Shown one piece after another: positions 1 through 50,145 of a stretch of DNA of 50,145 bases. The translations under genes were made by a program, and so were the position numbers. This DNA is from a virus (lineage: Duplodnaviria; Caudoviricetes). A model generated the notes under the pieces. That model was not told the origin of the DNA, made no database searches, and saw nothing but the letters and a program-made list of their open reading frames with translations. The stretch is from positions 1-50,145 of IMG/VR virus record IMGVR_UViG_3300006224_000001; one strand, 5' to 3'. Every line of letters begins with the position of its first letter. Positions within the stretch are counted from its first letter, which is position 1.

Positions 1-120
1 GTTTCGGATTGCGTCTGCACAGTCTGCGGCGTCACCAACGAATTCAAGATGACTGGCAGCTATATAGTCGCAAACCCGCGCATCCTTATCTTTCTGCCAA
101 TCACAGCAGGCTTGGGCGAA
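1..120. repeat. Terminal direct repeat, copy 1 (identical to 50026-50145); circular assembly overlap
   Basis: The 120 nt gtttcggatt...cttgggcgaa recur exactly at the end of the window. Confidence 0.97.
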
Positions 121-210
121 TGCGTAAAGCTCGGCTCTACTGCGAAATATCCACCATCCTCCTGTTGTTTTATATGGCGCAGCTATCAGCTTAATCGTTG
201 CATTGTTCAT
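1..210 (-). CDS. Hypothetical phage protein spanning the circular junction (86 aa; ATG at 210, stop at 49977-49975)
   Basis: Manual translation across the join gives MNNATIKLIAAPYK...DCADAIRNAKENPESDIERATNLR*. It starts directly after the stop of the 212..457 ORF and is missing from the ORF track. Confidence 0.75.
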   Translation of the reverse strand, partial: MNNATIKLIAAPYKTTGGWWIFRSRAELYAFAQACCDWQKDKDARVCDYIAASHLEFVGDAADCADAIRN

Positions 211-211
211 T

Positions 212-418
212 TTACGCACGTCTTTCCGAAAGAATTTTAACTATTTCATCACCATGACCTAGCACAATATGCAATAAATTTGCAGGTAAACATGGCCGCC
301 ATATGACCCAATTACCTTCTATCTCTGGATACACACCAACATCCTGTGCTATTTTTATGGCGTCCAACGCTGCTTGTCGTTTATCAGCCAACCGCTTAAC
401 CGTTTCTTTGTCCATCAT
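212..418 (-). CDS. Hypothetical protein
   Basis: Part of the tightly packed leftward operon; AAGGAGG precedes MMDKETVK. Confidence 0.6.
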   Translation of the reverse strand: MMDKETVKRLADKRQAALDAIKIAQDVGVYPEIEGNWVIWRPCLPANLLHIVLGHGDEIVKILSERRA

Positions 419-903
419 TCCTCCTTTTGTGCTTCGGGTAGATATTTTCTCCACCAAAATTTTCCAGCTTCAGAATGATTCATTTCCCCAAACCATTTGC
501 CTTCAAGCGGTGATTCTCCATTCAGGAATAAAACTAATTTCTCGCTTATAAGCACATATCCTTCCTTTGCTGGTGCTGGATTAAGGTAGAGTTTATATTC
601 CCCAACTGGAAGATTACGAAATCCAGCATATTGTTCAAATTCGAATGTGTTGATGCTAAATTCGTCCCATATCCTAACCGCAGCAACCGGCTCCTGCTTC
701 TCCGCCTCATCCTTCCAAGCCTGTAGAGCATCGCGCTCTTTAGTTACGCGATCAATTGTTTTTGCTTCGCCTTTGCGTAAGCACTCTTGCAGATTGAGTG
801 CTTGTTGTAGAGCATCGCGCTCGGCACGAAGTGCGATAACCTCTTTCTGCAATTCAACGAAGCCATCCCCAATTATCTTGTTGATGTTTTTATTGCGCGC
901 CAT
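415..903 (-). CDS. Hypothetical phage protein with coiled coil and xEPVA motif
   Basis: Repeated ERDALQ coiled coil and the QEPVA motif typical of lambdoid early-left accessory proteins. Confidence 0.65.
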   Translation of the reverse strand: MARNKNINKIIGDGFVELQKEVIALRAERDALQQALNLQECLRKGEAKTIDRVTKERDALQAWKDEAEKQEPVAAVRIWDEFSINTFEFEQYAGFRNLPVGEYKLYLNPAPAKEGYVLISEKLVLFLNGESPLEGKWFGEMNHSEAGKFWWRKYLPEAQKEE

Positions 904-904
904 T

Positions 905-1450
905 TCAACTTTCCTCTGCTGGTGATGGGTTGCGGAGTTCGGATGCGTCACAGAAAAATTCACCGTGCAAATCTTTAACATAGCTAAGATATTTTTTGTT
1001 AGCATCTTCTTTTGTTGAAAATCTACCGAGTGTTATTGATTTTCCATTGTGCTTAATTTGAGACTTCCATTTTTGCGTCTGTTGTTCAAAGCAAACTCCT
1101 TTATATCCGCTGGAATTGTTTTTTGCTTTATCCACATTCATTCTGTTTTGATTTCTGGTAGCAAGGCGTAAATTGGATATTCTGTTATCAGATTTAATCC
1201 TATTTATATGGTCAATTTCAAATCCATCTACTGTATATTCACCATATACATATAACCACGCCAGTCGGTGAGCAAGTCTTTTTTCGTTGTTTATCCAGAT
1301 AATTACATATCCTTGTTTTGATAGAGACCCAGCAATTGATCCTTTTTTAGCATTACTACTTGTTTGAATCAATCTGGTAAAGACGCCAGTTGTAGCGTCA
1401 TAATGCAAAAGTTCTTTCAGCCTTTCTTGTGTAATCATTTTATTCGCCAT
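905..1450 (-). CDS. HNH endonuclease (HNH_3 type) with C-terminal AP2-like DNA-binding domain
   Basis: Motifs LKELLHYDATTGVF, AHRLAWLY, IDHINRIKSDNRISNLR and NNSSGYKGV...W...I...LGRF. Confidence 0.92.
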   Translation of the reverse strand: MANKMITQERLKELLHYDATTGVFTRLIQTSSNAKKGSIAGSLSKQGYVIIWINNEKRLAHRLAWLYVYGEYTVDGFEIDHINRIKSDNRISNLRLATRNQNRMNVDKAKNNSSGYKGVCFEQQTQKWKSQIKHNGKSITLGRFSTKEDANKKYLSYVKDLHGEFFCDASELRNPSPAEES

Positions 1451-1556
1451 AAAAAAGGCTTCACCTACAGCGTCCCTTTCGGGTTGGTCTAACGGGATAG
1501 CACCCGCCACGCTGTATGTGAAGCCTTGCTATAAAATCGGAGACCAAGCCGATAGG
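1451..1556 (-). ncRNA. Structured leader RNA upstream of the HNH gene (long stem plus loop-loop pairing, ending in a U-tract)
   Basis: AAGGCTTCAC/GTGAAGCCTT and TACAGCGT/ACGCTGTA stems. The loop of hairpin 1536-1553 is complementary to 1484-1490. Extended -10 TGaTACAAT at 1568-1560. Confidence 0.6.
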
Positions 1557-1565
1557 AGGATTGTA

Positions 1566-1949
1566 TCATGATTTTGTTTTAAGTTCTGTAGCTATTTTAT
1601 CACGCAGCCATTGGGAGTCGGAGGAGAGTGCTGCTTCTGTCGCAATCTGCATTTCCGACTTGGTGTAACCACTAAGGTTTTCATCGCCGTATTCTTTGTG
1701 CCACGCATCGTGCATCTTCAGCGCATCCACCAGCCGCGCCACCCTCAGGTTTAGGGATTCGATAGTTGCTTTTGCAGTAGTAAGCTCAGTATTAAGGTCT
1801 GCGTTTATTCCGCTTGCGACCGCTGTGTAGCCTGCTGCCAGCTTCTGTTTCAGTTCGGTGTTCTCGGCTTCAAGTTTCTTTACCGACTCAACAACCCAAG
1901 GAGCCGCTTCGCTCCCGGATCTGATTCGATCGCTCAGCATGTCAGTCAT
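1566..1949 (-). CDS. Hypothetical coiled-coil protein
   Basis: ORF in the leftward operon, starting with an IRSGSEAAPWV motif. Confidence 0.65.
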   Translation of the reverse strand: MTDMLSDRIRSGSEAAPWVVESVKKLEAENTELKQKLAAGYTAVASGINADLNTELTTAKATIESLNLRVARLVDALKMHDAWHKEYGDENLSGYTKSEMQIATEAALSSDSQWLRDKIATELKTKS

Positions 1950-2128
1950 TTGGGTTCTCCCTTACTTTTATGCTTGTCTCGAATGTGCTGGGATTGCGAT
2001 AGTTTAGAAGCTAGATTCTTCCCGCACACGGGACATGACCATTTCCACTTTGGTTTTCCGACAATTCGAGACTCAGATATATCAACTCCGAATGTTTGTA
2101 ATGTATAAATTTCTGCGTATTCACCCAT
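1946..2128 (-). CDS. Small C2H2-type zinc-finger protein
   Basis: CPVC-x12-HIRDKH pattern; GGAGG before the ATG at 2128. Confidence 0.65.
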   Translation of the reverse strand: MGEYAEIYTLQTFGVDISESRIVGKPKWKWSCPVCGKNLASKLSQSQHIRDKHKSKGEPK

Positions 2129-2921
2129 TAAATCCTCCTTCACTCTGCGCTGCTGGTTGTGGAGATTCTGGAATAACATACAGCGGAATATCATCGTCTG
2201 TTACCGGATACGGGTCAATCGTAGTGCTAGACGGAAGGGGGATTCTCCCTGTTGTTTGATTCATAAGCGTCCCTTGCAAGCACTCCACGCCGTAGGGACG
2301 AACATAACCAACCGGCTCCATATGGTGCATTTCAGCCAGTACCTTGTTGCGCTCTGCTGCTAAGAGATTGGTAAGCACTGAATAATCAGGTTTAACCAAG
2401 CAATCGAGATTGTCACCAGATTCGCGCAACTCCATATCACAAATCATTTGAGCGGCTTGATATGCGGCCAACTTCCTTTTCAGCGCATCCATCTCCGCTG
2501 TTTGACCGGATAGGAGACCCTTTAAATCGTCGAAAGTTTCACATCCTGCGTTTGTTATTACTTCAGCCAATACATCCAACTTCCCTCGCAACTCATCCTC
2601 GCGCCTTTGGGATTCGGAGAGTTGAAATTCGAATTTCATAATTTTGTCGCCAAGCTGAAATTGCAATGATTCGACTGTTTCTAGTAAGAACTTGCGATCT
2701 TGCTCTCCTTGGACTATGGCTGCTTGCCATATATCATCAGCAAAAGCGCCCAAATTGAATTCTTTCATAACTTGCTTGCAACGGTCACTGCGAAGATAGT
2801 TGTCTATAGCTTTCATCTTCTCTTCGTTCTGCAGCAATCCATCATTGTGTACAGCACAATTGCGCCAGCCATATTCACCTTCTGCGCATGTGCATTTCTT
2901 CTCTTCGTTCTGTGTGGTCAT
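2121..2921 (-). CDS. Hypothetical mosaic early-left protein
   Basis: 266-aa ORF with coiled coil, EPVGY and IPLY motifs; overlaps its neighbours. Confidence 0.7.
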   Translation of the reverse strand: MTTQNEEKKCTCAEGEYGWRNCAVHNDGLLQNEEKMKAIDNYLRSDRCKQVMKEFNLGAFADDIWQAAIVQGEQDRKFLLETVESLQFQLGDKIMKFEFQLSESQRREDELRGKLDVLAEVITNAGCETFDDLKGLLSGQTAEMDALKRKLAAYQAAQMICDMELRESGDNLDCLVKPDYSVLTNLLAAERNKVLAEMHHMEPVGYVRPYGVECLQGTLMNQTTGRIPLPSSTTIDPYPVTDDDIPLYVIPESPQPAAQSEGGFNG

Positions 2922-3583
2922 TTCAAAATCTCCTTGCTCAATTCATCGACGATGGTGTTTATTTCATGGTACAAATAATCTGGAATCAGCTTTCCAGACA
3001 TAAGACCTGCTGCCTCAAGAGCAGACAGAAGTTTGATTATTCGCAATGCTTGTTCTTTGCTCATTCTCCACGCTCCCAGCATCCAATCAACCACAGCGGA
3101 ACAGCGAATACAGCGGCAAGGAAAAACCCAGCGAGAGCGCCCCATATACCATGCCTGAGACCAGCAATAGCTCCGCATACCAATATTGCAACTAGCATTT
3201 CTGTGCCAGGATGATGGCCATATTTTTCGCTATACCGCGCGCCGCGAATCAATCTTTTTATGAATTTCATTCTGGCCTCACTGGATGAATCAATTTCGCA
3301 TTTGCGCAAATATTACGAGCAGTCGGGTTAAGCGAACAAAAGTGTTCAGCAATGGCCCGCTTATGCTCGTTATCCAAGCTGGCAATCATGAAGTCGATTT
3401 GTGCTGACTTGTCTTGAGCCTGGAACCATTTATTTGCAGAATCTTTGGTTACTTGATTTCCGATTGAGCCTAAAAAGCATCCTATAATTAACAGGATTAT
3501 ATTTGATGCAAGCCAAATAATCCGTAGTCTTTCGATACGCTTTTGAAGCTCGACTTGTTCGAATGCGGATAGGCATTTGTATG

Positions 3584-3799
3584 TCATAGTGACTCCAGTT
3601 CTTTGCGTAGTCCTGCAATGTACTCGCAATGCCGAGTGCGTAGCTCTGCAAGCTCTGAGATTGATTTTGTTGATGCGTCAGGCAATCCCATTGTGCGCCG
3701 GTCAATGTTCCAGTCTATCATCAGTATGGCCTGTTGCGCATCGTGTATCAACTCAAGGTTGCGCGTCTTTTTATACGAGTCGAGTTGAATGACTGACAT
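3584..3799 (-). CDS. Hypothetical protein
   Basis: Starts MSVIQLDSYKK and is coupled to neighbouring genes. Confidence 0.6.
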   Translation of the reverse strand: MSVIQLDSYKKTRNLELIHDAQQAILMIDWNIDRRTMGLPDASTKSISELAELRTRHCEYIAGLRKELESL

Positions 3800-3801
3800 G
3801 G

Positions 3802-4221
3802 CTATTTCTCCAAGGCTTTGCGTATTGCAGAATACGCTCGCTCAATAGCGACTGGAACTTTATACTCGCAATTCAACAGACGTTCAGCATCCTCGCGCAG
3901 AAGCTCAACCATTACGGTCTTGGGCTTGGGTGGGTTCCATGAGAATACCTTGGGAAGAAATGTATTTCTGTGTGTGTCGTTCACAACAAATCGCTCATTA
4001 CCAATAAAGCGCTCATCGTAAAGAACATCCCCAACAAACACCGCCTTACCTTCGACTACGGCAAGAGGGAATTCCCATTCCAAAGAATCGAATTTATAGG
4101 ATGATAACGTGAACGGACCACATCCGTCATGTTTCCCTACAGGCTCAATCCCCGCCTTCTCCTGCATCTTTATCGACTCCCCTGCTGCAATAAGCAGGTC
4201 TGCACGGCTCGTATATTTCAT
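3802..4221 (-). CDS. Hypothetical protein, paralog of 25153..25638
   Basis: Shares RADL, EFPLA(V/I)VEGK.VFVGD.LY, WNPP.P.TVMVELLREDAE and RKAL(E/D)K with 25153..25638. Confidence 0.8.
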   Translation of the reverse strand: MKYTSRADLLIAAGESIKMQEKAGIEPVGKHDGCGPFTLSSYKFDSLEWEFPLAVVEGKAVFVGDVLYDERFIGNERFVVNDTHRNTFLPKVFSWNPPKPKTVMVELLREDAERLLNCEYKVPVAIERAYSAIRKALEK

Positions 4222-4499
4222 GGTTATCTCCAAAATGGTGATGTAATCTCTGCAAAAATTACAAAGCAACAAAAAATAAACATAGGCCAGTACCACCATG
4301 TAACCGATGTGCGGCGCTTGAAGTTCATGCGGGCATGGTCGGTCATTTCAGTCTCCACAATTTACTACGCGCCCATATTCTTCATAGCGCCACATCGCAA
4401 CATACAATGGGATTATTCCAAATAAGAAATAACCTTTCCAGAATTTTCTAACTTGCAACATTCCTCTACCGGATGTTGTTTCCCAATGTCTGCGAGTAA

Positions 4500-4784
4500 T
4501 CATACTATCCCCCTAGCCGCTTCAGCACGGCACTCATAAGGAGCAGGCACATCCTCAGCCTTCGCGTAAAACGAAACAGTAGAACACCAACCCATAGAAG
4601 GCCCAAAGTATATAGGCGCGGAGATTGTTGGTTGCAGATTATCCGGCGTCCTGCGCTTGATTGTGTCCGTACCCATTTCAAGCATTGCAAGCTCTGGATG
4701 CGAACAGTGATACAGGATGAATTTACCAGACACTTCGCGTCGAGTCTGAACGGTGCAATCTTGGATTAGTTGCTGATCGAACAT
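4500..4784 (-). CDS. Hypothetical protein
   Basis: 94-aa ORF with GGGAGAAGG upstream. Confidence 0.55.
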   Translation of the reverse strand: MFDQQLIQDCTVQTRREVSGKFILYHCSHPELAMLEMGTDTIKRRTPDNLQPTISAPIYFGPSMGWCSTVSFYAKAEDVPAPYECRAEAARGIV

Positions 4785-4801
4785 TTCCTTCTCCCATGTA
4801 G

Positions 4802-5044
4802 TTAAGCGTTAGGTTTCTCAATATGAGGCCCGAAGTATTTTTCTAAACACTCCTTGTGCCCGTATGCCCCTCCGCCCATTGTTGAGTAATAGAGCGTTCC
4901 GTCGTCACGGAGTAATTCGCGCTTTGCTTGGCTTACAAAGCATTCGCTCATGTGTTTTCCGCATTGGTCACATCCCCCGTAGTAATCGCTGCCATGACCT
5001 GTGCTTCGTAGTTGTCGTATCGTGTTGCCAGTTGGCTTTCCCAT
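4802..5044 (-). CDS. Hypothetical Cys/His protein
   Basis: CDQC and HKEC motifs; AGGGAG before the ATG. Confidence 0.6.
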   Translation of the reverse strand: MGKPTGNTIRQLRSTGHGSDYYGGCDQCGKHMSECFVSQAKRELLRDDGTLYYSTMGGGAYGHKECLEKYFGPHIEKPNA

Positions 5045-5132
5045 GATCGTCTCCCTGTTGTTGATGGTTAGTATTATCTGCACATCAAACACAAAAATCT
5101 ATAACCCGAATGGGGGGGGTTATAAGCACTCA

Positions 5133-5426
5133 CTAACATTTAAAGAACCTGAACGGCATCAATCCAGTAGTCCGTTTAACTTTCTTCTGCTTAATCAGAA
5201 TGTCCGCTCTATGCCTGACTAAATCCACCTTCCATCCCATTCTTTCAGCCCATTGCTTGCTAGATAGCCTATCGTTACCTAGAGCCTCGTACATCGCGTT
5301 TAAAGCGGTTTCCAGTTCTTTCGGCCTGGGTGGGGATTTACGCTTTTGCTCAAGCTCACAGGCTGGACGCCATTTTTCGGAGCCGCCTAGCTTTACGGCT
5401 TGGAGTATGTCTTGACCTAGATTCAT
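5133..5426 (-). CDS. Putative winged-HTH DNA-binding protein
   Basis: LSSKQWAERMGWKVDLVRHRADILIKQKKV resembles a wHTH. Confidence 0.55.
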   Translation of the reverse strand: MNLGQDILQAVKLGGSEKWRPACELEQKRKSPPRPKELETALNAMYEALGNDRLSSKQWAERMGWKVDLVRHRADILIKQKKVKRTTGLMPFRFFKC

Positions 5427-5912
5427 TTAATCTCCATTGATAGGTTTGTTGTGTTTGTGCCATTCTCTATGGCATTTTGAGCACATCCACATAACTTCAA
5501 GCGGTTTTGCATAGTCAACGTGATGCCCCTCAAGCCTGACGTTTTTCCTGCTGCATGAAAAACATGAATCAGGTTTAATTATTTTGTTATCTCTAACAGC
5601 ATTGTTAACTATGTATGAAGCGGCACGTTTAATTTGATTGTTTTCAGACCATTTGTTTTTTGCTTTATTGCTTGTATTTATGCCTTGTTTTGTTTTTGAA
5701 TAAAGATGCCTTGCCAAAACTCTATCGGGACGATTTTGCCTGGCTCGATCAAATGCAAGATAATGCTCATGATTAGCTATTCTGTTTGCTTTTACATTTG
5801 ATTTTATACATTCTTTGCATTTTCCACATTTCCCATCAGAATTGCTTTGAAGAGAATAAAAATCGTTTAAATTTTTGTCGATACCGCATTGTTTGCAAAC
5901 TTTTGTATTCAT
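5427..5912 (-). CDS. Putative HNH-type endonuclease with zinc-binding repeats
   Basis: KVCKQC...CKEC at the N-terminus; C-terminal KPDSCFSC...EGHHVDYAKPLEVMWMCSKCHREWH. Confidence 0.8.
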   Translation of the reverse strand: MNTKVCKQCGIDKNLNDFYSLQSNSDGKCGKCKECIKSNVKANRIANHEHYLAFDRARQNRPDRVLARHLYSKTKQGINTSNKAKNKWSENNQIKRAASYIVNNAVRDNKIIKPDSCFSCSRKNVRLEGHHVDYAKPLEVMWMCSKCHREWHKHNKPINGD

Positions 5913-5957
5913 TGCTCACCCCCGTAAAGATGAGCAATTTTAACATAAAAAGGTATA

Positions 5958-6269
5958 CTAAAACGGGATATTATCTTCAAATGGGTCTTGTGCTGCCTCA
6001 CGCGCGGTTTTAGCAGGTGCGCTCTTTTGAGGCTGGCACTCTTTCGCCTTCTCCAAAACTACCGCAGAGAAGTCTTTGCTCATGTAGGTATGGTTCCAGT
6101 ATTTATCGTTATTTCCCTTTGTGGACGGGCCGGAGACGAACTCGCCATCTTTGCCGGAGACAATCCTGCAACCCTTGACGACTAGAAACGGGTCGTTTCC
6201 TGGCTTACTTGCTAAAGACAGATTGAACTGAGGATATTTCGAGTCTTGCCATTCGATGATGATTTCCAT
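5958..6269 (-). CDS. SpoVG-like single-stranded DNA-binding protein
   Basis: VKGCRIVSGKDGEFVSGPS SpoVG-like core with an SSB-type acidic tail (FEDNIPF); adjacent to the recombinase. Confidence 0.75.
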   Translation of the reverse strand: MEIIIEWQDSKYPQFNLSLASKPGNDPFLVVKGCRIVSGKDGEFVSGPSTKGNNDKYWNHTYMSKDFSAVVLEKAKECQPQKSAPAKTAREAAQDPFEDNIPF

Positions 6270-6278
6270 TTGCTTTCC

Positions 6279-6908
6279 TTAACGTGGTTTAACTGCTTTA
6301 ATGCCTGAGCGGGTCTTGCTATCCAACTTAGACCAAACATAAGTCTTTTGGTCTGCATCCAAAAGTTGATCGTGCAAATAGTTTGCAGAGGTTTCGTAAT
6401 CTTCCTTGTTTGCAAGTACAGCATCTACTATGCTTGACAGGAATACAACTTCTTCTTCATCCGGCTTGAAATCAGGATTCTCTGCAGGCTTATGTACTCC
6501 CTTCCCCTTTCCTTCCTGACCGCTTGTTGCGTCAATCGCATCATGCTCGACAATCTCAAGGGCGTTGACGTAAAGGTATCTGCGAATATATGTCATCATC
6601 GCGCCTAGTGCCTGGATTTCGTTGCATCCCTTCATTGTCGGCACAACTACCGGACAAGTGAAGATAACAGATGTAGGCGTAGAAGTATTGTGCGGTGCGT
6701 CAATGTCGATAATGGTTAGCTCTGCCATATCAGCATTAAACTTGATTGACGAACTAAGGCCAATATCAGAGAAAATTGTCTGAACTGTAGGCAGGAAGTC
6801 CCCAAGCTCGAAGTATTGAAAACCAGCGAACTTGTTAAGGCCGGATTTCTTCAACTCACTGGATTGCAACTTAATACGCGCTAGTTGCAGTTTTTTGTAA
6901 ACGCTCAT
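6279..6908 (-). CDS. erf: ERF-family single-strand annealing protein
   Basis: KKSGLNKF..F.YFEL.DFLP and IQALGAMMTYIRRYLY...EI.E.D motifs. Confidence 0.88.
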   Translation of the reverse strand: MSVYKKLQLARIKLQSSELKKSGLNKFAGFQYFELGDFLPTVQTIFSDIGLSSSIKFNADMAELTIIDIDAPHNTSTPTSVIFTCPVVVPTMKGCNEIQALGAMMTYIRRYLYVNALEIVEHDAIDATSGQEGKGKGVHKPAENPDFKPDEEEVVFLSSIVDAVLANKEDYETSANYLHDQLLDADQKTYVWSKLDSKTRSGIKAVKPR

Positions 6909-7518
6909 TATCTTTTCCTTTTGGTTTGAAAAACTCATACCACAATTGTTCACGGTACTTATACGCTTCCGGTGACATAGGATTAGCGATCAACCATTCC
7001 TGATGCTCCTGGTCGGCTTGTGCTTGGCGGTATGGCATATCACCTCTTTATGGTTTGGTGGTTGGTGGCTATCGTACTTCCAATTCAGTCCATTCCCCAT
7101 TGAAATACTCTGTAGGGCGTTGATTGTCTTTAATGTTGATGATTGAAAGATACCCATCGTCTGCCGCTTTAAGATCGCCTTCTCCAATCTCTTTGTATGC
7201 CTTGATTGATAAATCATCAAAAATATAAATGTACATTTCCATTCCTTCCTATTTATTTGTGGCATTGCTGCTGTGTTAGGTGCTGGCGAATGTTTGTGCT
7301 TCCGGTTCCATCATTGCACTAATGCTTGCGGCATTTATGCCATCCGACTTCATCCACACATCAGAATTGCGTTCTGCCATTCGCCAGCATTTGCTACAAT
7401 GTACCTTGGCATGGGCAATCATCCAAGGCTTCTCATTTAGGCACTGCCGCCTTGCCTCGCATGATATGAGGACTTTTACTGCTGCTACGCAAAACATATT
7501 GCAATGATGCTCTGCTGC

Positions 7519-7620
7519 CGTAATCAGTAGGTGAGAGGTGGCTGGGCGCTAATCCAGCTATCCGCAGTACTACGGCAAGGATGATCGGTTCATCGCTACA
7601 CCTCACAGCTACTGATTACG
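7519..7620 (-). ncRNA. Cloverleaf (four-way junction) RNA on a long basal stem
   Basis: 12-bp perfect arms CGTAATCAGTAG/CTACTGATTACG, then GAGGTG/CACCTC, enclosing three 5-bp hairpins. A G-U pair favours the minus strand. Confidence 0.6.
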
Positions 7621-7790
7621 ATAATACTCAATACCTACAGCCTTTAATACAACGTACCGCACAATACTCCCTCTCACTTCTCAAGCTCATATTATTCCAG
7701 ATCAAAGCACGAATAGCGCAACGGGTGGAACGGTAGAAAGCTACTAGCGGGTGGGACTTTTGGCGGTAGGTCATGGTTGTCTCCGGTTAG

Positions 7791-8027
7791 TTAGATTACA
7801 ATTACTTTTACTCCACTATCTTCAGATTTAACACCACTAATACTTTTTCTAAATACTTTTTCATATGACTCGCGGTTGCGTTTTATTTGAAGCGTATCAA
7901 CTATTGGCTCACGCGTATCACGTATTGCATAAGCCGGAGCATAAGCAACAGTTTCAACTACTCGAATATCTCCGCCATGCTCATCGCGCAATTTTGTAAG
8001 ACATTCGATGTAATCATTAAGATTCAA
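7791..8027 (-). CDS. Hypothetical protein
   Basis: I..L.KL..EHGGD..V small phage protein pattern. Confidence 0.65.
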   Translation of the reverse strand: MNLNDYIECLTKLRDEHGGDIRVVETVAYAPAYAIRDTREPIVDTLQIKRNRESYEKVFRKSISGVKSEDSGVKVIVI

Positions 8028-8059
8028 TTCATTCTCCCTGTTAATGTGAGTGGGTGTGG

Positions 8060-8323
8060 TTAAGCCAAGCCGCGAATATTCAGATACGAACGTAGTACCA
8101 TGCGCGGCAACACTGAGCCAACCAAACGAAGTTCATCGGCGCGACTGTGATCGAAATGCAGTTGTCCTTTTTCGTCAGCAATGCGCGGCATCTTTTGAAT
8201 CGCGTTACGCACAGGACGCAAGCTAATAGGATTCTCAGGATGCTTATCGTTATATGACTTGCTGTTGTTGCCGACGATTTGCTTGTTGCGCCGTACCGTC
8301 AAAGATTGATTGCCCATTCCCAT
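8060..8323 (-). CDS. Hypothetical protein
   Basis: ORF with AAGGGAG RBS. Confidence 0.6.
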   Translation of the reverse strand: MGMGNQSLTVRRNKQIVGNNSKSYNDKHPENPISLRPVRNAIQKMPRIADEKGQLHFDHSRADELRLVGSVLPRMVLRSYLNIRGLA

Positions 8324-8448
8324 CTCCCTTAAAAGTTAAACATCAATTACCGAACCGACAAATCATTTAGCACATGCGCCAACAATATATGCATGGGCGA
8401 CCTCTTTCAGCAATAGCCATACATCGCCAGCAGCGTGTGTAAACTACC

Positions 8449-8682
8449 TTAAATCGCCACTTTTCTGTAGTCATCATGAAAAACACCAACAGAATAAGAA
8501 AGCGACTTTTTAGCCCACATCAAAGCCGATTCGGCTTTACCTGCGTCAAACTGAGCGATTGCATCAGCAAGGCAAGAGCGAGCAGAAGATTCCATTGCTG
8601 CGCCGTTACCAATATGCTTACGGGCCAGCACGATTGCCTTTTGAGCTTGTGTGTCAAAAAGAACGTTAGAAAGAGTTTGCAT
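8449..8682 (-). CDS. Hypothetical protein; first gene of the leftward operon
   Basis: GGAGG before the ATG at 8682; no HTH or S24 peptidase motif seen. Confidence 0.65.
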   Translation of the reverse strand: MQTLSNVLFDTQAQKAIVLARKHIGNGAAMESSARSCLADAIAQFDAGKAESALMWAKKSLSYSVGVFHDDYRKVAI

Positions 8683-8725
8683 AACAGCCTCCAGAAAAAA
8701 GTAAATTACCGAACCGACACCAGCC

Positions 8726-8753
8726 ATTATCCAGATATTCATTCCCGTGTCAA
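8726..8753 (-). promoter_or_regulatory. Leftward (PL-like) sigma70 promoter
   Basis: TTGACA-16 nt-GATAAT on the minus strand. Confidence 0.6.
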
Positions 8754-8790
8754 ACACTTTTTGCACAAAGTTACAATGCGCAAATATAAT

Positions 8791-8819
8791 TTGACTTGAG
8801 CAGTACAATGCCTTATATT
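8791..8819 (+). promoter_or_regulatory. Rightward (PR-like) sigma70 promoter
   Basis: TTGACT-17 nt-TATATT upstream of the Cro-like gene; TACAATGC occurs twice nearby. Confidence 0.7.
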
Positions 8820-8845
8820 CCAGCCTGAACCAATAGGAGGCATCA

Positions 8846-9028
8846 ATGACACCGTTTGAAAAGCTGCACAAGTTCTATGGAACTCACGAGAAAATCGCTC
8901 AGGTATTCGGCATTAAGACCCAAGCAATTACATACTGGAAGAAAAACGGAATCCCATTCAGCTACGCCGCCGAAGTCGAGAAGCTCACAAAAGGCAAGGT
9001 TACGATACTTGATGTAATTAAGGGGTAA
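8846..9028 (+). CDS. cro: Cro/YdaS-like HTH regulator
   Basis: YGTHEKIAQVFGIKTQAITYWKKNGIP...VEKLTKGKV; first gene of the rightward operon. Confidence 0.85.
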   Translation: MTPFEKLHKFYGTHEKIAQVFGIKTQAITYWKKNGIPFSYAAEVEKLTKGKVTILDVIKG

Positions 9029-9031
9029 TTC

Positions 9032-9784
9032 GTGCATCGCGGTTATCTGAAATTGTGGCGCAAGCTGGAGGATAGCGGCTTGCTGCAAATACCCAACACT
9101 TACGCCCTGTTCACGTTCTTGCTATTGAAGGCAGCGCACAAACCGAAGAAGATCGGAACGCCTCACGGGGTAGTTGAGTTGCAACGAGGGGAATACATAT
9201 CAGGCCGCATAGAACTGGCTCTGGCCTTGAAACAGTCCGAAAGGCAGGTGCGCACCTCCCTTGACAGGCTAAAGGAAATGGATATTTTGACCATCAAATC
9301 GACCAGCAGATACAGTATATATACCATTGTAAAATATGAAGATTATCAGACATGCGACCAACCAGCGACCAGCACAGCGCCAACAGACGACCAACAGACG
9401 ACCAGCGGACGACCAGCGGACGACCAGCAAGCGACCACTAAACAAACATTAAAAGCATTTAAGAATGAAAAGAATGTAAAGAAAAAGACAGCCGCTATCG
9501 CGGACGATGTGTTTCCAGATGTTTCTAACCGACAACTTGTAGAAGATTGGCTGGTAATCAGAAAGGCAAAAAAGCTACCAGTTACGCCGACTGCACTTGA
9601 CGGAATTGCTAGGGAATTTATGAAGGCTGGTTTTTCGAATGAGGATGGATTGCGAAAATGCTGTGAAAAGGGTTGGGCGGGGTTTGAGGCGAAATGGGTT
9701 CTTGCTGACTCTAAAGGAATTGATCAGCAGGGAGATCAAGCAAGAGAAGGTGCGTGGGCTAGACTTTTTGGAGGGAATCAATAA
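9032..9784 (+). CDS. Phage replication initiator (O-like)
   Basis: G.YLKLWRKL wHTH N-terminus, internal iteron region and W...RK.KK.P.T C-terminal domain. Confidence 0.85.
   Translation: MHRGYLKLWRKLEDSGLLQIPNTYALFTFLLLKAAHKPKKIGTPHGVVELQRGEYISGRIELALALKQSERQVRTSLDRLKEMDILTIKSTSRYSIYTIVKYEDYQTCDQPATSTAPTDDQQTTSGRPADDQQATTKQTLKAFKNEKNVKKKTAAIADDVFPDVSNRQLVEDWLVIRKAKKLPVTPTALDGIAREFMKAGFSNEDGLRKCCEKGWAGFEAKWVLADSKGIDQQGDQAREGAWARLFGGNQ
9355..9490. repeat. Replication origin: about 8 tandem ~11-bp iterons followed by an A-rich tract
   Basis: CGACCA(A/G)C repeats at 9355-9438, an extra copy near 9300, and AT-rich 9439-9490; inside the initiator gene as in lambda ori. Confidence 0.8.
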
Positions 9785-10434
9785 TGCAGCAACAAGACTT
9801 TGACGATTTTGTAGACATCATTCAGGTAGTTGGTGAGCAATACAACAAAAAACTATCTGACGGCGTTATAGCTCTTTACTGGCAAGGTTTGCAAGACTAT
9901 GAACTTACTGCTGTGCGTGATGCGCTAGGTCGGCACTTGCGCAACACTGACAACGGGCAATTCATGCCGAAGATTGCAGACATCATTCGTATGCTGCAAG
10001 GTTCTAGTCAGGACTGCGCATTTTCAGCGTGGACGAAAGTTGATAAAGCAGTGCGCCATGTTGGGCCGTATGAGTCGGTGGTATTTGACGACCCGCTTAT
10101 TCATCGCGTATTGAACGATATGGGCGGCTGGTTAGTTCTGTGCGACAAGACGGACGATGATTGGCCTTTCATTGCGAAAGAGTTTGAAAACCGTTATCGC
10201 GGCTTCAAGTCCAGGAATGAGAAGGTTGAATATCCAGCAAAGCTGATTGGTATATTCGAGAAGGAAAACAGTGCGAAAGGTTTGGAATTTGCGCAACCGT
10301 TATTGATCGGTGATGCAACGAAAGCTCAGCAGGTTTTATTGGGTGGAGGTAATGGCGCAAACATGCTTGGAATAATGCGCTCAGGAGAAATTGAACAGGG
10401 CAGGTTGAGCGCAAAGATTGCTGAACATAACTAG
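9784..10434 (+). CDS. Helicase loader-type replication protein (DUF6475-like)
   Basis: FMPKIADII and SVVFDDPLIHRVL..MGGW motifs; directly follows the initiator. Confidence 0.75.
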   Translation: MQQQDFDDFVDIIQVVGEQYNKKLSDGVIALYWQGLQDYELTAVRDALGRHLRNTDNGQFMPKIADIIRMLQGSSQDCAFSAWTKVDKAVRHVGPYESVVFDDPLIHRVLNDMGGWLVLCDKTDDDWPFIAKEFENRYRGFKSRNEKVEYPAKLIGIFEKENSAKGLEFAQPLLIGDATKAQQVLLGGGNGANMLGIMRSGEIEQGRLSAKIAEHN

Positions 10435-10866
10435 GAGATAACCAATGAAAACAGAATATGAAAAAGCATTATCACAGGCTAAAGAAAACGGTTACAAATT
10501 ACCTCCGCGTGATGCGGCAGTGTTTTTAGGTGAGCGAGCGTGGATGAATTATTGGGCGCAATGTGATGCATATGCGCTAAATCCAAACGCTGGCCGTCCT
10601 GTTGTTCCGCATCGAAGTGCATAACTAGGAGATTGAAATGGCACAATTTGGATATATTGATATTGAAAACGATGAACTACAGAAATATTTTGACGCTGTC
10701 CAGAAAAAAACTGGAGTTTGTGAAATTCTACCATGTGCAAGATTTGCGATGATTTTGAATGATAGGCCTCGCTATAATGGTCTTGTGTGTTCTAAAAAAA
10801 TGGGTGGAAGAAACACTGGCGTCGGTGCAGAATCTTGCACAAATTGCTTCATTGAAAAAATGAAAA

Positions 10867-11070
10867 ATGCCTAACTACGCCCGCAGCGAACGCATAGCCC
10901 TGAAAATGGATAGCCATATCAGCGAAGCCGACGCAATACGTCAGACCGATGCCGAACTAAAAGCGAAAGAACTACCGGAGTCAATTGCTAGACTGAAAGC
11001 GCATCAAGAAAGAGTTAAACAAGATCACGCAGAGAAGCAACTTAAAAAGCAGCGGAGGATTTATGAGTAA
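10867..11070 (+). CDS. Hypothetical protein
   Basis: ERIA..M....SE..A pattern; translationally coupled. Confidence 0.55.
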   Translation: MPNYARSERIALKMDSHISEADAIRQTDAELKAKELPESIARLKAHQERVKQDHAEKQLKKQRRIYE

Positions 11071-11254
11071 GTTTGATTTCAGGGAATTTGTCGAACTTAG
11101 AAACGCTCAAATATATTCTGCATTTATGGCTGGAGCTGGTTACAAAAAACTATGCTATGACTACAATTTATCAGAGTCGAGCGTGAAGAGAATTTTGATT
11201 GCATACCGCAAAAAACATGGATTACCTAACGGACGTAAAGCAAAGGGAGATTGA
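11063..11254 (+). CDS. Mor/C-like HTH transcription factor
   Basis: RNAQIYSAF..G...KKL...YNLSESSVKRIL resembles the Mu Mor/C HTH domain. Confidence 0.65.
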   Translation: MSKFDFREFVELRNAQIYSAFMAGAGYKKLCYDYNLSESSVKRILIAYRKKHGLPNGRKAKGD

Positions 11255-11985
11255 AGAAATGAAAAAGCTCAAAGAAGTATTGGGAAAAAAATTTATCAAT
11301 CAAAATTCAATTCCGTCATTTATTGTTAAGTGTGGTTTTCATCAATGTCCTAATAACGAATCAGGGTCGTGTCCTAATCCGAAAGAATTAAAAACAACAA
11401 TAGGTTCTTATTGTTCAATTATGAAATGGACAACACTATATGACTTAATTAAATGTTGTAATAATGAGAACCTCTGAAATGTTCGACAAGCCGCGCAAGA
11501 AGCGCAAGGAGATTTGAAAATGCATGATTTTGATTTTAACGCGCCAAAACCTGCTAAATGCAAAAATTGCGGTAAGACAAAAATGCAACACAAAGCTGGA
11601 ACGCACAATTGTCCATTTGGACGCGGTAGTTTTCCTCATTTCAAAGAGGATAAATTTTTTGAACCTAGAAGTAACAGAAGCAAAGCGCTGGCTGCCATGC
11701 CCTAAGTGTAACTCCTGAGTAATTGAGTTAGCCGCCTACTCACCACGAAGCGCGGCACTTTAGAAGGAAATGAAAAATGAATGGAATGATTGGTAAACAA
11801 TGTTGCGAAAGCAATGCAATTTCGTCAATCGACAAAAACCCAACTGTCGGCGAGAACATCGACACAAAGATTGCTATGCTGAAGGCTGAGATTGCGCGGC
11901 TGGAAGAAAGCAAAACGGCCCTGGCTCCGCTGATGGGAATGCGGATTCGAGACATCCGCGATGCGATGAATTACTGATCGGCAAA

Positions 11986-12012
11986 CCCCTCCTAAAGTGT
12001 GGAGGGGCTTTG
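11986..12012 (+). terminator. Probable intrinsic terminator
   Basis: CCCCTCC/GGAGGGG stem followed by CTTTGTT. Confidence 0.55.
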
Positions 12013-12529
12013 TTGCTCTGTGTGTAACTCTAAGAGTGAGGTGATGTGATGAGTTTTGCAAAATGGAAAAATATGTCAAAGCTTCTTCAGAATTTTCATT
12101 GGATGTATAAAAAAGAAGCAGAAAGAGCTTGCCAAGCCGCCTACAAAGCCGGTGAGCGTGACGGGCTGAAACAAGCAGAATCCAAAAATGACACTCCTAA
12201 ATGCAAATGTGGCAAGCCAGCGAAATTTTACAATCCTTTCGCTGGGTATAGCGTATCGTGTGAATCTTGCAATGCAAAGAACGCCAAGCGCCAACGCGAT
12301 GCGAGAGCAAATAAACAATGACCAACTCCAAAAAACAATACAACGAAAAAATCCTGCAAAATCTATACGCCGAAAGATGGTGGGCTACTCAAATGAAAGA
12401 CCTAGCAGGAATTCAGAGGATTGAATCTGCAATTGAGCAGCATAACGCAATGGCAGCAAAAGATGCCGAGTCCGAGCGCATGGAAGCATTGCGGGGTGAA
12501 TGTGGGATGGATCCAGGTAAAAATAGTGC

Positions 12530-12558
12530 TTGACTTGTGACAAGTCACGCATTAGAAT
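12530..12558 (+). promoter_or_regulatory. Sigma70 promoter overlapped by a perfect 8-bp inverted repeat
   Basis: TTGACT-17-TAGAAT; TGACTTGT-G-ACAAGTCA at 12531-12547. Confidence 0.75.
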
Positions 12559-12601
12559 GTCTGCACGGTTGAACGAAACCGGATGAAAGACGGAGAAAAT
12601 C

Positions 12602-12790
12602 ATGGCATACGCAATCGGTAGCGACAAAAAAACAGTCAAGATGGCGAAGGAACTGAACGACAGAATCAACGGCTTGCTGGCGCGCGGCGAATTTGAAGAG
12701 GCCGAGCGTCTGATTGATGCGGGACTGTCTACGCCAAACCATCCATTCCGCGCAGAATTCCTGCATCAGGTCGAAACCTGCGCAGTATGA
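12602..12790 (+). CDS. Hypothetical protein
   Basis: GGAG RBS downstream of the 12530 promoter. Confidence 0.65.
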   Translation: MAYAIGSDKKTVKMAKELNDRINGLLARGEFEEAERLIDAGLSTPNHPFRAEFLHQVETCAV

Positions 12791-12942
12791 CCGCCCAAAC
12801 ACAAGCCGAGCGCAAAGCAGCAGAGCGCCAGCGCCGGAAAGACGCAGGGCAGGTATTGGTGCAGGAATGGGTGCATAGCTCTATGGCTGACAAGCTCAAG
12901 GCTTATGCTGCAAAACTCAGGGCTAAAACATGCGGGTCTTGA
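12787..12942 (+). CDS. Small ribbon-helix-helix-like DNA-binding protein (51 aa)
   Basis: Manual translation MTAQTQAERKAAERQRRKDAGQVLVQEWVH...KLKAYA; ATGA overlap with the upstream gene. Confidence 0.6.
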   Translation: MTAQTQAERKAAERQRRKDAGQVLVQEWVHSSMADKLKAYAAKLRAKTCGS

Positions 12943-13592
12943 TTGCTTGCGAATACTCAGGCAGGGTGCGCGATGCTTTCATCAAACGAGGCCATGAGGC
13001 TATGAGTTGCGACCTATTGCCGACTGAATCGCCCGGGCCTCACTATCAGGGTGACATCCGGGATGTGCTTTCTGTTGGCCCAATGGAATTACCTTGGGAC
13101 TTGCTTATTGCCCATCCTGACTGCACCTACCTAACAAACAGTGCCGCATGGGCATACGGTGACGGCCCGTACCATCAGAATGTAAAGCACGGGACGCTGG
13201 TAGGCGCTGTGCGCCGTGCCGCCCGGGTAGAGGCGCTAGACTTCGTGCGCTTGTTGCTGGACGCCCCAATTGAACGCATAGCCATTGAAAACCCAATGGG
13301 CGCGATCAGTACCAACATACGGCCCGCAACGCAATATATCCAGCCGCACCAATTTGGACATGATGCCAGCAAGATCACCGGATTATGGCTTAAGAATCTG
13401 CCGCCGCTTCGTCCGACAAAGAACGTGCCGGGCAGGATAGTTATGCACAAAGGCAAGATGGTAGAGCGTTGGGCAAACCAAACCGACAGCGGGCAGAACA
13501 AACTAACGCCCGGGCCTGACAGGTGGAAAGACCGCGCCATGACATATCAAGGCTGGGCTGATGCGATGGCAGACCAATGGGGTGCGCTATGA
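12930..13592 (+). CDS. Phage DNA cytosine methyltransferase-like protein
   Basis: RVLIACEYSG SAM-binding start, DLLIAHPDCTYL, IAIENP and K.TGLWL motifs. Confidence 0.75.
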   Translation: MRVLIACEYSGRVRDAFIKRGHEAMSCDLLPTESPGPHYQGDIRDVLSVGPMELPWDLLIAHPDCTYLTNSAAWAYGDGPYHQNVKHGTLVGAVRRAARVEALDFVRLLLDAPIERIAIENPMGAISTNIRPATQYIQPHQFGHDASKITGLWLKNLPPLRPTKNVPGRIVMHKGKMVERWANQTDSGQNKLTPGPDRWKDRAMTYQGWADAMADQWGAL

Positions 13593-13633
13593 CCTTCCAC
13601 CTAACCTCTAAAGCCCCATCCAGGTAAACGAAC

Positions 13634-14056
13634 ATGCCAAGTTTCCGATTAACCTCGAAAGCCGTAGTAATGAACGCCAGCGCCATGCTACACAACATGC
13701 CTGTGGACGGCTCACAAGAATGCGTACTGAGGCCATACGTGCGCAAGCGCCGCGACGAAGCGAACGCCATGTACTGGGTAAGGCTAGCAGAGATAAGCTC
13801 ACAGGCATGGCTACAGGGCAAGCAGTACACTCCAGAGATTTGGGCTGAGTACATGAAAGCTCAATATCTCCCCGAAGTATTCACCGAGGGCGATACATTG
13901 GACGGATACCAGAAATACGCCGAGATGCCGGATGGAAGCATCAAGATGATAGGCAGCACAACCAGGCTGACCACTCGCGGATTCAATAATTACCTGACGC
14001 AAGTTGAAGCGTTTGGAGCGGAATTGGGTGTAAGATTTTCAGCGGAGGAAAGATGA
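13634..14056 (+). CDS. ninB: NinB/Orf-like recombination protein
   Basis: KRR..ANAMYW..L.EIS.Q, W..Y.K and GSTT.L...F..YL..VEAFGAE.GVRFS motifs. Confidence 0.8.
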   Translation: MPSFRLTSKAVVMNASAMLHNMPVDGSQECVLRPYVRKRRDEANAMYWVRLAEISSQAWLQGKQYTPEIWAEYMKAQYLPEVFTEGDTLDGYQKYAEMPDGSIKMIGSTTRLTTRGFNNYLTQVEAFGAELGVRFSAEER

Positions 14057-14277
14057 TCGAACAAATAGGCATAGCCGCAACCGGCGTAACGGCAATATTT
14101 CTGAGCCAAGACAAGCGCGAAGGCTGGCGCAAGTGGGCATGTATCTTCGGACTTGTTGGGCAACCGTTCTGGTTTTATTCGTCATACGTTGCCGGGCAAT
14201 GGGGAATCTTCGGGCTGTGCTTCCTCTACACCTTGGCATGGGCGCGCGGGTTTAAGGCGCACTGGATGGCGGCATGA
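14053..14277 (+). CDS. Small membrane protein
   Basis: Three hydrophobic segments with a GQPFWFY...QWG motif. Confidence 0.7.
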   Translation: MIEQIGIAATGVTAIFLSQDKREGWRKWACIFGLVGQPFWFYSSYVAGQWGIFGLCFLYTLAWARGFKAHWMAA

Positions 14278-14633
14278 ACCTCCAGCGCCTACGCCGACTA
14301 AACCACACAATGCACGGATGCCGGAAATGGAAACTTGAGCCGCCGCGCAGAGAGTGGAACCTGAACTATCGCACAGGGATGCAGATATGCAGGATGATGG
14401 GGCATCCGTTAAGGTGAAGAAATGAAAGCCGACTACACAACGCCAAAGTGTTGCGACCGTACATCCATAGCGGTAATGGATTACCTTTGGCCCATTTTCA
14501 CCAAGGATGAAGAGATACCCAATCCGCACGTAAACCGTATGTGCATGAAGTGCCACACGCATTGGGCTGGTCCGGTGGATAGCGTGAAGCAATACACAGG
14601 TAAGGAATGGGATAGGTATGTTGAAGAAAATGC

Positions 14634-15861
14634 TTGACAAATAATAGTAAAATTTGTCATCATCACTATATGGTACAAATCACTCACAAGTACAGGTTCT
14701 ATCCAGATGCCGAACAAACGGTATTGCTGGCTAAAACTTTTGGTTGTGTTCGGGTAGTTTGGAACAATATTTTGGATTGGCGCTCAAAAGAGTACACCCT
14801 AAATGCCACCAAGATAAATTACGCCGGGTCAACCAAACATCTAACAGAGATAAAGCAGCTTGAAGAATACAAATGGCTTTACGAAGTAAGCAATGTGGCC
14901 TTGCAGCAATCTCTGAGAAATCAGGATGTGGCGTTCAGCAACTTTTTCAGCAAGCGCGCCAAGTATCCTAAGTTCAAGAGCAAGCACGGTAAACAGTCAT
15001 TCAGGCTAACCAGCAGCGGCTTCCGCGTCAAGGATGGCGAACTGTATATCGCCAAGTCTGCAACGCCGCTACAGGTTGTTTTAACGCGACCAATGCCGGA
15101 AAAATTGAATAGCGTAACCGTCAGCAAGGATGCGGCAGGGAGATACTTCGTTTCCGTGCAAGGCGAGCAGGAAAAGCAAGCGTTACCGGTTATTGAGAAA
15201 TCAATCGGTATTGACTTGGGGCTAACCCATTTCATTATTACCAGCGATGGGGATAAGGTAGACGCCCCAAGATTTTACCGCAAAGCAGAATCGAAGCTGG
15301 CTATGTTGCAGCGTAGGTTATCAAGGAAGCAAAAGGGCAGTAAGAATAGAACCAAGGCAAGAATCAAAGTGGCTCGGCATCATGCTGTGATTACCGATAC
15401 ACGGAAGGATTTTCTGCACAAACTTTCGACCAAGTTAATTCGTGAAAACCAAACGATAGCGGTTGAGGATTTGAATGTTGCAGGAATGGTAAAGAATCGT
15501 AATTTGGCGAAATCAATCAGTGATGCAGGCTGGGGTGAATTCACCAGAATGCTTGAGTACAAAGCAGAGTGGTACGGGCGCACCGTGGTCAAGGTGAATC
15601 GCTGGTATCCGTCTAGCCAGATATGTTCTGCCTGTGGTGATCGTGGGGAAAAGAAAGTGTTAAACATTAGGAAATGGACTTGCACAAAATGCGGAGCAGT
15701 TCACGACCGGGATATTAACGCAGCAATCAATATCAATACCGCCGGATTGGCGGAAATTAACGACTGTCAGATATGAGTACGCGCAACAAGGCGGCTCAGG
15801 GCAGTAACCAAATCCGCGAGGTTTTGGAATGCCATGTGTTTACGCATGGGGTGAATATCAA
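14634..15861 (+). mobile_element. Non-autonomous tnpB-only IS200/IS605-like element (no tnpA)
   Basis: Right end has hairpin CCATGTG-TTTA-CGCATGG (15832-15849) and terminal TCAA (15858-15861). The left boundary is uncertain, near TTGAC at 14634. Confidence 0.7.
14670..15776 (+). CDS. tnpB: IS200/IS605-family TnpB RNA-guided endonuclease, catalytic triad intact
   Basis: HKYRFYP...KTFGCVR HTH; RuvC motifs GIDLG, AVEDLNV and [11 protein letters not shown]; CSAC/CTKC zinc ribbon. Confidence 0.95.
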
Positions 15862-15881
15862 GTAAACCGTGATATGCCACA
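15740..15881 (+). ncRNA. Predicted TnpB omega/reRNA (5' end approximate; guide about 15862-15881)
   Basis: Hairpins at 15808-15827 and 15832-15849 ending in TCAA, matching the established TnpB right-end RNA layout. Confidence 0.65.
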
Positions 15882-16102
15882 ATCAACGGCCAAACTAAAG
15901 GCGATAAATTACATGCAAATCAAAGGTTACTTATTGTGATATGCAGGGAGTGTAAAAATGCGATAACTGGGCAATCAAAGGGCGATATAGCTATGAACCT
16001 GATGCGATACAAGTCTTGCGCTGCTGCCAGGACACCGGAAGAGAAGGCAAGATATGTTTCTGGGGACACTAAATGCGTATATCCGCAACGGTTTAAGGAA
16101 AA

Positions 16103-16558
16103 ATGAGCAATTTGACAGCCCGCCCAATATCCAAGAAGGACGCAAAGAAGCCGAAAAAGGCTAAACTTTCGACTCTGGTAGACAAGGCCGACAAACTGGC
16201 TTCTCAGTACATCCGCCAGAAGTACGCAGATCACGCCGGAAACGTGGTTTGTATCTCATGCGATGCTGTATTGCCGTGGAAAGACGCACACTGCGCCCAT
16301 TATATCGACCGCGCAAAGAAGGCAACCAGGTGGATGGAAGAGAACCTACACCCCGCCTGCTGCTCGTGTAACGCCTTTAACAAGCAATACCACATGCGAG
16401 AGTACACCCTAAAAATGGTGGATATGTACGGCAGGGACTTTGTGAATGAGATACGGGAGTTGGTTAAGGAAACCTTGAGCGCGTCAGCGGTTAGAGGATT
16501 GGCCGAGGAAGCAATAACGTATTATTCTGCTCAACTTAAAGCATTGGAGAAGAAATGA
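16103..16558 (+). CDS. ninG: NinG/Rap-like recombination nuclease
   Basis: SQYIR...CISC...HCAHYI.R...TRW.E.N.H..C..CN motif. Confidence 0.85.
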   Translation: MSNLTARPISKKDAKKPKKAKLSTLVDKADKLASQYIRQKYADHAGNVVCISCDAVLPWKDAHCAHYIDRAKKATRWMEENLHPACCSCNAFNKQYHMREYTLKMVDMYGRDFVNEIRELVKETLSASAVRGLAEEAITYYSAQLKALEKK

Positions 16559-16770
16559 CCACAGATAGAGAATGGCAACCGATTGAGACTGCGCCACATG
16601 ATGGTACGCGCGTATTGGTGTTTGCGGAAGGTAAGATGACGTGCGCATATTTTGATTTACCGTGCGCATTTGCAGGAACGTGGGAACTGAGCGTTCCAAG
16701 CGATGGTTATGTGGATAGCAATGAAGTCTTCCCTACACATTGGATGCCACTACCGGACGCACCAAAATGA
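16555..16770 (+). CDS. DUF551-like protein
   Basis: WQPIETAP.DGT.VL...PTHWMPLP.AP motif. Confidence 0.85.
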   Translation: MTTDREWQPIETAPHDGTRVLVFAEGKMTCAYFDLPCAFAGTWELSVPSDGYVDSNEVFPTHWMPLPDAPK

Positions 16771-17027
16771 ACGATTGGTCTGAGTTAACCATAAAGCAAC
16801 ACCAGCTTACAAAACAACTTGAGGCCGAACTAAACGAACAGGACTACAAAGCCGCGTTTGCCACATCAATTCAAATGGTGAACACTTCGATTAAATTGCA
16901 ACAGTGGACATTTGATAAGTTGCCAAAAGTTTGCGAATCTATTGAAAAATAGCTGTATTTATGGCAGTATCAAGCATATTCGCCTAAAGGCAAATAAAGA
17001 CCACTCTCCTCCCTGTGTGGTGCTTGG

Positions 17028-17064
17028 CCCTCAGATTGGGGATTCTCGGTCTGAGGGATTTTTT
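17028..17064 (+). terminator. Intrinsic terminator
   Basis: CCCTCAGAT...GTCTGAGGG stem followed by ATTTTTTC. Confidence 0.75.
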
Positions 17065-17292
17065 CTAGGATGATAAATTGAATACATGCAAAACATGCAA
17101 ATATTGGGGCGGAATTCCTAAAGGTAGTTATTCATCTATTGATAGTCATAAAAATTTAGGTACTTGTAGCTGTCCAAAGATTCAATATGGATACGGTGCA
17201 ATAGATGTTTCTGACAATGGTGCAGTGATAGAGAATGACGAGGGATGGGGGATGTTAGTAGGTCTCGGCTTTGGGTGTATTCATCATTCAGA

Positions 17293-17811
17293 ATGAAACT
17301 AGACTTTATCATCGTCGGTCTCCCACGCTCCGGTACTACATGGGCTTCGGCATTTTTCACAACTGAGCATTCAATTTGCTGGCATGACGCATCAGGCCAC
17401 GAACTCCCCAAAGAACTAGACCTAAAACCCTCCTCTAAGAAATATCGCGGAATCTCCTGTACCGGAGCCTGGATGTGGAAAGACTGGTTCGAAACTCACC
17501 CCGCCAAAAAGATCATCCTGGAACGCTCATACGAAGAGATTAACGCCTCTTTAATTGAAATGGGACTGCCACCCCTAGGCGATGAAGAATTTTCAGCCTA
17601 TGAAGCTCTACGCGGGCCTAGAGTGCCATTTACAGAGCTATTCACTAATCCAGAGCCTATCTGGAAACACTTATTGCCTGACTTGCCGTTTGACCCCGAA
17701 CGACACGAAGAATTACTGAAAATGAACATCCAGCCGATTGATCGAGTACAAATACCGGATGCTGAGTATATTCGTCGGGCTATGGCGGATTTGCAGGCGC
17801 AGTTAAAATAA
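17293..17811 (+). CDS. Sulfotransferase-like P-loop protein
   Basis: FIIVGLPRSGTTW resembles the 5'-PSB loop; C.HD and IILER...SL motifs. Confidence 0.7.
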   Translation: MKLDFIIVGLPRSGTTWASAFFTTEHSICWHDASGHELPKELDLKPSSKKYRGISCTGAWMWKDWFETHPAKKIILERSYEEINASLIEMGLPPLGDEEFSAYEALRGPRVPFTELFTNPEPIWKHLLPDLPFDPERHEELLKMNIQPIDRVQIPDAEYIRRAMADLQAQLK

Positions 17812-17813
17812 AT

Positions 17814-17842
17814 TTGACAAGCGCAGTTTGTGTGCGTAGAAT
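17814..17842 (+). promoter_or_regulatory. Near-consensus sigma70 promoter for the Y-RNA/Ro60 locus
   Basis: TTGACA(17814-19)-17 nt-TAGAAT(17837-42); the predicted start near 17849-50 coincides with the first hairpin. Confidence 0.85.
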
Positions 17843-17849
17843 CATTACT

Positions 17850-17977
17850 GTTCTTGGCGTACATAACGGTTACTTCCATGCTAAGGAGCGGGTCGCTGGT
17901 TCGAGTCCAGCCAAGTCGCAAGGCTTGTAGCTCAGTTGGTAGAGCGGCTAAATCTCCGTTATGGTTTGTTCCAGAAT
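17850..17977 (+). ncRNA. YrlA-like Y RNA with a permuted tRNA-like domain
   Basis: Basal TTCT-TGGCGTA-CATAACGG...CCGTTATG-GTTTGTTCC-AGAA. Inside: T-arm GCTGG-TTCGAGT-CCAGC, acceptor-like stem closed by GCAA, then D-arm TAGCTCAGTTGGTAGAGC. Adjacent to Ro60. Confidence 0.88.
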
Positions 17978-17984
17978 AATTTAG

Positions 17985-18047
17985 TGCTTGGCGTATGCAA
18001 CCGATACTTCTCTTGAAACGAAAACACGGTTGCAGCTTGTTCCGGCA
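17985..18047 (+). ncRNA. Second, minimal Y-RNA-like hairpin
   Basis: TGCT-TGGCGTA-TGCAACCG...CGGTTGCA-GCTTGTTCC-GGCA. Confidence 0.78.
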
Positions 18048-18053
18048 AAGTTT

Positions 18054-18118
18054 GTGAGTGGTGTAGATTACCAGTTCATCATTGGGCGATAAATCCTGGT
18101 AGTCGTTTGTTCCCTCAC
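18054..18118 (+). ncRNA. Third, minimal Y-RNA-like hairpin
   Basis: GTGAG-TGGTGTA-GATTACCAG...CTGGTAGTC-GTTTGTTCC-CTCAC. Confidence 0.75.
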
Positions 18119-18126
18119 TAATTATC

Positions 18127-18161
18127 CGGCCTGCGCCTAAAAATGCAGGCCGTTTGTTTTT
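18127..18161 (+). terminator. Intrinsic terminator between the Y-RNA array and the Ro60 gene
   Basis: CGGCCTGC/GCAGGCCG stem followed by TTTGTTTTT. Confidence 0.75.
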
Positions 18162-18178
18162 AACGATAAGGAGTTCCA

Positions 18179-19507
18179 ATGAAAACCAATGTGAAAAAAG
18201 CTGGCGCAGAAAAAACACACGAAGGCGGATTGTCTACCGCGACACTGACGGCAGCGCAGGAACTTCGCCGGACGGTGATGTGCTGCATGTTGTTCGAGGA
18301 TTCGTTCTACGAATCTGGTATTTCTGCTACAGATCGCATGAAAGCGTTGCTGAAAAAAACATCGTTCGAGGACGCCGCACAGATCGCCATTGACGCCCGT
18401 GAGAAAATGAAGCTGCGTCATGTCCCGCTTTTTCTATTGCGCGAGTTGTTGCGCAATCATTCGGGGCGCAAAGTGGGGGACTTAGTGGCGCGCGTTATCC
18501 AGCGTCCTGACGAGCTTGGTGAGTTGCTTGCGTTGTACTGGAAGGACGGCAAGGATCAACCGTTGCCTGCGCAGCTTAAGATTGGGCTGGCACGCGCGCT
18601 CAAGAAGTTCAACGAGTACAGTATTGGCAAGTACATCAACCGCGATGCCTCCGTGAAAATCCGCGACGTGATGTTCTTGAGCCATGCGAAACCGAACGAT
18701 GAAGCGCAAGAGGCGCTGTTCAAAAAGATCGCCGACAACACCGTTTCTGTACCAGATACATGGGAAGTTGAATTGTCTGGGGGCGCTGACAAGAAATCCA
18801 CGTTTGAGCGCCTAATGGCAGAAAACAAACTGGGCGCGCTGGCATTGTTGCGTAATCTGCGCGGCATGTTGGCGACTGGAGTGTCTGAAGATGCGATTCG
18901 TGATGCACTCGGCAAAATGAAAGTTGATCGTGTATTGCCGTTCCGCTTTATTGCAGCGGCGCGCTATGCTCCGCGCCTTGAGGATGCGCTTGAGCAAGCT
19001 ATGTTTCGTTGTTTGTCGGAAGTGCCAAAACTTGGCGGCAAGACGGCTTTGCTGATTGACCATTCCGGTTCAATGAAAGGATTGGTTTCTGCGAAGTCAG
19101 AGATTACTAGATTCGATGCGGCTGCTGCGGTGGCGATGATATTGCGCGAGACTACAGACCGCTGCCGTGTGTTCACGTTTGCGGAAGATTGCATCGAAAT
19201 CCCGCCGCGTCGCGGATTCGCAATGGTGCAGGCTGTGCAGGCTGTGGTTAATCCGGTGTCAACCAAACTCGGGAAGGCCGTCAAGCACGTTTACGCAGAG
19301 TTTCCTGAGTGTGATCGCATTATTGTGATAACTGACGAACAATCACAAGACCGACCGCAACATCCTAAAGGTAGTGGTTATATCGTCAATGTAGCTGGAT
19401 ACCAAAACGGCATTGGTTACGGCCCTTGGGTTACAATAGACGGATGGAGCGAGTCTATTGTGGAGTACATCAAAGCGAATGAAGAACCCAACCCCGAAGG
19501 AAATTAA
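18179..19507 (+). CDS. Ro60/TROVE-domain RNA-binding protein (Rsr-like) with vWA domain
   Basis: THEGG start, FEDSFYESG, LRHVPL, PDTWEVELS, ALLRNLR and VLPFRF motifs; MIDAS-like DHSGSM and ITDEQ; AAGGAG RBS. Confidence 0.93.
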   Translation: MKTNVKKAGAEKTHEGGLSTATLTAAQELRRTVMCCMLFEDSFYESGISATDRMKALLKKTSFEDAAQIAIDAREKMKLRHVPLFLLRELLRNHSGRKVGDLVARVIQRPDELGELLALYWKDGKDQPLPAQLKIGLARALKKFNEYSIGKYINRDASVKIRDVMFLSHAKPNDEAQEALFKKIADNTVSVPDTWEVELSGGADKKSTFERLMAENKLGALALLRNLRGMLATGVSEDAIRDALGKMKVDRVLPFRFIAAARYAPRLEDALEQAMFRCLSEVPKLGGKTALLIDHSGSMKGLVSAKSEITRFDAAAAVAMILRETTDRCRVFTFAEDCIEIPPRRGFAMVQAVQAVVNPVSTKLGKAVKHVYAEFPECDRIIVITDEQSQDRPQHPKGSGYIVNVAGYQNGIGYGPWVTIDGWSESIVEYIKANEEPNPEGN

Positions 19508-19661
19508 AAAAGTGCGGCTTGCTTCTGGTTTAACTCAGGAGCAGGCCGCTTCTTCAATTGGCTATTCCCGTAGAGCATGGCAGGAATGGGAGTCTGGAAG
19601 GCGCACTATGCGAAGATCGACCATGAACGCTTTTAATTTAGCCGTGAGTCTGACGGGTTGA
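19479..19661 (+). CDS. XRE-family HTH regulator
   Basis: PTPKEIKKVRLASGLTQEQAA..IGYSRRAWQEWESGRR; overlaps the Ro60 3' end. Confidence 0.85.
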   Translation: MKNPTPKEIKKVRLASGLTQEQAASSIGYSRRAWQEWESGRRTMRRSTMNAFNLAVSLTG

Positions 19662-19689
19662 GTTATGGAGAATTCAAAAGGATATTTAT

Positions 19690-19866
19690 ATGGTTAAGGC
19701 TATTTTGTTCTTTGTGTTAGTTTGGGTGTTGGTGATTGCTGGAATTGTTGTATTCAGAGCTATGACAGCAAAAGAAAAATGGTCAGTTGTTAAAACGGCC
19801 TTATTTGGTGGAGTGACAGCCATTGTTGCTACGGCACTGGTTGTATTTATTGTTATACTTTTCTGA
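19690..19866 (+). CDS. Small two-TM membrane protein (58 aa)
   Basis: Manual translation MVKAILFFVLVWVLVIAGIVVFR...LVVFIVILF; AAGGA RBS. Confidence 0.7.
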   Translation: MVKAILFFVLVWVLVIAGIVVFRAMTAKEKWSVVKTALFGGVTAIVATALVVFIVILF

Positions 19867-19877
19867 AAGGAAGTGAA

Positions 19878-20669
19878 ATGAAAAAGATTATCATTGCTGT
19901 ATTTGTATTGGTTCTGTCCGCGCTTATGTCTGGTTGTGAGCGAATCGAAACCGGCGAGGTTGGTTTGCGCATCGGATTCGATAAGCAAATCCAGTCTGGA
20001 GAGTTACAGCCTGGTTCATTCAATCAGGTGATGGTGGGAAGCGTCCTAACCTTCCCCGTTCGCGACATTGCCGTTAACCTTGACGACATTCGCCCACAAA
20101 CCTCGGACAACTCCACCCTATCCGAAATGGATGTGACGGTGATCTACAGCATCAATCCTGCTGCGGTTGCAGAAATCTACACGCAGAAGTCTCGCTCATT
20201 CCATTCGGAAGAAAACGGCGATACCTACCTGATGTACAACTACATGACCACATTGGCGCGTACTGCTGCATACAAGGCTGCTGCGCTCTATCCGGCGATG
20301 GAATCCGTTAAGCGCCGCGATGAAATCGAGAACGCTACAATCAAGTTTGTGACCGAAGCGCTCAAGAATGAACATCTCGACACCTCGCTGACGTTGACTA
20401 AAGTACAGGTGCGGGCAATTCAACCGGCGCAGACAATCATCGACACAGCAAACGAAGCGATTGCCGCACAGAACCGCCTGATTACCGTTAAGAAGCAAGT
20501 CGAAATCGCCCATGAAGAGGCGAAGCGGCAGGAAATGCTGTCCAAACCCGCCAGCATTGCATATATGAAGGCGCAGACCGAATTGAATTACTCTGAGGCC
20601 GCAAAGGGCGGGCATGTAAGCATGATGATCGTGCCGCATAACTTCAACGCGCTGGGGCAATTCAAATGA
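19878..20669 (+). CDS. SPFH/band-7 (prohibitin-like) lipoprotein
   Basis: Lipobox LMSGC, RIETGEVG.R and T.DN..L..D.TV.Y motifs; C-terminal coiled coil. Confidence 0.88.
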   Translation: MKKIIIAVFVLVLSALMSGCERIETGEVGLRIGFDKQIQSGELQPGSFNQVMVGSVLTFPVRDIAVNLDDIRPQTSDNSTLSEMDVTVIYSINPAAVAEIYTQKSRSFHSEENGDTYLMYNYMTTLARTAAYKAAALYPAMESVKRRDEIENATIKFVTEALKNEHLDTSLTLTKVQVRAIQPAQTIIDTANEAIAAQNRLITVKKQVEIAHEEAKRQEMLSKPASIAYMKAQTELNYSEAAKGGHVSMMIVPHNFNALGQFK

Positions 20670-20869
20670 AAAATGGATTTACCTTGATTGAGCTAATGAT
20701 TGTGGTGGCGATAGTTGGAATTCTTGCGGCAGTTGTAATACCGGCTATTACCGGAAAGTCATACCGAGTTCCTCCAGATTGCCGCTCTGGTTATCAATTT
20801 GATCGCCAGTCTGGAAGGCAGATTATTGGTGCGAATGGCGGCGGTGTGCCGTGTGAAGGGATAAAATGA
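20666..20869 (+). CDS. Type IV pilin-like protein (class III signal peptide)
   Basis: MKNG|FTLIELMIVVAIVGILAAV..P with E5; short two-Cys head domain. Confidence 0.88.
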   Translation: MKNGFTLIELMIVVAIVGILAAVVIPAITGKSYRVPPDCRSGYQFDRQSGRQIIGANGGGVPCEGIK

Positions 20870-21237
20870 ACCTACTGAAATGGTTTAAAAGAAAGCCGAA
20901 AGAAGAATGGCATCAAACTCAAGAAGAGCGCGATGCAATCTTGGCTGAACAAAAGAAATATTCAGAAATGTATTCAAACCAAGCCGTTATTGCAAAAGCC
21001 GCATGGGAAGCAGAAAACGACCGTCTAAGGAAGCTGGATGCTTGCAACCTTGGAACGACTCATTTGGCGTTTAATGGCACTTATGAGGATTACATGAGAA
21101 TTAAAGCAATGCGCGATTACTCAAATATGCAAGGATATGCCGCTCAGCAAGCTGCGCAAATGCAAGAATCGCGGAATATGGCAGGGCTTTCAGGACAAGC
21201 GGCATACGGAAATCAATTATTCCGTATATTTGGCTGA
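20866..21237 (+). CDS. Hypothetical protein
   Basis: 123-aa ORF coupled to the pilin-like gene by an ATGA overlap. Confidence 0.65.
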   Translation: MNLLKWFKRKPKEEWHQTQEERDAILAEQKKYSEMYSNQAVIAKAAWEAENDRLRKLDACNLGTTHLAFNGTYEDYMRIKAMRDYSNMQGYAAQQAAQMQESRNMAGLSGQAAYGNQLFRIFG

Positions 21238-21257
21238 TTTAATGCTAAAATATAACC

Positions 21258-21333
21258 TGCGATGGTCGTCTAAGTGGATAAGACAATGCCCTCATACGGC
21301 ATAGACGGGGTTCGAGGCCTACGGTCGCAACCA
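21258..21333 (+). tRNA. tRNA with CAT anticodon (Met/Ile2-like); imperfect acceptor and T stems
   Basis: D-arm GTCT...AGAC, anticodon arm ATGCC-CTCATAC-GGCAT, GGTTCGA and encoded CCA; mismatches in two stems. Confidence 0.65.
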
Positions 21334-21340
21334 AGATACT

Positions 21341-21415
21341 CTGCTGCTAGCTTAACGGACAAAGCAACCGGCTTCTATCCGGTGAATGGGAGTTCAATTC
21401 TCTCGCGGCAGGCCA
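21341..21415 (+). tRNA. tRNA-Arg(TCT)
   Basis: CTGCTGC/GCGGCAG acceptor, ACCGG-CTTCTAT-CCGGT anticodon arm, GGGAG-TTCAATT-CTCTC T-arm, G-CCA end. Confidence 0.9.
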
Positions 21416-21427
21416 GATGAGGATTTA

Positions 21428-21754
21428 ATGAGAGAGCTTTCACTAAAACCATATAACGGTCGTGTTTTTTTGGCGTCATCGGCCAAAGATTACCAAATTG
21501 CACATAAAAAGCTATTCAAAGAGCCCGATATTTTATCTTGCGCACAAGTTGGTAGATTTTCCGGGGGATGTGGAAAAGATCAATTCTGGACGTATTTAGT
21601 GTGGGCCACGTCTCCGGCAACATTGGCGCATGAAATGTCCCATGTGGTGCTTCATGTGTTTGAACGATGCGGAATTGACCCTAGAGAAGCTGGAGGGGAG
21701 CCATTTTGCTATATGCTTTCTCAACTAATTCTGGATGCTAAAAATGGACACTAA
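21428..21754 (+). CDS. Small zincin-like metallopeptidase
   Basis: LAHEMSHVV (HExxH) with downstream EPFCY. Confidence 0.7.
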   Translation: MRELSLKPYNGRVFLASSAKDYQIAHKKLFKEPDILSCAQVGRFSGGCGKDQFWTYLVWATSPATLAHEMSHVVLHVFERCGIDPREAGGEPFCYMLSQLILDAKNGH

Positions 21755-22024
21755 CCAAATCTGCGCACTAATTGCAATAGTTGGAATTGTGGTAGTATTT
21801 ATCTATCAGTACGCTAAATCAATTTTTGAGGCTAGCTAACATGGCTAATATTGAAACATCACTGTTTACGCAAGCTGATGAAATCAGAGAGGATGCTGGA
21901 CAAATATTGCTGACATCTACTAACGAATTCAAAGGCGATCATATTATGATTCGCGTGGAAATGTTATATTCCTATGCCAAAGGTCTTGAATTTGCCTTAC
22001 AATGCATGAAACCAACTGAAAAGA

Positions 22025-22282
22025 ATGAATAAGGTTGAAGAACTGCCGAAATGGTTGCAAGAAGCGATTGAGCGAATTAACGCCGAAACTCAACGGATTG
22101 TCTTGGATACACAAGAAAAATTAGATAAATTCCAAGATGAGAAGGAATATGGGCGGAAATTGCGTTTGGGGGATACAATAATCTTTACGGTTCCGCCTAA
22201 ATTTGTGGCAGATGTGCAGCAAGAATTGGATGATTGGAAAGCGCGGGAATTTTTAAGAAATAACCCAGAATATAGGAAATAA
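22025..22282 (+). CDS. Hypothetical protein
   Basis: 85-aa coupled ORF. Confidence 0.6.
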   Translation: MNKVEELPKWLQEAIERINAETQRIVLDTQEKLDKFQDEKEYGRKLRLGDTIIFTVPPKFVADVQQELDDWKAREFLRNNPEYRK

Positions 22283-22284
22283 TC

Positions 22285-22515
22285 ATGGCAAACGCACTCA
22301 AAAAGCTAGTATCAGGTATTTACGACCGCCAGCCAGATCAAACGCAGGGGATTGAAACTACCGCCAGACCCAATCCAGGAATACTTGGAACTGGCCTAGC
22401 CAGCAATGCTGCAACCGGAATGCTAATGGCTGAATACCGCAATTATATTGCTGAAGCCGAGGCTAACGGACAGCCTTACCCCACTTTTGAAGAATGGATG
22501 ATGCAGAGGCGATAA
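22285..22515 (+). CDS. Hypothetical protein (possible internal virion protein)
   Basis: MANALKKL start and LGTGLA..AA segment. Confidence 0.6.
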   Translation: MANALKKLVSGIYDRQPDQTQGIETTARPNPGILGTGLASNAATGMLMAEYRNYIAEAEANGQPYPTFEEWMMQRR

Positions 22516-22826
22516 TGACAGAACAACAATACACCTGCCCCAAGTGCTTCAAGAACTACACCCGATTTACCATCGCCGAGCATTACGCATGTGGCGTTGA
22601 GCCGCCTGACAATGAAGTCAGGCCAAAAATCAATATTGATGCGGTGGTGAGCAACGTAGAAAATATGCTGCAATCAGGCCTTGAGGCTGATTTGGTCAGT
22701 GAAATTCCGGTAGAGCCTGTAGCTTATGGCGAACCAACTGAAACAGAGTCAACTGTCGAAACCACGCAACCAGCAGACCCAAATCCCGCACCAAAGAAGC
22801 GCGGCAGGCCAACTAAAGCAAAGTGA
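22515..22826 (+). CDS. Zinc-finger protein with C-terminal AT-hook-like motif
   Basis: CPKC...H..C and PKKRGRP motifs. Confidence 0.65.
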   Translation: MTEQQYTCPKCFKNYTRFTIAEHYACGVEPPDNEVRPKINIDAVVSNVENMLQSGLEADLVSEIPVEPVAYGEPTETESTVETTQPADPNPAPKKRGRPTKAK

Positions 22827-23001
22827 ATAAACTTATCCCGATAAGCGAAGTAGTTAAAGATTTTATACGCATTGAGGCGAAAGTGTGCAAGGAACACGGA
22901 TGGAAACCCGGAGAGCTTCTTGCCGCAATAGTAAAAGCTGAGACGCAACCAAAAACGGACTAGACCATTTTCTAGGTAATGTGTGGTATAAATGACACAT
23001 T

Positions 23002-23442
23002 ATGAGTAAAGAAGAGAAACAACTTCCAGCAAAGCAGCAGCTATTCATCAAGGAATACCTTATTGATTTGAATGGTACGCAAGCGGCTATTCGCGCAGGT
23101 TATAGCCAGAAGACCGCGAACGAGCAGGCATCACGTCTGTTAGCGAATGCTAATATCCGTAGCGCAGTTCAAGAAGCGATGGATAAACGCTCAGAAGACC
23201 TCGGCATTGACGCCAAATATGTCCTCCAGACGATTAAAAACACAATTGAGAGGTGTAGCCAAGCAGAGCAGGTAAAAGGCCCTGACGGCACAGTATCGGG
23301 CGAATACAAGTTTGACTCTTCTGCCGTGCTGAAAGGTGCGGAACTGCTTGGAAAGCACCTGAAGATGTTTACTGACAAAGCCGAGGTTGAGCATAAGGGA
23401 AATGTCACTCTGCTGTTAAGCAATGACGACGCAAGCATTTAA
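23002..23442 (+). CDS. terS: Terminase small subunit
   Basis: KQ..F.KEYLIDLNGTQAAIRAGYS.KTA...ASRLL and ELLGKHL.MF motifs. Confidence 0.95.
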   Translation: MSKEEKQLPAKQQLFIKEYLIDLNGTQAAIRAGYSQKTANEQASRLLANANIRSAVQEAMDKRSEDLGIDAKYVLQTIKNTIERCSQAEQVKGPDGTVSGEYKFDSSAVLKGAELLGKHLKMFTDKAEVEHKGNVTLLLSNDDASI

Positions 23443-24781
23443 ACTCACTCCAAAGCAGTTACAAGCCAATTCACTGCTTGCCAGTGATGCCACGCACATA
23501 ATGCTGTTTGGCGGCTCAAGAAGCGGCAAGACGTTCGTTTTAGTCCGTGCTGTATGCCTAAGAGCTATCAAAGCCGCGAAGTCTCGCCATGCTATCGTTA
23601 GATTCCGATTCAACGCTGTAAAGAACTCAATCGTTCTCGACACTTTTCCTAAAGTCATGGCTTTATGCTTTCCTGGCGTAAAGTACACACTCAACAAGTC
23701 AGACTGGTACGTTATCTTTGAGAATGGCTCGGAGATATGGTTTGCGGGCTTGGACGACAAGGAGCGCACCGAGAAGATTCTGGGTATGGAGTTTGCGACG
23801 ATCTACCCTAACGAATGCTCCCAGATACCTTACGGGTCGATTGAGACCGCTATTACCCGATTGGCCCAAAAGGCAGAACAGCAGGCTATAGGTGATTTGC
23901 CAGCAACTACGCTAAAGCCTCGGGTGTTTTATGACTGCAATCCTCCGCCCAAATCCCATTGGACATACAAGCTATTCAGGGAAAAACGTCATCCAGACAC
24001 GAAAGAGAACCTTAAACACCCTGAAAACTACGCATCCATGCAGATTAATCCGATGGATAACACGGAAAACCTCGCAGATGGGTATTTGGACACCTTAAAG
24101 GCTATGAGCGCCCGAGCGCGTAAACGGTTTCTTGATGGTGAGTTTGCAGATGCTACACCGAATCAGTTATTCCCCGAGGAGCACATAGACAAATGGAGGG
24201 TTACAGATGGAATTTTGCCTGATATGGTTCGTGTCGTGGTGGCTGTTGACCCTAGCGGTGCAGACGATGAGGACAATGCTGACAATGACGCGATAGGTAT
24301 CGTGGTAGCTGGTTTAGGTACTGATGGTAATGCCTACATAGGTCCTGATCTAACTGTTAAGGCTGGCCCTGCTACTTGGGGTAAAGTTGCGACAGACGCC
24401 TATGACAATCACGAAGCCGACGCAATCGTAGGAGAAACGAACTACGGCGGAGCGATGGTTCAGCACGTTATCAAGACCTGCCGACCGCGCACCAACTTCG
24501 TCAAAGTGACTGCCAGCCGAGGCAAAGCGCAACGAGCGGAGCCATTCTCTGCCCTTTATGAGCAAGGAAAGGTGCGGCATGTTGGCTATCTAAATGAACT
24601 GGAAGACGAACTAGCCGGATTCTCAACCTATGGCTATACAGGCGAACACTCACCGAATAGGGCCGATGCGGCTATTTGGGCGCTTGCTGCATTGTTCCCA
24701 GGAATCGTGAAAGAGAAGAAAGAGAAGAAAAAAGAGCCTGCCGCTAACCCATATTCTCACGCACAATCATGGATGGGATAA
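23423..24781 (+). CDS. terL: Terminase large subunit
   Basis: Walker A GGSRSGKT; nuclease VVAVDPS, E.NYGG and SPNRADA motifs. Confidence 0.95.
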   Translation: MTTQAFKLTPKQLQANSLLASDATHIMLFGGSRSGKTFVLVRAVCLRAIKAAKSRHAIVRFRFNAVKNSIVLDTFPKVMALCFPGVKYTLNKSDWYVIFENGSEIWFAGLDDKERTEKILGMEFATIYPNECSQIPYGSIETAITRLAQKAEQQAIGDLPATTLKPRVFYDCNPPPKSHWTYKLFREKRHPDTKENLKHPENYASMQINPMDNTENLADGYLDTLKAMSARARKRFLDGEFADATPNQLFPEEHIDKWRVTDGILPDMVRVVVAVDPSGADDEDNADNDAIGIVVAGLGTDGNAYIGPDLTVKAGPATWGKVATDAYDNHEADAIVGETNYGGAMVQHVIKTCRPRTNFVKVTASRGKAQRAEPFSALYEQGKVRHVGYLNELEDELAGFSTYGYTGEHSPNRADAAIWALAALFPGIVKEKKEKKKEPAANPYSHAQSWMG

Positions 24782-24863
24782 GCAAAACTACGCATTGCCT
24801 GCCGCTTGCAACGGTAAATGTGCTAGAATATGGCATTCGCGGAATGAATAAGGAATGATAAAT

Positions 24864-25136
24864 ATGGAACAGCCACAATCCACAAATAAAGCCGATGGTG
24901 ATGTGCCCGATGTTGCGCGCGTTGTTAGGCCATGCAAGGCATGCGGAAGTGTGCGGTATGAGATTCATCATTTGTACACAGGCTATAGAGAGCGATTGCT
25001 TATCGTTCAGTGTGGCGACTGTAAAGAAAAGATTATTCCAGTTGTGGTGGATTACTTTATGCCAGAATCCGAATTGTATTCAACGTGCAAAGCAGTGTGG
25101 AATTCGGCTCAATTGAGCATAAACCACAAACCATAA
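24864..25136 (+). CDS. Zinc-ribbon protein (Lar-like pattern)
   Basis: PCKACGS...VQCGDC...WN motif. Confidence 0.55.
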   Translation: MEQPQSTNKADGDVPDVARVVRPCKACGSVRYEIHHLYTGYRERLLIVQCGDCKEKIIPVVVDYFMPESELYSTCKAVWNSAQLSINHKP

Positions 25137-25152
25137 ACGAAAGTGAATCGAA

Positions 25153-25638
25153 ATGATTAAAACCCGCGCTGATCTATTTGAAGCTGCTGCAAAGATGATG
25201 CGGATATGCGATGAGGCTGAGATTCAGCATACGTTCAAATTTGGAGGCATAAGATATACAAATATAGAGAATCGCCCGCTTAGTTTTTCTCATGATTCGT
25301 ATATGTACGAATTTCCTCTCGCCATAGTTGAAGGCAAGCCGGTGTTTGTTGGGGATGAGTTGTATGAAGACGGAAATAAAGTTGTTGTTGTTTCAAAACA
25401 TCCAAATTGCGATTCTTTGCAATGGTTAGGTGTTGGTGCGTTTAAAGATGAGGCGTTGCTTGGTATGCCGCTTGAGCATTGGTCATGGAACCCACCCACG
25501 CCCGCAACTGTAATGGTTGAGCTTCTGCGCGAGGATGCTGAATTCATGTTTTCTGCATATAGTGCTGACGAACCTCCATTCTGCAAAAGCAAAACGGCTC
25601 GTATTGCCGAAGCTTGCCGCAAAGCCTTAGACAAATGA
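25153..25638 (+). CDS. Hypothetical protein, paralog of 3802..4221
   Basis: Shared blocks EFPLAIVEGKPVFVGDELY and WNPP.P.TVMVELLREDAE. Confidence 0.8.
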   Translation: MIKTRADLFEAAAKMMRICDEAEIQHTFKFGGIRYTNIENRPLSFSHDSYMYEFPLAIVEGKPVFVGDELYEDGNKVVVVSKHPNCDSLQWLGVGAFKDEALLGMPLEHWSWNPPTPATVMVELLREDAEFMFSAYSADEPPFCKSKTARIAEACRKALDK

Positions 25639-25640
25639 CC

Positions 25641-25669
25641 TTGCGCATATTAGAAACTTCTAATACAAT
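25641..25669 (+). promoter_or_regulatory. Sigma70 promoter with an ATTAG-N6-CTAAT palindrome in its spacer
   Basis: TTGCGC-17-TACAAT; palindrome at 25649-25664. Confidence 0.7.
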
Positions 25670-25721
25670 TGGAGAAGTATAGCCTTATCAACCTAATGCC
25701 GATACGGCACTGGAGAACGCC

Positions 25722-26489
25722 ATGATTCTGAATAGCGCACGTAGACTGACAATCAACCTGACCACGGCGGCCACTTCGCTGAACATGCCCGTACTGGTCG
25801 ATTACATGGATTACAACGGCGTTTCGATGCGCCCTGGAACCCAAACATCCACAACAAACGGGACTACTGCGGTAGATATTGTATTCGCTCCCGACAGCCA
25901 GACTCAGCGAGAAATCACCCTCATCCAGATTTACAACCGCGACACAGCGGCAAAGACTGTGCAGATCGCTCTGATCGACAACGGTACATCTTTCAACCTA
26001 CAAGACGTAACTCTTCAAGTCGATGATGTACTTACATACACCGATGAGGGCGCATGGAAAGTCACCGATGTAAACGGTAACACCAAGTCAACCTCAACGA
26101 TTGCTGGTCTTCTGTCCACTTCTGCATCTACTGGAATCGGTTACGCAACCGGAGCGGGCGCGGCAGTAACTCAGATTACTAACCGTTCGACTGGCGTAAC
26201 GATCAATGCGGTATGCGGAACAATTCAAACAGACACGACTTCATTAGCCGCTGGAGCAAGCGCAGAATTCACCGTAACCAATAGCGCGGTAGCGATTGGC
26301 GATGTGGTTGTAGTATCTCAACGCTCTGGCTCTGCTTTGGTTGCTGGTGTTGCAGGAACTACGATTGTCGAGGTTGTAACTGTTGCCGCAGGTTCATTTA
26401 TCTTGTCGGTAAATAATAACTCTTCAACTACGGCGGAGACTGGCGCAATCATTATAAACTTCGCCGTTATCAAGGCCGTGGCATCTTAG
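25722..26489 (+). CDS. Putative virion structural/fibre protein; N-terminal domain paralogous to 46989..48167
   Basis: Thr/Ala/Gly-rich; GIGYATGAG.AVTQ.T.RSTGVTIN C-terminal domain. Confidence 0.7.
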   Translation: MILNSARRLTINLTTAATSLNMPVLVDYMDYNGVSMRPGTQTSTTNGTTAVDIVFAPDSQTQREITLIQIYNRDTAAKTVQIALIDNGTSFNLQDVTLQVDDVLTYTDEGAWKVTDVNGNTKSTSTIAGLLSTSASTGIGYATGAGAAVTQITNRSTGVTINAVCGTIQTDTTSLAAGASAEFTVTNSAVAIGDVVVVSQRSGSALVAGVAGTTIVEVVTVAAGSFILSVNNNSSTTAETGAIIINFAVIKAVAS

Positions 26490-26505
26490 AAATAAGGCTT
26501 AAACC

Positions 26506-26823
26506 ATGAAACCAGGCACAATCCAACTCGGCAATGCTTCCTTGCACATCAGTTACCCACAGATTGTGCCAGGGAATCTTCGGGGATTTTCAAGGGAGAT
26601 AACCGAGTTCTTTGTACCTGAAGAGTTTAGAGGTAATGGTGAGGGAACAGAGTTACTTAAAGATGTCTGCGACCAAGCTGATGCAGAGCATATTCTGCTT
26701 TTACTGATCGCAGACACCGAAAAGATGGCAATGTATTACGGACGGTTCGGATTTGTTGCGATTCAGGATAAGCCAATCTTGATGGTAAGAAGCCCGAAGA
26801 GTGAGTTAATTAGCATCCACTAA
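26506..26823 (+). CDS. GNAT-family acetyltransferase-like protein
   Basis: FVPEEFRGNGEGTELL (motif A) and YYGRFGF. Confidence 0.8.
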   Translation: MKPGTIQLGNASLHISYPQIVPGNLRGFSREITEFFVPEEFRGNGEGTELLKDVCDQADAEHILLLLIADTEKMAMYYGRFGFVAIQDKPILMVRSPKSELISIH

Positions 26824-26869
26824 TATTCGAATGTAGTACTCTAACGCTGTGATAGCGCCGAGGATTCAA

Positions 26870-29209
26870 ATGGAAGATGACAGCGCAATAGAAGTAGAAG
26901 ACACTGGCGACCGCGATATTATCGCAGAGGCTCACGAAAGATGGGAGCGAGCTGAGAACGCCTATCGAACGACTCGCCAACTTGCTATTGCTGACACTCA
27001 GTTTGCTATGGGTGACTCTGATAATATGTGGCAATGGCCTTCCGAGGTGTCCTCTTCCAGAATTGGTGATCGCCGTGTATGTCTGACGATTAACCTCACA
27101 GCTCAGCACTGTAACCAGATTATTAATCAGATCAGACAGAATCGCCCCGCTTGTCGGGTGATGCCTGTTGATGATTACTCAGACAAAAAGACCGCAGAAA
27201 TCCTGGCCGGTCTTATCCGTAACATCCAATCTACAAGCAACGCTGATGATGCTCATGATATAGCGGCTGAACATGCGATTTATGGCGGTGAGGGATATTG
27301 GAGGGTACTAACTGATTACGAGTCTCCTGCTTCGTTTAATCAGGTCATTAAGATCAAGTCTATCGCTAATCCGTTCTTGGTTTATATCGACCCCGATGCT
27401 ATCGAGCCAGACAAGTCGGATGCCGAGTGGGGATTCATCTTTGAAGACGTTCGCAAAGAAACCATTAAGCGTGAATATCCAGAACTCAAGAACGATATTT
27501 CAAGCTGGAATCTCGACAAGAAAACGCAATGGGTGACTGAGGATACAGTTCGTATTGCTGAATACTATTGCGTTGAGTACGTTAAAGACAAAGCCATTCT
27601 TCTTTCTGATGGAACTTCGCTATTGGAAAGTAAATTAGATGATGGTGTTGTACGTGATGGCATGATGCTTGTTAACGAATTATCAGGACAAACAATCGAA
27701 ATCATCAAAGAGCGTGATACATTCCGCAAACAGTGGAAATGGTACAAGCTTATTGGGAAACATTCAAAGCCGGTAGATTCTCGTGATTGGCCGGGGGAAT
27801 ACTTACCTATCATTGCTGTGGTAGGCAAAGAGGTAAACGTAAACGGTGAAATTATCCGCAAAGGTATCGTCAGGGACTTGAAAGACCCAGCGCGGATGAC
27901 GAACTACGCCTATTCCGAGACTGTACAGGCTATCGCGCTACAGAACAAAATCCCTTATCTTGCTGCGGCAGATTCGATTGAAGGCTATGAGACTGATTGG
28001 GCGAACGCAAATATAAGCAATAAGGCTTATCTTCCTTTTAATGCTTATGACGACGAAGGCAATCCTCTACCGAAACCAGAACGGCAACAGCCTGCCGTAA
28101 TGCCTGCCGCACAGATTCAGCTTTTGCAACTCTCCACGGAAGAGATGCGGGCATCTTCAGGCCAACAGAATGCGAACTTTGGGATTAAGTCAGAAGCTTC
28201 GAGCGGTGTAGGTATTCAACGACTGAAGGCTCAAGGCGAAATCGCAACATTCCATTTTCCTGATAACTTGGCTCGTGGTCTTAAATATGAGGCTGTAGTT
28301 CTAATCGACCTCATCCAGAAGGTTTACGACACTAAGCGGGTAGTTCGAGTGCTTGGTTTGGATGGAAACATGGAACATGCCGTCCTTGACCCGAATCATC
28401 CAGAGGCCTATGGAGAACAGCAAACGACCGCCGATGACATCCAAAAGATATTCAATCCATCTTTGGGGCAATATGATGTAGTAATCGATACTGGCCCATC
28501 ATTCCAGACTCAACGGCAGGAAGGTTATGCATCGATGATGGAACTCGCCTCCCGTAATCCTGCTTTGATGCAGATCGCTGGGGATATCATCATGAGAAAT
28601 GCTGATTATCCAGGCGCAGACAAGATCGCCGACCGTTTGGCTAAAGCTCTACCTCCTAACCTTCAGGAACAAAAAGGCGGAACAGAACAACAACTAGCCC
28701 AAGTCAGCCAGCAAGCCATGCAGATGCAGCAACAAATGCAGATGATGAGCCAACAGCTTCAAGAGACTCAGGCCGCACTGCAACAAGCCGAGAGCGGAGC
28801 GCAAAAGACCCAGCTTGAAATGCAATACAAGATGCAATTGGCAGAGTTTGAATCTCAAGTTGAAGAACAGAAACAAGTTCGAGCGTTAGAGGCTGAATTC
28901 AGGATTGAAGCATATCGTTCTCAACTAGAAGACCAGCGCCGTCAACGCGAGATTCAGGCAGAACTGTATAAAGCAGAGCAGGAAGCCAAGGCCAAACGCG
29001 AAGCCGAAGGGATTGCCATGGCTGGTGAGCTAGCTCGTTCTCATCAAGAATCATGCAAGGAAGTCCAGATAGCAGACATGAACAACCAAAGCCGCGAAGA
29101 TATTGCAGAACTGAATGCGGTTGTTGAACTTGCCAAGGCTGGAATGGAAAACGCCGCACTGACTGCTGACGTTAATAAAGACCTGAAAGACGAGGGGAAT
29201 AATGCCTAA
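26870..29209 (+). CDS. P22-like portal protein
   Basis: QWP, RP/CLTIN, GIVR.LKDP.R..NY, SG..I and G.YDV.IDTGPSF.TQR motifs; long C-terminal coiled coil. GAGGA RBS favours the ATG at 26870. Confidence 0.93.
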   Translation: MEDDSAIEVEDTGDRDIIAEAHERWERAENAYRTTRQLAIADTQFAMGDSDNMWQWPSEVSSSRIGDRRVCLTINLTAQHCNQIINQIRQNRPACRVMPVDDYSDKKTAEILAGLIRNIQSTSNADDAHDIAAEHAIYGGEGYWRVLTDYESPASFNQVIKIKSIANPFLVYIDPDAIEPDKSDAEWGFIFEDVRKETIKREYPELKNDISSWNLDKKTQWVTEDTVRIAEYYCVEYVKDKAILLSDGTSLLESKLDDGVVRDGMMLVNELSGQTIEIIKERDTFRKQWKWYKLIGKHSKPVDSRDWPGEYLPIIAVVGKEVNVNGEIIRKGIVRDLKDPARMTNYAYSETVQAIALQNKIPYLAAADSIEGYETDWANANISNKAYLPFNAYDDEGNPLPKPERQQPAVMPAAQIQLLQLSTEEMRASSGQQNANFGIKSEASSGVGIQRLKAQGEIATFHFPDNLARGLKYEAVVLIDLIQKVYDTKRVVRVLGLDGNMEHAVLDPNHPEAYGEQQTTADDIQKIFNPSLGQYDVVIDTGPSFQTQRQEGYASMMELASRNPALMQIAGDIIMRNADYPGADKIADRLAKALPPNLQEQKGGTEQQLAQVSQQAMQMQQQMQMMSQQLQETQAALQQAESGAQKTQLEMQYKMQLAEFESQVEEQKQVRALEAEFRIEAYRSQLEDQRRQREIQAELYKAEQEAKAKREAEGIAMAGELARSHQESCKEVQIADMNNQSREDIAELNAVVELAKAGMENAALTADVNKDLKDEGNNA

Positions 29210-30665
29210 CGCTCTTTCTAGATTGGTTGAAGATAGACGCGCAAAACTGGCGCGTGAAATGTCTCATCTAAATTCTAGAGGACAAGGCGAAAGCATAGAC
29301 ACAATGCGGGCAAACGCTATAGCCAGATTGAAAGCAGCGCCAGGACAGGCCGCGCAGGGAATGTTTACCGGAATTGCAGGAGCTCCGGTAGACATAGCAA
29401 ACATGGCATTGCGCCCGTTTGGACTAGGCTCTGAAAATCCGGTAGGCGGGTCTAACTCTCTTGCCAAAATGATTAACGCCGATACCCAAAGTACTCCATA
29501 CCAAGTAGGTACGATGCTACCTATAAGCCCTACTGATGTAGCTCAGGGATTGCCGTTAATGGCCGGGATATTCGCAGGCCGTGGTGCAAAGACTGCTAAC
29601 CTTTCCGCATTGGTTAAAGCCGAAGAAATGGCAAAGGCTGGCATTCCTGACGCACAAATATGGAAAGAAACAGGCTGGACACTGAATACGCCGGACAAGA
29701 TGCCGAGGTTTGAGATACCGGATAATCGAATGATGTACCGTGGCACTCAAAACGGAAGCTACGCAGATCAAGTAATTCATCATCCTGAATTATTCGGAGC
29801 ATATCCGCAATTAGGCGGCGGAAGGATACGAGAAGTTGCTGGAACTGGCGGTTCGTATGCAGATCATCCTATGGGAGGCATGGGAACTATAGAGTTAGGT
29901 ACTGATGGGTTTGTTGCTGATACTGCTGCGCATGAACTGCAACACGCCATACAATCGCGCGAAGGGTTCGCTAGGGGCGGGAGTCCTGAGATGTTTAACC
30001 AAGCAGGAGACGCAGAACTAGCTAAAGACGCACTATCATGGAAGCAAGAGCTTTTGCGGAAGCGTGCCGAAATGCCTAATGCTGATTGGATTGCGGTTGA
30101 AAATGCAGCAGTTCAAGACTATCAAAAGATGGGAATGATGGACATGTTGCCGAGCAGAGAAGCGCGAGATTTAGCGCGTCAACCGGCCGTTTTGCACCCT
30201 GATAAATATCCGAACCAGACAGACCTGCAAGATTTGGAAGGACTCGTTTCAATGTACGGGCTGGATAAACGAACATCGCCAGCAAAGCCGGTGGATTTAT
30301 ACAATCGCCTAGCCGGAGAAGCCGAAGCCCGCCTAACTCAATCACGCATGAACCTAACCCCAGAGCAACGCCTAGCCCAATATCCATATGAGCCGCAATA
30401 CTTCGAGCAAGCAACAGGCGTACCGCTGAGTAGCTTGATTGTGCGTAAAGAAGGTGGCAACGCCATGAGCATACCAGAAAATGAAAACGCCATGACAAGA
30501 CTAATCCGCGAAGCCCAAGCCCAAATAGACGCAGAGAACGCAGCTAAGAACTTGATACGCTATCAGCCAGAATCGCATCGTGTTAGGAATGCGCTGATTG
30601 GGTTGGGTGCTGGAGGTGCTGGGGTAGCTGGTGGATATTATGGGGCGGATTATTTGAGTAGGTGA
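29202..30665 (+). CDS. LPD23-like domain plus zincin (HExxH) protein, probable internal virion protein
   Basis: IWKETGW...D..PRFEI.D, HPELF.AYP.L, HELQHAIQ..EGFARGG and Y.RLAGEAEAR motifs. Confidence 0.8.
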   Translation: MPNALSRLVEDRRAKLAREMSHLNSRGQGESIDTMRANAIARLKAAPGQAAQGMFTGIAGAPVDIANMALRPFGLGSENPVGGSNSLAKMINADTQSTPYQVGTMLPISPTDVAQGLPLMAGIFAGRGAKTANLSALVKAEEMAKAGIPDAQIWKETGWTLNTPDKMPRFEIPDNRMMYRGTQNGSYADQVIHHPELFGAYPQLGGGRIREVAGTGGSYADHPMGGMGTIELGTDGFVADTAAHELQHAIQSREGFARGGSPEMFNQAGDAELAKDALSWKQELLRKRAEMPNADWIAVENAAVQDYQKMGMMDMLPSREARDLARQPAVLHPDKYPNQTDLQDLEGLVSMYGLDKRTSPAKPVDLYNRLAGEAEARLTQSRMNLTPEQRLAQYPYEPQYFEQATGVPLSSLIVRKEGGNAMSIPENENAMTRLIREAQAQIDAENAAKNLIRYQPESHRVRNALIGLGAGGAGVAGGYYGADYLSR

Positions 30666-30857
30666 TTATTCATCTTCGTCTTCATATTCATCTGTAAATG
30701 AAAGATGATGGCCTTTATGCTCAAAAAGGAATGATTCTAGCCTTTTAAGAGCTTCGTCACTTTTCCACAACTTATCTCCATAAGAAATACTTCCTGATGC
30801 GATAGTCTCTACTCTCTTATTGCAGTCATTGCAAACCAAATGGTAATCAGTGCTCAT
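30666..30857 (-). CDS. Hypothetical zinc-binding protein
   Basis: MSTDY.L.C.DC...FL.EH.GH motif. Confidence 0.65.
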   Translation of the reverse strand: MSTDYHLVCNDCNKRVETIASGSISYGDKLWKSDEALKRLESFLFEHKGHHLSFTDEYEDEDE

Positions 30858-31054
30858 TATTTATACTCCAAATGATATCCAGGGTGCACAAAGGAATTCA
30901 CAATCTTAGCCTGCCCGTAATCTTTGCGAAACTTCCGGATAGCGGCATTCATATCAACATCTTCAACTTCGCATTGGCGGATTGGTGATAATTGGGCAAG
31001 ATGGTTTAGATCGTTCGGTTTTGTTTCTGGCATATAGGTGAATATGAATTTCAC
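30857..31054 (-). CDS. Hypothetical protein
   Basis: Coupled ORF in the inverted cassette. Confidence 0.55.
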   Translation of the reverse strand: MKFIFTYMPETKPNDLNHLAQLSPIRQCEVEDVDMNAAIRKFRKDYGQAKIVNSFVHPGYHLEYK

Positions 31055-31245
31055 TTCAACTTCTCCCCATAAGGCGGCAACCCCATAGCAAACGCAGAAG
31101 CCGCTAGAGCGATGTTTTTAGGGATTGGGAATCCTAGTACCTCGTAATTGTAAATAGACCGCTGAGAGCATCCTAGAGCCTCTGCGGTGGCTATTTTGGT
31201 GAGGCGGAAACGCTTGCGGAAGGTGATTAGGTCGGATTGGGTCAT
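31051..31245 (-). CDS. XRE-like HTH protein
   Basis: MTQSDL..FRKRF.LTK...AEALGCS.RSI.NYE...PIP..IALA motif. Confidence 0.8.
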   Translation of the reverse strand: MTQSDLITFRKRFRLTKIATAEALGCSQRSIYNYEVLGFPIPKNIALAASAFAMGLPPYGEKLK

Positions 31246-31493
31246 TCGATTGTCTTTGTAAGAAAAATAGGGGCAGGGCGTTGAATTGCGGTTATATGGC
31301 ACAGCATTTCAAACTGTTTGGCTAGTTGGGCGTTGAGTAAGGTATTTTCTTGCTGGTGACGTTCGTGCATATCTCGTATTTCACGCCTCAGCGATTCAAT
31401 CTTTTCTGCCGCCTCAAGTTCAATATCGCCATGCCATGCGTATTCGTCATACTTATGTGCGCGCTCACGCAATCTATCAACAATATCAGCCAT
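31242..31493 (-). CDS. Hypothetical protein (DIVDRLR...EAA..IE.LR family)
   Basis: GAGG RBS; common phage motif. Confidence 0.7.
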   Translation of the reverse strand: MADIVDRLRERAHKYDEYAWHGDIELEAAEKIESLRREIRDMHERHQQENTLLNAQLAKQFEMLCHITAIQRPAPIFLTKTIE

Positions 31494-31593
31494 ATATCAC
31501 CTCTTAAATAACGCCTAAATATTAGCATATTTTCCTTAATTCGTGTATTCAATCGGCAAAAATAGACAATATCTATATAAATCAGCATTATAC

Positions 31594-31622
31594 TTGCATA
31601 CATTAGAAATGTCTGATATTCT
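31594..31622 (+). promoter_or_regulatory. Scaffold/coat promoter with ATTAG-N6-CTGAT in its spacer
   Basis: TTGCAT-17-TATTCT; palindrome at 31602-31617. Confidence 0.65.
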
Positions 31623-31698
31623 AATACTAAGGAATACCAAATATTCCTTGCCAATGGAGGCATCCCTTGCCTAATTCCGTGAGGAACTGGAGATGTAA

Positions 31699-32553
31699 AT
31701 GAGCGAAAGCCAAGACGCAGTACAAGTAGCAGAACAAGCAACACAAGAAGCGCAAGAAATTGCGAATCAGAATCAAGAAACAGAAGCACTTGAAGCCGCA
31801 CAAGACAAAACGGCGACTGATGAGACGGCGACTGAGGCTGACTCACAAGAAAAAGACACTCAGGCGGATGAAAAGAAGTTCACTCAAACCGAGTTGGACG
31901 ATATCATCAAGAAACGAATTGCGAAGGCCTCGGCCATAGCGGAGAGAAAAGCAGCAAAGGCTTATGCGGAAAAACTTGAGCAGCTTGCAGTTAAGCCTCA
32001 AGAACAACGCCAAGCAGCGACAGTAGAAGGTAAACCAAAACTTGAGCAGTTTGAGAAGGTTGAGGATTATGTCGAAGCTGTAGCTGACTGGAAGTTGAAA
32101 ACCGCACAGCAAGAGCAGTCCCGTCAGTACGAAGCACAGAGAGTTAAACAGGCTCAAAGCGAAGTCCAGGCAAAGGCGCAGAGTGTATTTGAACTCGCCG
32201 AGCAAGACCCTGAATTTGACAATGAAGTGTTTGAGGCTCTGCCAGTGTCCGACCCTATGGCTTATGCCATTATGGATAGTGATATTGCTCCTAAACTGAT
32301 GGTGTACTTGCAAAAGAATCCGGAAGAAGTAGATCGGATTAATAAGCTCTCTCCTGCAAGGCAAGCGGCTGAAATCGGAAAGATGGAAGCTAAACTTTCC
32401 GTGGTTGAAAAGGTTAAACCGTCTAGCGCACCTGCACCGATTAAGCCTGTTGGCAGTCGGGGCGGCGCACCAAGCGGAAACCCTGCTGAAATGACCCAGG
32501 CCCAATATGAGGCGTTCAGGGCGAAGCAGGGGGCTTCTTGGGCAAGACGATAG
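31699..32553 (+). CDS. Scaffolding protein
   Basis: Acidic helical protein with FTQ.ELD.II.KR, P.LEQF...EDY, LSP.RQA.EIGK.E and SAPAPI.P; directly upstream of the coat gene. Confidence 0.88.
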   Translation: MSESQDAVQVAEQATQEAQEIANQNQETEALEAAQDKTATDETATEADSQEKDTQADEKKFTQTELDDIIKKRIAKASAIAERKAAKAYAEKLEQLAVKPQEQRQAATVEGKPKLEQFEKVEDYVEAVADWKLKTAQQEQSRQYEAQRVKQAQSEVQAKAQSVFELAEQDPEFDNEVFEALPVSDPMAYAIMDSDIAPKLMVYLQKNPEEVDRINKLSPARQAAEIGKMEAKLSVVEKVKPSSAPAPIKPVGSRGGAPSGNPAEMTQAQYEAFRAKQGASWARR

Positions 32554-32599
32554 TTATTTTTGATTAACTCATATGCCGTGAGGCTTTAGGAGAAAAAAC

Positions 32600-33817
32600 A
32601 TGAGTAATACCCTTGCAACATCGGCGATTGTCGCCAAAGAAGCACTTGCCATTCTGAAAAACAATCTCGGTTTCGCTCAGAACGTGAACCGTAATTGGGA
32701 AGATGAATTCGGCGGGAACATGGGGCGTGGTTATGAGCCGGGCCAAACGATCAACATCCGAAAACCTCCGCGTTATACCTATCGTGATGGCCGCGTAGCT
32801 GTTCCTCAAGCTACTACCGTTTCGACTGTTCCGCTGACTCTCTCTCAGGGTGGATGTGATATCAGCTTTACCAGCGCAGAGCGTACTGTGTCTATTTCGA
32901 CGCAACGTCTGCAAGAAGTGGTTGAAGCCGCGATGAATCCTGTATTGAACGAAATCGACCGCCGTGGTCTGGAATTGGCACGTTATGCTACCTTTAACGC
33001 GCTCAATCCAACTTATGCCGCGCCCAATACCGCCGCTCTGGCAATGGCCGCTGCAACTGGCGTAAATCGTCGTTTGGATGAAATGGCCGCGCCGAAACAA
33101 AATGACGGTAAGCGTTCAATGGCTTTGAATCCAGGTCTGAATGCTAACTTCATTACCGGCTTCTCTGGTCTGTTCAATAACGCTGCCACTATCGGTAAGC
33201 AATACGACTCCGGCGTGATGGTAAATGCGATTGGTATCAAGTATTTCATGGACCAAAACATTTCCACTCATACCAATGGCGCAGGTACAGCATCGAACGT
33301 GAATGGTGCAAACCAAACTGGTTCGACGATCACTGTAGCAGCTACTGGTGCAGGCACAATCACTCGCGGCACTCGCATCACTCTACCGGGTGTATTTGCA
33401 GTCAATCCTGTATCTCGTCAAAGCACTGGTGTATTGATGGACTTCATCATCACTGCTGACGTTCCTGTAGGTTCAACATCGCTGCCGATTTCTCCGGCTA
33501 TCGTGACTACTGGCGCATTCCAGAACGTAACTGCTTCGCCGACTACCGGCCAGCCGTTTGTTATCTTTGGTGCGGCTTCTACTAGCTATGCGTGTAACGT
33601 CGGTTATCATCGCGATGCCTTTACTTTGGCTTGTGTTCCGATGGCTGCTGTTCCGGCTGGTACTGGCGCGAAGTCTTATGTTGCAACTGACAATAACCTG
33701 TCGGTTCGTGTAACTGAGGGCTTCGACATCACCAATGACAACAGCATCACTCGTATTGATGTGTTGTACGGTTACGCTGCTACTTACCCGGAATTGGCTT
33801 GCGTTTACGCAATCTAA
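32600..33817 (+). CDS. Major capsid protein (P22 gp5-like)
   Basis: EAL.IL.NNL, GQTINIRKPPRY, GVFAVNP.SRQSTG and RIDVLYG....PELA motifs. Confidence 0.95.
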   Translation: MSNTLATSAIVAKEALAILKNNLGFAQNVNRNWEDEFGGNMGRGYEPGQTINIRKPPRYTYRDGRVAVPQATTVSTVPLTLSQGGCDISFTSAERTVSISTQRLQEVVEAAMNPVLNEIDRRGLELARYATFNALNPTYAAPNTAALAMAAATGVNRRLDEMAAPKQNDGKRSMALNPGLNANFITGFSGLFNNAATIGKQYDSGVMVNAIGIKYFMDQNISTHTNGAGTASNVNGANQTGSTITVAATGAGTITRGTRITLPGVFAVNPVSRQSTGVLMDFIITADVPVGSTSLPISPAIVTTGAFQNVTASPTTGQPFVIFGAASTSYACNVGYHRDAFTLACVPMAAVPAGTGAKSYVATDNNLSVRVTEGFDITNDNSITRIDVLYGYAATYPELACVYAI

Positions 33818-33822
33818 AAATA

Positions 33823-33846
33823 CCTCGGCGGTTAATTCTGCCGAGG
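33823..33846 (+). other. Intergenic hairpin after the coat gene (no U-tract)
   Basis: CCTCGGC/GCCGAGG stem. Confidence 0.55.
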
Positions 33847-33871
33847 ATTAACGAAATTTAAGGAGAACAAC

Positions 33872-34594
33872 ATGGCTGTTTATCTTTTGCAATCTTATGG
33901 TGGCTTTCCGGCTTCCGCAACAAATCCGGTAATCTTCCCGCCTTCCACTGAGGCGGCATTGATTGCTGATGGTCGCGCAACTGCTGCTGGTATTACCAGT
34001 GGTGAAAATACTCGTGGTGGCCCCGGCTACTTCGCAACCCAAGGCGGCAATAAGGCAATGGTTGACCAAGCTGGTCTTGGCCGTGATGTAGCCAACGTCA
34101 ATAAAGCGCCGTTGATTTCGACGGCTATCCCGATGGGTTCGCTGGCTTTGACAAGCTACGAAACCAACGGCACAGCCCCAACTGCTGGCACGATGTACCT
34201 GACCGAAATCAACATCTATGCGGCTCAGACCTATACCGGCATTGGCGTATTGAACGGCACGACTGTCGGAACTGATAACCATCTGGTGGCTTTGTATGGC
34301 GCTGATGGCACTTTGCTGGCTAACTCTGCTGTGGCTGGCGCTTTGTCGGCTGGCGCTTCGGCTTGGCAAGATCGGGCCTTTACTGCGCCGATTACGCTGA
34401 TTCCAGGTCGTTACTTCCTCGGCGTTCAATCCAATGGCACGACTGCTACTTTGCGCCATCTGGAAACCGCTCTGGGTGCGACTAACAGCACTGGTGCACA
34501 AGCTGGTACGTTCGGCACTGTGCCTGCGACATTGACGACCGTTCCTGTGACGATCACCAATGCGCAGGGCGTGATTTCGAGATTATACGTCTAA
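33872..34594 (+). CDS. Putative capsid decoration protein
   Basis: Directly after the coat gene with an AAGGAG RBS; A/G/T-rich beta composition. Confidence 0.6.
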   Translation: MAVYLLQSYGGFPASATNPVIFPPSTEAALIADGRATAAGITSGENTRGGPGYFATQGGNKAMVDQAGLGRDVANVNKAPLISTAIPMGSLALTSYETNGTAPTAGTMYLTEINIYAAQTYTGIGVLNGTTVGTDNHLVALYGADGTLLANSAVAGALSAGASAWQDRAFTAPITLIPGRYFLGVQSNGTTATLRHLETALGATNSTGAQAGTFGTVPATLTTVPVTITNAQGVISRLYV

Positions 34595-34612
34595 TCAGTA
34601 ACTTAGCATTGC

Positions 34613-34639
34613 CTGCCCATTCTTCGGAGTGGGCAGTTT
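34613..34639 (+). terminator. Hairpin with C(UUCG)G tetraloop, probable terminator
   Basis: CTGCCCATTC-TTCG-GAGTGGGCAG-TTT. Confidence 0.7.
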
Positions 34640-34665
34640 AAGCTGAATTACAAAAGGACAAAGAC

Positions 34666-34944
34666 ATGGCCGCGAATCAAACCCAAATCATGCTGAAAGG
34701 GATTATCCCTGATGGTACTCCGCTGGCAGTAGCCGTTCCAGTTACTATGCAGCTTCCTGGCTCTATCACTCTTAAATCTGCTGCCGCTGGGCGATTGATT
34801 GAGCTTTCGACTGATGGAGGTGTCGAATACTTCACCCCATCACTTGATATTCAATCAGCAACAATGCAGATTGTTGTTGTGAATTCTCCCATTACTCATT
34901 TCCGAGTGACAGGCGCTGCTGCTGATACTTATTTGGTGAGTTAA
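34666..34944 (+). CDS. Putative small virion protein
   Basis: IELSTDGG.EY and THFRVTG beta-sandwich pattern. Confidence 0.6.
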   Translation: MAANQTQIMLKGIIPDGTPLAVAVPVTMQLPGSITLKSAAAGRLIELSTDGGVEYFTPSLDIQSATMQIVVVNSPITHFRVTGAAADTYLVS

Positions 34945-34945
34945 T

Positions 34946-35392
34946 ATGGCCTATCCTAACGTTAGCTCCGACCCGTCTTCTAAATCGCCAGTCGCCAAGG
35001 TAATGACCAATGGCGATACGATCTTTACCGTAACTGGTGATATTCTGGTTTTTGGCCTTGCATCTGAGTGCTACACAGCAAACGGCGCTACCGCTTCAAC
35101 GCTTCAATATCAGGTAGTGAATGCAAACGGAACAACTACTATTAGCGGAGCTTCGGCAAGTCTGGCGAATGCTGCTATTGGGGTGAGCGTGATTGCTCAA
35201 TTAGGCGCATTGGCAAATGCTCCGGTTGTATCGTCTGCGTCTGGCGTTGGTGTGTTTCCGTGGGGTGCGGTACGCGTTCCAGGAGGCAGTACGATTCGCA
35301 TCGTAATTGGCGTGGGAGCCACGACAGGAACGTGGAAGCATTACCTCACATATAAACGTTTTGAGCCAGGCGCATTCGTAACGGCAAATTAA
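34946..35392 (+). CDS. Putative virion protein
   Basis: IFTVTG...W...Y...EPGA.V pattern within the structural block. Confidence 0.6.
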   Translation: MAYPNVSSDPSSKSPVAKVMTNGDTIFTVTGDILVFGLASECYTANGATASTLQYQVVNANGTTTISGASASLANAAIGVSVIAQLGALANAPVVSSASGVGVFPWGAVRVPGGSTIRIVIGVGATTGTWKHYLTYKRFEPGAFVTAN

Positions 35393-35404
35393 TGGTATCC
35401 ACTA

Positions 35405-36415
35405 ATGGCATACCCCGAACAAAATATAAACGGGTTCAAAGACCATTATGGTACGCAACAATATATTGCGCCTAATGGCGAATTGGTATCTGTTCCGCTT
35501 TATAAACTGATCGGTGATGTCTTTACTGGTACAACATTAGATACTAATTTCTGGACTATAAGCACAGGAACTGGCGGGGCGGCTAGTATTATTGCTGGTG
35601 AATTAATATTAGATACAGGAACAACAGCTAATAACGCAACAGAAATTACATCGGTTAGAACAGCAAGGTTTTCTGGCCTTGCTCCAAATAAAATAAGAAT
35701 TGTAGTTCAATTGCCAGATACAGGAGTTGCGAACAACTCTAGGCATTGGGGGATGGGAGTATTTAACGGCTCAATCATAACGAGCGGCGCTGTGTTCCAA
35801 ATGAACGGAACAAATTTTGAACTAGTTACTTATAAAGCTGGAGTTGCGGCTACTATTGCCAATGGAACTTTCAACGGGCAATATGGGAAAACGTTTGCCC
35901 CTGGCCTAAATTCTCATTTCTACGAAATTATCTACCAGCCCAGACAAGTAATCTGGCTGGCTGATAATAAAATAATTCATACGCTGTCTGCCGCATCTAT
36001 TACATGGACTGATGAATATCACTTACCTATTCACATGGGATGTGAAAATAGCGGTGGGCTTGCCCAAAGCGTAACAATGAAATCAAGAATTGCCACAGTA
36101 GCCAGATTTGGCATTTCAGACATGCTCCCGACTTCCGCGTTTATTAGCGGGCTTAATGCGGGACAGATTCTTAAAAATACACCGGGGAATATACATAGCA
36201 TAACATTTGGAGCAATTACAAATAATGCCGTAGTGACGTTTTATGATACAGCGACACTTCCAATACCGGTAGGAGCTAGGGTTATTTGGTCAACTGGTGG
36301 AATGGCAAGCAACACGGTTCCATTCGATATTGCAGGAGATAAATCGCCTTTTCATATTGGATTAACGATAGCAATTACAGTGGCTTCCGCAAATGCGTGG
36401 GTTAAGTATGAGTAA
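35405..36415 (+). CDS. Putative virion protein with lectin-like beta-sandwich
   Basis: D.FTGTTLDT..W and H.YEI.......W..D....H patterns. Confidence 0.55.
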   Translation: MAYPEQNINGFKDHYGTQQYIAPNGELVSVPLYKLIGDVFTGTTLDTNFWTISTGTGGAASIIAGELILDTGTTANNATEITSVRTARFSGLAPNKIRIVVQLPDTGVANNSRHWGMGVFNGSIITSGAVFQMNGTNFELVTYKAGVAATIANGTFNGQYGKTFAPGLNSHFYEIIYQPRQVIWLADNKIIHTLSAASITWTDEYHLPIHMGCENSGGLAQSVTMKSRIATVARFGISDMLPTSAFISGLNAGQILKNTPGNIHSITFGAITNNAVVTFYDTATLPIPVGARVIWSTGGMASNTVPFDIAGDKSPFHIGLTIAITVASANAWVKYE

Positions 36416-36469
36416 CGCCTCCCTCTAACGCTGTGAAGCGCTGAGGGAGTTTATGAATAAGAGGTTTGT

Positions 36470-37438
36470 ATGTCAGTCACAGCCGGAACTTTGATAAATG
36501 ACGCATTATTTGAACTTGGCGTACTGGCCGAAGGTGATACGCCGACGACTGAAATGTCTAACTTGGCTCTCCGCGTCCTTAATCGGATGTTGGATTCGCT
36601 GAGTACCAATCAATCATTTGCTTACTTTCCGAACCTCTACACATGGCCGTTGACTGGTGAAGCTCAGTTTTACATCGGCCCTGCTTTAACTGCCACTTTC
36701 ACAGTAACGATTGCTGCGCCCGGAGTGTTTACTAGCGCCTCTCATGGTCTTAACATCGGCGATACGATCACATTGACTACAACTGGAGCTTTGCCTACTG
36801 GCCTCGCTACCGGGACAACGTACTACGTCATAACCGATGGATTCACAACCAGCACATTCCAACTATCGGCCACGAGGGATGGGACAGCGATTACAACTAC
36901 CGGCACACAGTCCGGGACACACACTTTTACACAGACAAGCTCCCTGACAAAGTATGTCGGGCAACGGCCTATCGGTATCGAATCGGCTTACCTTGAACGT
37001 TCAGGGATTCACTATCCTGTCCGTGTGGTGGATAACCAGATTTTCGACAGCATCATTTACCCTGCGGCGAGTGGAGCGAATACGGTTTATATCTGGTACG
37101 AAGCACAAGAACCTAACGGAATTCTTCATTGTTGGCCTTTGGCTTCTGGATGTACTTTAGGACTTCGTATCGTTAATCAAGTTGTGAATTTCACCGATTT
37201 GGTAACTGCGCAGATTCTCCCGCCTGGATATGAAGAATGTATTGTAAGCAATCTCTGCGTGAGACTTGCTCCTTTCTATCCTTCTGTAAGTCTTTCTCCG
37301 GTGACGGTGCAGAATGCTAAATCTTCTCTGAATATGATTCAGCGTAGAAATAACGTTATTCCCACTATGTCACTGCCGACTGCGGTGACGGTGAATAAGG
37401 GTGGGTTCTCGCTGGCTAACTTCTTGAGTGGGAACTAA
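36470..37438 (+). CDS. P22 gp4-like head-tail adaptor with an inserted ~85-aa domain
   Basis: LI.DAL.ELGVLA.G.TP...AL..LNRML and LPPGYEE....NL..RLAP motifs; insert at about 36685-36935. Confidence 0.82.
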   Translation: MSVTAGTLINDALFELGVLAEGDTPTTEMSNLALRVLNRMLDSLSTNQSFAYFPNLYTWPLTGEAQFYIGPALTATFTVTIAAPGVFTSASHGLNIGDTITLTTTGALPTGLATGTTYYVITDGFTTSTFQLSATRDGTAITTTGTQSGTHTFTQTSSLTKYVGQRPIGIESAYLERSGIHYPVRVVDNQIFDSIIYPAASGANTVYIWYEAQEPNGILHCWPLASGCTLGLRIVNQVVNFTDLVTAQILPPGYEECIVSNLCVRLAPFYPSVSLSPVTVQNAKSSLNMIQRRNNVIPTMSLPTAVTVNKGGFSLANFLSGN

Positions 37439-37440
37439 CC

Positions 37441-37599
37441 ATGCCATTCTCAAAAGCGCAAAATTCCTTGTTCAGACTTGCCGCTCATAATCCAGAAGTT
37501 GCAAAGGCTAGAGGCATCTCAATGGAAACCGCAAAGCGTTTAGCGAGTGAAGGCGTCAAACGAAAGAAGAACAAACTATCAGAAAAGGCAAAAATATGA
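37441..37599 (+). CDS. Small basic hypothetical protein
   Basis: Manual translation MPFSKAQNSLFRLAAHNPEVAKARGISMETAK...; ATGA overlap with the next gene. Confidence 0.65.
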   Translation: MPFSKAQNSLFRLAAHNPEVAKARGISMETAKRLASEGVKRKKNKLSEKAKI

Positions 37600-38057
37600 A
37601 AACTTCCGACCTGCAAGCTAAGATGGGCAAAAAAACTACCGAAGTGACCGAGAAACCGGAAACCAATGCGCAAGAGCAAACGGAAATGGCACAAGAGAAT
37701 CCGCACCCGATTAACCAACTCACGGCGCGGGTGTTTTCTGCTCGTAACGCTGCCCATAGAGCGCATTTACTGACTAAATCATTTTCTGAACATTCTGCAC
37801 TAGGTTCATTCTATGATGATGTAATCGGCGCGATGGATTCGATTATCGAAACCGATCAGGGAATGTACGGCCTTATCGGTGACTTCACCATCGAGGATGT
37901 AAAGCCTACCGACTTTGCGAAATTCGTCCGTGAGGAAGCAATGTGGATTGAGCTAAATCGAGATAAATTCTCAAAATGCGCGGCGACATTAGCATTGATT
38001 GACGATCTGACTGCTATTTATCTGCGGACTGCCTATAAACTGACGAATTTGAAGTAA
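37596..38057 (+). CDS. Ferritin/Dps-like four-helix protein (DUF5856-like)
   Basis: AH.AHL.TKSFSEH.ALG.FYD.....D.I.E..QG.YG...YKL..LK motif. Confidence 0.72.
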   Translation: MKTSDLQAKMGKKTTEVTEKPETNAQEQTEMAQENPHPINQLTARVFSARNAAHRAHLLTKSFSEHSALGSFYDDVIGAMDSIIETDQGMYGLIGDFTIEDVKPTDFAKFVREEAMWIELNRDKFSKCAATLALIDDLTAIYLRTAYKLTNLK

Positions 38058-38067
38058 GGAATCCGCC

Positions 38068-41000
38068 GTGAAGATGCCGGATTTTAACTCAGGGAATGAC
38101 GTACAGCGCAGCTTGAATCTTGCTGATAATCGCTGTGTTAATCTTTATCCAGTAACCGATGATAGCGGGACGATAGCGGCGTTTTACTCAACGCCTGGAC
38201 TCCTTGCCTACACTTCCGCTGCCTCGGCCTTCTCCGGCCTCTATACCGCGTCCAATGGGCGCTGTTTCGGCGTTTCTGGTACGATTCTATATGAAATCAC
38301 AACTGGTGGAGTTTTAACCAATCGCGGAACTGTTACCACTGCCTCAGTCAGCAAAATGTCAGACAACGGCATTGAACTGATTATCGTCAATGGCACGGAT
38401 GCATGGTTATTTACTTTTGCGACAAACGCACTAAAGAAAATCTCTACGCTGAGCGCAGATTTCACGGTGACTATTGCCAGCCCTGCGGTATTTTCTACTG
38501 TAGCGGCTCATGGTCTTGTGGCTGGGGATGCGATTCAACTTACCACAACATCTGGAAGTAATACGACAAGCGGAGTTTTGACAGCAAGTACTGCATCTCC
38601 GATTACGGCTCCTGATTATGTAACCTCTGTAATCACATCGCCAGATAGCCAATATGTTTATATTGCGACAAACAATGTAAATGGATATATCTATCAATAT
38701 ATACGAGATCAAGTTACAGGAGATTTATCGCCGTTAAGCCCTGCTTTTATCCCTATCCCCGGAGGGTATGGTAGTTCAATATGTTATTGCCTCGAAATAA
38801 CATCGGATGGAGCTTTTATTTTTGCGGGGTCTGGCGGTTCAATCCATACATTTTCAAGAAATGCAGTTACAGGGCAAATAACTTGGATTTCTGCTACTAC
38901 TTATGCTATTCAAACTTTCTATTCTATTAAACTATCATCTGATGGGACGTCGTTATATGCATATGGGAAATCTGGATTTTCTCCGCTCGTTCCAAATATT
39001 TATCAGTATAGTGTAAATCCTGCTACAGGAACAGTCACACCATTAAGTCCCGCCACTATCTCAGCATCGTTAGATACTGTTTATAGTTCGGCAATTTCTT
39101 CGAATGCTGGAACAACGCAAACATTGTATGTTCTTTCGCCATCTACAAATTTGATTCAATGTTATACCAGAACGGTAGCTACTGGATTGCTTACAGCAAT
39201 TACATCGGTTGCTACTGGTGCGGGGTCTGTTTCGATCATTATATCGCATGATAACGCGCACGTTTATGTGAGTTGTACAAATGCGATAAGGCATTACACC
39301 AGAAATACAGGGACTGGTGTAATTACACTAGCAGACACGTTAACGACTACCAATAATCCATCTCAATTAGTTATCAGCGCAGACGACACATGCGTTTATG
39401 CTTCCTCTCCTGATGGCGTAGTGATGGAATTTGACCGGAATACAACTACAGGCGTATTGACCGCAATGAGTACGCCGACTGTTCCTGCTGCCGGGACAAT
39501 CAACGCTATTGCTATCACAGCTAACGGAAAATCTGTCTATGCGATGAGCTATGGCCCTGTAGGTGCTTCGTTTACGTACATGTTCCAGCGTCAACAGTCA
39601 TCCTCTAATGTTGGACTCCCAACAGGACTAGACACGCTAACGACTTACTACGTCATAGCCGCAGGTTTAACTGCTACCAATTTCGAAGTATCTCTAACTG
39701 CTGGCGGAACTGCTGTAAACACATCCGGAGTCCAGGCTGGTATCCATACGTTTCACACACTCGGAAACGGATTCCCGAATGGTGCCAAGACAATTTCATA
39801 CATCGACGGACGCTTTGTAGTCTGCCAGCCAAACACGCAAAACTTCTATGTCTCAGATGTCCTAGCCGGGGGTACTTGGGATGCACTGAATGTTCAGACT
39901 GCCGACTCTAACCCTGACATGATTGTCGGACAGATTACTCTGCATAACGAACTAATCGTATTCTGCGAACAGTCGGGAGAAACATTCTATGACTCTGGAA
40001 CCTATCCCGCTCCATTCGTTCGTAACGTGTCGGGTATTTTCGAGGTAGGTTGTATCGCGCCGTATTCGATAGCAAAAATAGATAACTCTGTCATGTGGCT
40101 CGGGAAGAGCAACACAGGCCAAGGCGTGATTTATAGATTGAACGGTTACACTCCCGTAAGACTTTCAACTTATGCGATAGAGTACGCCATTCAAACCATG
40201 ACCACGATCAGTGATGCAATGGCTTTCACTTATCAGCAGGAAGGGCATCACTTCTACGTCATCACTTTCCCGACAGGAAACCGTACATTCGCATTCGATG
40301 TGAATACAGGATTATGGCATGAACGTGCCGGATGGAATGGGGCTACATTAAGTCGCTGGGCCGCGCAAGAATATACTTATTTTGATGGTAAACATCTTAT
40401 CTGTGATTACGCATCAGGGAATATTTATAGCCTTGATCTTGGTACATATACAGATGGAGTGAATGCTAAAAAGTGGATTCGTTCATGGAGAGCGCCTGCC
40501 TCGGATATGAAACGGGTGATTCATAATAAGTTGACACTTGAAGCAGAAGTCGGTGTAGGGCAAGGTTCTTTTTCAACCACTGGTGTAGTTAATTCTATTA
40601 CTTTGTCTAATCCAGGATCGTCAAGTAAAACTGTTTTATGGAATGCCGCAGTATCTTCAGGAATTACTGATATGACCGTATATGGTATTTCATGGAGCGG
40701 AAGTATCTATGTTGCTGTTGGAATGGGTAATACATATGGTTCTGACTGGACAATAAATTATTGTTATACATCTCCAGATGGTGTCGTATGGACAAAAAGA
40801 ACAATGACAATTACCCAGTTTTGGTATGGAGTTAGTTGGAATGGTTCTGTTTTTTGTGCAGTTGGTAATGGACAAACTTGCAATACGAGCCCAGATGGTA
40901 TCACTTGGACTGCAAGAACCATGTCTTCTGTTCAGTCGCATTATGCGATTACATATGGAGCTGGCTTCTTTGTTGCATGTGTTAATGGAGAGGCATTTGA

Positions 41001-41973
41001 AACTTCTCCAGATGGTATAACATGGACTGCCAGAAACGACCCAGGATCGGGAGGTATATCATGGTCTTCTATAACCTATAACGGAACTGCTTTTATTGCT
41101 ACTGCATTTTATGGAAGTACTGCGGCAACAGCTGCTTACTCAACAGATGGGATTACATGGGTATCAAAAACATTGCCATTTAATCAAAAATGGTGCGTAT
41201 CTTCTATTTCAACTGGATTTGTCGCATTGAGTAACGGAACTAATTACGCAACATCTCCAGACGGCATTACATGGACTGCAAGAACATTTCCTGTTGCGCT
41301 TTCTATTAAAACTGGAAATCAATTTATCAGTGGTGGCGGAGTTCATGTTATAGCCAATTCTGGAACAAATAATTCCTATGTTTCTGAGGATGGGATAACT
41401 TGGACGCTAGATGCAATTCCAGGCGTTTTAGCCATGTGGGGAGCGGCTACATATAACGGAACAAATATTGTTTATATGTCTGCAACTTCTGGCGGAGGTT
41501 ACACTTCTGCTTTTACATCTGGGCCCGCCGGATATAATGTCGGGCCTCACGCTATAATTTTTACCGGAGGAACTCCAACTGTTGCGGCGACTGGTACATA
41601 TACTATTAGTTCGATTACAGGAGAAATATCTTCTACGGTAATTACCAATACAGGGTCTGGATATATAACAACACCGACCGTTTCTTTTCCTTCTGGCGGG
41701 ATTATAGGAGCGATAGGTTCGGCTAATTTGACATGGACAAGTAGTTTTAATCCGACAGGAATAGAACCCACTGTTAACTTGAAATATTCCAATGATGGAG
41801 GACATACATGGTCTACCGATAATTGGAGGAGTATGTCTCTCGGAACAATCGGACAATATTCAAAACGTGTATTTTGGTATCGCTTGGGAATGACTACAGG
41901 ACAGGTTAGGTTATATGAGTTGAGCGGTCAAAGTCCCGTAAAAACGGTACTTTTATCAACATATCTTGAATGA
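38068..41973 (+). CDS. P22 gp10-like tail hub/DNA stabilisation protein, expanded by nested beta-propeller inserts
   Basis: NRCVNLYP..TPGL, SDNG, YIDGRFV, GCIAPYS, YQQEGH.FY and YSNDGGHTWS...G.IGQY.KRV.W.RLG motifs. Confidence 0.9.
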   Translation: MKMPDFNSGNDVQRSLNLADNRCVNLYPVTDDSGTIAAFYSTPGLLAYTSAASAFSGLYTASNGRCFGVSGTILYEITTGGVLTNRGTVTTASVSKMSDNGIELIIVNGTDAWLFTFATNALKKISTLSADFTVTIASPAVFSTVAAHGLVAGDAIQLTTTSGSNTTSGVLTASTASPITAPDYVTSVITSPDSQYVYIATNNVNGYIYQYIRDQVTGDLSPLSPAFIPIPGGYGSSICYCLEITSDGAFIFAGSGGSIHTFSRNAVTGQITWISATTYAIQTFYSIKLSSDGTSLYAYGKSGFSPLVPNIYQYSVNPATGTVTPLSPATISASLDTVYSSAISSNAGTTQTLYVLSPSTNLIQCYTRTVATGLLTAITSVATGAGSVSIIISHDNAHVYVSCTNAIRHYTRNTGTGVITLADTLTTTNNPSQLVISADDTCVYASSPDGVVMEFDRNTTTGVLTAMSTPTVPAAGTINAIAITANGKSVYAMSYGPVGASFTYMFQRQQSSSNVGLPTGLDTLTTYYVIAAGLTATNFEVSLTAGGTAVNTSGVQAGIHTFHTLGNGFPNGAKTISYIDGRFVVCQPNTQNFYVSDVLAGGTWDALNVQTADSNPDMIVGQITLHNELIVFCEQSGETFYDSGTYPAPFVRNVSGIFEVGCIAPYSIAKIDNSVMWLGKSNTGQGVIYRLNGYTPVRLSTYAIEYAIQTMTTISDAMAFTYQQEGHHFYVITFPTGNRTFAFDVNTGLWHERAGWNGATLSRWAAQEYTYFDGKHLICDYASGNIYSLDLGTYTDGVNAKKWIRSWRAPASDMKRVIHNKLTLEAEVGVGQGSFSTTGVVNSITLSNPGSSSKTVLWNAAVSSGITDMTVYGISWSGSIYVAVGMGNTYGSDWTINYCYTSPDGVVWTKRTMTITQFWYGVSWNGSVFCAVGNGQTCNTSPDGITWTARTMSSVQSHYAITYGAGFFVACVNGEAFETSPDGITWTARNDPGSGGISWSSITYNGTAFIATAFYGSTAATAAYSTDGITWVSKTLPFNQKWCVSSISTGFVALSNGTNYATSPDGITWTARTFPVALSIKTGNQFISGGGVHVIANSGTNNSYVSEDGITWTLDAIPGVLAMWGAATYNGTNIVYMSATSGGGYTSAFTSGPAGYNVGPHAIIFTGGTPTVAATGTYTISSITGEISSTVITNTGSGYITTPTVSFPSGGIIGAIGSANLTWTSSFNPTGIEPTVNLKYSNDGGHTWSTDNWRSMSLGTIGQYSKRVFWYRLGMTTGQVRLYELSGQSPVKTVLLSTYLE

Positions 41974-42001
41974 GAAAATAAGCATATTCTAATTTAGATT
42001 A

Positions 42002-42010
42002 TGCTATAAT
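42002..42010 (+). promoter_or_regulatory. Extended -10 promoter for the ejection-protein genes
   Basis: TGcTATAAT, preceded by ATAAG-N6-CTAAT (41978-41993). Confidence 0.65.
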
Positions 42011-42057
42011 TTAACGGAAGAATTTCTAACGCCTTGGTGGCGCTGAAAGGAACTAAA

Positions 42058-42756
42058 ATGGCATTATGGGCTGGTTTAATCGGTGCAGGGGTTGCGGCTT
42101 ATGGAGCTAATCAGCAAAAAGGCGCTATTGGTTCTGCTTCCGCCGCTCAACAAGCTGCAATGCAGCAATCTCTGGAAGAACAAAGGCGTCAGTTCGAGAT
42201 TGCGCAAAGTAATATGGCCCCATGGTTGGGGGCTGGTCGCAAAGCTCTAACAGCACAACAAGAACTAATGGGGCTTGGTGGAGATTATACTAATCAACTT
42301 TCCGCGCTTGCAAGTTCTCCTGGTTATCGTTTTAGACTTCAACAAGGCAAACAAGGCCTAGAGGCCGGATTGGCTGCTCGCGGAGGGATGGGTAGCGGTA
42401 AATCTATGGCCGCTGCAAATGAATACGGCCAAAATTTCGCCTCGAATGAATATGCTAATCGTTTGAATCAACTTGCAGGTCTTTCTGGTACAGGTCAAAC
42501 CACAGCCCAAAACATGGGCACGATGGGCGCTAACTACGGCATGAACTACGGAAACACCTTACAAAGTGGCGCGAATGCTTTGGGCGCGGCAGGAATAAAT
42601 GCGGCGAATGCCACTCAGTCTAGCATTTTAGGTGGGGCGAATCTTGGGCTTGGGATTTATCGTGCTAGCCAACAACCCGGTGGCTGGAATTATAAAACCA
42701 GTCAACCTAAAAACGGTCAATACTCGTCAGTACCAGATTCATTTTGGGAGTACTAA
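42058..42756 (+). CDS. DNA ejection/pilot protein (P22 gp7-like)
   Basis: APW..AG..AL, SPGY.FRL.QG, AARGG..SG and YGQ.FAS.EY motifs. Confidence 0.85.
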   Translation: MALWAGLIGAGVAAYGANQQKGAIGSASAAQQAAMQQSLEEQRRQFEIAQSNMAPWLGAGRKALTAQQELMGLGGDYTNQLSALASSPGYRFRLQQGKQGLEAGLAARGGMGSGKSMAAANEYGQNFASNEYANRLNQLAGLSGTGQTTAQNMGTMGANYGMNYGNTLQSGANALGAAGINAANATQSSILGGANLGLGIYRASQQPGGWNYKTSQPKNGQYSSVPDSFWEY

Positions 42757-43956
42757 ATGCCACTTGACCCAAATATCTACAGCCAACTTCAACCCAATGT
42801 CGCAATGGGCCTTGGGGATGTAGTCAATCGCTATGTCGATCAAACCCAAGCTGATGCTGAGAAGAAAAATCGTCTAGCCCAAATGGCTCAGGCTGGAGAA
42901 CTTCAAGGCTTGCAACTCCAACAAGCCAAACAAGCTGCTGCCGATGAGGCTGCTTATCGTGGCGCGCTTCAAGAAGCTGGTGGTGATGTTACAGGACTGG
43001 TAAAAAAACTCCGTGCACAAGGCGTTCATGGATTGGCAGATCAATTAGAAAAGCAACAAATTGAACAGCAAAAGTCCGGATTGGAATTTGGCATCAAACG
43101 ACACGAAGCAATGACAAATGTTTTCGGAGATATTGCACAAAACCCAGATCAATATCAAACGATAATTGATGCCTCGGTTAAATCTGGCGCATTGCATCCA
43201 GAAGATGCAGTTGGAATGAAATCCAGACTTGCTACATTGCCGCCAGAGAAAATAGCCGAAGCTGCGAATAGAGGAAGTATTTTGGCGAAAGATTGGTCAG
43301 CAAGGCAATCTGCGCTTCTCAATCCTGCACCACAAATGCATATTATCGAGACAGAAGGCGGACAGCAAGTTGTGGATTTAACCAATCCCAACACGCCTAA
43401 ACAATTCGGGCCTAAGCCAAAACAGGATAATACTTTGGTGGCGGTAGTCGGGCCGGATGGTGTTACTCCTATCTTGGTAAACAGAACACAAGCCGCTGGA
43501 ATGACTCCATTTAGCAAAGGTGCGGCAAGTCCTAATCAACATATTGCAGATGCAAGGGAAAGTAATGCATTGTTAGACCAAGTTGAAAAAATAGGACCAT
43601 TAGCTACTGGAAGCGGAGCTGGGAAATTAAGGGATATAGCTGCAGGATTTGTCGGACAATCAACCGAGGGCGCTAATAACGCCGCAAAGATGAAAGTTTT
43701 GGGCGCTTCTCTTACTTCCAAAGTTCCTAAAATGTCCGGGCCACAGTCTGATAAAGACGTTGCTATGTATAAAGAGGCAGCGGGTAACATTGCAGACGCT
43801 TCTGTTCCTTGGGAACAAAAGAAGGCAGCGATTGAGACGATTCGAGAAATCAACAATCGTCAGCTTTCGTATGGGAATAACATTAGCGGACAACCTGCAC
43901 AAGCAGCGCCGACATTTACAAAAACGAAATCAGGTGCTACTACTTCTGGATGGTAA
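42757..43956 (+). CDS. DNA ejection protein (gp20-like position)
   Basis: MPLDPNI start, Q/A-rich helices, PKMSGPQSDKDV..Y..AAG motif. Confidence 0.72.
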   Translation: MPLDPNIYSQLQPNVAMGLGDVVNRYVDQTQADAEKKNRLAQMAQAGELQGLQLQQAKQAAADEAAYRGALQEAGGDVTGLVKKLRAQGVHGLADQLEKQQIEQQKSGLEFGIKRHEAMTNVFGDIAQNPDQYQTIIDASVKSGALHPEDAVGMKSRLATLPPEKIAEAANRGSILAKDWSARQSALLNPAPQMHIIETEGGQQVVDLTNPNTPKQFGPKPKQDNTLVAVVGPDGVTPILVNRTQAAGMTPFSKGAASPNQHIADARESNALLDQVEKIGPLATGSGAGKLRDIAAGFVGQSTEGANNAAKMKVLGASLTSKVPKMSGPQSDKDVAMYKEAAGNIADASVPWEQKKAAIETIREINNRQLSYGNNISGQPAQAAPTFTKTKSGATTSGW

Positions 43957-46029
43957 ATGGCTGACATAACCGTAAAATTCGACGATGGCAAAGAGCATGT
44001 TTATACCAACGTGCCGGATACCGTTACGCCTGACCAAATCGAACAAAGAGCGATGCAAGACTTTCAAGGTGCAAAAATATCTCATCTTGCACGGTCTATT
44101 CAGCCAAAAACAGAAACACCGGGGCGAGTGTTTCAACAAACAACCCCAATCCATGAAGGAATGACGCATTTTACTTCTATAAGCGGCGGAGGAGGTTTGG
44201 TTTCTCCACTAGAAGAAGAAATGCGCGCACTTCATCCTGCTACTCGCGCAATGGTCGGTGCTGGTTCTGCATTGGCTAAAGGCTATCTTGGCGGAAAACA
44301 ACTTTTAACTGGAAGCTTGTCTCCAGAAGAACAAGCCAATGTTAGGGACTGGAGCACAATCGAGAGAGAGGCTCCAGCAGGAGCACTTGCGGGGAACGTC
44401 GCTTTAGCTGCTGCGCTTCCATCTAGTACGGTTCCTAGAATGCTTGCCTCTGGCGCTGGCTATATGGCGCTACAACCGACCGAACAACAAGGACTGGAAG
44501 GTTATAAGCAAAGAGGAATTGAAGCCGCCAAAGGGGTAGGATTGGGCTTGCTTGGGTATAGTGGCGCGAAATTATTTGGTAAGGCATTAAATCCATCCGT
44601 GAAAATTTTGCCTGAAAAAATATCTAAATTCATCCCCGGATATGAAAACAGATTAACCGCCTTGGCCGCTAAACAAGGCGATACTGCCGAAGAGCTGGCG
44701 CGATTAGAAACGCTTAAAAAACTTCCTGTGCCTATCACGGAAGAGGACATTATTCGCTCACAGATTACTCGAAAGTATCCTCAACAAGAAGCAGAAAGAC
44801 TTGTTGCAGGTCAGCCTATTATCGGCTCTGACTTGGCAAATCGTCTTGCTAGAGGGCAAGAAAAGATGTTGCAAAACATTGACGCCCTTGCTGCTCAGAC
44901 TGGAGCTAAAGCTCCCACTCCAGAAATTGCCGGGGAAACGGTTAGATCATGGGCGCAAAATATCTATGGCGCTGCCAAAGCAGATACCCAAGCCGCATAC
45001 AAATACGCCAAAGAATTGCACGGTGACAAGCTGTATATGCCGGAGGATGATATTGTCTCTACGCTGGTAGAAAATCGCGCCATGCCTGGATACAAAGAAT
45101 TGTTCTCACAAGCAAAGAATATGGGCTTGATTACAGAAAAAGCCGATGGCGGATTTAAAGCCGGAAGGGTGACTGTAAACACTTTGGATAAATTCAAGGT
45201 AATGGCGAATCAAGTCGCCCAATCGTCGGACGGTACGGCTCGATATGCTGGTGGCGATTTGGTGAATAAAATTTACAATCAGCTTGATAATGTAGCCCCT
45301 GAATTCAGAGCGGCAGCGGCAATGCGCAAACGTCAAGGCCAAATGTTTGAAGACCCAACAGTAACACAAAAAATTCTAGGAACTGTCGAGGGTGGATTTG
45401 GTAAGGCGGAACAGCAAGTAGGCGGGATTACAATCCCAAACTATCGCGTACCTTCTGAAAAGTTAATCAGTAATATCACAAACGGGAGCATTGAGGATTT
45501 GCGGTACATTAAAAAACTTGCCGAAACTGGTACGCCTGAACAGGCAGCACAAGGCGCACAAGCAATCAAAGAAATGCGCGGAGCCGTTATTGATGGAATG
45601 AGAAATACGTGGGATACGACTGTTACCCCAATGGCGAAGGCAAACCAGCTTAACAAGTATTTTGACAAACTTGGGAATGATAAGATTGAAATTCTATTTG
45701 GCAAAGCTGGCGCTAATCAAATTTCTGACTTTAGAAAAGCTGCGGATATTCTGAATAAAACCGTGCCCTCTCCCGAAGGTGGTTCACAGACTGCTGGACG
45801 TTTGATGATTATGGGGAACTCTATCATTAACTTGTTGGAGAGAATCCCTATTGCTGGTTCTGGTGCGGTAAAGACAGCAAGAATTTTGAAAGACGTAGGT
45901 ACTGCAAGTGCAGCGAAGAAAATCCCGCAAGCCGCAAAACCGATAAGCGAATTACGCAAAAAGACGGGAAACAAATTATCTGATTTGGCTGGATATGCTG
46001 GTATGGCTACCGTAGGGGCTAACCAATGA
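43957..46029 (+). CDS. DNA ejection protein (gp16-like position)
   Basis: ITV.FDDG..HVY.NVPD N-terminus; large A/G-rich helical protein, third in the ejection cluster. Confidence 0.72.
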   Translation: MADITVKFDDGKEHVYTNVPDTVTPDQIEQRAMQDFQGAKISHLARSIQPKTETPGRVFQQTTPIHEGMTHFTSISGGGGLVSPLEEEMRALHPATRAMVGAGSALAKGYLGGKQLLTGSLSPEEQANVRDWSTIEREAPAGALAGNVALAAALPSSTVPRMLASGAGYMALQPTEQQGLEGYKQRGIEAAKGVGLGLLGYSGAKLFGKALNPSVKILPEKISKFIPGYENRLTALAAKQGDTAEELARLETLKKLPVPITEEDIIRSQITRKYPQQEAERLVAGQPIIGSDLANRLARGQEKMLQNIDALAAQTGAKAPTPEIAGETVRSWAQNIYGAAKADTQAAYKYAKELHGDKLYMPEDDIVSTLVENRAMPGYKELFSQAKNMGLITEKADGGFKAGRVTVNTLDKFKVMANQVAQSSDGTARYAGGDLVNKIYNQLDNVAPEFRAAAAMRKRQGQMFEDPTVTQKILGTVEGGFGKAEQQVGGITIPNYRVPSEKLISNITNGSIEDLRYIKKLAETGTPEQAAQGAQAIKEMRGAVIDGMRNTWDTTVTPMAKANQLNKYFDKLGNDKIEILFGKAGANQISDFRKAADILNKTVPSPEGGSQTAGRLMIMGNSIINLLERIPIAGSGAVKTARILKDVGTASAAKKIPQAAKPISELRKKTGNKLSDLAGYAGMATVGANQ

Positions 46030-46105
46030 GCGCCGCTGCATGGGCAATAATCATCAAGCCATTTTTGTTATTGGCGATTGCAATCATTAAGACAAAGTTT
46101 AAAGC

Positions 46106-46606
46106 ATGAGCATATCTCCCCCGCCCTATCGAGACAAAGACCTAACTGGCCAGTCATGGCAGAAATGGTTTGCATCTATTACGGATGCACTGAAAACTAC
46201 AGCTGCAACGTTGACTTCGTGGTCGTCAGTTAATAAATCAGGTTCTAACCTTACTGATATTGAAACCAGACGGCATGATGACTTACAGAATCTAAATACT
46301 CCAACACACACCCATCTAACAGCTAGTCAATATACTGAATTGACAGGTGGAGGTTCAACATCTTTGCACGGTCACAGCATGAGCGGAACGATTGGCGCTC
46401 CAGGGCAGGACGGACAAGATGGAGAGGATGGATTAACAATCCCCGGCGCTGCCGGTAAAGATGGTGCTAATGGCTCAATCGGCCCCGCAGGAAATGATGG
46501 GGATGATGGGGAAATGGGATACATCATGCTTAACCCAACCGTGATAGCTGGAGGAAGCGGACTAACTCACCCTCAAGTATTATCAAGAGTTTCATTTAGA
46601 ATTTAA
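46106..46606 (+). CDS. Virion protein with collagen-like Gly-X-Y repeats
   Basis: WQKWF N-terminus; GAPGQDGQDGEDG and GAAGKDGANGSIGPAGNDGDDGEMG. Confidence 0.7.
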   Translation: MSISPPPYRDKDLTGQSWQKWFASITDALKTTAATLTSWSSVNKSGSNLTDIETRRHDDLQNLNTPTHTHLTASQYTELTGGGSTSLHGHSMSGTIGAPGQDGQDGEDGLTIPGAAGKDGANGSIGPAGNDGDDGEMGYIMLNPTVIAGGSGLTHPQVLSRVSFRI

Positions 46607-46617
46607 GGAGAATAATT

Positions 46618-46992
46618 ATGGCCGGTAATAAAATAATACGGTTTGGCCCTGTGGCAATGAGCGCCACTCTCACAACTAATATCATCAATCCGGCCGTAAC
46701 GTCATTGGCTGGCCCTGTGGGGTTTACCATGACACAACCTTATTTGATTATTCGTCATATAAGAATTGTGAACAAAACAGCAGGAGCTGTTACATTTTCA
46801 CTTTGGTTAGGTGCTACAGGTGGTAATGCTGCTGGTACGGAAGTAGTAGGAACTGGTAAAAGCATTGCCGCTAATGACGCTTATGATTGGTATGGTCAAA
46901 TGCGTTTGGATGCTGCTGACTTTTTGGTCGGCGGGGCTAGTGCGGGAACATCATTAACCTTCAGCGCAGAAGGTGAGATTGGATTGGCATGA
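46618..46992 (+). CDS. Putative small tail/fibre-associated protein
   Basis: IRHIRIVN.T....TF.L..GATG beta-sandwich pattern; AAGGAG RBS. Confidence 0.65.
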   Translation: MAGNKIIRFGPVAMSATLTTNIINPAVTSLAGPVGFTMTQPYLIIRHIRIVNKTAGAVTFSLWLGATGGNAAGTEVVGTGKSIAANDAYDWYGQMRLDAADFLVGGASAGTSLTFSAEGEIGLA

Positions 46993-48167
46993 TACTGGAT
47001 AATGTAAATCGTAAGTTGCAGGTGGTTCTAACGGCGGCAAAGACAACGTTAGACATGCCTGTGATTATTGATTATGTGGATAACACCTCAACTACTTTTA
47101 CGCCTGGAACTTACCCATCTAATACAAATGGAGTTACGTTAGTTGATATTCTTCCTGCTCCTGCTGCTTCTACGCAGAGAAAAGTAAATTCAATCTCAAT
47201 TTATAATTACGACACAGCGGCTAAAGTTGTCAGAGTTTATCTGAATGATAATGGTACTTCATATCAGATATTGGATTTAACTTTACAGATTGACGATACA
47301 CTTTGCTACACAGATACGCAGGGATGGTATGCAATAGATTCGAGCGGTAATTTGAAATCTGTCCAAGCTGCATCGGCAACATCAATAGCAAATGCGATAA
47401 GTTCATCTGCGGAAAAAGCTATTCCGGTTGGAGCAGATAAAGTTGGAATTGTTAATAGTGTTACAGGATTACTGAACTGGTCATCATTCACTGATATGTT
47501 GAGTTGGTTTGCTTCACTGACTTCCGTGGCAGGCTACCCATCAATAGCCTCTCACGCCACCACAATGGACATATTCGCCGCTGCTGGTGCGACTGTGGGC
47601 GTGTCTGGAACGGTAACGGTAACAGCCATCCCAAACTGTACATCAGATCAAGTCGGTTCAGCCAAGACCATTATCCCATCAGACGCTGCCGGTTTCAGCA
47701 TCACCGCTTCTGCGAGTCTTGAAGTAGATGGCGCAACATCTGGCACGTATCTAATGCCACAGAAGGCGCTTATTGAATTCAGAGCCACAAGTGTAAGCAC
47801 GTTTAAGATTACGACGATTTCTGCCTATGCTACTGGTTCGTGTGCTGTTACGGCTGGGTCAGGTTCATTTACTACTGTATCGGGCTCATACGAATACACA
47901 AAGACGAACCGATCTGTGCTGATGCGGGTTAAAGTGACAATAACAACAAATGGAACTGCTGCAAGTGTTGTATTGGTGGCACTGCCATTAACTAATAAAT
48001 CAAGTGGTTTTGCGTGTGGAGTTGGAGTTGAAACAGCCGTAACAGGTACGGCAAATAGATGTTCAATAGCTGGAGGATCTTCTAGTCTTGGAATATTAAC
48101 TGACGCTGGAGCATATCCTGGTGCAAATGGATATATATTGGAAGAAACTATTTCTTTCTTAGTTTGA
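46989..48167 (+). CDS. Putative tail fibre/receptor-binding protein
   Basis: N-terminal ~125 aa paralogous to 25722; C-terminal G.Y.YTK....V...V.......LP fibre-tip pattern. Confidence 0.7.
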   Translation: MILDNVNRKLQVVLTAAKTTLDMPVIIDYVDNTSTTFTPGTYPSNTNGVTLVDILPAPAASTQRKVNSISIYNYDTAAKVVRVYLNDNGTSYQILDLTLQIDDTLCYTDTQGWYAIDSSGNLKSVQAASATSIANAISSSAEKAIPVGADKVGIVNSVTGLLNWSSFTDMLSWFASLTSVAGYPSIASHATTMDIFAAAGATVGVSGTVTVTAIPNCTSDQVGSAKTIIPSDAAGFSITASASLEVDGATSGTYLMPQKALIEFRATSVSTFKITTISAYATGSCAVTAGSGSFTTVSGSYEYTKTNRSVLMRVKVTITTNGTAASVVLVALPLTNKSSGFACGVGVETAVTGTANRCSIAGGSSSLGILTDAGAYPGANGYILEETISFLV

Positions 48168-48170
48168 TAT

Positions 48171-48686
48171 ATGAAAATCCTTCTCTTCATCATCTGCGCA
48201 ATACCAAGCTGGATACTCACACTATCCGCGTATGTGCTTGCTCCTGCAATCGCTTGGTTTGTTGATGCAGATGGTAATCTTCCGTGGTGGTTACGCTATT
48301 ACCAAACACCCGACGCCCCATGCTGGGGAGCTGATTTCTGGAAGCGAGATAATCCAAATTACACGCAATATGAATTGATCGTTTCATGGCTATGGAGAAA
48401 TCCGGCACAAGGATTCGACCAATCCGTCAGGGCAAAAGTGACAAATAATTCTCCGGTGGCTGTTAAAGGAAATCTTGAAATCAAAGATACTCCGCCGTCA
48501 ATTGGAGGGTGCTTTCTGATTACCTGCTGTGGATACTTTCAGCTGTCGATGATCTGGACGACAAAATACATTACGTTTGTTTCACATTGGGGATGGAACC
48601 TTGAGCCGATTGCAAAAGGATATACACATCAAACTTTAGGAGCTTTGAAGGCTACACCGTTGCGGTTTTACATAGGGGAAAAATGA
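48171..48686 (+). CDS. Conserved-type phage membrane-associated protein
   Basis: Hydrophobic N-terminus, LP.WL...QTPD and WLWRNPA.GF motifs. Confidence 0.7.
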   Translation: MKILLFIICAIPSWILTLSAYVLAPAIAWFVDADGNLPWWLRYYQTPDAPCWGADFWKRDNPNYTQYELIVSWLWRNPAQGFDQSVRAKVTNNSPVAVKGNLEIKDTPPSIGGCFLITCCGYFQLSMIWTTKYITFVSHWGWNLEPIAKGYTHQTLGALKATPLRFYIGEK

Positions 48687-48687
48687 A

Positions 48688-48915
48688 ATGGATGAATTGA
48701 ATATGCTGAGTGTTTTAATGAGCGTAATTGGTGGATTAGTTGTAATCCTTACCGCTGTTATAGGCTGGATAGGTTCAAGGATTCATTCAAGACTTGATTC
48801 TATTGCATCGTCATTGACTTCAATAGAAAAAGACTTGCGTGGCGATCTGACAAATCTTGATAGGCGTTTGGTCGCTATTGAGACTAAACAAAGCATTGAA
48901 GAGAAAGATAGATAA
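48688..48915 (+). CDS. Single-TM coiled-coil protein (holin/antiholin-like)
   Basis: N-terminal TM plus coiled coil ending RL..IE; directly before the endolysin candidate. Confidence 0.6.
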   Translation: MDELNMLSVLMSVIGGLVVILTAVIGWIGSRIHSRLDSIASSLTSIEKDLRGDLTNLDRRLVAIETKQSIEEKDR

Positions 48916-49358
48916 TGAAAATTTTACAGAAGCGATATTTATTCGGAGATGAATTTACTTTATCGCGTTTGTTCATTGATGGAGAATGGTTCAAAGGATG
49001 TCCGTACATTCTTGAGGATACTGTGCGCGAAACAGAAGGAATGCCGGTAGAACAATGGAAGGTTAAATGTGAAACCGCAATTCCTGTTGGAACATACCTT
49101 GTAGAAAAGACATGGAGCGGACGTTGGTCGAAGATGATGTGGGAGATTCTTGATATTCCAGGATTCTCAGGAGTTCGCCCTCATTCTGGAAACACTTCCC
49201 ATGACACAGAAGGATGCCCAATAACTGGCAAGGAGCGCGACGAAAAGAATGGCGAGGTGTCTGGTAGTAGGGTGGCTCGTGATGCGCTGTATGAGCGTAT
49301 GGAACAGGCCGTAGCACATGGAGAGACTATTACTTGGAGCGTGGAGGGCTTAAAATGA
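48915..49358 (+). CDS. Putative endolysin (DUF5675-like)
   Basis: T...L.IDG...C..LED, ETAIP.G.Y and PGF.G.R.H.GN...DTEGC motifs. Confidence 0.82.
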   Translation: MKILQKRYLFGDEFTLSRLFIDGEWFKGCPYILEDTVRETEGMPVEQWKVKCETAIPVGTYLVEKTWSGRWSKMMWEILDIPGFSGVRPHSGNTSHDTEGCPITGKERDEKNGEVSGSRVARDALYERMEQAVAHGETITWSVEGLK

Positions 49359-49558
49359 ACAAATGGCTGAACAGAATCATCAGAAGCAAAACCATGCTTG
49401 TATTCTTGCTGATTGACGTGATCGGCATAGTCCAGGTTAACGCTGATTTCCTGTCAACCTTAATGACGCCTAAACAGTTTGGCTGGTTCATCATTGGAAT
49501 CGCCGTGGTGGGTAAGGTTCTCAGGCTTGTAACCACTACGGACATTAAAGACAAATGA
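49355..49558 (+). CDS. Putative two-TM holin
   Basis: RSKT...two hydrophobic helices...LR.VTT motif in the lysis cassette. Confidence 0.75.
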   Translation: MNKWLNRIIRSKTMLVFLLIDVIGIVQVNADFLSTLMTPKQFGWFIIGIAVVGKVLRLVTTTDIKDK

Positions 49559-49983
49559 ATTACCTATACGCATTTATAGCATTATTGCTCATTATCTTTG
49601 GTGCAGAGCAATGGGGGGAACATCGTATACAGGTAGAATGGGATAAGGATGTAGCTATACGCCAAGCTCTGCACGAAAAAACAAAACAGGAAAACAAGGA
49701 GTCACTTGATGCAAACAAAAAACAGTATGAAAAAGACAAACGCGCAGCAATGTCTCAAGCTGGCCGGGATGCTGTTAATCGCTACATTCGTGAGCGGATG
49801 CTGCAATCATGTCCCGGAAATGTACCGGCTGAAGGTAAGCAAGGAACTAATGGAGCCACCGAAGAACCAGGAACTAGCACTGCGCTTGAGAGCTTCGCAA
49901 GAGACTGCGCCAGTGACGCCCTCCAAGTAATTCGATGGCAGGAGATGTGCAAGGCTAATCGGTGTGAGATCGAATTACCGTAG
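49555..49983 (+). CDS. i-spanin (Rz-like)
   Basis: N-terminal TM followed by a periplasmic coiled coil. Confidence 0.78.
   Translation: MNYLYAFIALLLIIFGAEQWGEHRIQVEWDKDVAIRQALHEKTKQENKESLDANKKQYEKDKRAAMSQAGRDAVNRYIRERMLQSCPGNVPAEGKQGTNGATEEPGTSTALESFARDCASDALQVIRWQEMCKANRCEIELP
49727..49930 (+). CDS. o-spanin lipoprotein (Rz1-like), embedded in the +1 frame
   Basis: MKK...LLIATFVSG|C lipobox and ELMEPP proline motif; fully nested in the Rz-like gene. Confidence 0.75.
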   Translation: MKKTNAQQCLKLAGMLLIATFVSGCCNHVPEMYRLKVSKELMEPPKNQELALRLRASQETAPVTPSK

Positions 49984-50025
49984 ATTCGTCGCCCGTTCAA
50001 TATCCGACTCAGGGTTTTCCTTTGC

Positions 50026-50145
50026 GTTTCGGATTGCGTCTGCACAGTCTGCGGCGTCACCAACGAATTCAAGATGACTGGCAGCTATATAGTCGCAAAC
50101 CCGCGCATCCTTATCTTTCTGCCAATCACAGCAGGCTTGGGCGAA
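50026..50145. repeat. Terminal direct repeat, copy 2 (identical to 1-120)
   Basis: Exact match to the start of the window. Confidence 0.97.

Follow-up and report, generated by a model that had tools for sequence, protein, structure and literature searches.

A small, strongly conserved and covarying RNA hairpin recurs at the ribosome-binding sites of virion genes in a Caudoviricetes phage and in unrelated phages, and it probably controls the translation of virion messages. The stretch of DNA analysed here, called the window, is 50,145 nt long. A sequence-only reading had proposed five copies of the hairpin, all of which are present as written and lie on the plus strand, with 8 to 20 nt between the 3′ end of each copy and the ATG. 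Copy 1, CC-UAA-UGCCG-AUA-CGGCA-CU-GG (25692..25713; 19.8 bits and E 0.01 with the covariance model R1 described below), continues from its 3′ arm into GGAG and precedes the ATG at 25722 of a 255-aa protein (PHROG 18251); orthologues of this copy were matched by R1 in loci L001 and L023. Copy 2, CUC-UAA-CGCU-GUGAU-AGCG-CC-GAG (26839..26862; 25.0 bits), has GAGG as its Shine-Dalgarno sequence and lies before the portal gene (PHROG 156; Pfam P22_portal; ATG at 26870). Copy 3, CC-UAA-UUCC-GUGA-GGAA-CU-GG (31670..31690; 36.7 bits), has GGAG as its Shine-Dalgarno sequence and is followed by the scaffold gene (PHROG 8865; ATG at 31699). Copy 4, CUCCCUC-UAA-CGCU-GUGA-AGCG-CU-GAGGGAG (36419..36449; 44.3 bits), has an outer helix of 7 bp and a separate Shine-Dalgarno sequence of its own, AAGAGG, further downstream. 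The ATG at 36470 begins a 322-aa adaptor-like protein, one homologue of which matches PHROG 12985 and the head-tail adaptor Ad3. An out-of-frame ATG at 36453, after copy 4, starts a short reading frame. Copy 5, UUUC-UAA-CGCC-UUGGU-GGCG-CU-GAAA (42023..42048; 21.7 bits), lies before a gp7-like ejection protein gene (PHROG 598; ATG at 42058), and its GAAAGGA is complementary to the host-type 16S rRNA 3′ end, as represented by the 16S ends of two carrier hosts.

The window was scanned with a strict rule: an outer stem of at least two Watson-Crick pairs, TAA, an inner stem of 4–6 pairs, a loop of 3–6 nt, and CY. There were five matches on the plus strand and none on the minus strand. In 300 dinucleotide-preserving shuffles of the window, the mean number of matches was 0.22 and the maximum was 2, so that no shuffle reached five. 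When every possible 3-nt side of the internal loop was paired with every 2-nt side, giving 1024 combinations, TAA/CT was the commonest, with four matches against a mean of 0.13 per combination; the remaining window copy has a TAA/CC loop. R1 was built from 20 copies, only two of which came from the window. With the filters off, it found exactly the five copies at E <= 0.01, and the next-best match in the window had an E-value of 3. The shuffling and the model scan had both been suggested by the sequence-only reading and came out in its favour; the motif is genuine and non-random.

From 5′ to 3′, the motif consists of an outer helix closed by C-G, UAA, an inner helix of 4–5 bp, a GNGA loop, CY, and a G that begins the Shine-Dalgarno sequence. 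UAA faces CY in a 3-by-2 internal loop, and the inner hairpin is very stable, mostly of the type CGCN-GNGA-N′GCG. The 3′ strand of the outer helix is formed by the first 2–5 bases of the Shine-Dalgarno sequence. Thus, its 5′ strand has the same sequence as part of the 16S rRNA tail that pairs with the Shine-Dalgarno sequence. The UAA/CY loop had been called invariant, which is true of all five window copies but has to be relaxed to near-invariant elsewhere. The 5′ side is UAA in 120 of 126 distinct copies, CAA in three, AAA in two and CAU in one, and the 3′ side is CU in 83, CC in 41 and CA in two. The proposed covariation of both stems was confirmed. In the covariation alignment, 96.5% of the cells are paired, compared with 74.7% in shuffles; two-sided changes occur in 66 cells, which none of 500 shuffles matched. 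The inner helix is 100% paired with covariation at all four of its pairs, and U-G closing pairs are found in six of the 126 copies. Part of the inner-stem conservation is due to selection, since the pattern-selected sets require CGC/GCG; in the set free of this bias, the CGC/GCG conservation is 31, 34 and 28 of 37. No conserved bases were found in the flanks of the copies.

The element is an RNA and not a DNA element. In the window together with 32 portal-selected loci from metagenomic P22-like relatives, R1 gave 40 matches, all 40 on the gene strand and 39 directly 5′ of a start codon, as expected from the proposal of a sense-strand RNA fused to the Shine-Dalgarno sequences of virion genes. 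The distance from the G after CY to the start codon is 9–14 nt in 75 of 119 copies. With sense-strand location, helix covariation and a fixed start-codon register, the motif would fall into the general class of cis-regulatory RNA structures at the ribosome-binding site. Folding gave z-scores between −1.4 and +0.5, and only two of the five window copies, copy 4 among them, have the motif as their minimum-free-energy fold. Folding energy alone does not account for the motif, as would be expected if a partner stabilises the structure.

Is this motif common in other phages? The genes downstream of the 40 model matches encode coat (11), portal (10), scaffold (8), adaptor-like (5), g25722-like (3), ejection (1) and other (1) proteins, and one match has no gene after it. 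The portal proteins of the motif-carrying orthologues share 26–87% identity. Of the 73 proteins encoded downstream of copies in the viral set selected by pattern, 55 carry virion annotations and one is a non-virion protein; 31 of the 55 are major head proteins belonging to five PHROG families (283, 1328, 10, 212 and 371). In unrelated viral contigs, the motif is also found 5′ of the genes for major tail proteins, proteases and ejection proteins, and before coat genes it sometimes occurs as a tandem pair. The motif is far wider than the sequence-only reading supposed. It is also patchy among close relatives, since strict copies are present in 12 of the 32 portal-selected loci; L011, L013, L016 and L021 have no copy 5′ of portal or coat. 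The motif was not found in Rhodoferax phage P26218, Methylophilales phage Venkman and two spring-water podoviruses, indicating that a general host requirement is not obligatory. A BLAST search of a 31-nt copy against GenBank phages gave only matches with E >= 3. One intergenic match, in Shewanella phage ZP9, was examined and rejected, as it is followed by a tRNA and by no start codon.

A looser copy had been noted before the coat gene of the window. At 32570..32592 on the plus strand, GCC-GUGA-GGC and AGGAG are indeed retained before the coat ATG at 32600, but the closing C-G, UAA and CY are all gone, and R1 does not detect the site in the window even at E <= 10. True copies occupy the same site in relatives, as shown by the 11 coat orthologues mentioned above, and I read the site as a decayed copy. 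Since the copy of the most abundant product, the coat protein, is decayed and those of the low-copy portal and adaptor are good, an argument from high expression is weakened.

The motif was also looked for in 185,579 species genomes. A tighter, specific pattern was used here, because the looser one gave mostly chance matches. There were 36 matches, 24 of them with complementary stems, and a start codon follows 23 of these 24. The five carriers among isolates are three Variovorax species, a Hydrogenophaga and an Aquitalea, all Betaproteobacteria. In nine carrier genomes, the matches to the general pattern lie in prophage-like regions or short phage-like contigs with two exceptions, one lacking a complementary stem and the other lying within a coding region. 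When 151 genomes of one carrier host's order were scanned with the model, the host alone was positive; as only 47 candidates were scored per genome, this is weak evidence. The unrelated phages bearing the motif appear to infect Betaproteobacteria.

The suggestion that the motif may be undescribed agrees with the searches made here: Rfam 15 contains no match and a literature search found no description. Over the whole window at E <= 1, Rfam 15 gave only two tRNAs and YrlA. For a 91-nt slice at copy 4 the best score was 14.7 bits against a gathering threshold of 105, and for a 111-nt slice at copy 3 it was 11.4 bits against 40. Five candidates located 5′ of one family of major capsid proteins are named in a published study (PMC10690425). 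The link drawn to the autoregulation of the P22 scaffold is not supported, as the virion gene starts of P22 carry no copy: the portal-to-scaffold gap is 13 nt, the scaffold and coat genes overlap, and the single weak R1 match on P22 (E 0.051) is inside the terminase gene.

Several known structures resemble parts of the motif. The 11-nt GAAA-tetraloop receptor and UAA/GAN loops likewise have Y-C-U-A-A, followed by a helix, in an asymmetric 3-by-2 loop closed by C-G. They belong to the UA_handle family, whose hallmark is a trans Watson-Crick/Hoogsteen U:A pair joining the U of UAA to an adenine of the opposite strand (PMC2615604). By that definition the motif would not be a UA_handle, because its opposite strand is C-Y and offers no adenine for the pair. 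Hairpins that sequester the Shine-Dalgarno sequence, such as RNA thermometers and those of translational coupling, likewise pair it with an anti-Shine-Dalgarno-like 5′ strand. The motif differs from them in that its outer helix is usually only 2–5 bp long and its folds are not unusually stable. Thermometers need no conserved unpaired bases, which the motif has. Only 50 of 128 copies have an upstream stop codon no more than 20 nt from the loop. UAA itself is the stop codon of the upstream gene in only seven of 128 copies, and this role was rejected. Intrinsic terminators were also rejected, as a terminator scan flags none of the five copies, and a purine-rich Shine-Dalgarno sequence rather than a U run follows.

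The best reading is that the motif is an element of mRNA that controls translation initiation and is read by a factor from the host or by its ribosome. It would be a structured component of the ribosome-binding sites of these virion genes with an effect on the start of translation, a reading put forward tentatively, at slightly less than even confidence. Opening and closing of the weak outer helix would expose and cover the Shine-Dalgarno sequence, and about 14 near-invariant bases (C, UAA, CGC/GCG, G.GA, CY and G) may form a recognition surface for the partner. The gene of the partner would not be beside the element. The most likely partner would be a general host machine, either the 30S subunit or an RNA-binding protein of Betaproteobacteria, or else a distant phage-encoded factor; the host machine is suggested by the occurrence of the motif in unrelated virion modules and, in the bacterial genomes examined, only in prophage-like regions or short phage-like contigs. 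Two kinds of pairing were considered and rejected. For a discontinuous pairing of UAA and GGAG with the 3′ end of 16S rRNA, the 16S ends of the carrier hosts, CCUCCUUUCU, are not complementary to UAA, and copies of the GAAAGG class and with long stems place the Shine-Dalgarno sequence in other registers. For a loop-flank pseudoknot, complements of the loop in the 60-nt flanks numbered 26 and 25, compared with 25.0 and 25.2 for shuffled loops.

The direction of the control may be positive or insulating, so that ribosomes would enter long late transcripts at these genes independently and with privilege, and the message might be protected as well. I lean this way because the motif stands at the leading gene of every translational unit, is found most often with the most abundant proteins (major head and tail), and sometimes occurs in tandem before coat genes. 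A bolder version, a ribosome-entry hairpin of unrelated betaproteobacterial phages that is read by the 30S subunit or a host protein and spread as a cassette, would be a bacterial counterpart of the viral translation enhancer; I consider it possible but unlikely. If the reader were a host protein, the host genes themselves would not use the motif.

In a classical operator, a phage-encoded RNA-binding repressor similar to T4 RegA or to the coat proteins of RNA phages would bind the UAA/CY loop and the hairpin. The outer helix would then be kept shut over the Shine-Dalgarno sequence, which would limit or time virion protein synthesis coordinately. The coat-protein operators of MS2 and PP7 and the targets of T4 RegA and gp32 are likewise small hairpins at ribosome-binding sites with conserved unpaired bases, and RegA, too, has several target genes per genome. 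The sequence-specific conservation of the unpaired bases, the constant placement of the first Shine-Dalgarno bases within the outer helix, and the several targets of a single functional class in a genome all agree with an operator, and gain and loss of a regulator gene would fit the patchiness among relatives. What separates the motif from such operators is its spread over unrelated phage lineages and the failure to find a cognate binder gene. Among the 93 reading frames of the window, no RNA-binding family was found. None of the window proteins outside the virion module, non-structural ones included, recurs in the flanks of the carriers, and Ro60 has no match at all. Six carrier genomes were compared out to about 20 kb from a copy, and up to about 30 kb for the region of Variovorax paradoxus; no protein family is common to at least four of them, the loci examined being only part of each phage genome. 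The scaffold, coat, Ro60 and the protein at 37441 had been named as candidate binders, and none of the four is supported; with no neighbouring phage protein common to the carriers, the scaffold, coat and Ro60 are unlikely binders, and with at least five unrelated head-protein families among the carriers, neither scaffold nor coat can be the common one. A GNAT-like gene before the portal was rejected as well, since it is present in 16 of the 32 portal-selected loci including motif-less ones; it occurs in only three pattern-selected loci. An MS2-type operator, which is a hairpin with a bulged purine and a loop of four bases over the start of the regulated gene and comes with its own coat protein, does not apply either: the Rfam MS2 model matches no copy and gives a chance-level match (11.4 bits) elsewhere in the leader of copy 3, the geometry differs, and five unrelated coat PHROG families are involved. 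The name operator, chosen in the sequence-only reading, presupposes a repressor; I regard the operator as unlikely.

Stem-loops at the 5′ end stabilise E. coli messages. A hairpin that comes to lie at the 5′ terminus of a transcript, whether primary or cut by a nuclease, or close to it could shield the downstream cistron by blocking 5′-end-dependent decay, resulting in differential expression within the late operon. Copies 5 and 1 could start a transcript, as TATAAT lies about 13 nt upstream of the former and TATAGC about 8 nt upstream of the latter, and the copies head translational units. Against this, copies 2 and 4 sit in gaps of 46 and 54 nt with no promoter-like site, and a stable hairpin would suffice for protection, so that the invariant UAA/CY and GNGA would not be needed. 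A role confined to stability seems quite unlikely.

A recombination origin is also conceivable, in which a hairpin at the ribosome-binding site spread as a mobile cassette between gene boundaries and the conservation reflects recent common origin more than function. Its closest parallels are promoter/stem-loop cassettes of T4-type phages and the linker sequences of lambdoid mosaics. The occurrence in unrelated virion modules of phages with a common host group, the patchiness among close relatives, and the near-identical core sequences of distant contigs would all follow from such a spread. This explanation is very unlikely, because compensatory changes preserve both helices with the unpaired bases fixed over 26–87% portal identity, the start-codon register is strict, and only the sense strand is used. 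The motif could both have spread as a cassette and be regulatory. T4 mRNAs carry extra-stable C(UUCG)G hairpins in intercistronic regions. The motif is likewise a recurrent tetraloop hairpin of phage intercistronic regions, but it has a GNGA loop, a second helix and the invariant UAA/CY loop, and it is 5′ of and fused to the Shine-Dalgarno sequence, whereas the T4 hairpins lie just after stop codons.

N peptides recognise short stems with a GNRA-type loop. A nut site consists of a single-stranded boxA, a spacer and a boxB hairpin close to where an antiterminated operon begins. In a nut-like reading of the motif, the GNGA hairpin (a 4–5 bp stem with a GNRA-type loop) would be boxB and the pyrimidine-rich CUAA stretch boxA, and an antitermination factor would be loaded onto RNA polymerase along the late operon. 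The phage has a P22-like virion module and its hairpin resembles lambdoid boxB in fold. The nut-like reading is highly improbable, because the putative boxA portion is paired and covaries, the spacer is absent, the loop is a tetraloop rather than a pentaloop, the outer helix covaries, and the copies, at most five per genome and each locked to a start codon at 9–14 nt, occur one to three at a time before head and tail genes and not at operon starts in several phage architectures and prophages.

Control of translation initiation by a structured element of the mRNA, if true, would place a widespread and well-supported family of RNAs among the very few post-transcriptional controls known for the late genes of phages. 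The cultivable Variovorax, Hydrogenophaga and Aquitalea prophage carriers make the partner and the mechanism directly findable. For metagenomic phages, the motif would be a sequence marker of virion-gene starts and a marker for host assignment to Betaproteobacteria. Should the ribosome prove to be the partner, the motif would also be a portable expression part for Betaproteobacteria hosts.

All five copies of the hairpin claimed in the sequence-only reading (an outer stem, UAA, an inner hairpin of 4-5 bp, CY, and a G entering the Shine-Dalgarno) are present on the + strand of the window, with exactly the letters given there. They lie at 25692-25713, 26839-26862, 31670-31690, 36419-36449 and 42023-42048 (copies 1 to 5), before g25722 (a 255-aa protein of PHROG 18251) and the portal, scaffold, adaptor-like and gp7-like ejection genes, respectively. 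A strict scanner (at least 2 outer pairs, TAA, 4-6 inner pairs, loop of 3-6, CY) returned 5 matches on the + strand and 0 on the - strand. The motif is far rarer in shuffled sequence; 300 dinucleotide-preserving shuffles of the window gave a mean of 0.22 matches and a maximum of 2. TAA/CT is the commonest of the 1024 internal-loop letter combinations in the real sequence. To build a covariance model, R1, 20 copies with the same geometry were used, of which relatives supplied 18 and the window 2. With filters off, it recovered the same five sites in the whole window at E <= 0.01, the next match having E = 3, and three of the five lie outside the training set. The folds are not unusually stable (z-scores of -1.4 to +0.5), and at two of the five copies the minimum-free-energy fold coincides with the motif.

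Is the hairpin conserved in related phages? I analyzed 32 IMG/VR loci encoding a related portal (26-87% identity). Twelve of them contain a total of 23 sense-strand copies by the strict scanner, which also gave two identical antisense matches, in loci L011 and L012, with no start codon after them. R1 was also positive in relatives. In the window and these loci, it gave 40 matches at E <= 1, all on the gene strand, and 39 have a start codon just downstream. Most precede virion orthologues: portal (10), scaffold (8), coat (11, tandem pairs included), adaptor-like (5), g25722 orthologue (3), ejection (1), an unassigned small frame (1) and none (1). The looser copy proposed before the window coat gene (about 32570-32592; ATG at 32600), which keeps GCC-GUGA-GGC, was not detected by R1. 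Since its position carries true copies in relatives, it is read as a decayed copy. In the alignment from the window and these loci, which was fitted to R1 and hence favours the structure, paired cells amount to 96.5% versus 74.7% in shuffles. Two-sided changes occupy 66 cells versus 16.7 expected, a number reached in none of 500 shuffles, and pairing falls to 33-60% when the partners are slid out of register. Both stems covary as claimed, at 4/4 inner and 2/3 outer pairs, and the alignment-free strict scanner agrees with this picture. The strand bias and U-G closing pairs (6 of 126 distinct copies, described below) argue for an RNA rather than a DNA element. The motif is not universal; several close relatives lack it, as do Rhodoferax phage P26218, Methylophilales phage Venkman and two spring-water podoviruses.

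The hairpin is far wider than the phage clade of the window. The commonest-core pattern gave at least 120 matching stretches in viral contigs. Among the matches listed, the strict scanner found 129 copies in 119 new loci, and a reading-frame start lies within 45 nt of 111 of the 129. Of the 95 distinct proteins encoded downstream in the same list, 73 were compared with PHROGs (22 truncated, duplicated or from contigs already included were left out), and 55 of the 73 are annotated virion proteins. These are 31 major head proteins of five families (PHROG 283, 1328, 10, 212 and 371), portal (5), scaffold (4), ejection (4), major tail (3), other tail (3), virion (2), adaptor-like (2) and head protease (1) proteins. 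Of the remainder, 16 have no match, one falls in an unknown family and one is a homing endonuclease. The consensus of 126 distinct copies is C-UAA-CGCN-GNGA-N'GCG-CY-G, where the CGC/GCG part is biased, being fixed by the search pattern; in the unbiased portal set these three pairs are C-G in 31/37, G-C in 34/37 and C-G in 28/37. The internal loop, first described as invariant, is near-constant rather than absolute (UAA in 120/126, CY in 124/126). The closing pair is C-G in 119/126, the hairpin loop is GNGA in 104/126, and the outer stems mostly have 2-5 pairs. In 75 of 119 copies, the start is 9-14 nt downstream of the G that follows CY. Where the head protein of a phage belongs to PHROG 1328, a second copy precedes a conserved gene (about 100 aa, no PHROG match) that directly follows the head gene (loci L062, L210, L212, L214, L246, L260, L271 and others).

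Bacterial hosts were searched with a tighter pattern in one genome per species (185,579 species), which gave 36 matches in 34 loci. The stems are complementary in 24, and 23 of these have a start codon downstream at the usual distance; the other 12 mostly lack a start-codon context, as expected of chance matches. True copies were found in five isolate genomes: Variovorax paradoxus, V. ureilyticus, V. soli, Hydrogenophaga laconesensis and Aquitalea palustris. The metagenome-assembled carriers are mostly Comamonadaceae, Rhodocyclaceae, Sterolibacterium or Thiobacillaceae, and four, all short contigs, were binned to other phyla. Across nine carrier genomes, the general pattern matched prophage-like regions or short phage-like contigs and, outside these, two sites, one lacking a complementary stem and one within a 535-aa reading frame on the opposite strand. 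In two bacterial elements, the downstream genes encode PHROG 1328 and PHROG 10 head proteins, with scaffold and portal genes of matching type nearby.

The window is a complete virus record of 50,145 bp. PHROG and Pfam gene calls place a P22-like virion module in its right half: small and large terminase (23002-24781), portal (26870-29209, P22_portal), scaffold (31699-32553), coat (32600-33817, P22_CoatProtein), an adaptor-like gene (36470-37438), a 1301-aa Hc3-like protein and ejection-protein genes starting at 42058. GenBank contains no phage close to it in DNA sequence, and the best portal identity is 42%. The coat protein of a Hydrogenophaga element is 61% identical to that of the window, which suggests a Hydrogenophaga-like host. 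A YrlA (Y-RNA-like) match at 17863-17965, which scores 50.3 bits against a gathering score of 69 and so falls below it, directly precedes a gene for a 442-aa TROVE/Ro60-vWA protein (18179-19507); thus, the phage carries a Ro60 and Y-RNA pair. It also has an HNH-AP2 endonuclease (905-1510, - strand), a TnpB-type gene (IS605 OrfB/Cas12f-like TNB, 14634-15776), an SPFH/Band-7 protein and, after it, a 67-aa protein carrying a prepilin-type N-methylation motif (19878-20869), and tRNA-Met and tRNA-Arg(TCT) genes (21258-21415).

The late region has other features. Copies 1, 3 and 5 are preceded, at a distance of 34-51 nt, by ATTAGAA/TTCTAAT inverted repeats (25648-25665, 31602-31626 and 41982-42010). 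These contain all three + strand TTCTAATW words of the genome and may be late promoters or operators; TATAAT follows the one at copy 5. Three small reverse-strand frames (30666-31302) interrupt the late region between an LPD23-domain protein gene (29202-30665) and the scaffold gene, so the scaffold operon needs its own promoter. A 7-bp stem directly after the coat gene (33823-33846) and a hairpin with a UUCG-containing loop and then TTT after the following gene (34613-34639) could act as attenuators or 3' stabilisers. Starting 3 nt past GAGGGAG of copy 4, a short out-of-frame reading frame (36453-36494) overlaps the true adaptor-like start at 36470 and could be a small upstream frame that serves in coupling. 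A truncated GNAT-like gene (105 aa, 26506-26823) directly precedes the portal gene, a position kept in 16 of the 32 portal-selected relatives.

Could the hairpin be something already known? The upstream stop codon lies within 20 nt in only 50 of 128 copies and is the UAA itself in 7, so the hairpin does not as a rule depend on obligatory coupling to upstream translation. The P22 scaffolding protein is known to regulate its own synthesis. The proposed link to that autoregulation is not supported: P22 has no room for the hairpin there and no copy at any virion gene start. The 11-nt tetraloop receptor and UAA/GAN loops have a strand similar to one of the hairpin's, but their defining adenine, as given in PMC2615604, is missing. 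The hairpin is not an intrinsic terminator (the window terminator scan returned none of the five copies), and its loop shows no pairing with the flanks. In scans of the whole window and of slices around copies 3 and 4, no Rfam 15 family matches the hairpin, and no description was found in the literature. The main text of Weinberg et al. 2017 (PMC5737381) mentions no such motif by term search. Of the 10,006 candidate structures in viral RNA reported in PMC10690425, five lie upstream of a major capsid protein family, and the supplements of that paper may list the motif. Thus, the element is apparently undescribed, as had been suspected.

What reads the hairpin? Scaffold, coat and Ro60 had been proposed as binders. 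Among the carriers, coats and scaffolds are unrelated, and Ro60 has no match in the carriers' flanks, where no other non-structural window protein recurs either. No RNA-binding Pfam family was found in the 93 window reading frames. In a comparison of six carrier genomes, reaching about 20 kb from the copies and, for the Variovorax paradoxus region, up to about 30 kb, no protein family occurred in four or more. The first interpretation is partly supported: an RNA element at the ribosome-binding sites of virion genes stands, without the P22-scaffold link and the proposed binders. The 16S 3' tail is CCUCCUUUCU in two carrier hosts, and the 5' strand of the outer helix, by construction, copies part of it. 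The outer helix is thus an internal mimic of the Shine-Dalgarno/anti-Shine-Dalgarno duplex. The hairpin would act at translation initiation, and its conserved unpaired bases would be recognised by a partner that the hosts share or by a phage factor encoded far from the virion genes. The decayed copy before the window's own coat gene speaks against a simple "more is better" rule. From the virion gene class and the tandem copies, I lean towards enhancement or insulation of virion gene translation.
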